A stretch of DNA of 28,559 bases, taken from a candidate division WOR-3 bacterium. Lineage in GTDB: Bacteria > Hydrothermota > Hydrothermia > LBFQ01 > DSFT01. Position 1 is the stretch's first letter; the number at the start of each line of letters is the position of its first letter. The translations under genes were made by a program, and so were the position numbers. A model generated the notes under the pieces. The model was not told the DNA's origin and searched no databases. It saw only the letters and a program-made list of their open reading frames with translations. Below are positions 1-28,559 of the stretch, in pieces. The stretch covers positions 1-28,559 of the forward strand of contig CBFGJN010000020.1 of the NCBI GenBank assembly GCA_965649115.1, in the 5' to 3' direction.

Positions 1-12
1 CAAAGCCGAAAT

Positions 13-66
13 ATGGGTATTTTAAAGGCGAAGCCTTGAATATAGGGTGGGTGGGAAAATAAAGAA
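13..66 (+). repeat. Intergenic repeat family A, copy 1 (GGG-hairpin-GGGTGGGTGGG)
   Basis: ATGGGtattttaAAGGC-GAA-GCCTTgaatataGGGTGGGTGGGAAAATAAAGAA; similar sequence at 2136-2192, 17883-17930 and 24667-24722(-). Confidence 0.75.
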
Positions 67-118
67 AAATAAATAATTCCAGAATTATTAGACAAGGCAT
101 AATTTACTAGACAAAGCA

Positions 119-135
119 CTTTAAAATTTCAAACT
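119..135 (+). promoter_or_regulatory. -10 box (CTT-TAAAAT) 8 nt before the MTase ATG; probable leaderless promoter
   Basis: cttTAAAATttcaaactATG, no SD; the same motif precedes 11 other transcription units in the window. Confidence 0.7.
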
Positions 136-1323
136 ATGTCATTTAAAGTAGAAATTTTAAAGGAAGAAATTAAAAAAATTGACATTGAGAAAAACTTGAA
201 AATTCTTGGAAATGATTTAACTTTTATAGATGTTCCAGAATATCAAAGAACAAAGCATGTTCATAGGTTACATCCATACTTGGGTAAATTTATACCTCAA
301 CTTGTAGAAGTTTTTTTAAAAAAGTTTTTTAAGCCCGGTGATACTATTTTAGACCCTTTTTCTGGTTCAGGAACCACACTTATAGAAGCTAATGTATTGG
401 GTATAAATTCAGTTGGAATAGAATTATCAACTTTTAATGTCTTGATACAAAAAGTTAAAACTCAAAAGTACGATTTTGTTATTTTGGATAGGGAATTAAG
501 GGATGCTTTAAAAAGATTAGAAAATTTTATCAAAGGAAAACCAAGCATATTTGAAAAGAAAGTAGATTTTGACTTAGAAAATATAAGCGATTATTTTAAG
601 TATTGGTATCATCCCCAAGCGCTAAGGGAAATTTTATTTTATAAGGAAATTTTAAAAGATTATAAGTATTCGGATGTGATGATGGTTATTCTTTCTAGAA
701 GTTGTAGGTCGGCTCGTTCTATTCCTCACTATGAATTAGCAAGACCCAAAAAACCCGTATTTGAACCTTACTATTGTAAAAAACATAAAAGAATTTGCAA
801 GCCTGTAAAATCTGCCTATAAATTCATAAGGAGATATACATATGACACTCTAAAACGTTTAAAGGAATTTGATAGATTAAGAACGGAAGCTTTTATAGAA
901 ATTTTTCAAGGTGATACAAGGGAAATTCAACTGCCATATGGAATTATTTTTGATGGTATATTTACATCACCACCTTATATTGGTTTAATAGATTATCATG
1001 AACAACACAGATATGCTTATGAATTGTTTGGTTTTGATAGGTTTGATTATAAAGAAATAGGACCGGCGCTTAAAGGTCAAGGTGAAAGAGCGAGAAAAGA
1101 TTATGTTGATGATATTGTTAATGCTTTAAGAAACGTGTTGAAATATGTTAAAAAATGTGGAAGAGTTTTTATTGTAGCAAATGATAAGTATAACTTATAT
1201 CCGATTATAGGTAATAATGTTGGCTTAAAGCTAGTTGAAAGATTTGATAGACCCGTTTTAATGAGAACTGAAAGAACAGGAAAGATGTTTTACGAAAGTA
1301 TATTCTTTTTCGTTTATGAATAA
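136..1323 (+). CDS. Type II site-specific amino-DNA methyltransferase (probably N4-cytosine; motif I precedes motif IV)
   Basis: HPYLGKFIP, DPFSGSGTT (SAM-binding motif I), FTSPPY (catalytic motif IV); CxxH..C cluster in the TRD; adjacent REase remnant. Confidence 0.9.
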   Translation: MSFKVEILKEEIKKIDIEKNLKILGNDLTFIDVPEYQRTKHVHRLHPYLGKFIPQLVEVFLKKFFKPGDTILDPFSGSGTTLIEANVLGINSVGIELSTFNVLIQKVKTQKYDFVILDRELRDALKRLENFIKGKPSIFEKKVDFDLENISDYFKYWYHPQALREILFYKEILKDYKYSDVMMVILSRSCRSARSIPHYELARPKKPVFEPYYCKKHKRICKPVKSAYKFIRRYTYDTLKRLKEFDRLRTEAFIEIFQGDTREIQLPYGIIFDGIFTSPPYIGLIDYHEQHRYAYELFGFDRFDYKEIGPALKGQGERARKDYVDDIVNALRNVLKYVKKCGRVFIVANDKYNLYPIIGNNVGLKLVERFDRPVLMRTERTGKMFYESIFFFVYE

Positions 1324-2105
1324 ACAAACCAAAAAACAAATAAAAAATCTTTTAATAAATGTTGTTGAAAAAAGTTAAAAAATTATAAGCCTGAAACTGA
1401 TAGTATGCCTTTTCATTTTAGGCTAATTGGTAAGGATAAGTATGTTTTGTTTTCCCTTATTCAATCACTAAATACGTCATTTGGAATATCAATATGGGAA
1501 CCAATTGCTGAAATTTTGGCGAATAGCAAGGGTTATAGTGTCAAAAGACAAGTTGATGTTGTCAATGGGAAATTAAAGAGATGTAAAGAAAAAATAAAGG
1601 CTAAAAGGTTTATTTATAAAAATATGCTGGATTTCATAAATGAATATATTGATGAGCTCCTTTCTGGTAAAAAGAATCCTGATAAAGAATATGAGATTAA
1701 CTCCTTAAAAAAACATGCTTATGGTCAGATTTATATGTTAAAGTTGGAAATGTAGAATATTTAATAGACATAACAACCGCTAAACCTAATTTGAAGGAAT
1801 TTAAGGCTTTAAAAAGAAAAATTCTAATATGGCAAGCTATAAGGATAGCGGGAAACGCAAGTAGAATTCCTATTGGAATAATAGGAATACCATATAATCC
1901 CTATCATCCCAAACCTTATGAAAGATAGACACTAAAAGGTTTATATGATTTAATAAATGGTGAAGTCCTTGTAGCAGAAGAATTTTGGAATTTTATTGCA
2001 GGAGAAGATATTTTTAATGAACTTCTTAATATATTTGAAAATGCAGGGAAAATAATAAAACCTAAAATTGATGAATTTTTGAGAAAATTTAAAGACACCA
2101 CCTAA
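1316..2105 (+). pseudogene. TdeIII/MjaII-family type II restriction endonuclease, inactivated
   Basis: ATG 1316 gives MNKQTKKQIKNLLINVVEK, then a frameshift in the A6 run near 1370 to KLKNYKPETDSMPFHFRLIGKD...SLNTSFGISIWEP, a second frameshift near 1725 to DLYV..IDITTAKPN...PYNPYHPKPYER, an in-frame TAG at 1926-1928, then TL...EFWNFIAG to TAA 2103-2105. Confidence 0.85.
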
Positions 2106-2135
2106 TTAAAACTATTGATTTATTCGGGAATTTTT

Positions 2136-2192
2136 AGGGGGTATAGTTTATAAGCCTAAGGCTTAAAAATAGGGTGGGTGGGTAAAATAAAA
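2136..2192 (+). repeat. Intergenic repeat family A, copy 2
   Basis: GGGGGtatagttta-TAAGCC-TAA-GGCTTA-aaaataGGGTGGGTGGGtaaaataaa. Confidence 0.75.
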
Positions 2193-2202
2193 AATTGATT
2201 AA

Positions 2203-2730
2203 TCAATAATAAACCAAAATTTCAATTCTTCTATTTTGTTTTCTACCTTCTTCTGTTGAGTTGCTTGCTATTGGTCTTGAATCACCATAAGAAACTGCAT
2301 AAATTTTATTTTGTTCTATTCCATTTGATATAAAAAATCGTACAATTGCTGTTGCTCTATGTGCTGCTAATTCCCAATTTGTAGGGTAAATATGTTTATT
2401 TGTTTGAATTGGTATTGAATCAGTATGACTTTCAATTCTAATTTCAGAGAATCCTTTGGATTTTATTTGTTCTAAAATTTCATTTAAGTAATTTTTGCCT
2501 TCATCAGTTAATTCGTCAGAGCCGGGCTTGAAAATTTTGTCGGTTTGTATAACAATTTTTGTAAAATTTTGATTATTTGAATAACCCGAGATTTTAATTA
2601 ATTTTTTATTTTCATTTTCAAGGTCATAAAATGCTTTTAAAATTGGAAGATATTCATAATAATAAAAGTAAGCACCAAATCCAATTAACAGAAGAACTAA
2701 TAAGAATAAAAACCAGTTCAAAAATTTCAT
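2203..2730 (-). CDS. MotB-like/OmpA-family peptidoglycan-binding membrane protein
   Basis: N-terminal TM helix, short coiled coil, IESHTDSIPI, NWELAAHRA, SYGDSRPI, GRKQNRRIEI. Confidence 0.85.
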   Translation of the reverse strand: MKFLNWFLFLLVLLLIGFGAYFYYYEYLPILKAFYDLENENKKLIKISGYSNNQNFTKIVIQTDKIFKPGSDELTDEGKNYLNEILEQIKSKGFSEIRIESHTDSIPIQTNKHIYPTNWELAAHRATAIVRFFISNGIEQNKIYAVSYGDSRPIASNSTEEGRKQNRRIEILVYY

Positions 2731-3872
2731 ATTTTTATCATATTGACACCTAAAACCATATTTCTTAATTTTTCATAAGCAACTTTCCAAGTTCTTGTTC
2801 TTAAACCACAATCAGGGGCAACAAAAATTTTATTTGGATCTTTTACCATATCCAAAACGTATAAAATTCTATCTCTTATTAATTCAGGTGGTTCAATAAA
2901 ATCCGTATGAACATCAATTACACCAAGACCAATAACAAAATTATAATTTTTCAACTTTTTAATAATTTCATATCCTCTTCTTACATTTTCATTAGTTCCA
3001 AGTTCAATAGTGTCTCTATTAGCATACTCAAAATGAAATTCATTTATTATTCCTTCTAATTTTTCAATATCTGGAAATAATAAATTGTAATCAGAAAAGC
3101 AAATATGAACTGAAAAGAAAACTTTTCCTTTTAAATCTCCTACTGAATTTATTAAACCTTCTATAAATAAATCAATCTCTTCTCTTTTTGTAGTAGCAGC
3201 AGGTTCATCAATTTGTAAAAATTTTGCTCCATTTTCATATAAAACTTTTAGGTTTGGATATATAATCTCTTTTGCTATATCATTTACAAATTGTTTTCTT
3301 GCTAATTTTCTATTTTTTAAACCACTATGTGTTCCAATTTCAACACCTTTAACATAAAATTCATCAAATGACCAATCAACAAGTGTATAAGGTCCTGTTA
3401 ATGGTATTTTAATAGGTTTTTGAGTAAATTTAGAAATTGTTTTAAATTCTTCCAAATGATAAAATTCTTTTAATTTTGGTTTTTTGAAAACAGCAGCTCT
3501 TTTATAGTACTTATTATCAAAGCTTCTTACATGTCCATAAAATTTAAATCCATCAATTTTTGATATTGGATATTCGTACATTTCAACACGATGTTGTTCT
3601 CCATCATAAACGACATCAATTCCTGTTTTTTCAAGTAATTTTGTAGCAAATAATGAAGAGTAATTAATAATTTTCTTTTTTTCATCATCAGTAAAGTTTC
3701 TTTTCTTTTTTAAAATATCTAATAATTCATCAGCATGGACATTTAAAAATTTAGCCCAATTTTTAGCATCTTCTATATCATCTTCATTTAGAAGGACATT
3801 ATTTATCGCTTTTACTCTCCAATTTGGTTTTGCAAGAGAACCTATCTCATGTGTTAGTAATGGTTTTAACAT
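2727..3872 (-). CDS. Core (single-barrel) MetE-family methionine synthase
   Basis: THEIGSLAKP, DGEQHR, KIPLTGPYTL, QIDEPA, Zn ligands HIC...E...APDCGL; only 381 aa, so the N-terminal MetE barrel is absent. Confidence 0.85.
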   Translation of the reverse strand: MLKPLLTHEIGSLAKPNWRVKAINNVLLNEDDIEDAKNWAKFLNVHADELLDILKKKRNFTDDEKKKIINYSSLFATKLLEKTGIDVVYDGEQHRVEMYEYPISKIDGFKFYGHVRSFDNKYYKRAAVFKKPKLKEFYHLEEFKTISKFTQKPIKIPLTGPYTLVDWSFDEFYVKGVEIGTHSGLKNRKLARKQFVNDIAKEIIYPNLKVLYENGAKFLQIDEPAATTKREEIDLFIEGLINSVGDLKGKVFFSVHICFSDYNLLFPDIEKLEGIINEFHFEYANRDTIELGTNENVRRGYEIIKKLKNYNFVIGLGVIDVHTDFIEPPELIRDRILYVLDMVKDPNKIFVAPDCGLRTRTWKVAYEKLRNMVLGVNMIKI

Positions 3873-3884
3873 TTGAAAATTTTA

Positions 3885-3906
3885 AGGGGGAGGAAAATTT
3901 CCCCCT
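3885..3906 (-). terminator. Hairpin overlapping the stop of the small secreted gene and abutting the metE -10 box
   Basis: AGGGGGA-ggaaaatt-TCCCCCT stem; weak U tract. Confidence 0.45.
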
Positions 3907-4108
3907 ATTTTGGTTTATTTTGATTTTGTGTAGTATCTTTCTTTTCAGATTTTTCGTGTTTTTTATGTTTCTTATGTTTTTTATTAGGTTTTTCAGAAGT
4001 GGTTTTTTGTGTAGAAGTTTGAGTTTGTGTTTGAGTTTGTGTTGTTGTTTGGGCATTTAGCCCACCTATCATCCCAAGTAATGAGAGGGTTATGATGAGG
4101 TTCCTCAT
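3905..4108 (-). CDS. Small secreted low-complexity protein (TQ repeats, Lys/His-rich)
   Basis: Sec signal MRNLIITLSLLGMIGGLNA|Q followed by TTTQTQTQTQT and KKHKKHKKH. Confidence 0.7.
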   Translation of the reverse strand: MRNLIITLSLLGMIGGLNAQTTTQTQTQTQTSTQKTTSEKPNKKHKKHKKHEKSEKKDTTQNQNKPK

Positions 4109-4114
4109 GGCATA

Positions 4115-4147
4115 TTATTAGACAACTAATTATCCCAAAAGGTTGCA
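4115..4147 (-). promoter_or_regulatory. Putative ECF-sigma-type promoter
   Basis: Minus strand TGCAAC-N17-TGTCTAATAA just upstream of ATG 4108; resembles AAC...GTC ECF promoters. Confidence 0.4.
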
Positions 4148-4151
4148 CCCA

Positions 4152-5129
4152 TTAACAAATTGGTTCAAGAGGGTTTTTCTTTATACATTCCTTGAATTTA
4201 TTTGCTCTTTCAAGTCTTAAAATCTTTCTACTTTCTGCTGTTTTCCATCTTTCAATTTCGTAATCTCTCCAAGGATTAAATGGTTTAAGCTGATTTAATG
4301 AAACGAAAGTCATATAACTACTTGCAACCTTAAATCTCTTTGATGTTAAAGCTTCTTCCTTTATAATTTTTACACCAATTTCCATAGATCTGTTTCCGAC
4401 ATAATTTATTCCCAAATAAAAATGTAAAATATCACCTACTCTAACTGGACAAATAAAATCAAATTCATCAATTGAAGCAGTGAAAGTTGGATTTTTTGCA
4501 TATTGAACTGACAATATACCTCCAAGTTCATCAACCTTTTCAAATAAATATCCTGCAAACATCATATTTGAATATATAGTTTCGTACGGAAAAACAAGTT
4601 TAGCAGAATATAGACTATAAGTTGGTTTTCTGCTTATATCTAAATCATTTATTTCCATTCTTCTATTTTTTATTCTTTCTAATCTATATGCTCTTCTTTT
4701 TAATGCCCATTCATAAATTAGTTTTTCTTTTTGGTCTTTGGGAACGATTTTAACATTTAATTTTCTTGGTTTTCCATTTTCGTCAACAGCAACATATCCA
4801 AAGTGAGCAAGTGTTACTACTTTTAATTCATCATTATTTGTTCTTTTAAAAACAGTGACACCGACTTCCATGGAGCTATTAAATACTGCTTGAACTCTTG
4901 AACGAAAAATTAATGTATCTCCACTATTAACAGGTTCTACAAAGTCAACACTATCCATAGAACCCATTACAACAGGTCCTTCTGAAATTTTACTTGCTGA
5001 TAATGTTGCTGCTTGACTTATAAAATATAACATTTTTCCACCAAAAAGTGTTCCAGCGGGGTTTATTAATTGTGGAAATACATACTCATAAATCTCAAAA
5101 ATTGTTTCTGATATTGATATTTCTTTCAT
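4152..5129 (-). CDS. Tandem hot-dog acyl-CoA thioesterase (YciA-like double domain)
   Basis: NPAGTLFGG...DSVDFVEPV...SSMEVGV and a second copy, MMFAG...DEFDFICPV...RSMEIGV. Confidence 0.85.
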   Translation of the reverse strand: MKEISISETIFEIYEYVFPQLINPAGTLFGGKMLYFISQAATLSASKISEGPVVMGSMDSVDFVEPVNSGDTLIFRSRVQAVFNSSMEVGVTVFKRTNNDELKVVTLAHFGYVAVDENGKPRKLNVKIVPKDQKEKLIYEWALKRRAYRLERIKNRRMEINDLDISRKPTYSLYSAKLVFPYETIYSNMMFAGYLFEKVDELGGILSVQYAKNPTFTASIDEFDFICPVRVGDILHFYLGINYVGNRSMEIGVKIIKEEALTSKRFKVASSYMTFVSLNQLKPFNPWRDYEIERWKTAESRKILRLERANKFKECIKKNPLEPIC

Positions 5130-6055
5130 AGTAATCTATCAACAATGGCTTGTAATTCTCTAATGTGATTGGCACAATTATTTAATAGATTTTTTTCTTC
5201 TTGATTTAAATTAAATTCAACAATTTTTTCAATACCATTTTTTCCAAGGACAATTGGAAGACCAATTACAACATCACTTAATCCATATTCTCCTTTTGTT
5301 AAAACACTTGCAGGAATTAATTTTTTACTATCTTTTAATATAATTTCTGCCATGTATCCTACTGCATCTCCTGGTGCAAAGAAAGCAGATGTTCCCATTA
5401 GTTGAACAATTTCTCCTCCTCCAAATTTCGTTTTATTAACAATTTCTTTTATTGCTTCTTCATTTAATAGTTGAGTTATGGGAATTCCGTTTACTGTTGT
5501 CCATCTTATTAATGGTATCATATCATCACCATGAGTTCCAAGGACAATTCCTTGAACTTCAAATGGTGAAACATTTAGTTTTTGAGCTACAAAATAACTT
5601 AATCTTGCACTATCTAAAACGCCTGCTTGTCCTATAACTCTTTCTCTTTCAAACCCTAAAATCCTATATGCTGCATAAGTCATGGCATCAAGAGGATTAG
5701 TAACAACTATTACTATTGAATTTTTAGCATAAATTTTTATTTTTTCACAAACATCTTTTATAATTTTAAAATTTACTTCAATTAAATCATCTCTTGACAT
5801 TCCTGGTTTTCTTGGAACTCCCGCAGTTATAATAACAACATCGGAATCCGCAATATCTTGATAATTACTTGAACCTTTAATTTTACCTGAAAATCCAATA
5901 ATTTGGCTTGCTTGACCGAGGTCTAATGCTTTACCTTTTGCTAATCCTTCTACAATGTCTATCAGTACTACATCTGCTAAATCTTTATATAGAATATAAC
6001 GAGCACATTCTGAACCAACATTTCCCGAACCTATAATTGAAACTTTAAATCTCAT
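5126..6055 (-). CDS. mdh: Malate dehydrogenase (LDH-like)
   Basis: IGSGNVG, TAGVPRKPGMSRDDL, VTNPLDAM, GVLDSAR, GTHGDDM. Confidence 0.95.
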   Translation of the reverse strand: MRFKVSIIGSGNVGSECARYILYKDLADVVLIDIVEGLAKGKALDLGQASQIIGFSGKIKGSSNYQDIADSDVVIITAGVPRKPGMSRDDLIEVNFKIIKDVCEKIKIYAKNSIVIVVTNPLDAMTYAAYRILGFERERVIGQAGVLDSARLSYFVAQKLNVSPFEVQGIVLGTHGDDMIPLIRWTTVNGIPITQLLNEEAIKEIVNKTKFGGGEIVQLMGTSAFFAPGDAVGYMAEIILKDSKKLIPASVLTKGEYGLSDVVIGLPIVLGKNGIEKIVEFNLNQEEKNLLNNCANHIRELQAIVDRLL

Positions 6056-6056
6056 A

Positions 6057-6130
6057 CGGGGACGACGGGACTCGAACCCGCGACCTCCGGCGTGACAGAC
6101 CGGCGTTCTAACCAGCTGAACTACGTCCCC
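6057..6130 (-). tRNA. tRNA-Asp(GTC), CCA not encoded
   Basis: GGGGACG/CGTCCCC acceptor stem, anticodon arm CCGGT-CTGTCAC-GCCGG, GGTTCGAGT T loop, G discriminator. Confidence 0.97.
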
Positions 6131-6253
6131 TTGTTAAGTGCCAAAATTTTAAAGCATAAAATGATTTATTGTCTTTATAGGGAAATTTAAAAGTATTGCT
6201 TAATTTTTCTGCTTAAATAAATACATATTTTTCCGCTTTATAATTTTCAGACT

Positions 6254-7111
6254 TTGTTATTTATCTTATTTGGGCAGTTTTCAAATTATGGAGGTGAAGT
6301 TTATAGAGTTGAACTAAATGGAAAATTAATAGGCCTTGGTTCATCATTTTATAATTTTAAGGATGCTTCAAGTGTTTTTTATAATCCAGCAAACTTAAAT
6401 TATTCAAATGAAAGTATCTTTTTTGGATTTGGTCTTTTATATGAAGGGATAAATGCAGTTTCATTATCTTATAAGTTTAAAAATAAACCTTATGGGATTG
6501 GTCTTTATTTAGTTCTAACAGATAATATAGAATTTACATCCTTACCAGATACTACAAGACCTCCAAGTGAAGATAACAAACCTTACATAACATCAATTGA
6601 AAACTACTTAGCAAGTGCTTTTTATTTATCAGGTGGTTATAAGAACTTTGGAATAAGCGCTAAAATTCTTTATCAAGGAATAAGTAATTACAGAGCTTTT
6701 GGATTTGGTTTTGATTTATCTACAAATTTAAAAAACTTTTCAATAATTCTAAGAGATTTTCTTCCAAGTTTATTATATTGGAATAGTAAAACTACCGAAT
6801 TTATACCTCCAATGATTATTTTAGCAACTTATAGTCAATATAAAAATTTTCTTTTATCAACAAGCTTAGATTTTTCCACCATAGAAAATAGAAACTTTGA
6901 TAGATTAATTTCTTTTAATAATTTTTCTATGGGATTTAGATTTGGTATTGAATATAATTTGAATGTTGTTTCATTAAGAGGAGGTTTTAGGAATTCAAAA
7001 CCTTCTTTTGGTTTTGGCATAAATTATAAAAATTATTCAATTGATTATGGCTCTTTTTATCATTCTGATTTAGGTCTTACTCATAGAACAAGTTTAACTA
7101 TTAAATTTTAA
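6254..7111 (+). CDS. PorV/PorQ (UPF0164)-like outer-membrane beta-barrel
   Basis: DASSVFYNPANL, FGFGFD, FGIEY...LRGG, alternating beta pattern, C-terminal THRTSLTIKF; TTG start 9 nt after TATAAT. Confidence 0.75.
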   Translation: MLFILFGQFSNYGGEVYRVELNGKLIGLGSSFYNFKDASSVFYNPANLNYSNESIFFGFGLLYEGINAVSLSYKFKNKPYGIGLYLVLTDNIEFTSLPDTTRPPSEDNKPYITSIENYLASAFYLSGGYKNFGISAKILYQGISNYRAFGFGFDLSTNLKNFSIILRDFLPSLLYWNSKTTEFIPPMIILATYSQYKNFLLSTSLDFSTIENRNFDRLISFNNFSMGFRFGIEYNLNVVSLRGGFRNSKPSFGFGINYKNYSIDYGSFYHSDLGLTHRTSLTIKF

Positions 7112-7833
7112 TGAATTTAAAAGTTTTGTTAGAATTTGATGGAACAAACTTCAAAGGATGGCAAAAACAAAAAGATAAAAGAACAGTTCAAGGAGAATTA
7201 GAGAAAGCTTTTTCAAATTTAATTGAAGGAAGATTTAAAATAATTGGATGTTGTAGAACTGATAGTGGTGTTCATGCTTTAAATTATGTTTGTAATGTTA
7301 AAATAGAAGGTAATTTGAAATTGAAGTTTGAAAAATTGAAAAACGCCTTAAATAGCATTTTGAGTGAGGATATTTATATAAAAAACATTGAATTTGTTGA
7401 AGATAACTTTAATGCGAGATATTATGCTAAATTTAAAGTTTATCGTTATAGAATTTTAACTTATCCTTCTCCTTTTTTAATTAGATATGGTTTTTATCCA
7501 AAAGTAAAAATTGATTTTAAAAAGTTAAAAGAAATTGAAGATATTTTTATAGGAAAAAGGGATTTTAAAAGCATAAGTGCAAAGTCTGAAAAATCTGGAA
7601 TTTGTAATGTTTTTGAATCATATTGGACTTTTAATGATAATTATTATGATTATTTTATTAAAGCTGATAGATTTTTATATAAAATGGTTCGCTCAATTGT
7701 AGGTTTAATGATACTATATAGTTTGAATAAAATTTCAAAAAATGAAATAATTGAAGTTTTAGAATTTAAGAGAAAATTTATTCCTTATGTTGTTCCTTCA
7801 AAAGGTTTAACATTAATTGAAGTTGGTTATTAA
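7111..7833 (+). CDS. truA: tRNA pseudouridine(38-40) synthase
   Basis: FDGTNFKGWQKQ, TVQGELE, RTDSGVHA, FNARY, FLYKMVR, PSKGLTL. Confidence 0.95.
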   Translation: MNLKVLLEFDGTNFKGWQKQKDKRTVQGELEKAFSNLIEGRFKIIGCCRTDSGVHALNYVCNVKIEGNLKLKFEKLKNALNSILSEDIYIKNIEFVEDNFNARYYAKFKVYRYRILTYPSPFLIRYGFYPKVKIDFKKLKEIEDIFIGKRDFKSISAKSEKSGICNVFESYWTFNDNYYDYFIKADRFLYKMVRSIVGLMILYSLNKISKNEIIEVLEFKRKFIPYVVPSKGLTLIEVGY

Positions 7834-7851
7834 AAGCCCCCTTACGGGGGC
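7832..7851 (-). terminator. Intrinsic terminator of the 637-aa gene (between convergent genes)
   Basis: Minus strand GCCCCC-GTAA-GGGGGC-TTTT. Confidence 0.8.
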
Positions 7852-7856
7852 GGTGG

Positions 7857-7869
7857 GGAGGTGAGAGTA
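7857..7869 (+). repeat. 13-bp inverted repeat arm, partner at 9785-9797
   Basis: GGAGGTGAGAGTA here; TACTCTCACCTCC at 9785-9797. Confidence 0.9.
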
Positions 7870-7871
7870 AA

Positions 7872-9785
7872 TTATTTTATCAGAATTTTATAAGTAATAT
7901 TATTAATTTTTAAGATGTAAATGCCTTTTCTATTGATAACATATTCCTTAGCTCTTCCACCATAAACTAATTTACCACTTAAATCGTAAATTCTAAATTC
8001 TCTTTCTTGGTCAAAGACAATTTTATTATTTAGAAGCTTAAATTCTTTTGAGGAACAATTATTACTTTCATTATTTGAAACTGGTGTTATGTAGCAGTTA
8101 TTATTTGTGTAGTAAAGGCCAGTAGTTTGAGTAGGATTATAATTGTCTGGACTAAAATTATAATCTTGTGTGGAAAATACATTATTGCTAATAGTAGTAT
8201 AGTTATTATAATTTTGGACAATCAGATTTAATTGCTGTCTTTGTACAGATGGACAAGTATTTCCATTTTTATCAGTCTTCAAAACCCAACCATATTGTTC
8301 TGTAAGAGAAATGTCATTCCACTTAAATGGATATTGTCTTATTCCTCCATGAGGGGGTAATGGTATTTGGCTTACATTGTAATTATATGGATGAACTCCT
8401 CTCATCCCATATACTACTATTCCACTATCCTGTGTAATTACAATATTATCAAAAGAAGGAGTCCAATTGTAAAAAGTAGCATTATTTGGGTTATTAAAAG
8501 GAATATATTTATATGCCCAAATTACATTACCACTATTCTTATCTATCTTAATTAAAGCTGGATGGTAAAACCTATAAAAGACTTTTTCTCCAACTACTCC
8601 TTCCGCGGCAGGATCGTAATAATTTCTATATTGTGCAAATTCATAGTAACCGACTACCGCACCTATAATATAACCATCGCTTACTTCTGCTAAACCATTG
8701 GGTTGTACCGAGAAGTTACTTAGTGAGTATAACTTTATCCATTTTACATTTCCATCTTTATCAAACTTTATAAGAGCCATTTTTATGAAAGGAACATTTT
8801 TATAGATTGTATCTACCTGTGTTACTTCAACAAAGTCATAATTAGGATTACATAAGTTGATACTTTGGTAAGGCCCATATAAACGAAACTCGCATAAAAT
8901 TCCACCTACTAGTAATCCACTATCGGATGTACTTAATAAAAAAGCCTGTGTAAACATATCCATAGCATATGCATTAGAATAATCATAGCTATTCCTGAAA
9001 GAAGTTGAAGTTATCATAGAAGAATCAATTTTTCCAAACGGATTTTTATACCAAATAACATTACCACTATTTAATGCTATTGTCGTTATTGGTGCAGTAA
9101 TATAATATACCATGTCACTTCCTCGACCCGTTATTGCTCCTAAACCCAGAGAACCAGGTCTTTTAACAATTTTAGCTAAACCACCTATGGAAACACTATT
9201 ATTTATAAGAACATTCTTTCTATATAAGACATTATAACTATTCAATTGGACTTTTTCTAATACTTCTGCTCTTTGATTACCACAAGCGTGATAGAAGCTA
9301 ATAATAGCCGTAGAGTTATCAATAACTTCTACGGCATGACCATAACCGTCAAGGCAACCAGGACCCATATTTTTTGCCCAGTTTATAGATTTTGTATTTA
9401 GATTAAGGGAAATTATTATGGGATCAGTCCAATTATTCCAAGGAATAGCGTTATCAATGTTAACAGCTCTTCCTGAAATGATGGCATTATTCCCATCAGG
9501 TGTTACAGATATTTGATAAGCAACAAAAACATTACCATTGGGATTTTGATAAGTAACATAATCAACAAGTTGTCCAATAGTATCAAGGAATCCTATAGCA
9601 AAGTGACTTAAACTTTGGTCGCCTCTTGAAAGGAAAACTAATTTCTTATTAGGAAGTTCTTTTAGGCTAAAAATTGCTTGATTAGTTATAGTAGAAGCTC
9701 TTATTTCAGTATAGAACCTAGTCACTGCATGAGCATTAGACATTATTCCAAGGGCAAAAATTCCCAGACCAACTTTCCACTTCAT
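7872..9785 (-). CDS. Secreted protein with propeller-like repeats and a T9SS type A-like C-terminal sorting domain
   Basis: Canonical signal MKWKVGLGIFALGIMSNAHA; repeats KFDKDGNVKW, KIDKNSGNVIW, KTDKNGN; tail IYDLSGKLV...KGIYILKIN...KILIK; strong SD AAGGAGGTGA. Confidence 0.75.
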   Translation of the reverse strand: MKWKVGLGIFALGIMSNAHAVTRFYTEIRASTITNQAIFSLKELPNKKLVFLSRGDQSLSHFAIGFLDTIGQLVDYVTYQNPNGNVFVAYQISVTPDGNNAIISGRAVNIDNAIPWNNWTDPIIISLNLNTKSINWAKNMGPGCLDGYGHAVEVIDNSTAIISFYHACGNQRAEVLEKVQLNSYNVLYRKNVLINNSVSIGGLAKIVKRPGSLGLGAITGRGSDMVYYITAPITTIALNSGNVIWYKNPFGKIDSSMITSTSFRNSYDYSNAYAMDMFTQAFLLSTSDSGLLVGGILCEFRLYGPYQSINLCNPNYDFVEVTQVDTIYKNVPFIKMALIKFDKDGNVKWIKLYSLSNFSVQPNGLAEVSDGYIIGAVVGYYEFAQYRNYYDPAAEGVVGEKVFYRFYHPALIKIDKNSGNVIWAYKYIPFNNPNNATFYNWTPSFDNIVITQDSGIVVYGMRGVHPYNYNVSQIPLPPHGGIRQYPFKWNDISLTEQYGWVLKTDKNGNTCPSVQRQQLNLIVQNYNNYTTISNNVFSTQDYNFSPDNYNPTQTTGLYYTNNNCYITPVSNNESNNCSSKEFKLLNNKIVFDQEREFRIYDLSGKLVYGGRAKEYVINRKGIYILKINNITYKILIK

Positions 9786-9801
9786 ACTCTCACCTCCTTT
9801 T
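9785..9801 (-). promoter_or_regulatory. Strong Shine-Dalgarno and second arm of the 13-bp inverted repeat
   Basis: Minus strand aaaaGGAGGTGAgagtATG. Confidence 0.9.
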
Positions 9802-9936
9802 CATATTTAAGGTTATGTTGCATAGTGTCAAAATTTTAACAGAATTTAATGAAAAAAAGATTTAATAATTTCATTATTTTAAGGCAAAATTTGACAGATT
9901 TTTTAAATTTTATAACTTAACTTTATAATTTTCAAA

Positions 9937-11790
9937 ATGACTAAAACAAAATTTAAAAAATATCACAAAAATAGATTAAAACCAATCAAAAAATATCTCA
10001 TTTATAAGGCAATTTTAGGTGGAAGAACAATAAGAGAAATTTCAAAAGAATTTAAGTGCTCAGTTAGAACTATTATTGAAATTAAAAGAAAATCAAAACA
10101 ATCATTAATTCCATTTCTTGAAATTGACAATCTTGGTTATCTAATTTATGAAATTAAAGAACAAAATCCATTTTTCACTTTTAAGGATATTCAAAATTAT
10201 CTCAAAGAGCATTATAAAATTAAGGTTTCTATTTCAACTATTTCAAACAAATTGAAAAATTATTGTCTTTATTCTGAAAAATATATGAATGAAGATATTT
10301 TAGAACTTTTCAAAAAGCTTATTGAAGATAATGAAATTAAAATGGCTTGTGAGATTTTAAAGCACTATAAATTAAACCTAAGAGATTATTATTTACTTGA
10401 AAAATTGCCTGATGACTATTTGCCAGTTGATATTTTTGTCAAAAAAATTATTTACTTGATTGAAAATGAAAAGTTAAGTGAAGATGAAATTTTAAATTAT
10501 CAAAGAAAGTTAGAAGTAATTTTAAGTAATTATCAGAAAGTTGATTTAAATTACTATTACCTATTGCTCCTTAAAGTGTACTTTTTAGTGCTTTTTAGTG
10601 AATTTGATAAGGCTTTTGAAATTTACAATCAAAAGAAAGATGAAATTGAGAAATTACCTTTAAATTTAAGAGTTGATATTTTGCTGTTATTTTCAAATTT
10701 ATTTTTATTGAAGTATCCAAGAGAAGCTTTAAGAATTATATCAAAATTGAAAAGAATTAAGAAGTTTGATTTAAGAGAAGATTTGTTTAGACTATATTTA
10801 AATTTAGGTTATTTAAATAAAGCAAAGGGGATTTTTTCAGAACCAATTTTAGATTTTTTAATGGGTAATTATAGGAAGTTTATAAAAGAGGTTTCAAAAT
10901 TTTTGGATAAAATAGAAGATGCCCAAACCAAAACATATTATAAATCACTTTTAATGGAAAGTAAAATTTTAAATAACATTCCAATTTCAATTATATCAAA
11001 AGAAATTGAAAAAGAAGTTGAAAAGTACCCATTTTATCAGATGGAATTTAAAGGTTGTAATGCTTTGAAGTTTGCTATATTAGGTGATTATGAAAAGGTT
11101 AAAGAGCTATTAAGTGATGAATTGGAAAAATCAAATATAATTAAGGCAATTCTAACAAAAAATTACAAAATTCTTTCAAAATATAGAAAGCAGGAATTGT
11201 TAGTTAAGTATTTAATAAAAGGCAATTTGAAAAGGGCTATTGAAGTTGCAAGAAAATATGGACTTTTTCATAATTTACATTTATATTCTATACTTTTAAA
11301 TAAGTCAATAAAACGACTTAAAAGATATAAGGAATTTAGGAAAGTTGTTAATTTAATAAGAAACAATAGGAAATTTCAATTGAAGGTTTATATTTTGAAA
11401 GAAAAACAAAGGATTTATGCGAATAATAAACTCATTAGAGCTTCAAATAGATTTAGTAAAATGTTCTTAGTGTTCTATTATTTGATAAATAATAAAAGGA
11501 AAATTGTTGAAATTAAGGATTTGTTAAGAAATGGAATTATTGATTATGATGACTTGAAAAATGTTAAAAGTTATATTTTTAAGCTTAATCATCTTTTTGG
11601 TTTTAAGTTATTCTCAGTTGAAAATGTTTATATTAAGTTAAATGATAATTGTAAAATTTATTTTGATTTAAATGATTTTGAAAAAACTAAAAGTAAAAAG
11701 CTAATTAGACGCTTACCATTCTATAATTTCTATGATAAAAATAAATTCGCTTTTGATGTTTTTAGCTTTGTAAAAGCTAATTGGAAGTAA
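9937..11790 (+). CDS. Large putative transcriptional regulator: N-terminal tandem HTHs, TPR-like helical core, C-terminal SARP/OmpR-like winged helix
   Basis: RTIREISKEFKCSVRTI; EQNPFFTFKDIQNYLKEHYKIKVSISTISNKLK; C-terminal LKVYIL..RIYANNK..FYYLINN..VKSYIFKLN..IYFDLNDFE; TATAAT 7 nt before the ATG. Confidence 0.6.
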   Translation: MTKTKFKKYHKNRLKPIKKYLIYKAILGGRTIREISKEFKCSVRTIIEIKRKSKQSLIPFLEIDNLGYLIYEIKEQNPFFTFKDIQNYLKEHYKIKVSISTISNKLKNYCLYSEKYMNEDILELFKKLIEDNEIKMACEILKHYKLNLRDYYLLEKLPDDYLPVDIFVKKIIYLIENEKLSEDEILNYQRKLEVILSNYQKVDLNYYYLLLLKVYFLVLFSEFDKAFEIYNQKKDEIEKLPLNLRVDILLLFSNLFLLKYPREALRIISKLKRIKKFDLREDLFRLYLNLGYLNKAKGIFSEPILDFLMGNYRKFIKEVSKFLDKIEDAQTKTYYKSLLMESKILNNIPISIISKEIEKEVEKYPFYQMEFKGCNALKFAILGDYEKVKELLSDELEKSNIIKAILTKNYKILSKYRKQELLVKYLIKGNLKRAIEVARKYGLFHNLHLYSILLNKSIKRLKRYKEFRKVVNLIRNNRKFQLKVYILKEKQRIYANNKLIRASNRFSKMFLVFYYLINNKRKIVEIKDLLRNGIIDYDDLKNVKSYIFKLNHLFGFKLFSVENVYIKLNDNCKIYFDLNDFEKTKSKKLIRRLPFYNFYDKNKFAFDVFSFVKANWK

Positions 11791-12889
11791 GTTCATCTAG
11801 AATGTTTTCAAAAAAACTATTATCAATTAAAAAGCTTATTCTTAAATCTGAAATTGTTAAAAATTCAATAGGATACTTAATAATTTTTGAATGAATTTCT
11901 GGACTATTTAATAGTCCATATCCAATAACTGAAACAAATTTTTTATTATCATAAGCTTCAAAATTTTCAAATAAATTTTGAAACTGATTAAAGTCATTTT
12001 GTTTTATCACTAAGATAATGCCACTTGACAATTTCTGAAATAAAATAATTTGAATATCGTTCTCTATTAATTTTTTGAAAATTTCATCGTTGTAGTTCAT
12101 CTTTATCAAAACTACATCCATTTGAGTTATGGATTTTATTTTTGGTGATTCAAGAAAATTTCCAACCATCGTTCCTCCTCCTTTTTCAAAAGAACTATAA
12201 ATATAAAATGGAAAATTGAATTTTGCTGATAAACTAACAGCTCTTGAATGCATAACTTTTGCTCCAAAACTCGCCATCTCTATTAACATATCAAAATTAA
12301 TTTTATCAAATCTATATGATTTTTTAATTCTTGGGTCAATAGCATAAACACCATCAACATCTGTCCAAATCTCACATCTTACATTACCAAACCTCTTATT
12401 TAATTCAATTGCAATAGCAATAGCTGTTAAATCACTTCCACCTCTTCCAAGTGTAGTTATTTCCTTATCAATGCTGACACCTTGAAAACCTGCTACAATT
12501 GGAACCTCATTTTTATTTAGACAATCAATAACTCTATTTAATTTAACTTCAATAATCCTAGCATTATTAAATCTATTTTCTGTAATTATTCCAACTTGTG
12601 AGCCAGTAAATGAACGAGATGGAATGCCAATATCATTTAAAGCAATTGATAATAATGCCATTGATATCCTTTCGCCAACAGATATTAACATATCTAATTC
12701 TCTTTTGGGAGGATTTTTTGAAATTTCATAAGCCAAATTCAATAAATTATCAGTAGTTTTACCCATAGCAGAAACAACAACTACAGGTCTATAACCTTCA
12801 TTTATTTTTTCTTTAATTATATTAGCAACATTTAAAATTCTTTCTTTGTTAGCAACCGAAGAACCACCAAATTTCATCACTAATATCAT
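11777..12889 (-). CDS. lysC: Aspartate kinase
   Basis: MKFGGSSV, VVVVSAMGKTTD, AGFQG, TTLGRGGSDLTA, TDVDGVY, GAKVMH; divergent ACT region. Confidence 0.95.
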   Translation of the reverse strand: MILVMKFGGSSVANKERILNVANIIKEKINEGYRPVVVVSAMGKTTDNLLNLAYEISKNPPKRELDMLISVGERISMALLSIALNDIGIPSRSFTGSQVGIITENRFNNARIIEVKLNRVIDCLNKNEVPIVAGFQGVSIDKEITTLGRGGSDLTAIAIAIELNKRFGNVRCEIWTDVDGVYAIDPRIKKSYRFDKINFDMLIEMASFGAKVMHSRAVSLSAKFNFPFYIYSSFEKGGGTMVGNFLESPKIKSITQMDVVLIKMNYNDEIFKKLIENDIQIILFQKLSSGIILVIKQNDFNQFQNLFENFEAYDNKKFVSVIGYGLLNSPEIHSKIIKYPIEFLTISDLRISFLIDNSFFENILDELTSN

Positions 12890-14415
12890 CCCAACTCCTC
12901 TATTTTAAATCCATCTTCTGTTGCTAAAACAACGATGTAATTTAAATCTTCTGGTGCATAAATTGATAGAATTTGATTTGGATCAATAATAGGATAGTAC
13001 TTTATTTTTGAAACAATGTCCTTTAAGTTTCCTTTAAATAGGATTCTAAATCTAACACCAAGTTTCCTTAAATTATCAATATTTTGTATAATTTCATCAT
13101 CAAATTTATCAAGAACTAAATCATAATTTTCATTATCATCTTGTTTTTTATAATTAGAGAAATATCTTTCAACTTCCTCAATAAAATCATATAAATTTTC
13201 AACATCCATAGAAAATCCACAAGCAAGCTTATGGCCACCATAACCATTAAGCAAATCAGAAATACTATTTAAAAATTCAAGCATATTATATCCCGAAGGT
13301 GCTCTAATTTCTCCAACGATTTTATTATTTTCATCAATAGAAATAGCGATAACAGGAACCTTATAAATTTCTTTAATTTTACCTGCAATATAACCAATGT
13401 ACTGAGGTTCTACATGTCTTAAATCTAAGAGAAGATAACCTTTAACTCTTTTATTCTCGTTTTTTATTCTTATAACCTCTTGGTCTAATTTTGATAATGT
13501 TTCTTTCGTTTTCTTGTAAATTTTGACAAATTGCTCTTCTATAAACACTTCATCATTAGATAACAATAGCTCAACAGCAATGTGTTTAAATCCTTCACTA
13601 TGAATGCTTGAAAGCGTTGGAATAATAGAATATAAATTTGGACTTTGACCTGATATCATAGAAAAGATTTTAAATAGTGGAAAACTATATCTATTTATTA
13701 ATTCTTTTGCTAAATCTACAATAATTTTATTTTCAGAGAACATAGGAACTTTATCAGCTATTATTCCAAGTGCTGAATAAATAATAAGTTCAGGCATATT
13801 TGATATAATGTAATTTATATCATATTTGAATTTTAAATTAAGAAGACCAATAGCTATTTTCAAACTTAATAAAGAAGCAGAAATGTGAGGGAATGAACCA
13901 CCCATTTTTGGATTTACAATTATAGCATTAGGTAATTGCTGAGGTAATTCATGATGGTCTGCTATAATCACACTAATGCCTTTTTCATTTGCGTATTCAA
14001 CCTCTTCATAACTACTTAAACCTGTATCAACACATATTATTAATTTTATATTGTTTTCATAAGCATAATCAACACCAAATTTGTTTAATTTATGACCTTC
14101 ACTATTTCTTTTGGGAATGTAATAAATTGAGTTTGATTCAAGCATATTTAGAGTTTTTATTAAAATTGCTGTTGAAGTTGTCCCATCTAAATCATCATGT
14201 CCCCAAATAAGAATTGTTTCCTTTGAAGCATATTTAAGAATTTCCTTTAACGCTAATTCCATATTAGGAATTGCTCTTGGTGGTAATAGATTTTCAATTG
14301 TAGGCTGAAATAGACTTTTCACAAGGTCCAAATCAGTTATACCTTTTTTCATGAGAACCTTCACTATTTGTGGATGTAATTTATATTCATTTTCCAAAAT
14401 TTGTTCAACATTCAT
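12886..14415 (-). CDS. recJ: RecJ-like DHH-family ssDNA exonuclease
   Basis: GHDDLDG, YYIPKR..EGH, CVDTG, IADHH, IVNPK, IADKVP, GGHKLACG. Confidence 0.8.
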   Translation of the reverse strand: MNVEQILENEYKLHPQIVKVLMKKGITDLDLVKSLFQPTIENLLPPRAIPNMELALKEILKYASKETILIWGHDDLDGTTSTAILIKTLNMLESNSIYYIPKRNSEGHKLNKFGVDYAYENNIKLIICVDTGLSSYEEVEYANEKGISVIIADHHELPQQLPNAIIVNPKMGGSFPHISASLLSLKIAIGLLNLKFKYDINYIISNMPELIIYSALGIIADKVPMFSENKIIVDLAKELINRYSFPLFKIFSMISGQSPNLYSIIPTLSSIHSEGFKHIAVELLLSNDEVFIEEQFVKIYKKTKETLSKLDQEVIRIKNENKRVKGYLLLDLRHVEPQYIGYIAGKIKEIYKVPVIAISIDENNKIVGEIRAPSGYNMLEFLNSISDLLNGYGGHKLACGFSMDVENLYDFIEEVERYFSNYKKQDDNENYDLVLDKFDDEIIQNIDNLRKLGVRFRILFKGNLKDIVSKIKYYPIIDPNQILSIYAPEDLNYIVVLATEDGFKIEELG

Positions 14416-14421
14416 GTGCTT

Positions 14422-15648
14422 TTACCTCCTTATGTACCAATCTACATATGCTTTTATACCCTCCGCTATATTTCTTGAAATCTCATCTTGATATTTTTCA
14501 TCTGACAAAAGTTTTGCCTCCTTCGGATTTGATATAAATCCAAGCTCAACTAAAACAGATGGTGAATAAACACCTCTTAAAACATAAAATCCCGCTTGTT
14601 TAACACCTCTATCTTTTCTATCTTTGTTTATTTTTTGATGAATAAAAAATGCTAATTTTTGCGATTCTTTCAAGTAAGCACTTTGCAATATATCTGAAAT
14701 AATAAATTTAAGTAAGTCATTGTCTTCAACTTCATATTTTATAACTGAATTTTCAAGGGTTTCAACTGCTCTTTCCTCATTAGTTCTCGCTGTTGAAAGA
14801 AAGTAGGTTTCAGGACCTTCTGCATTATCAGTTTCAGAATAATTACAATGAATACTAACAAATAATTTAGCGTTGAACTTTTTAGCAATTTCCGCTCTTT
14901 CTTTCAATGAAACAAAATAATCATTATTTCTTGTTAAAACCACTTTAAAACCGTACTCCTTTTTTAAAATATCCGCTATTTTTTTGCTTACACTTAATGT
15001 TATATCTTTCTCTTTTATTCCCCATTTTCCAATTGCTCCTGGGTCCTCACCTCCATGTCCTGGGTCAATAATAATATACCCAAAATTGCCATATGAGTAA
15101 ATCACAAATTTTAAAACATTTTTTTCTTTAATTTTCTTATAAGAGCCATATTTTGTAGTTATGAAAATTTTAAAGAAAGCCCCTTCTTTTGTATGAAAAA
15201 TCCTTATAGAATCTATAACTTCGCTATTACTATTGATATAATTATATTTTGGATAAAATCCGTCCTTTATGTGAATAACTAAACTATTTTCATCAAACCA
15301 AACCTGTTCATTTAAACTTTTAGAAAAATAAAAATTCAATATACAACTATCATTTCCTTCAATAAATTCAAATCTTTTAATTGTTTCAATAGCCCTAAAA
15401 AATTCACTGTTTTTATAATCCCAAAATATAGGATTTGATGTTAATTTATAAACAATTAGTGCAAGACTATTTCCATCTAAAAAAATTTTATTATTTTCAA
15501 TTTTATAATCCATTTTAAAATTTTTTCCTTTATAAGAAAATGAATTTTTTTCAAAATTAAAATAAATTGTGTCGTTTTTATAAAAAGCAAAATTTTTTTT
15601 AAAATTTATTGAATAGATTGAAAGGATGCTATCAAGGGCAAACATCAT
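14422..15648 (-). CDS. N-acetylmuramoyl-L-alanine amidase (Amidase_3)
   Basis: IIDPGHGGEDPGA, EKDITL, LTR..D..VSLKER, FVSIHCN, SVLVELGFISN. Confidence 0.92.
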   Translation of the reverse strand: MMFALDSILSIYSINFKKNFAFYKNDTIYFNFEKNSFSYKGKNFKMDYKIENNKIFLDGNSLALIVYKLTSNPIFWDYKNSEFFRAIETIKRFEFIEGNDSCILNFYFSKSLNEQVWFDENSLVIHIKDGFYPKYNYINSNSEVIDSIRIFHTKEGAFFKIFITTKYGSYKKIKEKNVLKFVIYSYGNFGYIIIDPGHGGEDPGAIGKWGIKEKDITLSVSKKIADILKKEYGFKVVLTRNNDYFVSLKERAEIAKKFNAKLFVSIHCNYSETDNAEGPETYFLSTARTNEERAVETLENSVIKYEVEDNDLLKFIISDILQSAYLKESQKLAFFIHQKINKDRKDRGVKQAGFYVLRGVYSPSVLVELGFISNPKEAKLLSDEKYQDEISRNIAEGIKAYVDWYIRR

Positions 15649-16418
15649 AATTCTGTTCCTTCAAGTGCCTTACTACAAGGGCAATTTCTTTCAATTGGTA
15701 TAAATTTAAGTGAATTTAAAATCATTTTCTTAATGATTTCTAAATTTTTATTCATATTTTCAATGACTTCAATTGTTGTTAATTTTTCTTCCTTAATACC
15801 AGCAGCGTAATTTGTAACAACATTTATAGAGGCATAACAAATTTCAAGTTCCCTACTCAAAATAGCTTCACTAACCATAGTCATTCCAACAACATCACAA
15901 CCAAGAATTCTTAACATTTTAATTTCAGAAGGTGTTTCAAGTCTTGGTCCTTCCATTTGTGCATATACACCAAACTCATTAACTTCTATATTTAAATTTT
16001 TAGCACTTTTTATTAAACATTCTCTTAGAATTGGACAAAATGGGTGGGTTAAATCAATATGAACAACTTTTGGCCCATCATAATATGTTATTATTCTCTT
16101 TGAAAAATCAATAAAATCTGAAGCTATAATAATTTCATTTGGTTTTTTTGTAATGCCTCCCACTGCAGAAACACTTATAATTCTTTCAACTTTTAACATT
16201 TTAAAAGCATATATGTTTGCTTTATAATTTACTTTGTGAGGTGGAATTGAATGTTCTCTTGAATGTCTTGGGAGAAAATATATTTCAAATTGATTATATT
16301 TTGCATATATTAGTTTATCCGAAGGATTTCCAAAAGGTGTTTTAATTTCAAGTTCATCAATAATTTCAATTCCTTCAATGTTATATAATCCACTTCCTCC
16401 AATTATACCAATTCTCAT
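15645..16418 (-). CDS. mtnP: S-methyl-5'-thioadenosine/inosine phosphorylase
   Basis: IGIIGGSGLY, TPFG.PS, LPRH, PPHKVNYKANI, EGPRLETPSE, VVGMT. Confidence 0.9.
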   Translation of the reverse strand: MRIGIIGGSGLYNIEGIEIIDELEIKTPFGNPSDKLIYAKYNQFEIYFLPRHSREHSIPPHKVNYKANIYAFKMLKVERIISVSAVGGITKKPNEIIIASDFIDFSKRIITYYDGPKVVHIDLTHPFCPILRECLIKSAKNLNIEVNEFGVYAQMEGPRLETPSEIKMLRILGCDVVGMTMVSEAILSRELEICYASINVVTNYAAGIKEEKLTTIEVIENMNKNLEIIKKMILNSLKFIPIERNCPCSKALEGTEL

Positions 16419-16804
16419 GCTTGATTGATTCTCTTTTCTAATTCATCTTTTTTCATAAAAACTTGAATTTGATAACCTTCTGCTATTTTTTTACCATCTT
16501 CATTATAACCTTCAATATCACATATGAATTTGTTGTTTTCAACACTTCTTAATATAGCTCTAATTAGAACCTTTTTACCAATTTTAGTAGGTGCTAAATG
16601 CTTTATACATATACTATAACCAATACCTTGTTCGCTATCTTCCAAATACTTTTCTAATAATTTTCTTGCACAAAGTTCTGCATGATAAACTAAACTCCAA
16701 GTTGAATACAAATTATGAATTAGAATTCCTTCAAATTCAGCTCTCATTGTCTCATCAGTTAATACTTCAATTTCGTAATAGTCTCCAATTGTATATGGTT
16801 TCAT
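16415..16804 (-). CDS. FlK-like hot-dog thioesterase
   Basis: YSTWSLV..AE, G..ICIKHLAPT.IG pattern. Confidence 0.8.
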   Translation of the reverse strand: MKPYTIGDYYEIEVLTDETMRAEFEGILIHNLYSTWSLVYHAELCARKLLEKYLEDSEQGIGYSICIKHLAPTKIGKKVLIRAILRSVENNKFICDIEGYNEDGKKIAEGYQIQVFMKKDELEKRINQA

Positions 16805-17223
16805 TTTCTTCTTGCTGGTTCTTTATTCTCATGATTAACAAGCCAATCTCCACTTCTATATGGTTCGTATTCCATATGCATAGGAAAGTCTTTTCTTAAT
16901 GGATGACCTTCATAATCTTCTGGTAATAATATCCTTCTTAAATCTTTATGACCTTCAAATATAATACCAAATAAGTCATAAACTTCTCTTTCTTGCCAAT
17001 CCGCCCCATAAAAAATATCACTTATTGTTTCAATTTTCGGATTGTCTTTTGGAATAATACATTTTATATATTCTTCCTTATTTTCTGAAAGATTTCTAAA
17101 AAGGTAAATTATTTCAAAGTTTTCCTTTTTGTCTATTGCAGTTATAAATGATAAATAATCATATCCACTTTCTTTAAGCTTTTTAACTTCATCTTTTATT
17201 TGTTCTTTTTGAACAATTTTCAT
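16801..17223 (-). CDS. nuoC: NADH-quinone oxidoreductase subunit C
   Basis: LSFITAID, ADWQEREVYDLFGIIFEGHKDLRRILLP...GHPLRKDFP. Confidence 0.93.
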   Translation of the reverse strand: MKIVQKEQIKDEVKKLKESGYDYLSFITAIDKKENFEIIYLFRNLSENKEEYIKCIIPKDNPKIETISDIFYGADWQEREVYDLFGIIFEGHKDLRRILLPEDYEGHPLRKDFPMHMEYEPYRSGDWLVNHENKEPARRK

Positions 17224-17349
17224 AGTTGAAAATTTTAAAGTTTAAGTTAGTAAAACTTTATTTTTGTGTCGTGTCCAAATTTCGGCTATAGGGGCAAAGC
17301 CCCTTCTTGCATTATTTTTGGTCGTATTTCCTTTAAACTTTTCAAGCTT

Positions 17350-17700
17350 ATGAAAGATTATATTTTAATTTTTATAATTTCAATTATTGGAATTTTTATT
17401 GCCTATGGGGTTCTAATATTATCTTACTTTTTAGGTCCGAAAAGAAAATTTCTTGAGAAACTTGAACCTTACGAATCAGGTGTTAAACCTGGCAAGTGGG
17501 CAAGAAGTTTGAACATTCACTACTATTTGATAGGATTATCATTTTTGGTTTTTGATATTGAAGCCATTTTTCTTTTTCCATGGGCTTTGAATATTGAGAA
17601 ATTTAAATTTTTTGCTTTTTTTGAAGCATTTATATTCATATTTATTTTACTTATTGGATACTTTTACATTTTATCAAAGGGTGGTTTTCAAGCAAAGTAA
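17350..17700 (+). CDS. nuoA: NADH-quinone oxidoreductase subunit A (start revised from 17266 to ATG 17350)
   Basis: LGPKR..KLEPYESG, YYLIGLSFLVFDIEAIFLFPWA; cttTAAACT 10 nt before ATG 17350. Confidence 0.93.
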   Translation: MKDYILIFIISIIGIFIAYGVLILSYFLGPKRKFLEKLEPYESGVKPGKWARSLNIHYYLIGLSFLVFDIEAIFLFPWALNIEKFKFFAFFEAFIFIFILLIGYFYILSKGGFQAK

Positions 17701-17882
17701 TAATCACTTCTTTACGGAGAACTATTACAAGGCGAAATCCCCCATAGCATAGGTAGGAAAAATTATGTTTTGTCCAACAATTATTGTTAAGCAATTGACT
17801 ATCAATAACTTATAAAGCTTTTAAGGAAATTATTGATTTATTTGTGGGACTTCAAGGAGGCTATCGCCCCGTTGGCCTAAAA

Positions 17883-17930
17883 ATGGGTATTTATAAGCCA
17901 AGGGCTTATTTATAGAGTAGGGAAAACATA
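17883..17930 (+). repeat. Intergenic repeat family A, degenerate copy
   Basis: ATGGGtattt-ATAAGCC-AAG-GGCTTAT-ttatagagtaGGGAAAA. Confidence 0.65.
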
Positions 17931-17989
17931 ATAAAATAAATACTTTAGAGAAATTGAACAAAAAAACCTTTAAACTTTTAAGACTTACT

Positions 17990-18490
17990 ATGAGTGAAGA
18001 AAAAGTAATAGAAAAACAGCTCTTAAAAGCAATTATCTTAACAAGAGTTAAAGACGCTATTGAATGGGCTATAAATTGGAGTAGGGGTAATTCAATTTGG
18101 CCTGCGACATTTGGGCTTGCTTGTTGCGCCATTGAAATGATGGCAAGCTCAATGCCAAGATACGATATGTCAAGGTTTGGTTATGAAGTTTTTAGAGCTT
18201 CACCAAGACAAGCAGATTTAATGATTGTTGCTGGAACTGTCACTATGAAAATGGCACCTGTATTAAGAAAAATTTATGACCAAATGCCAGAACCAAAATA
18301 TGTTATATCTATGGGAACATGTGCAAATACAGGTGGAAAATATCACAATTATGCGGTTTTACAAGGTGTTGATCAAGTTGTTCCTGTTGATATTTATGTT
18401 CCCGGTTGCCCTCCAAGACCTGAAAGCTTAATATATGGTATCCTTGAACTTAAAAAGAAAATTGAAAAGGAAAAAGGAATTATTTTATGA
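17990..18490 (+). CDS. nuoB: NADH-quinone oxidoreductase subunit B (start revised to ATG 17990)
   Basis: [47 protein letters not shown]. Confidence 0.96.
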
Positions 18491-18951
18491 GGAAATTTCT
18501 TTATTTTATAATAATTCTAATTATCTTGGATTTATTAGCATTTGGATTTCTTTTCTTTAAAATGGAAAGTGAAAAACAAAAATTTATAAATAATTTTGAA
18601 TTTCAAAAGAAACAACTTATTTATGATGTTGCTTATGTACTTGGACTTTTTGCAAGGGATAAAGTTTTAAGCGAAAGTTTTCCTGAAAATGTTAGAAATT
18701 ATTTAAATGAACTTGTTAGGAATGATAAAAATTTAGAGTTAATTTTAATATCTGATTCAAGTGGAAAAGTAATTTTTTCAACAAATGTTGCTTATGAAGG
18801 AAAAAACATTGATGAAATTTTTTCTGAAAACATAACTTCTCTTGTTGATTATGAAATAAAGAACACTGAGGATAAAGTTGTTCTTAATATGCCTATATCT
18901 GAGTTTAATAAAAAAATTTTATATTTAAGGATAGAATATAAAAGGAGGTAA
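18487..18951 (+). CDS. Membrane-anchored hypothetical protein (possible stand-alone PDC/Cache-like periplasmic domain)
   Basis: N-terminal TM helix; [14 protein letters not shown] resembles PDC sensor strands; no cytoplasmic signalling domain. Confidence 0.55.
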
Positions 18952-18956
18952 AGGAT

Positions 18957-21254
18957 ATGTTAAATTTTCTATTGATAGCACAAACAGAAACCTATTTTTA
19001 TGGTCTGAACTATGAAGCTCTAACGGGAACAAGAAGAGTTGGCTCTGCTTTTGTTGATGGTATAAATGCTCTTACATTTCATCTAATAAATCTAAATTAT
19101 GAATATTCTGCTTCTGACTATACTCTAAATAATAAACAAGGCAAACCATTTATTGGCTCTCAGTTCTTTGGATTTGGTTATTCTCTTGCTCCGTTTGAAG
19201 CAAGTGTCATAATGAGATACTTTGGTGATGCTTTTGATATAAATGGTGAAGGATGGTACTTGGGTTATGGTCTTGGTGATGTAAAAGCAAATTTCAAAGT
19301 TGGAATACCAATTGTAAAAAACACTTTTGCAGTTGGTTTTAGAGGTTATATTAACATTCCAATTGGAGAAGAGAAATATCTAAATCCTTTAACCTTGGAT
19401 AACGATACAATTAAAAATGTTCCATTTGCCACACAAGATCCAACAGGTGGAAAAGGTGGAATATATAGACCATTTGCATATAAAGTTTTGACTTATGGGC
19501 TTGGTGGTGCAATTTCGCTTCAAAAGTATCCTTTAAGATTGAATTTTGAATCTGTTTATAATGTTGGTGATACTGCAAAAGGTGATGAATTTTGGCAATT
19601 TGGATTGGGATTATTAGCTCATGTAGGAATTGTTAAACCTTATGTGGAATTTGTTTACCTTAAACCAGTAGATACAAAATTTAGTGATTCTTCAGCAAAT
19701 TTATTAACTTTTGGTCTAAAATTTGGTTATCCAAATTGGCACTTTGATATAGCACTTGAAAAACCATTAAATTACAATTATGGACCTTACGGAAGTGATT
19801 ATGTAAATTCATTTAAGCCCGATTGGAGTATATGGCTAGCATTAAATTATACATATGAAGCGGGAATTCCAAGAATTAAATATGGCGATGTTATTGCAAT
19901 TGTTCAAGATGCACAAAACAATTCACCAATTCAAAATGCTAGTGTAAATCTAAAACTTGAAAAAGCAACCTTATCACAAACTACTGATCAATTTGGGAAG
20001 TTTGAGTTTAAGAAAATTCCTGTTGGAACTTATACAATTGAAGTTTCAGCAAAAGATTACCAACCAGAGGTTAGAACCATAAATATAAATGAAGGTAAAA
20101 ATGAAGTTAGAATTTTGTTGAGTAAAATCAAAAAAGGAACAATTACAATAAGAGTTTTTGATAGTGAAACAAAAGCTCCACTTTTAGCAAATGTCATTTT
20201 ATTTAAGGATAATGTAAAAATTTCAGAAGATAGAACAAATGAACAAACAGGAACAATTGTTTTTAAAGATTTAGAACCGGGTTCATATTCATTTAGAGTT
20301 GAAAAAGAAGGATATAATGCTACTGTTAGAGCTATTGAGTTAAAAGAAAGTGCAGTTGAAGAAGTTGGGCTTGTCAAAATTAAATCAGAAACACCAAAGT
20401 TTGTTAAATTAACAGGAAAAATTGTAGATGCTAAGACAAATGCTCCAATAAGCAATGCTCAAATTATAGCAAGTGGAAAAACTACTGTTAGTGACCAATT
20501 TGGATTATATACAATAGATTCGCTTCCACTTGGAGTTATTCAAATTGGTGTTTCAAAGGAGGGTTATCAAACTTATTCGGAAGTAATTCAAGCAAATGTT
20601 GAAGGTGCCATTGTTAAAAACATAAGTTTAACACCAATTGAAGAAAAGCCTAAAACAGGAAAGGTTGTTGTTAGTGTTGTTGATAGAGAAACTAAAAAAC
20701 CTGTGATGGCAAGTATAACCATTCCTGGGACAAATATATCAGGTACAACCGATAATAATGGAGCTTATAGTTTTGAAATAGGACCTGGTGAATATGCTTT
20801 AAATATACAACCTAATGATCAATCCTATTATTCTCAAATTAAACAAATTCAAGTAAAGGTTGGTGAGACTACAACGATTATTGCAGAACTTGTAAAGAAA
20901 GAAGCAAAAATTGTCATAAGAAATATATACTTTGATTTAAATAAAGCTACAATAAGACCAGAAAGCTATCCAGTCCTTGATGAGCTATGTCAATTATTAA
21001 GAGAAACTCCTAATGCTGTGGTTGAAGTTGAAGGACATACTGATACCAGAGGTTCTGATGAATACAATTTAAAACTTTCACAAGCAAGGGCAGATGCTGT
21101 TAAAGATTACTTTATAAAGAAGAATTGTATATCACCTGATAGAATAAGTGCTGTCGGTTATGGAGAAACAAGACCTGTTGTTTTCCCTGAAAAATCAGAA
21201 GCAGATTATCAATTAAATAGAAGGGTTGAAATAAAATTCAAGGGAGAGAAGTAA
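18957..21254 (+). CDS. OmpA-family protein: N-terminal putative barrel, four carboxypeptidase-regulatory-like repeats, C-terminal OmpA domain
   Basis: Repeats of the type VxDxxTxxPIxxA...TD..G.F...G.Y....GY; NIYFDLNKATIRPES, EGHTD, NLKLSQARA, NRRVEI; SD AAGGAGGT. Confidence 0.88.
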   Translation: MLNFLLIAQTETYFYGLNYEALTGTRRVGSAFVDGINALTFHLINLNYEYSASDYTLNNKQGKPFIGSQFFGFGYSLAPFEASVIMRYFGDAFDINGEGWYLGYGLGDVKANFKVGIPIVKNTFAVGFRGYINIPIGEEKYLNPLTLDNDTIKNVPFATQDPTGGKGGIYRPFAYKVLTYGLGGAISLQKYPLRLNFESVYNVGDTAKGDEFWQFGLGLLAHVGIVKPYVEFVYLKPVDTKFSDSSANLLTFGLKFGYPNWHFDIALEKPLNYNYGPYGSDYVNSFKPDWSIWLALNYTYEAGIPRIKYGDVIAIVQDAQNNSPIQNASVNLKLEKATLSQTTDQFGKFEFKKIPVGTYTIEVSAKDYQPEVRTININEGKNEVRILLSKIKKGTITIRVFDSETKAPLLANVILFKDNVKISEDRTNEQTGTIVFKDLEPGSYSFRVEKEGYNATVRAIELKESAVEEVGLVKIKSETPKFVKLTGKIVDAKTNAPISNAQIIASGKTTVSDQFGLYTIDSLPLGVIQIGVSKEGYQTYSEVIQANVEGAIVKNISLTPIEEKPKTGKVVVSVVDRETKKPVMASITIPGTNISGTTDNNGAYSFEIGPGEYALNIQPNDQSYYSQIKQIQVKVGETTTIIAELVKKEAKIVIRNIYFDLNKATIRPESYPVLDELCQLLRETPNAVVEVEGHTDTRGSDEYNLKLSQARADAVKDYFIKKNCISPDRISAVGYGETRPVVFPEKSEADYQLNRRVEIKFKGEK

Positions 21255-21257
21255 TTT

Positions 21258-21734
21258 ATGGGGGGGTTTGACCCCCTTAAAAAATATAAAAATTTAAAGG
21301 AAACCAAAGAAATTATTGATAAACTCAAAAGTGAAAATAAAATTGTTGTTTTTACAAATGGTGTATTTGATATAATTCACCCTGGTCATATTGAATTATT
21401 AAGAAGTGCAAAGAGTTTTGGAGATTTTTTAATTTTGGCTTTAAATTCAGATAGTTCAGTAAAGAAAATTAAAGGAGACAAAAGGCCAATTTTCTCATTA
21501 GAGGAAAGAATAAAAATTTTGTCATCAATAATTTATGTAGATTTAATAGTTAGTTTTGATGAAGAAACACCATATGAAGTAATAAAGTTCTTGAAACCTG
21601 ATATTTTGGTAAAAGGAGGGGATTATAAAATTGAGGATGTTGTTGGTAGAGAGTTTGTTAAAGAAGTAAAAATTGTTCCTTATCTTCAAGGTTATTCAAC
21701 AACAAAAATAATTGAAAGAATTAAAAATGCTTGA
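21258..21734 (+). CDS. rfaE2: D-glycero-beta-D-manno-heptose 1-phosphate adenylyltransferase (RfaE domain II)
   Basis: VFTNGVFDIIHPGH, LNSDSSV..IKG..RPI, PDILVKGGDY, STTKII. Confidence 0.92.
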   Translation: MGGFDPLKKYKNLKETKEIIDKLKSENKIVVFTNGVFDIIHPGHIELLRSAKSFGDFLILALNSDSSVKKIKGDKRPIFSLEERIKILSSIIYVDLIVSFDEETPYEVIKFLKPDILVKGGDYKIEDVVGREFVKEVKIVPYLQGYSTTKIIERIKNA

Positions 21735-22065
21735 TTTAAATAGAAAAGAAATATTAGCAATTAGTTTATTTTTTCTGTTCGTTTTAATTGGTGAAATTGG
21801 GCTTTGGTACTACAAGGTTTTAAATCCTCCAAAATATGAAGTTTTAAAAAAACCAAATGAGGAGATTATTTTAAAGGATTCAATTAAGAAAGTTAGTTTA
21901 AATAACTCTTCTTACGAAGAACTTCTTCAAGTTCCTGGTATTGGACCAACACTTGCAAAAAGAATTATAGAAAACAGACCATATGAAAAAATTGAAGACT
22001 TAATGAAAGTTAAAGGAATAGGAAAAAAGAAATTTGAAAAAATTAAAAATTATTTTGAACCTTAA
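21727..22065 (+). CDS. comEA: ComEA-family helix-hairpin-helix DNA-binding protein
   Basis: TM helix, then VSLNNSSYEELLQVPGIGPTLAKRII and LMKVKGIGKKKFEKI; ATG 21727 overlaps the rfaE2 stop. Confidence 0.85.
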   Translation: MLDLNRKEILAISLFFLFVLIGEIGLWYYKVLNPPKYEVLKKPNEEIILKDSIKKVSLNNSSYEELLQVPGIGPTLAKRIIENRPYEKIEDLMKVKGIGKKKFEKIKNYFEP

Positions 22066-22077
22066 AATTTTACCTCT

Positions 22078-22159
22078 GCGGGAGTGGCGGAATAGGAAGA
22101 CGCGGCGGATTTAGGATCCGCTCCCGAAAGGGGTGTGGGTTCAAGTCCCACCTCCCGCA
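22078..22159 (+). tRNA. tRNA-Leu(TAG), CCA not encoded
   Basis: GCGGGAG/CTCCCGC acceptor stem, GCGGA-TTTAGGA-TCCGC anticodon arm, long variable arm CCCGAAAGGG, GGTTCAAGT, A discriminator. Confidence 0.97.
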
Positions 22160-22164
22160 TAAAT

Positions 22165-22788
22165 ATGAAATTATTAATTTTTGACTTTGATGGAACACTT
22201 TTTGATACATCTCTTGGTTTAACACTTTCCATAAATGAATTAACTTCAAAGTACAATCTTGAAAAGTTAGATAGAGAACAAGTTAAGAAAATTGTAGGAG
22301 GAGGCATTGAATCAACCTTAAAGGAAATTTTTAAAGAAAAATTTCATAAAGGCTTAATTGAAGAATTCAATAGTATTTACAGAAATTATATGTTTGAAGG
22401 TCTTGTCCCTTATACAAACATATTTGAAACAATAAGGAAAATAAAGGAAAATTTAGAAGTTAAAATTGTTATTTTTAGCAATAAAACGAAATTTTTCATA
22501 ATTGAAATTTTAAGGAAATTTGATGTTTATCATTTGTTTGATGAAATAATTACAATTGATGATGGATATAAAAAACCTGATACGAAGGCTATTGATTACT
22601 TAATAGAAAAATATGAAGTTAAAAGAGAGGATATTTTTATAATTGGTGATAGTTGCTACGATATTGAAACTGCAAAAATTTCAAATGTGAAAAGTATTTT
22701 CGTTAGTTGGGGATTTGGAGAGAACTGCTTTGCTGATTTTGTTGTAAATGAACCGAATGAAATATATGATATAGTAGCTTCAAAATAG
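22165..22788 (+). CDS. HAD-family phosphatase (phosphoglycolate phosphatase-like); start revised to ATG 22165
   Basis: IFDFDGTLFDT, FSNK, KKPD, IGDSCYD, VSWGF; the GTG at 22135 lies inside the tRNA. Confidence 0.9.
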   Translation: MKLLIFDFDGTLFDTSLGLTLSINELTSKYNLEKLDREQVKKIVGGGIESTLKEIFKEKFHKGLIEEFNSIYRNYMFEGLVPYTNIFETIRKIKENLEVKIVIFSNKTKFFIIEILRKFDVYHLFDEIITIDDGYKKPDTKAIDYLIEKYEVKREDIFIIGDSCYDIETAKISNVKSIFVSWGFGENCFADFVVNEPNEIYDIVASK

Positions 22789-23671
22789 CTAAATTTCCTC
22801 TATGGAATGTTTTATATATCTTGTCAGTTAATAATGATTGGTGGATTAATTTTAAAATATCTTCTTTACTATAAAATTGATTTATTTTTTTGAGTTGTTT
22901 GGTAATGAAAGAAGGTTTTATTTGCTCATTTAAATTTTCTTTTTCATATAACAAATTCAAAAGTATTCTTAAAATATAAGCATTGGATTCTATGAATTTT
23001 GTATTCTCAAAAAGTTTTATACTACTTAAAAAGTCAAAATTTTGTAAATAATTTAAAAATTCGTAAATTTTTCTTTCCTCAAAATTACTAATTATAATAT
23101 CAAAGTTTTCCTCACCACTCAAATATATTTTTTCTATTTCATTAGAACAAGTTTTTAAATCATTAGGTAAAATTTGAACAAGTTTTTCAATTTGATATGC
23201 ATTTAAATTGATATTTAGGGACTTTAATTTTTGAATAATCCACTTCCTTTTCCCATCTTTATTTAAATAGGGCATTAGAACAATAACGCAATTTTCAGTT
23301 TTTGTTATATTTTTCTTAATAAAATTTTCTGCTAAGCTTTCAAGTTTCTTTAAATTATTTTCATAAAAATTCAAACTTGAATACAAAATAACTTTATTTT
23401 CATTTATTTTTAAAAGTTGTTTCCAATTCTTCATTTCTTCAAAATCCTTAACAATAGCTAATTTTTTTCTTTTGTTGAAAATATCAGATGATTTCAAATA
23501 ATTTATTATTTCTTCTACATTTGCCTCATCTCCAAAAAACACTGATTTTTCATAATCAATAAATTTCTGAATAATTGTTTTTATTGGATAATCTTCTGGT
23601 CCAAGTAGAATAAAAATGTTCTTTTCTTTATATTCAGAAAAGTTTTTTAGAAAATCAATATGAGTTAGCAT
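22703..23671 (-). CDS. holA: Divergent DNA polymerase III delta subunit
   Basis: FILLGPEDY, SSDIFNKRKKLAIVKD, WIIQKLKS, DLKTCSNEIEKIYL, KIYEFL match the HolA layout. Confidence 0.7.
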   Translation of the reverse strand: MLTHIDFLKNFSEYKEKNIFILLGPEDYPIKTIIQKFIDYEKSVFFGDEANVEEIINYLKSSDIFNKRKKLAIVKDFEEMKNWKQLLKINENKVILYSSLNFYENNLKKLESLAENFIKKNITKTENCVIVLMPYLNKDGKRKWIIQKLKSLNINLNAYQIEKLVQILPNDLKTCSNEIEKIYLSGEENFDIIISNFEERKIYEFLNYLQNFDFLSSIKLFENTKFIESNAYILRILLNLLYEKENLNEQIKPSFITKQLKKINQFYSKEDILKLIHQSLLTDKIYKTFHRGNLAILKLLYHIFHSVHLQQNQQSSSLQIPN

Positions 23672-24629
23672 AAATTATAAGACCATTTCTTGAAGCTGAA
23701 AATATATAGTTATTATATACAATTAAATCAAACAAAACATCGCCTGTGTATTCAGGAGACCTATATCTTGCAACTTCGCCTTCAACTATGGTTTTTCTTC
23801 CAAGTCTAAATTCATTTTCAACTTTATCTAAATCAAATATTCTAACACCTCCTTTCCCTGCTGCTAAATATAAATAACTTCCTTTTAAATATAATCCAAG
23901 AGCTTCTCCTAATCCTATGTACCTTATAATAGGTTTTATCTCCTTTGGATTTGAAACATCAAATACATAAAGTCCAAGTTTTCCAAAACCAACATAAACT
24001 CTATTGTTATAGTATTTTATAGCAACAGCAAATGTTGTATCACCAAGAGTATAAGAACCTACAAGTTTTATATTTCTTATATTTGAAATATCAAGAATTA
24101 AAAGTCCAGCAGGTCCGTCAGCAACATAAGCGTAATTTCCTACCACATGAACACATCGGGCAAAACCAGGAGTGTCAAAATAAGAAATAATTTTAGGATT
24201 TCTTGGATTTGAAATGTCATAAACTGTTATACCTGCTTCTGCATCAGCTAAGAAGAGATAGTTTTCTTTAATATCAATATATAGTGCTGAATCTCTTGAA
24301 GCAACTTGTGAGATAATACTTGCAGTATAGGGATCAGTTATATCAATTACAATGAGGCCTGCTTTTCCACCTGCTACATATAAATAATTACCTTTTACTT
24401 TAAGACCTATTGGCATTCCGTCAACTTTAATTTCAGGGGCTATACCAAGTTGTTTAATATCAGAAAAATCAATAATGTATATGCTTTTTAATGAACTTAG
24501 ATAAGCATAATTTCCTTTTACTTCAATACCTACGATAGGCTTGTTAGATTTCCATCTTGATATAAGTTTTAAATTTAGACTATCCCCAAATCTCAAGCTA
24601 TCTGTTTGAAGAAAGAGTAAGAATAGCAT
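23655..24629 (-). CDS. LVIVD-repeat beta-propeller protein
   Basis: Repeated GNYLYVAGGKAGLIVIDITDP / GNYAYVADGPAGLLILDISN units. Confidence 0.9.
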   Translation of the reverse strand: MLFLLFLQTDSLRFGDSLNLKLISRWKSNKPIVGIEVKGNYAYLSSLKSIYIIDFSDIKQLGIAPEIKVDGMPIGLKVKGNYLYVAGGKAGLIVIDITDPYTASIISQVASRDSALYIDIKENYLFLADAEAGITVYDISNPRNPKIISYFDTPGFARCVHVVGNYAYVADGPAGLLILDISNIRNIKLVGSYTLGDTTFAVAIKYYNNRVYVGFGKLGLYVFDVSNPKEIKPIIRYIGLGEALGLYLKGSYLYLAAGKGGVRIFDLDKVENEFRLGRKTIVEGEVARYRSPEYTGDVLFDLIVYNNYIFSASRNGLIIYANSY

Positions 24630-24666
24630 ATTTTAAAATTTTAAAGTTAAAATTATTTTGCAGTAG

Positions 24667-24722
24667 TTCTTTATTTTCCCACCCACCTTGAAAATAAGCC
24701 TTTGGCTTTAAAAAACCCCATC
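24667..24722 (-). repeat. Intergenic repeat family A, minus-strand copy
   Basis: Minus strand gatGGGGtttttta-AAGCC-AAA-GGCTT-attttcaaGGTGGGTGGGAAAATAAAGAA. Confidence 0.75.
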
Positions 24723-24754
24723 TTTAAATTATTTATTGGACAAAGCAGTTTTTT

Positions 24755-25510
24755 CTAAACTTTTCTTGCAATAGTTAAATAACCTATATGACCTATCATA
24801 GTTTCTTTTGGTCTTGTTTTCCCTCTTCTTACGAGAATTTCTCTTTCAAGTAGTTCTACTGTTTTTATATCTAAAAAGTTATTATTTTTTAATTCTTCAA
24901 CAGTTTGGATAACTTGTTCAATAGTTGGTGAGATAGATACCCAAAATCCAGAATTTTTTAGTGCATTATAAGCAGGTTTAACAAGTGTCCAAGGTTCTGG
25001 AACATCAATAATAACACAATCAACACCACTAATAGGATATCCTTCGATTGAAGGATCTAATAACTGAAACTCAACTATATGTTCTAATTTTGCTCTTTGA
25101 ACATTTTCAATAGCTCTTTTTAAATGTTCTTCATTTCTGTCAAATGTCCAGACTTTTCCACTATTTCCTACGATTTTTGCAAGCATTATTGTCATAGCGC
25201 CTGAACCAGTTCCTGTTTCTATGACTTTACTTCCACTTTTTAAATTAGTATGAGTAATTATATACCCCGCTTCTCTTGGATAAATGATATTAGTTTTTCT
25301 TTTTACATTTATCATAATTTCAGCATTTGAAGGTTCTAAAACATAAACCTTATAACCTTTATTTGTTAATAGAATATCTCCATATTTTAAATCCTCTTTA
25401 AATTCTATATAACCAAGATGGAAAACAAATTTTTTTGAAATTTGATATTCAACCAAGTACTTTTTATTATCCTCACTTAATAGTAAAATTAAATCTCCTT
25501 CATTTAACAT
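24755..25510 (-). CDS. trmI: tRNA (adenine(58)-N1)-methyltransferase
   Basis: KRKTNIIYPRE, VIETGTGSGAMT, IDVPEPW, SPTIEQV, RP...IGHIGYL. Confidence 0.93.
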   Translation of the reverse strand: MLNEGDLILLLSEDNKKYLVEYQISKKFVFHLGYIEFKEDLKYGDILLTNKGYKVYVLEPSNAEIMINVKRKTNIIYPREAGYIITHTNLKSGSKVIETGTGSGAMTIMLAKIVGNSGKVWTFDRNEEHLKRAIENVQRAKLEHIVEFQLLDPSIEGYPISGVDCVIIDVPEPWTLVKPAYNALKNSGFWVSISPTIEQVIQTVEELKNNNFLDIKTVELLEREILVRRGKTRPKETMIGHIGYLTIARKV

Positions 25511-25808
25511 TTTCCTCTATCCAATTGAGATAATCAATATTACCGTCAATGATATTAAGAGCTATTATTTCGGGAACTGAATAAGGATGGATTGACTTTA
25601 TAAAAGTTATTAAATCATTTAAAATTGTTTTTTTAGTTTTTATAATTAAAAGTTCCTCTTCATCTTCATTTATTTCACCTTTCCACCAGTATATTGAATT
25701 GATATTATTTACAACATTAATACAAGCTGCAAGTTTGTTTTCTATAATTTTTTTAGCAATTTCATAACCTTTGTTTTTGGGTGTTGTACAAAGAACAACG
25801 ATAAACAT
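25500..25808 (-). CDS. cutA: Divalent-cation tolerance protein CutA
   Basis: LAACIN, SIYWWKG, E.LLIIKT, HPYSVPEII, YLNWI. Confidence 0.95.
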   Translation of the reverse strand: MFIVVLCTTPKNKGYEIAKKIIENKLAACINVVNNINSIYWWKGEINEDEEELLIIKTKKTILNDLITFIKSIHPYSVPEIIALNIIDGNIDYLNWIEENVK

Positions 25809-25935
25809 ATTGAAAATTTTAAAGTTAAGATAATTAAGGCTTTCCTAAAAATAAGGCAGAGCCTTGTAAAGGGTGAAGCATAAAGCTTTCACCTTGTCCA
25901 ATAATTCTGAAGATAAGCCTTCATAAATAAGTTAT

Positions 25936-26547
25936 TTATTTGTTCTGATTAAATCTAAAAACTTTTTGAAATGTGTTAAAGTAAATGTCATTTGCTATGA
26001 ATTTAAAATAATTAAAAGTGTCAATTTTTATTGTTAAAGTTGTATCCTTTGAGAACAAGTTATATTCTTTTAAAAGTGTATCATTTTTAAAAATTTGAAG
26101 GCTTTTTAGTCTTGTATCATCATAAATTTCAATTTTCAGCTCTTGTTCATTTTGTTCTAAAATTTTTAAAATTGGTGGGTTTTCTTCCCTTTTATAATAA
26201 ACTTTCAATTCTTGACTTTTAATATTATCGTAAATATCTGAAACTTCAAATCTAAAATTGTAAAGTGATATTGTATCTGAAAAATTTTTTATTGTATCTA
26301 AAATTATATTAAATGTCGTTTCCTGTTTGTTTATTTCAAAATCATAAATTTTTATGTCATTTAGGAACAATTTTACATTTTTTATTCTTGTGTCATCAGA
26401 AACTTTTAAACTGAAAGTTATTGGAAAGTGATTGAATTTTTCTGAATAGTTTATTTCTAATTTTGGATTATTTATTTCAGGCTTACCTGGCGGATAGCCA
26501 ACTCTTGCACAAGATAAAATTAATAAAAATAACAAAAGTCTAATCAT
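25936..26547 (-). CDS. Lipoprotein with two tandem Ig-like repeats
   Basis: Lipobox LILS-C followed by ARVGYPPG; duplicated unit VSDDTRIKNVKLFLND...VSDIYDN / IYDDTRLKSLQIFKND...ANDIYFN; ATG 26547 overlaps the upstream stop (26556 is an alternative start). Confidence 0.7.
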   Translation of the reverse strand: MIRLLLFLLILSCARVGYPPGKPEINNPKLEINYSEKFNHFPITFSLKVSDDTRIKNVKLFLNDIKIYDFEINKQETTFNIILDTIKNFSDTISLYNFRFEVSDIYDNIKSQELKVYYKREENPPILKILEQNEQELKIEIYDDTRLKSLQIFKNDTLLKEYNLFSKDTTLTIKIDTFNYFKFIANDIYFNTFQKVFRFNQNK

Positions 26548-27265
26548 AATCAACATCTATAATTCTTTGACTATAAAGCTTGTAAAACTTATTGTTTAAA
26601 GAGTTGTAGAAAATTGTGAAATTCTTCTTAATTTCAATAGGAAATCCTATATATTCAGAGATTTTATATTTACTTCTATAAATAACTTTTGAATAACTAT
26701 TTTCGTTTGTAATTTTTACTAATTTTTCCAACTTATTTTCATATTTGAAAATAAAACTTTCTAGAAATTGTTCTGAAAAATGCTCAACAATCCATTTTGT
26801 AATTTTAAAAGTTATCTTGGCATCAAATAAAGCTCTATGTTTCTTAGTTATTTTAATGCCAATTTTTCTACCCATCTGATATAATGTTCTAACTTTAAAG
26901 AAGTCATTTAAATATGATAAATCTATTACGATAGGAAAGATTGGAAACTTATTTGCTCTAAAAAGTTCATAATTTATGAATGTTAAATCAAATTTTAGGC
27001 ATTTGTATCCAAAAACTAAACTTCCGTTTAATTTCTCTCTTATAAAATCTGATATTTCCTCAAATGTGGGAGCATCAACTAACATTTTTTCCGATATTTT
27101 ATGAACTTTATATGCATTTTCACTAATTTTAACTTTTGGATTTAAAAGTGTTGAAAATTCATTTATAATTTTCCAATCCTCAACTTCAATAATTCCAATT
27201 TCTAAAATTCTATCTTGTTTCGGATTTATTCCCGTTGTTTCAATATCAATAACAATTGTTTTCAT
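26540..27265 (-). CDS. DEDDh 3'-5' exonuclease (DnaQ-like) with a C-terminal WYL-like extension
   Basis: IDIETTG, ILEIG, VHKIS, APTFEEI, KFD, HRALFDA; extra ~65-aa C-terminal domain. Confidence 0.85.
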   Translation of the reverse strand: MKTIVIDIETTGINPKQDRILEIGIIEVEDWKIINEFSTLLNPKVKISENAYKVHKISEKMLVDAPTFEEISDFIREKLNGSLVFGYKCLKFDLTFINYELFRANKFPIFPIVIDLSYLNDFFKVRTLYQMGRKIGIKITKKHRALFDAKITFKITKWIVEHFSEQFLESFIFKYENKLEKLVKITNENSYSKVIYRSKYKISEYIGFPIEIKKNFTIFYNSLNNKFYKLYSQRIIDVDYD

Positions 27266-28386
27266 TATTTTAAAATTTCCCTTGCAATAATCAATCTTTG
27301 GATTTCACTTGTTCCTTCATATATTGTTAAAACCCTTGCATCTCTAAAATATCTTTGAATATCAAAGTCAGTTGAGTATCCAAGACTTCCAAAAATTTGA
27401 ATTGCTCTATCAACTACAAAATTTGCTGTTTCAGAAGCATATAATTTTGCTATGCTTGCTTCAAGCCTACAATTTTCTCCTTTATCCTTTAAGTAAGCTG
27501 CGTAGTAGGTTAGTAATCTACTTGCATTAATTCTTGTAATCATTTCACTTAAATAGTACTGTATCATTTGAAATTCACAAATTTTCTTACCAAATTGTTC
27601 TCTTTCTTTTGAATAATTTAAAGCAAGTTCATAAGCACCAATTGCTAACCCTACGCTTTGAGAAGCAATTCCTATTCTACCACTTGTTAATAATTTCATA
27701 GCAATTTTATAACCTTCACCCTCTTTACCAAGTATTTCATCCTCATAAGCAATATAATTATCAAGAATAATTTCAGAGCTATGAGCACCTTTCAGACCCA
27801 ATTTATTATGAATAATTCCAACTTTAAATCCTTCCCTTTTTGTATCAATTATAAAGCAAGTTATTGAATTTTTTGGATTTTGTTTATCTCCAACTGCATA
27901 AAGTAAAATATATCTTGCTTGTGGTCCATTAGTTATCCAAATTTTTCTTCCATTTATAATGAACTTATTGCCTTCTTTTTTGTAGCTCGTGTTAATGGCA
28001 AGTGCATTACTTCCTGCATGACTTTCAGTTAATGCATAAGCTCCAATCTCTTCACCACTTATAAGTTTTGGAAGGTATTTTAATTTTTGTTCTTCATTTC
28101 CAAATTCATATATTCCATTACAAACAAGTGTATTGTGAACAGAAATAATAACACCAATAGCTGGTGAAACTTTTGATATTTCTTCAATTATAATAGATGA
28201 AGTTATTGTATCTATATTGTTTGCGTATCCTCCTAACATACCTAATTCTCCAAGTTTTTTAATAATTTCGTAAGGAAAATAGTTTTCTTTTTCCATTTTA
28301 TTAACTATTGGTTTTATTTCTCTTTGAACAAATTCAGATATTGTTTTTCTAATAATTTTCTGCTCCTCTGAAAAATCAAAGTTCAT
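27265..28386 (-). CDS. Acyl-CoA dehydrogenase (short-chain type); start likely ATG 28386 (28392 is an alternative)
   Basis: ALTESHAGS, NGRKIWITNG, KLGLKG, GRIGIASQ, REQFGKKI, IYEGTSEIQR; TAAAAT lies 7 nt before ATG 28386 but only 1 nt before 28392. Confidence 0.95.
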   Translation of the reverse strand: MNFDFSEEQKIIRKTISEFVQREIKPIVNKMEKENYFPYEIIKKLGELGMLGGYANNIDTITSSIIIEEISKVSPAIGVIISVHNTLVCNGIYEFGNEEQKLKYLPKLISGEEIGAYALTESHAGSNALAINTSYKKEGNKFIINGRKIWITNGPQARYILLYAVGDKQNPKNSITCFIIDTKREGFKVGIIHNKLGLKGAHSSEIILDNYIAYEDEILGKEGEGYKIAMKLLTSGRIGIASQSVGLAIGAYELALNYSKEREQFGKKICEFQMIQYYLSEMITRINASRLLTYYAAYLKDKGENCRLEASIAKLYASETANFVVDRAIQIFGSLGYSTDFDIQRYFRDARVLTIYEGTSEIQRLIIAREILK

Positions 28387-28559
28387 AGCCATAATTTTAA
28401 GGCAAAATTATTATAGAGTTGTTCGGACAAAGAATGCTTTGTCCAATAAATAATGTCAAGGGGGGTTTAGGGGTTAAGAATTTAGGATTTAAAATTTTGG
28501 AATGGGGAAGGTAAATTGGCAAGAATATAACAAGGAATTGGTAAGGAGGGGTGAAATAT

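Follow-up and report, generated by a model that had tools for sequence, protein, structure and literature searches.

The predicted malate dehydrogenase gene mdh begins one nucleotide past the end of a tRNA-Asp gene, and this junction is probably one instance of a gene organisation that extends through a whole bacterial genus and that we read as tRNA punctuation. In this organisation a cut at the tRNA 3' end likely releases mRNAs that are close to leaderless.

The window, i.e. the whole 28,559-nt stretch of DNA that was analysed, belongs to a MAG of Candidatus Hydrothermia (WOR-3), a bacterium whose habitat is a hot spring; the assembly amounts to 1.85 Mb in 99 contigs, with 27.6% G+C and 94.5% completeness. 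On the minus strand of the window ARAGORN and Rfam RF00005 both place a 74-nt tRNA-Asp gene at 6130..6057, with the anticodon GTC assigned by ARAGORN and a score of 72.2 bits against the Rfam model (gathering score 29) over model positions 1-71 of 71. The tRNA has a G+C content of 68% and ends in ...CGTCCCC-G73, with the discriminator G73 at 6057, and inspection of the sequence after G73 reveals no encoded CCA. A single T (position 74; 6056, minus strand), the presumed cleavage region, separates the discriminator from the ATG (6055..6053, minus strand) of a 309-aa ORF (6055..5126, minus strand, stop included) that contains the Pfam domains Ldh_1_N and Ldh_1_C. This ORF is predicted to be an LDH-like bacterial malate dehydrogenase, as it scores 385.3 bits against TIGR01763 (cut-off 351.85) and 251.8 against the L-LDH model TIGR01771, under the cut-off of 303.55. 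Residues 2-301 align with positions 1-301 of the TIGR01763 profile, and this full-length alignment from residue 2 indicates that the start codon is correctly assigned; no alternative ATG, GTG or TTG occurs within the first 20 codons. There is no SD-like tetramer at -17 to -5 and no -10 element with its end 5-11 nt ahead of the ATG, the preceding 20 nt being tRNA sequence without a TAnnnT hexamer. ARAGORN, Rfam and the profile alignment thus bear out the initial annotation, which had described a CCA-less tRNA-Asp followed by one T and the mdh ATG, with no ribosome-binding site. An MFE fold of the leader, the tRNA and the first 40 nt of mdh forms the acceptor and T arms (z-score 0.23) and gives nothing informative on access to the AUG. 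Because its ATG overlaps the mdh stop codon by 4 nt (ATGA), a 325-aa ORF (5129..4152, minus strand) with two 4HBT domains, annotated as a double hotdog (2 x 4HBT) acyl-CoA thioesterase, is predicted to be a second cistron that is translationally coupled to mdh.

Upstream of the tRNA, an extended -10 element, GCTTTAAAAT (6155..6146, minus strand), lies 15 nt 5' of G1, and a weak -35-like AAGACA is found at 6175..6170 (minus strand). The core of the -10 box, CTTTAAAAT at 6154..6146 (minus strand), matches the consensus promoter element of the genome, which agrees with the earlier description of a -10 box ahead of tRNA-Asp. The same layout recurs within the window on the plus strand, where tRNA-Leu(TAG) (locus L063; 22078..22159, by ARAGORN and Rfam) is preceded at 9 nt by the -10 variant CCTTAAAAT (22060..22068) and followed, 5 nt (taaat) past its A73, by a 207-aa ORF of a HAD-family phosphatase (22165..22788). 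In this ORF the HAD_2 alignment begins with residue 4 at profile position 1, and the alignment with the Hydrolase profile begins with residue 1.

Measured across the genome, distances from each tRNA to the next start codon confirm that the mdh junction is not a one-off. With ends taken from the Rfam model, 27 of the 45 tRNAs are followed by a start codon after only 0-5 nt, at spacers of 0 nt (one tRNA), 1 nt (eight), 2 nt (seven), 3 nt (six), 4 nt (two) and 5 nt (three). The Rfam-model ends were substituted for those of ARAGORN, which extends about 20 tRNAs by 1 nt too many at either end, owing to the pairing of T(-1) with A73. Five further tRNAs have spacers of 7-14 nt, giving a junction set of 32. 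As a chance baseline we drew 200,000 random positions and counted those with the start codon of an ORF of 100 aa or more within 0-5 nt; this was so for 1.9% of the draws, against 21 of the 45 tRNA 3' ends (binomial tail 3e-24; 22 of 45 after adding tRNA-Val(cac)), and because of this difference the abutment of tRNAs to start codons exceeds chance. None of the 45 tRNAs has an encoded CCA. An SD-like tetramer at -17 to -5 is present at one of the 32 junctions and an own -10 box at one, leaving 30 with neither an SD-like nor a -10-like motif. Pfam domains are found in 25 of the 32 junction ORFs; the remaining seven are without a Pfam match and may include frames that are not genes. Many junction ORFs align from profile position 1-3 at residue 1-6 (L31, L33, L19, Ndk, RdgB, HAD, PRPP synthetase, HMGL, FMO, GcvP and mdh), and the set also includes GlmS, with the N-terminus M-C-G-I-F-G. 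The partners are largely housekeeping genes, i.e. those for ribosomal proteins, Ndk, GlmS, PRPP synthetase, aconitase and mdh. The initial annotation had also proposed that tRNA-Asp is coupled to an enzyme linked to oxaloacetate. The partners of the other tRNAs follow no cognate amino-acid logic, and mdh in the sister genus has its own promoter and no tRNA ahead of it; with no cognate pattern among the other tRNA-gene pairs we set this coupling aside, and it looks coincidental.

The promoter motif used here, CTTTA[AT]AAT, is the one found in the genome itself. It is present within 40 nt 5' of 32 of the 45 tRNAs, and the window contains 17 copies where 5.6 are expected, while a generic sigma-70 and terminator scan of the window gave no excess over shuffles (12 vs 12.9). 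Among 1366 ORFs of at least 150 aa, the motif ends 5-11 nt before a candidate start in 326, with modes of this distance at 7 and 9 nt. With a -10 box so close to the start in roughly one in four of the larger ORFs, leaderless initiation appears to be routine in this genome; the leaderless and SD-led shares are approximate, as the ORFs are longest frames taken with no gene finder. One such case diverges from the tRNA-Asp promoter: a 285-aa ORF that starts with TTG at 6254 has the element CTTTATAAT (6236..6244, plus strand) 9 nt ahead of it, and we predict it to be an ordinary promoter-driven leaderless gene. TTG and GTG starts are found among the 326 ORFs and likewise at the tRNA junctions, and T occupies position -1 in 69% of the -10-led ORFs, against 45% of those that are SD-led, and at 28 of the 32 junctions.

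Comparison with relatives, another check that had been proposed, shows that tRNA-Asp lies directly 5' of mdh in all five genomes of the genus, with the T spacer kept in four and a spacer of 6 nt in the fifth. In a second genome of the genus (G001), whose proteins are 53-86% identical to those of this genome, the same isoacceptor and the orthologous ORF are kept together for 15 of the 30 tRNAs examined. The motif GGTTCRANTCC-N11-15-ATG, counted per genome, occurs 14, 10, 13, 20 and 10 times in the five genomes of the genus, against a range of 0 to 8 over 196 other genomes of the phylum, and the abutment of tRNAs to starts therefore appears to mark the genus. In a genome of the sister genus (G005) only two of 30 tRNAs abut a start. 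There the tRNA-Trp>L33 pair has a 32-nt spacer containing AAGGGAGG (3 nt in this genome), tRNA-Gly(gcc)>L19 a 37-nt spacer containing GGGAGG (2 nt here), and tRNA-Ala(tgc)>PRPP synthetase one of roughly 32 nt in which a -10-like box lies (9 nt here); in this genome none of these three spacers contains an SD. The presence of an SD or a -10 box in the 32-37-nt spacers of the sister genus supports the idea that excision of the tRNA defines the mRNA end.

The initial annotation attributed the 3' cut to RNase Z and asked for the rnz and cca genes, of which only the latter is accounted for. In this MAG, 94.5% complete, the best match to TIGR02651 scores 25.8 bits against a cut-off of 293, and 0 of 31 related genomes reach that cut-off. 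A regex inventory of HxHxDH ORFs finds only four in the genome, and all were rejected as RNase Z since they are assigned as a PqsE-like enzyme, an UPF0173 hydrolase, a GloB-like enzyme and a YtnP-like lactonase; phmmer searches with the short RNase-Z-like MBL proteins of relatives match the PqsE-like ORF alone. RNase Z as the cutter is thus unsupported rather than disproved, with no recognisable gene in the genome or the other 30 related genomes searched. RNase E/G was not found in the genome, of the broad endonucleases looked for RNase Y alone turned up, and a gene for the 3' exonuclease PNPase is present. At the other end of the tRNA, a HARP gene (PF08745, PIN_5) scores 150.8 bits, and neither rnpA nor a type-A RNase P RNA was found in the genome, so that, judged from gene presence, RNase P appears to be replaced by HARP. 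Two class-II nucleotidyltransferases with a PolyA_pol head domain are encoded, a 286-aa protein and a 460-aa protein that also carries RNA-binding and HD domains; neither reaches an NCBIfam equivalog cut-off, and we take them as putative CCA-adding enzymes, as CCA-less tRNA genes require.

The arrangement suggests a model in which the GCTTTAAAAT promoter would drive a single transcript, with the tRNA first and then the protein operon of mdh and the thioesterase. HARP, a protein-only RNase P, would make the 5' end of the tRNA, and an endonucleolytic cut at or just past the discriminator (positions 73 to about 78) would yield two products: the tRNA body, to which the nucleotidyltransferases would add CCA and from which PNPase could trim a short 3' tail, and an mRNA with a 5'-monophosphate end 0-5 nt from its start codon. 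Ribosomes would read this mRNA by the leaderless route, as predicted for about a quarter of the larger genes. A 3' cutter is missing from the model because no RNase Z is recognisable in the MAG or its relatives. The proposal that tRNA maturation itself yields a leaderless mdh-thioesterase mRNA therefore holds up in part: the layout at 27 of 45 tRNAs, the 326 leaderless promoters, the conservation in the genus, the SD or -10 box in the spacers of the sister genus and the putative CCA-adding enzymes argue for it strongly if indirectly, and RNase Z as its agent is unsupported. According to the sections of PMC9031893 that treat leaderless translation in E. coli, where Giliberti 2012 and Krishnan 2010 are cited, a 5' phosphate and a start codon near the 5' end favour such translation. 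A bolder reading, plausible and still tentative, is that a genus of free-living thermophiles independently evolved mitochondrion-like punctuation as a main mode of expression, with some 27 housekeeping operons relying on a tRNA promoter and on a 3' endonuclease other than RNase Z. These operons would have lost their own promoter or Shine-Dalgarno sequence, a single cut by the candidate endonuclease would give both the tRNA 3' end and a leaderless 5'-monophosphate mRNA, and the output of central metabolism and ribosomal proteins would be tied to tRNA synthesis.

Contigs from RNA libraries bridge the junction of mdh and tRNA-Asp in three runs from three studies (X2, 5189-6093; X3, 4900-6115; X4, 5874-6122), with DNA carry-over possible. 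These Logan contigs come from a relative that is 93-95% identical and, as contigs, cannot show RNA ends. They break inside the tRNA, and because their loose ends resemble the tRNA-Asp of other organisms, the stops say nothing on where transcription starts; the stretch 6175-6276 has no contig cover, which is not evidence. That the junction is spanned would also suit translation of an uncut tRNA-mRNA chimera, with the tRNA stabilising the message in the manner of a structured 5' cap. Each transcript would then either be translated or go into tRNA maturation, by a cut within the ORF and subsequent trimming by a 3' exonuclease. The failure to find RNase Z or RNase E/G, together with the presence of PNPase, favours this account, which we nevertheless consider unlikely. 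It would place the AUG 0-5 nt from a G+C-rich acceptor stem, with no SD-like tetramer at 31 of the 32 junctions, and every transcript would waste either its tRNA or its mRNA, for 27 tRNAs. The SD or -10 box found at the same pairs of the sister genus has been lost in this genus, and the spacers fit the range of short leaders implied by the distances from promoters to starts, both of which speak against the chimera.

Less probable again is that streamlining of a compact, AT-rich lineage produced the abutment as a neutral by-product, with the downstream genes expressed by one route or another but with no selection and no regulatory coupling. Close spacing alone could reflect streamlining because the genome is compact in general: it has 27.6% G+C in 1.85 Mb, and 364 of 1188 same-strand ORF pairs lie within -10 to +5 nt of each other. 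The sister genus, with about 51% G+C at its tRNA loci, has longer spacers, and some junctions differ between G000 and G001. Streamlining is, however, an account of origin rather than mechanism, as the genes would still need SD-less translation, and half of the junctions examined in G001 are kept despite the protein divergence, with partners that are largely housekeeping genes. A promoter inside the tRNA gene that drives mdh as a primary, triphosphate-ended leaderless transcript would be in keeping with the many promoter-driven leaderless genes of the genome and with tRNA-Gly-ccc, which has a -10 box overlapping its 3' end. It is very improbable at mdh, where the 20 nt ahead of the ATG, tcgagtcccgtcgtccccgt, are without a TAnnnT hexamer, as are 31 of the 32 junctions, and where a tRNA of 68% G+C stands against an A+T-only genomic -10 element. 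Finally, a mis-assigned start codon or an assembly artefact might be suspected in a MAG of 99 contigs; this is effectively refuted by the alignment of residue 2 to position 1 of TIGR01763 and by the presence of the junction in five independent genomes and in RNA-library contigs from three studies.

A full-text literature search, of text outside subscription journals and supplementary files, returned no bacterial report of such a layout. If tRNA punctuation is confirmed, this would be the first free-living bacterium known to us in which tRNA excision, not a promoter or an SD, defines the starts of dozens of core genes, including mdh, aconitase, GlmS, Ndk, PRPP synthetase, L19, L31 and L33. It would offer a natural system for asking whether bacterial ribosomes read 5'-monophosphate leaderless mRNAs generated by processing, and could point the way to a tRNA 3' endonuclease independent of RNase Z, in a lineage where HARP has apparently taken the place of RNase P as well. 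The sister genera would form a before-and-after pair in which SD- or promoter-led genes have turned into punctuated ones, and so a model of how mitochondrial punctuation could arise. For annotation, gene callers and tRNA finders place boundaries wrongly in this genome (ARAGORN by 1 nt for about 20 tRNAs), and start prediction based on the SD would be expected to fail at the junction genes.

A tRNA-type promoter that serves both tRNA genes and a protein gene behind them is familiar from the thrU-tyrU-glyT-thrT-tufB operon of E. coli, in which the tufB ORF lies about 100 nt downstream of the tRNAs and has its own SD and internal initiation. The layout here is alike in having a tRNA promoter ahead of a tRNA and a protein gene and differs in its SD-less spacer of 0-5 nt. 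Promoter-driven leaderless mRNAs are described for Actinobacteria, Deinococcus-Thermus and archaea in the relevant sections of PMC3848588, PMC4681348 and PMC9031893; as these portray them, such mRNAs have the start codon directly at the 5' end or only a few nt from it, use AUG, GUG and UUG, and account for a major share of genes, features that are shared here. Their 5' end is a triphosphate transcription start, whereas at the tRNA junctions it would be a 5'-monophosphate product of processing. Leaderless mRNAs made by processing are reported, in the part of PMC3848588 on this subject, for MazF of E. coli, and the present case would resemble them in that the leaderless 5' end comes from an endonuclease cut. 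MazF is a stress toxin whose cleavage at ACA produces a 5'-OH; the cut here would instead be made constitutively, at a site set by the structure of the tRNA, and would be linked to its maturation.

The layout also resembles the tRNA punctuation of animal mitochondria (Ojala, Montoya and Attardi 1981, as outlined in the passage of PMC10941002 devoted to it). The bacterium differs from these in being free-living with 1.85 Mb and hundreds of ordinary promoters rather than one polycistron per strand, and in that most of its tRNAs stand at the 5' end of a transcription unit, after a promoter, and not between two ORFs. It also has no recognised homologue of RNase Z/ELAC2, its RNase P is apparently HARP (PIN_5) and not PRORP, and SD-led genes coexist with leaderless ones. 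In both, however, tRNA genes adjoin protein genes with zero to a few nt between them, mRNAs lack a leader and an SD (here by prediction), a protein-only RNase P makes the 5' cut (here judged by its gene) and CCA is added post-transcriptionally; and at two places in this genome, as in animal mitochondria, the first base of the following tRNA completes a stop codon.

The -10 element (G)CTTTAAAAT (6155/6154..6146, minus strand), which follows the genome's consensus, lies 15 nt before tRNA-Asp(GTC) (6130..6057, minus strand), and the 3' end of this tRNA, ...CGTCCCC-G73, is separated by a single T (6056) from the ATG of mdh (6055), the first codon of a 309-aa ORF on the same strand. No CCA is encoded after the tRNA, and neither a Shine-Dalgarno (SD)-like tetramer nor a TAnnnT hexamer occurs in the 20 nt preceding the ATG. 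The initial annotation, which had described a -10 box, tRNA-Asp, one T and the mdh ATG with neither CCA nor ribosome-binding site, was correct in all these particulars. The ORF carries the Ldh_1_N and Ldh_1_C domains of a bacterial LDH-like malate dehydrogenase and scores 385.3 bits against TIGR01763 (cut-off 351.85) with residue 2 at profile position 1; there is no alternative start among its first 20 codons. Downstream, the ATG of a two-hotdog thioesterase overlaps the mdh stop. On the other side, a divergent promoter CTTTATAAT (6236..6244, plus strand) precedes by 9 nt a 285-aa ORF (6254..7111, plus strand) that begins with TTG and has no Pfam match. The 123-bp intergenic region therefore holds two back-to-back promoters, for a leaderless ORF and for the tRNA-mdh unit.

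Abutment of this kind is found throughout the genome (1.85 Mb in 99 contigs, the window being contig C20; 27.6% G+C, estimated completeness 94.5%), where 32 of the 45 tRNAs predicted by ARAGORN have, no more than a few bases from their 3' end, a start codon that opens an ORF of 30 aa or longer. ARAGORN made about 20 of the 45 one nucleotide too long at either end, because T(-1) pairs with A73, and for the spacer counts the ends were therefore re-derived with the Rfam model. In about 20 of the 45 a T precedes G1 and pairs with A73 or G73, giving an 8-bp acceptor stem. The tRNA-to-start distances, which the initial annotation had proposed to survey, place a start codon 0-5 nt past N73, the discriminator, in 27 of the 45 tRNAs: the spacer is 0 nt in one, 1 nt in eight, 2 nt in seven, 3 nt in six, 4 nt in two and 5 nt in three, with further cases at 7 nt (one), 9 nt (two), 10 nt (one) and 14 nt (one). 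A second junction in the window joins tRNA-Leu(TAG) (22078..22159, plus strand) through a taaat spacer to the ATG of a HAD phosphatase (22165, plus strand). When ORFs of 100 aa or more are counted, 1.9% of 200,000 random genome positions have a start within 0-5 nt, against 21 of the 45 tRNA ends (binomial tail 3e-24), or 22 once tRNA-Val(cac) is included. The genome is compact, 364 of 1188 same-strand ORF pairs being spaced -10 to +5 nt; an upstream tRNA, however, unlike an upstream ORF, cannot contain an SD or provide translational coupling.

Pfam domains are present in 25 of the 32 junction ORFs, and in many (L31, L33, L19, Ndk, RdgB/Ham1, HAD, PRPP synthetase, HMGL-like, FMO-like, GcvP and mdh) the profile start aligns at residues 1-6; GlmS, also among them, begins M-C-G-I-F-G. 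The seven without a Pfam match are possibly not all genes. At tRNA-Arg(ccg) on contig C6 and tRNA-Ser(cga) on C31, an upstream frame (599 and 188 aa, respectively) ends in a TAG completed by the first base G of the tRNA, and the next start codon follows 3-5 nt downstream; with the stop shared in this way, the ORF-tRNA-ORF arrangement has no free bases and is mitochondria-like. On C16 (14896-16520), a 516-aa ORF starts with TTG 1 nt past tRNA-Pro(cgg) and is 63% identical to its counterpart in G001, another genome of the genus. Its residues 20-150 match Helicase_C, but the N-terminal domain of a helicase is absent; possibly this is a truncated or split helicase that lost its front half to the tRNA.

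The genome contains 1088 copies of the promoter motif CTTTA[AT]AAT, and the window contains 17, where 5.6 are expected. Of 1366 ORFs of at least 150 aa, a crude set made with no gene finder, 326 have this motif ending 5-11 nt upstream of a candidate start (modes 7 and 9 nt); a looser -10 pattern accounts for a further 208 and an SD-like motif for 381. On sequence grounds the spacing in the 326 is typical of mRNAs with no leader or almost none, and the organism appears already to rely heavily on leaderless initiation. TTG and GTG starts (46 and 11 in the strict leaderless set, n = 326) occur at tRNA junctions too, and T at position -1, present in 69% of leaderless versus 45% of SD-led ORFs, is found at most of them. 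The same motif lies no more than 40 nt upstream of 32 of the 45 tRNAs, 7-11 nt (16 tRNAs) or 14-16 nt (13 tRNAs) from the ARAGORN start, which leaves these tRNAs with very short 5' leaders; tRNAs lacking it are mostly inside tandem arrays or right behind an ORF. At tRNA-Gly(ccc) on C9 and at tRNA-Arg(ccg) of G001, a -10 element (gcTTTAAAAT...) lies immediately behind the tRNA 3' end or overlaps it, with an ATG 6-7 nt further on, and these two may be intermediates between genes with their own promoter and abutted ones. A promoter-like CTTTAAAAT is also contained in a repeated element, followed there by an A/C-rich stretch and a G-run/C-run hairpin (GGGGGG...CCCCCC); the element is present in dozens of copies on many contigs, often at their ends, and is probably a MITE-like or REP-like repeat at which the assembly breaks.

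Comparison with relatives, likewise foreseen in the initial annotation, places tRNA-Asp directly before mdh in all five genomes of the genus, with a T spacer in four and 6 nt in one. The sister genus has no tRNA before mdh and instead a TATAAAAT box 10 nt upstream of the ATG. A TACAAT box ending 8 nt upstream takes this place in the next family of the order, and more distant class members have AAGGAGG. The five genus genomes contain the pattern GGTTCRANTCC-N11-15-ATG 14, 10, 13, 20 and 10 times, those of the sister genus two times and once, and each of 194 other sampled genomes of the phylum between 0 and 8 times. In G001, 15 of 30 tRNAs examined (43 found) are followed by the orthologue of the ORF that the same isoacceptor precedes here (spacers 0-9 nt, proteins 53-86% identical). 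In the sister-genus genome G005, only 2 of 30 examined (47 found) abut a start. Its tRNAs have the same upstream promoter motif, but the genes behind them begin at a distance of 19-37 nt and have a -10 box or SD of their own. Thus tRNA-Trp and L33 are 32 nt apart in G005 with the signal AAGGGAGG and 3 nt apart here, tRNA-Gly(gcc) and L19 37 nt (GGGAGG) and 2 nt, and tRNA-Ala(tgc) and PRPP synthetase about 32 nt (GTAAAAT) and 9 nt, and none of the three spacers in this genome contains an SD. The genus has thus collapsed its spacers and discarded the initiation signals, which is sensible only if the tRNA 3' end now sets the mRNA 5' end. The tRNA loci of G005 have about 51% G + C, compared with 27.6% in this genome; base composition has shifted very strongly inside a single family, and the shift coincides with the spacer collapse.

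CCA-adding capacity, which the initial annotation had wished to see confirmed, is present as two class-II nucleotidyltransferases, one of 286 aa with the head domain only (C24) and one of 460 aa with RNA-binding and HD domains (C16). Neither reaches the equivalog cut-off; they may form a split CC-adding/A-adding pair, as in Aquifex. No type A RNase P RNA or rnpA was found in the genome, which encodes a HARP-type PIN_5 protein (150.8 bits). Among 31 genomes surveyed, HARP is present in 7/7 and rnpA in 0/7 of this family, against 0/12 and 12/12 in the neighbouring one; the family seems to be, after Aquificaceae, a second bacterial lineage relying on HARP alone. The HARP operon (C2, 47359-48376) is itself tRNA-led: tRNA-Lys(TTT), a 136-aa lipoprotein-like ORF, HARP (179 aa) and Obg. 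The genome encodes RNase Y (632.9 bits) and PNPase; RNase E/G and an RNase J-sized MBL protein were not found in it. RNase Z, named in the initial annotation as the cutting enzyme, is not recognisable in this 94.5% complete genome or in 30 related ones that were searched as well. An endonuclease could instead cut in the U-rich spacer, with exonucleolytic trimming of 1-5 nt and CCA addition to follow; at position 74 the 45 tRNAs have T (29), C (12) or A (4), and never G.

We consider it probable that tRNA 3'-end processing frees near-leaderless mRNAs, here that of mdh and the thioesterase. The proposal that tRNA maturation yields a leaderless mRNA is in this respect plausible and much strengthened; its RNase Z step is unsupported. 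Contigs bridging the junction, from a relative 93-95% identical, occur in three hot-spring metatranscriptome runs of three studies and are compatible with co-transcription of tRNA-Asp and mdh, although RNA ends are not visible in such contigs and library DNA is a possible source. They agree equally with a rival reading in which the uncut tRNA-mRNA chimera is itself translated and each transcript becomes either a tRNA or an mRNA; we regard it as unlikely, the loss of initiation signals pointing to an mRNA that begins at the tRNA end. Neutral streamlining devoid of regulatory meaning, in favour of which the compactness of the genome speaks, is less likely again, and concerns the origin of the arrangement and not its mechanism. 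An internal promoter is very improbable given the sequence before the mdh ATG, and an artefact or a wrong start is scarcely credible beside the TIGR01763 alignment, the bridging contigs and the junction shared by all five genomes of the genus. The metabolic coupling of aspartate and oxaloacetate suggested initially is unlikely, as the partner genes follow no cognate pattern and tRNA-Asp is not linked to mdh in the sister genus.

Many bacteria are well known to make leaderless mRNAs (PMC3848588, PMC4681348, PMC9031893), and their translation in E. coli is favoured by a 5' phosphate and by closeness of the start codon to the 5' end, according to PMC9031893. A full-text search, with subscription journals and supplementary files outside its reach, found no description of tRNA-punctuated leaderless mRNAs in a bacterium. 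The closest analogue is the tRNA punctuation of animal mitochondria (PMC10941002), from which the present system differs in its scale, its many promoters, its type of RNase P and its missing RNase Z.

Follow-up and report, generated by a model that had tools for sequence, protein, structure and literature searches.

Signal peptides that direct bacterial proteins through the Sec translocon and are cut by signal peptidase I (SPI) span about 18–30 residues, with a basic n-region and a hydrophobic h-region usually given as 7–15 residues. In the Bacteroidetes, SPI substrates follow a Q-rule, by which Gln stands at position +1 and is cyclised by glutaminyl cyclase; Q-values outside this group are variable, and the passages searched make no mention of signal length (PMC5837995). 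Very short leaders are found in the class III (type IV prepilin-like) signals of archaeal archaellins and pilins, which are basic and are cut by prepilin peptidase on the N-terminal side of a hydrophobic stretch that is kept in the mature protein. Survival without SRP in the laboratory is described for mutants of Streptococcus mutans and for suppressor strains of E. coli (PMC8546722, PMC7844537, PMC8299109).

The stretch of 28,559 nucleotides analysed here (the window) belongs to the 1.85-Mb genome of a hot-spring bacterium of Candidatus Hydrothermia (WOR-3), and not to a member of the Bacteroidota, the group with which the preliminary description had compared it. Several of its envelope proteins start with hydrophobic leaders of 6–9 residues. 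These resemble Sec/SPI signals in being N-terminal and hydrophobic, in their occurrence on outer-membrane, periplasmic and secreted proteins at the position of the orthologues' signals, in the small residue that precedes the presumed cut in about half of them, and in the presence of SecA, SecY and one LepB. They differ from such signals in their length, the missing basic n-region, a core of 5–6 residues, shorter than the usual h-region, a c-region of 1–2 residues, and a lineage without SRP. In contrast to class III, the hydrophobic stretch here makes up the leader itself, and ordinary barrels and enzymes form the cargo. The literature searched contained no prior record of ultra-short signals or of SRP loss in this lineage.

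Gene starts in the window

The first of three genes with short leaders (6254..7111, forward strand) encodes a protein of 285 aa, whose TTG start opens the leader MLFILFG followed by a Gln codon (6254..6277). A promoter motif, CTTTATAATTT, is located at 6236..6246, 7 nt 5' of the start; the frame is closed by TAA at 6218–6220, and the only near-start codons between this stop and the TTG are ATA and ATT. The AlphaFold model is a beta-barrel (pLDDT 77.7) with the T9SS translocon chains 8gl6_F and 6h3i_F as best Foldseek matches, followed by FadL/TodX, and the match to NCBIfam PorV_fam (1.4e-8) is below the cut-off; judged by the model, the product is a PorV/PorQ-like outer-membrane barrel. The second gene (18957..21254, forward strand) codes for an envelope protein of 765 aa with an N-terminal region, four CarboxypepD_reg domains and a C-terminal OmpA domain (Pfam; PF00691, 4e-24). 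Its ATG begins the leader MLNFLLIA plus Gln codon (18957..18983), TAA occupies 18939–18941 in frame, and a Shine-Dalgarno sequence, AAGGAGG (18942..18948), stands 8 nt 5' of the ATG and is kept in 5 orthologous loci. The third gene, on the reverse strand (23655..24629), encodes an LVIVD-repeat beta-propeller of 324 aa (PF08309, 2.7e-34) with an ATG start and the leader MLFLLFL plus Gln codon (24606..24629); TAA lies two codons 5' of the ATG and the promoter motif CTTTAAAATTT at 24636..24646, 6 nt from the start. The program-made ORF list gives the same three starts. The preliminary description had held that none of them can be extended upstream and that each is backed by a -10 box or a strong Shine-Dalgarno sequence, which is confirmed by the in-frame stops, the two promoter motifs and the AAGGAGG, respectively. 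Since the motif ends 4–12 nt 5' of the start in 321 of 1680 ORFs of all classes, it is, on this distribution, a general promoter of near-leaderless mRNAs, and translation of the DNA 5' of it is unlikely.

Canonical signals coexist in the window, as had been reported: a small TQ-repeat protein (3905..4108, reverse strand) carries MRNLIITLSLLGMIGGLNAQ, and a 637-aa protein (7872..9785, reverse strand) carries MKWKVGLGIFALGIMSNAHA together with a T9SS-like C-terminal tail (local tail HMM, 7e-14; no match to TIGR04183). TQ-repeat protein C50, encoded elsewhere in the genome, starts MLLTLLSLTLQ. The lipoprotein-type signal MLIMIRLLLFLLILSC (25936..26556, reverse strand) has kept its Arg. An Amidase_3 cell-wall amidase (Pfam; 14422..15648, reverse strand) starts MMFAL-D, a leader that is very short or ambiguous; its orthologues start MLLLLLSQ (two f2 genomes), MVVLALTTLISIQ, MISLLLAGAWVSIE and MLLLD.

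Short leaders across the genome and their cargo

Genome-wide tabulation of N-termini, as proposed in the preliminary description, revealed the short-leader pattern, defined as Met plus 4–9 uncharged, mostly L/I/F residues and then Q, N, D or E, in 166 of the 1680 ORFs. In 58 of these, position 8 holds the first polar residue, and the frequency of Gln is highest at the same position (3.1%, compared with 1.1–2.4% at positions 2–16). None of the 37 shortest leaders contains K or R, and the best six-residue Kyte-Doolittle window has a median of 2.82, versus 3.27 in the canonical cores of the same genome. As in the Bacteroidetes, Gln ranks first among the residues that follow the leader, this genome's canonical signals end in Gln too (NAQ, YAQ, GAQ), and T9SS-type cargo is abundant. 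In contrast to the Q-rule, Gln follows only 45 of the 166 leaders (53 by another count), N (41), D (26) and E (23) being frequent as well, and no papaya-type glutaminyl cyclase was found in the genome, whose sole secreted M28 protein is far closer to aminopeptidases than to cyclases. The emphasis formerly placed on Gln thus holds for its rank, but it is one of several residues. A strict pattern, M-x(5-8)-Q containing four or more L/I/F/V/M/W, is matched by 53 called starts (3.2%), with L or I at position -3 in 43 of them.

A Pfam scan of 82 short-leader ORFs, about half of the class, gave matches for 45, of which 29 are by our reading envelope or secreted families. These include Omp85 with POTRA (BamA), YfiO (BamD), OEP (TolC), TonB-dependent receptor, SurA-like rotamase, DsbA-like thioredoxin, FG-GAP, LVIVD and the peptidase families S8, C25, M1, M16, M28 and S15. 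The simple rule also produces false positives, with 11 of the 45 annotated members being cytosolic and 4 polytopic membrane proteins; of the Gln-type ORFs, 15 had a Pfam match, none of them to a clearly cytosolic family. Short leaders occur in 32 of 65 ORFs bearing a T9SS-like C-terminal tail and in 134 of 1615 others (odds ratio 10.7, p 9e-17), and a canonical signal was recognised by eye in only about 7 of the 65. The tail matched TIGR04183 in 8 of 19 proteins tested, in 5 above the cut-off. That 17 of the 65 show no signal by the rules used indicates that the ORF calls are imperfect. Roughly 110–160 proteins of the genome carry short leaders.

Orthologues and secretion machinery

In the orthologues of the three window proteins, the amidase and BamA the leaders are short, and their sequence drifts while hydrophobicity and the next polar residue are kept; short, variable leaders are found in genus, family and order, and relatives with 51–54% G+C have the same short leaders on the same proteins. 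The barrel's orthologues have the N-termini MSLFIFQ, MILFLISQ and MLIFFISQ within the genus and MLLIVAFL-P within the family, whereas in f4, a different family of the class, the orthologue bears a canonical signal of 21 residues, MRIQKFIKFSVILILFSFANA-E, which aligns as a 12-column insertion right after Met1. The OmpA-domain protein has counterparts starting MLNLLLIAQ, MISLLLVAQ, MLTFILINQ and MMWLVLVSQ, and the LVIVD protein such starting MIFFLFLQ, MLFFIILQ, MLFFLVSQ and MLFLILTQ in the genus and MLFLILGQ, MIWMVLLQ, MFLMGLIAQ and MLPTLFLAQ in f2 of the order. Paralogous pairs within the genome likewise combine a canonical with a short form (MLRLLITITLFISIGYAQ-TSKIVW and MIFLIISQ-INKIIW). The leaders occupy the site of the normal signal peptide of more distant orthologues. 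Counted as a hydrophobic leader that ends no later than residue 10, the trait was found in 113 of 296 proteins of the source genome, in 21–32% in five other Hydrothermia samples (families f1, f2, f3, f4 and f5) and in 0 of 22 in the family f6 genome G076, compared with 7 of 62 in G043 and G031, two genomes of outgroup classes, and 9 of 46 in two further outgroup genomes without SRP (G078 and G064). Signals in the outgroup classes are mostly normal.

The genome encodes SecA, SecY, YidC, TatC and a single S26 signal peptidase, an ordinary-looking LepB (2e-45). The Ffh M domain was found in none of 29 Hydrothermia genomes versus 34 of 50 genomes of other WOR-3 classes, the SRP54-type GTPase domain in none of 11 Hydrothermia genomes at 1e-10 (SRP-positive genomes gave two matches each), and 4.5S RNA in none of three Hydrothermia genomes versus both outgroup genomes; tblastn and a profile from six WOR-3 Ffh proteins yielded nothing in the source genome. 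Since none of the Hydrothermia genomes searched yielded Ffh, FtsY or 4.5S RNA, signal recognition must be SRP-independent. The modified SecA/SRP/SPase recognition suggested earlier therefore does not apply to SRP, which was not found in the class rather than being modified, and LepB looks ordinary. SRP loss and short leaders do not map one-to-one, as families f20 and f22 are without SRP yet have canonical BamA signals, and the BamA leaders of SRP-positive f9 are uncharged and 12–13 residues long.

Probable export by minimal signals

The genome-wide pattern, the exported cargo, the kept short leaders and the position shared with normal signals all support the earlier proposal of a minimal 7–8-residue export signal. 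We consider it likely (probability about 0.7) that the short N-termini are real, ultra-short Sec signals without an n-region, probably cut by the single LepB. Points against this reading are a hydrophobic core below the usual h-region length and no more hydrophobic than the genome's canonical cores, and the poor SPI site in part of the strict-pattern ORFs. A 6–9-residue N-terminus, consisting of (formyl-)Met, 5–6 L/I/F/V and, in many cases, a single small residue, followed by Gln, Asn, Asp or Glu, would be the complete signal, corresponding to a Sec-type signal peptide minus the basic n-region and most of the h-region. SRP would have no part in reading the hydrophobic hexapeptide, a task that most likely falls to SecA and the lateral gate of SecY, with the uncharged and probably still formylated N-terminus buried in the membrane. 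Where Gln follows a small residue (S/G/A/T), LepB probably cuts between the two, and the Gln thus exposed could, at the temperature of a hot spring, form pyroglutamate non-enzymatically.

The same N-termini might instead open SecY without anchoring and stay uncleaved, LepB acting only on canonical signals and the leader slipping into the periplasm with the protein or remaining as a weak membrane-binding tip. This would suit the bulky or polar residue (L, I, F, N, Y or V) before Gln in 24 of the 53 strict-pattern ORFs, which makes a poor SPI site, as well as the frequency of N, D, E or P after the leader, about equal to that of Q, and the return to hydrophobic residues after Gln (I 16, L 8 and F 7 of 58). 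It is also consistent with the lipoprotein (SPII) signals of this genome, which are shorter than usual too (Cys at position 12–18, mode 14) but form a separate class: they must stay anchored for processing and keep an 8–9-residue core, the lipobox Cys and K/R (63 of 68), unlike the short leaders. The cell has therefore not given up basic n-regions altogether, which also speaks against the Sec-signal reading. We nevertheless regard uncleaved leaders as unlikely, because small residues cluster at -1 (29 of 53: S 17, G 5, A 3, T 3, C 1) but are scarce in the rest of the leader, Gln lines up with the Gln that follows the A-x-A-type site in canonical paralogues and orthologues, and drift is faster in the leader than in the adjoining sequence, as in removed peptides.

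Base composition offers an explanation without any targeting role, in which the N-termini are a by-product of AT-rich promoter-near DNA and export relies on another, unrecognised signal. The leaders are indeed built from AT-rich codon families (L, I, F), the loose class takes in cytosolic enzymes, and the strict pattern fits 1.4% of the other ATGs whose frame stays open for 10 codons (406 of 29793) and 0.16% of in-frame Met within ORFs (10 of 6286), so composition accounts for part of the raw frequency; such peptides come cheaply in AT-rich DNA, and part of the class will have arisen by chance. It does not account for the tie to exported families or for conservation of the same leaders on the same proteins at 51–54% G+C, and the 10.7-fold enrichment among T9SS-tail proteins, the lack of any clearly cytosolic family among Gln-type members, the replacement of the orthologues' canonical signal and the sharp peak of leader length at 7 make this reading improbable. 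Least credible are miscalled starts, in which case assembly errors, unusual start codons, read-through or a different genetic code would conceal true upstream starts and normal signals. The ORF caller was naive, and at 6254 the ATA and ATT might serve, but the extension there is a peptide with His, Pro, Tyr, Asn, Gln and Thr that is not a signal, and the contig of an independent run covering 6101–8390 shows no difference and no indel. In-frame stops lie a median of 3 codons upstream of the strict-pattern ORFs (10 codons or fewer in 47 of 53) and are of all three kinds (TAA 43, TAG 6, TGA 4), the promoter motif occurs in all three frames relative to the start, and four further genomes of the genus, as well as other families, show the same architecture.

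The S. mutans and E. coli strains show that life without Ffh and FtsY is possible; those losses were engineered or selected, whereas here a whole free-living, diderm-type class and some sister families appear to be naturally without Ffh, FtsY and 4.5S RNA. Read as ultra-short Sec signals, the short leaders are, on the genomes compared, a lineage trait of Candidatus Hydrothermia that is most extreme in this genus.

Three window genes and the N-termini of the genome

ORF calling on the window returned the same starts that the preliminary description had assigned to three envelope genes. A TTG at 6254 opens MLFILFG-Q, with an in-frame TAA at 6218–6220; at 18957 an ATG opens MLNFLLIA-Q, with a TAA at 18939–18941 and the motif AAGGAGG 8 nt 5' of the ATG; and at 24629 (−) an ATG opens MLFLLFL-Q, with a TAA two codons 5'. 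The canonical signals that had been claimed at 9785 and 4108 are real as well. Pfam searches bore out the OmpA domain of the protein at 18957, the LVIVD repeats of that at 24629, and the Amidase_3 domain of the amidase encoded at 14422–15648 (−). The protein at 6254 had no Pfam match, and its match to the NCBIfam profile PorV_fam (NF033709; 1.4e-8, 34.7 bits, profile positions 16–326 of 326) lies below the cut-off of 90; its predicted fold is a beta-barrel (pLDDT 77.7), for which the best Foldseek matches were chains 8gl6_F and 6h3i_F of T9SS translocon entries (TM 0.6), chains that the tool leaves unnamed and that we take to be PorV, followed by FadL/TodX. Taken together, these matches make PorV-like barrel a fair label.

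The four public runs compared consist of contigs. One contig, from an independent run, spans 6101–8390 with zero differences and zero indels; it occurs in two runs whose numbers are identical throughout and which are probably the same data set deposited twice. In an RNA-library run, the OmpA-like and LVIVD genes were represented by identical pieces, for which DNA carry-over is possible. Upstream of the OmpA-domain gene lies a 154-aa ORF (18487–18951, +) that has a membrane segment at its N-terminus and matches dCache weakly (1e-4); it ends 5 nt before the start of the OmpA protein, and its last codons contain the Shine-Dalgarno sequence (SD) of the latter. A tRNA-Asp gene (6057–6130, −) is located between a malate/lactate dehydrogenase-like gene and the barrel gene; position 6099 is A in the window and G in nearly all contigs from other runs.

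A tabulation of N-termini, which the preliminary description had proposed for outer-membrane and periplasmic proteins and which here took in the whole genome, identified the short leaders as a genome-wide rule that extends beyond these three genes. In the assembly (1.85 Mb in 99 contigs, one of which is the window in full; roughly 28% G + C, 94.5% complete), 1680 ORFs of at least 80 aa were called from the first ATG, GTG or TTG after a stop, with greedy removal of overlaps. Met plus 4–9 uncharged, mostly L/I/F residues followed by a polar residue opens 166 of them. As the polar residue, Q occurs 45 times, N 41, D 26 and E 23, and this residue stands most frequently at position 8 (58 ORFs). Among these 58 leaders of length 7, positions 2–6 are nearly exclusively I/L/F/V/M, and S fills position 7 in 20 of them, Q position 8 in 27 and I/L/F position 9 in 31; the modal leader consists of Met, five strongly hydrophobic residues and one often small residue. 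Many Asn-type leaders run on as N-L-T, N-F-S, N-F-T or N-L-S (for example M-x5-NLT), and the Asn may resemble an N-glycosylation sequon, possibly by chance in an Asn-rich proteome.

The h-region of a Sec signal comprises about 7–15 residues, and the five-residue core of the modal leader is shorter than this. The basic n-region of signals cleaved by signal peptidase I (SPI) is lacking from the short leaders; K or R precedes the core in none of 37 leaders ending by residue 7 and in 24 of 76 ending at residues 8–10. Compensation by greater hydrophobicity was rejected, the cores of short leaders scoring 2.82 versus 3.27 for canonical ones. A strict Gln pattern, M-x(5-8)-Q with at least four L/I/F/V/M/W, was found at 53 of 1680 called starts versus 10 of 6286 internal in-frame Met codons and 406 of 29793 other open ATGs, and the last rate indicates that AT-rich composition contributes and that the loose class contains false positives. 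Of the 53 strict cases, 29 have S/G/A/T/C at position −1 and the other 24 a bulky or polar residue, and 43 have L or I at −3; canonical hydrophobic runs end in Q in 12 of 51 cases.

Upstream in-frame stops lie a median of 3 codons from the start in the 53 strict cases, and within 10 codons in 47 (TAA 43, TAG 6, TGA 4). The motif CTTTAWAATYT precedes many short-leader starts, and its frame with respect to the start takes all three values; in the window it lies at 6236–6246 (+) and 24636–24646 (−). Recoding or an alternative genetic code was rejected on account of the variety of both stop types and motif frames. With 658 occurrences genome-wide, the motif ends 4–12 nt 5' of 321 of the 1680 ORF starts, at like frequency before ORFs with no signal (208 of 1051), canonical signals (43 of 250) and short leaders (37 of 166). 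This evenness marks it as a general promoter of the organism and near-leaderless mRNAs as common; such mRNAs seem to be usual for first genes in this genome. Other starts have strong GGAGG sites. On contigs C2 (17369, +), C13 (29675, +) and C47 (3938, −), short-leader genes directly follow an apparent tRNA 3' end (...GGTTCGAGTCC...), with no space for a leader.

Cargo and conservation of the short leaders

A Pfam scan covered 82 of the 166 short-leader ORFs, taken from the window and 19 genome stretches rich in such genes. Matches at 1e-5 were obtained for 45, which by reading of their families comprise 29 envelope or secreted proteins, 11 cytosolic ones, 4 polytopic membrane proteins and 1 bactofilin. 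The envelope carriers include BamA (Omp85 and POTRA), a BamD-like YfiO, a TolC-like OEP, a TonB-dependent receptor, a SurA-like rotamase and a DsbA-like thioredoxin; other secreted carriers are subtilases, gingipain-like C25, M1, M16, M28 and S15 peptidases, and FG-GAP, BNR/sortilin, YceI, PEBP and LVIVD proteins. The 11 cytosolic enzymes simply begin with a hydrophobic strand. Of 25 Gln-type ORFs in the scan, Pfam matched 15, in no case to a clearly cytosolic family.

A second view of the cargo came from a C-terminal "GxYxxK..." tail, for which a local HMM found 65 proteins in the genome. The T9SS type A sorting domain profile TIGR04183 matched 8 of 19 tested tails, 5 of them above the cut-off, and performed better than Pfam, which gave one weak match at 6.5e-6. 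Short leaders open 32 of the 65 tail proteins versus 134 of 1615 other ORFs (odds ratio 10.7, p 9e-17). By eye, about 7 of the 65 have a canonical basic signal of at least 16 residues, and 17 have no signal by the rules used; some of the latter are short leaders missed by the rule and others probably fragments. Like Sec/SPI signals, the short leaders are thus found at the N-terminus of proteins working outside the cytoplasm (BamA, OmpA, the PorV-like barrel, the T9SS-tail set and others). Lipobox-type signals form a separate set of 68, with the Cys at positions 12–18 (mode 14); one belongs to the window gene at 25936–26556 (−). Two small secreted Thr-Gln-repeat proteins differ in their N-termini: one (3905–4108, −) has a canonical signal, MRNLIITLSLLGMIGGLNAQ, and the other (contig C50, 227, +) the short leader MLLTLLSLTLQ.

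The character of the leaders is conserved among relatives. Within the genus, the OmpA-protein orthologues of three genomes start MLNLLLIAQ, MISLLLVAQ and MLTFILINQ; two sister-genus genomes (51% G + C) share MMWLVLVSQ. All five loci have the same SD and a stop close by. M-x6-7-Q is kept by the LVIVD protein throughout the genus and in a second family of the order. Starts of the PorV-like barrel are more variable (MSLFIFQ, MILFLISQ and MLIFFISQ in the genus, MLLIVAFL-P in the sister genus), and the orthologue in the Hydrothermia family f4 has a textbook signal, MRIQKFIKFSVILILFSFANA-E, which in the alignment of barrel orthologues forms a 12-column insertion immediately after Met1. This alignment, the BamA series and paralogue pairs place the short leaders at the same position as the signals of their homologues. 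The amidase, which starts MMFAL-D, had also been described as lacking a normal signal; its orthologues begin MLLLLLSQ, MVVLALTTLISIQ and MISLLLAGAWVSIE, and these leaders suggest that MMFAL-D is probably an extreme member of the short-leader class. In another genome of the genus (G004, contig C1, 52684–54469) the amidase orthologue is split and contains in-frame TGA/TAG stops, possibly as a pseudogene or through an assembly problem.

BamA leaders from 30 WOR-3 genomes show a gradient, from 7–8 residues in the present genome and Hydrothermia family f5 (MIVLAIMAQ, 54–56% G + C) over 11–12 in f4 to mostly canonical basic signals of 18–22 residues in other classes. The tail HMM was too insensitive in relatives (0–7 matches per sample), and a general N-terminus census of 100–200 kb samples was used instead, counting hydrophobic leaders that end by residue 10; its denominator was the proteins that have a hydrophobic segment at the N-terminus and lack any later membrane span. 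This census, which is crude since kin are not independent and ORF calling was naive, particularly at high G + C, gave 113 of 296 in the present genome, 21–32% in five other Hydrothermia samples (f1 to f5), 0 of 22 in the Hydrothermia family f6 (G076), 7 of 62 in two genomes of outgroup classes (G043 and G031 together) and 9 of 46 in two further outgroup genomes (G078 and G064 together). Judged from these sequence comparisons, a short, uncharged, L/I/F-rich N-terminus is shown to mark exported proteins, to be conserved in character and to replace the canonical signal.

Export machinery and the signal recognition particle

The genome encodes SecA (1016 aa), SecY, YidC, TatC and a single S26 signal peptidase (LepB; 219 aa, one N-terminal membrane segment); SecB was not found in it. 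The leaders contain no Arg and hence no twin-arginine motif of Tat signals, and the three window proteins have no Cys after the leader and hence no lipobox. A glutaminyl cyclase, which the preliminary description had suggested looking for, was not found in the genome: the papaya-type family PF05096 had no match, and of two M28 proteins, one cytosolic-like and one aminopeptidase-like, the sole secreted one resembles aminopeptidases and matches cyclases only at 2.7e-6.

Searches for the signal recognition particle (SRP; Ffh, FtsY and 4.5S RNA) gave a consistently negative result in the class. The Ffh M domain (PF02978) was not found in any of 29 genomes of the class (the present one, 20 relatives and 8 more), of which several are rated 98–100% complete and one is in 3 contigs; outside the class, matches at about 1e-34 came from 34 of 50 genomes of other WOR-3 classes and from all 14 control genomes. 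For PF00448, the SRP54-type GTPase domain common to Ffh and FtsY, each SRP-positive genome has two matches of about 1e-70; at 1e-10 there were none in the 11 class genomes searched, a set drawn from outside order f2, nor in the other WOR-3 families f7, f19, f20 and f22. Six WOR-3 Ffh proteins used in tblastn against the present genome yielded nothing (best E 0.058), and a profile built from them got no better than E 0.0018 in a search of all six-frame segments. The 4.5S RNA model matched in 0 of 3 Hydrothermia genomes versus 2 of 2 SRP-positive outgroup genomes. The lineage thus apparently has no SRP, which is at least as surprising as the short leaders. A simple causal link from SRP loss to short leaders was rejected, since the SRP-less families f20 and f22 have mostly normal leaders and a canonical signal on BamA, and the SRP-positive f9 has uncharged BamA leaders of 12–13 residues. 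SRP loss being neither necessary nor sufficient, the two are regarded as co-occurring traits and not as cause and effect.

A proposed minimal export signal and its possible processing

On the sequence evidence, the short leaders are probably Sec signal peptides of an unusually short kind. The minimal export signal proposed in the preliminary description is in this way supported at the genomic level, by cargo, conserved character and replacement of the canonical signal. We give roughly even odds (0.5) to the full reading, in which a free-living, diderm-type thermophile class has lost SRP, its receptor and its RNA and uses an uncharged Met-plus-hexapeptide leader to export around half of its secretome other than lipoproteins, some of these leaders perhaps never being cleaved. 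The hexapeptide would be read directly by SecA and the SecY lateral gate. A large second residue means that Met is not removed and would stay on, and a formyl group, if kept, would leave the N-terminus without charge. LepB would cut after the small −1 residue where one is present, and an exposed Gln would cyclise spontaneously at high temperature.

The main rival to such cleavage is that the short leaders may not be cut at all. Beside the 29 of 53 strict cases with a small −1 residue stand the 24 in which it is poor, and lipoprotein signals, which need anchorage for processing, have kept a basic MKK/MRK-type n-region (63 of 68) and a core of 8–9 residues; the contrast suggests that short leaders need no anchoring. 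A class III (prepilin) signal pairs a short, basic leader with a hydrophobic helix that is retained; the leaders here are uncharged and followed by polar, domain-forming sequence. The very short signals in the portions of the literature searched belong to archaeal pilins and archaellins, and these basic class III leaders work differently from the leaders described here. The Bacteroidetes Q-rule, with Gln after SPI cleavage and variable values elsewhere, is set out in part of a published account (PMC5837995), and that part is silent on signal length. Gln occupies +1 of most SPI substrates in Bacteroidetes; in the present genome it follows 45 of the 166 short leaders and 27 of the 58 of length 7. 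The Bacteroidetes rule involves a glutaminyl cyclase on the periplasmic face, and none was found in the present genome.

The basic n-region is thought to engage SecA and to fix orientation, and textbook Sec signals have 18–30 residues. If the reading of the short leaders as minimal Sec signals is true, SecA/SecYEG (or YidC) alone can decode a signal one third of textbook length, and the natural lower limit for a Sec signal lies far under 18–30 residues, without a basic n-region. Standard predictors, and surveys of secretomes, CAZymes and peptidases based on metagenome-assembled genomes, would then probably overlook some half of the proteins that this lineage exports. The short leaders and the short but basic lipoprotein signals of the same genome offer a ready comparison of the substrate needs of SPI and lipoprotein signal peptidase (SPII). 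A literature search, with subscription journals and supplements outside its scope, returned neither ultra-short bacterial Sec signals nor natural SRP loss in free-living bacteria; in the abstracts on SRP, the particle is conserved in all organisms and the losses described are of laboratory origin only. That Ffh, FtsY and 4.5S RNA appear to be naturally missing stands against this usual claim of universality. Since a cultured WOR-3 strain exists, described in part of a published account as having inner and outer membranes (PMC12285271), experiments in the phylum are conceivable. The apparently SRP-less group, which comprises the whole class and several other WOR-3 families, would provide a natural system for SRP-free targeting of membrane proteins.
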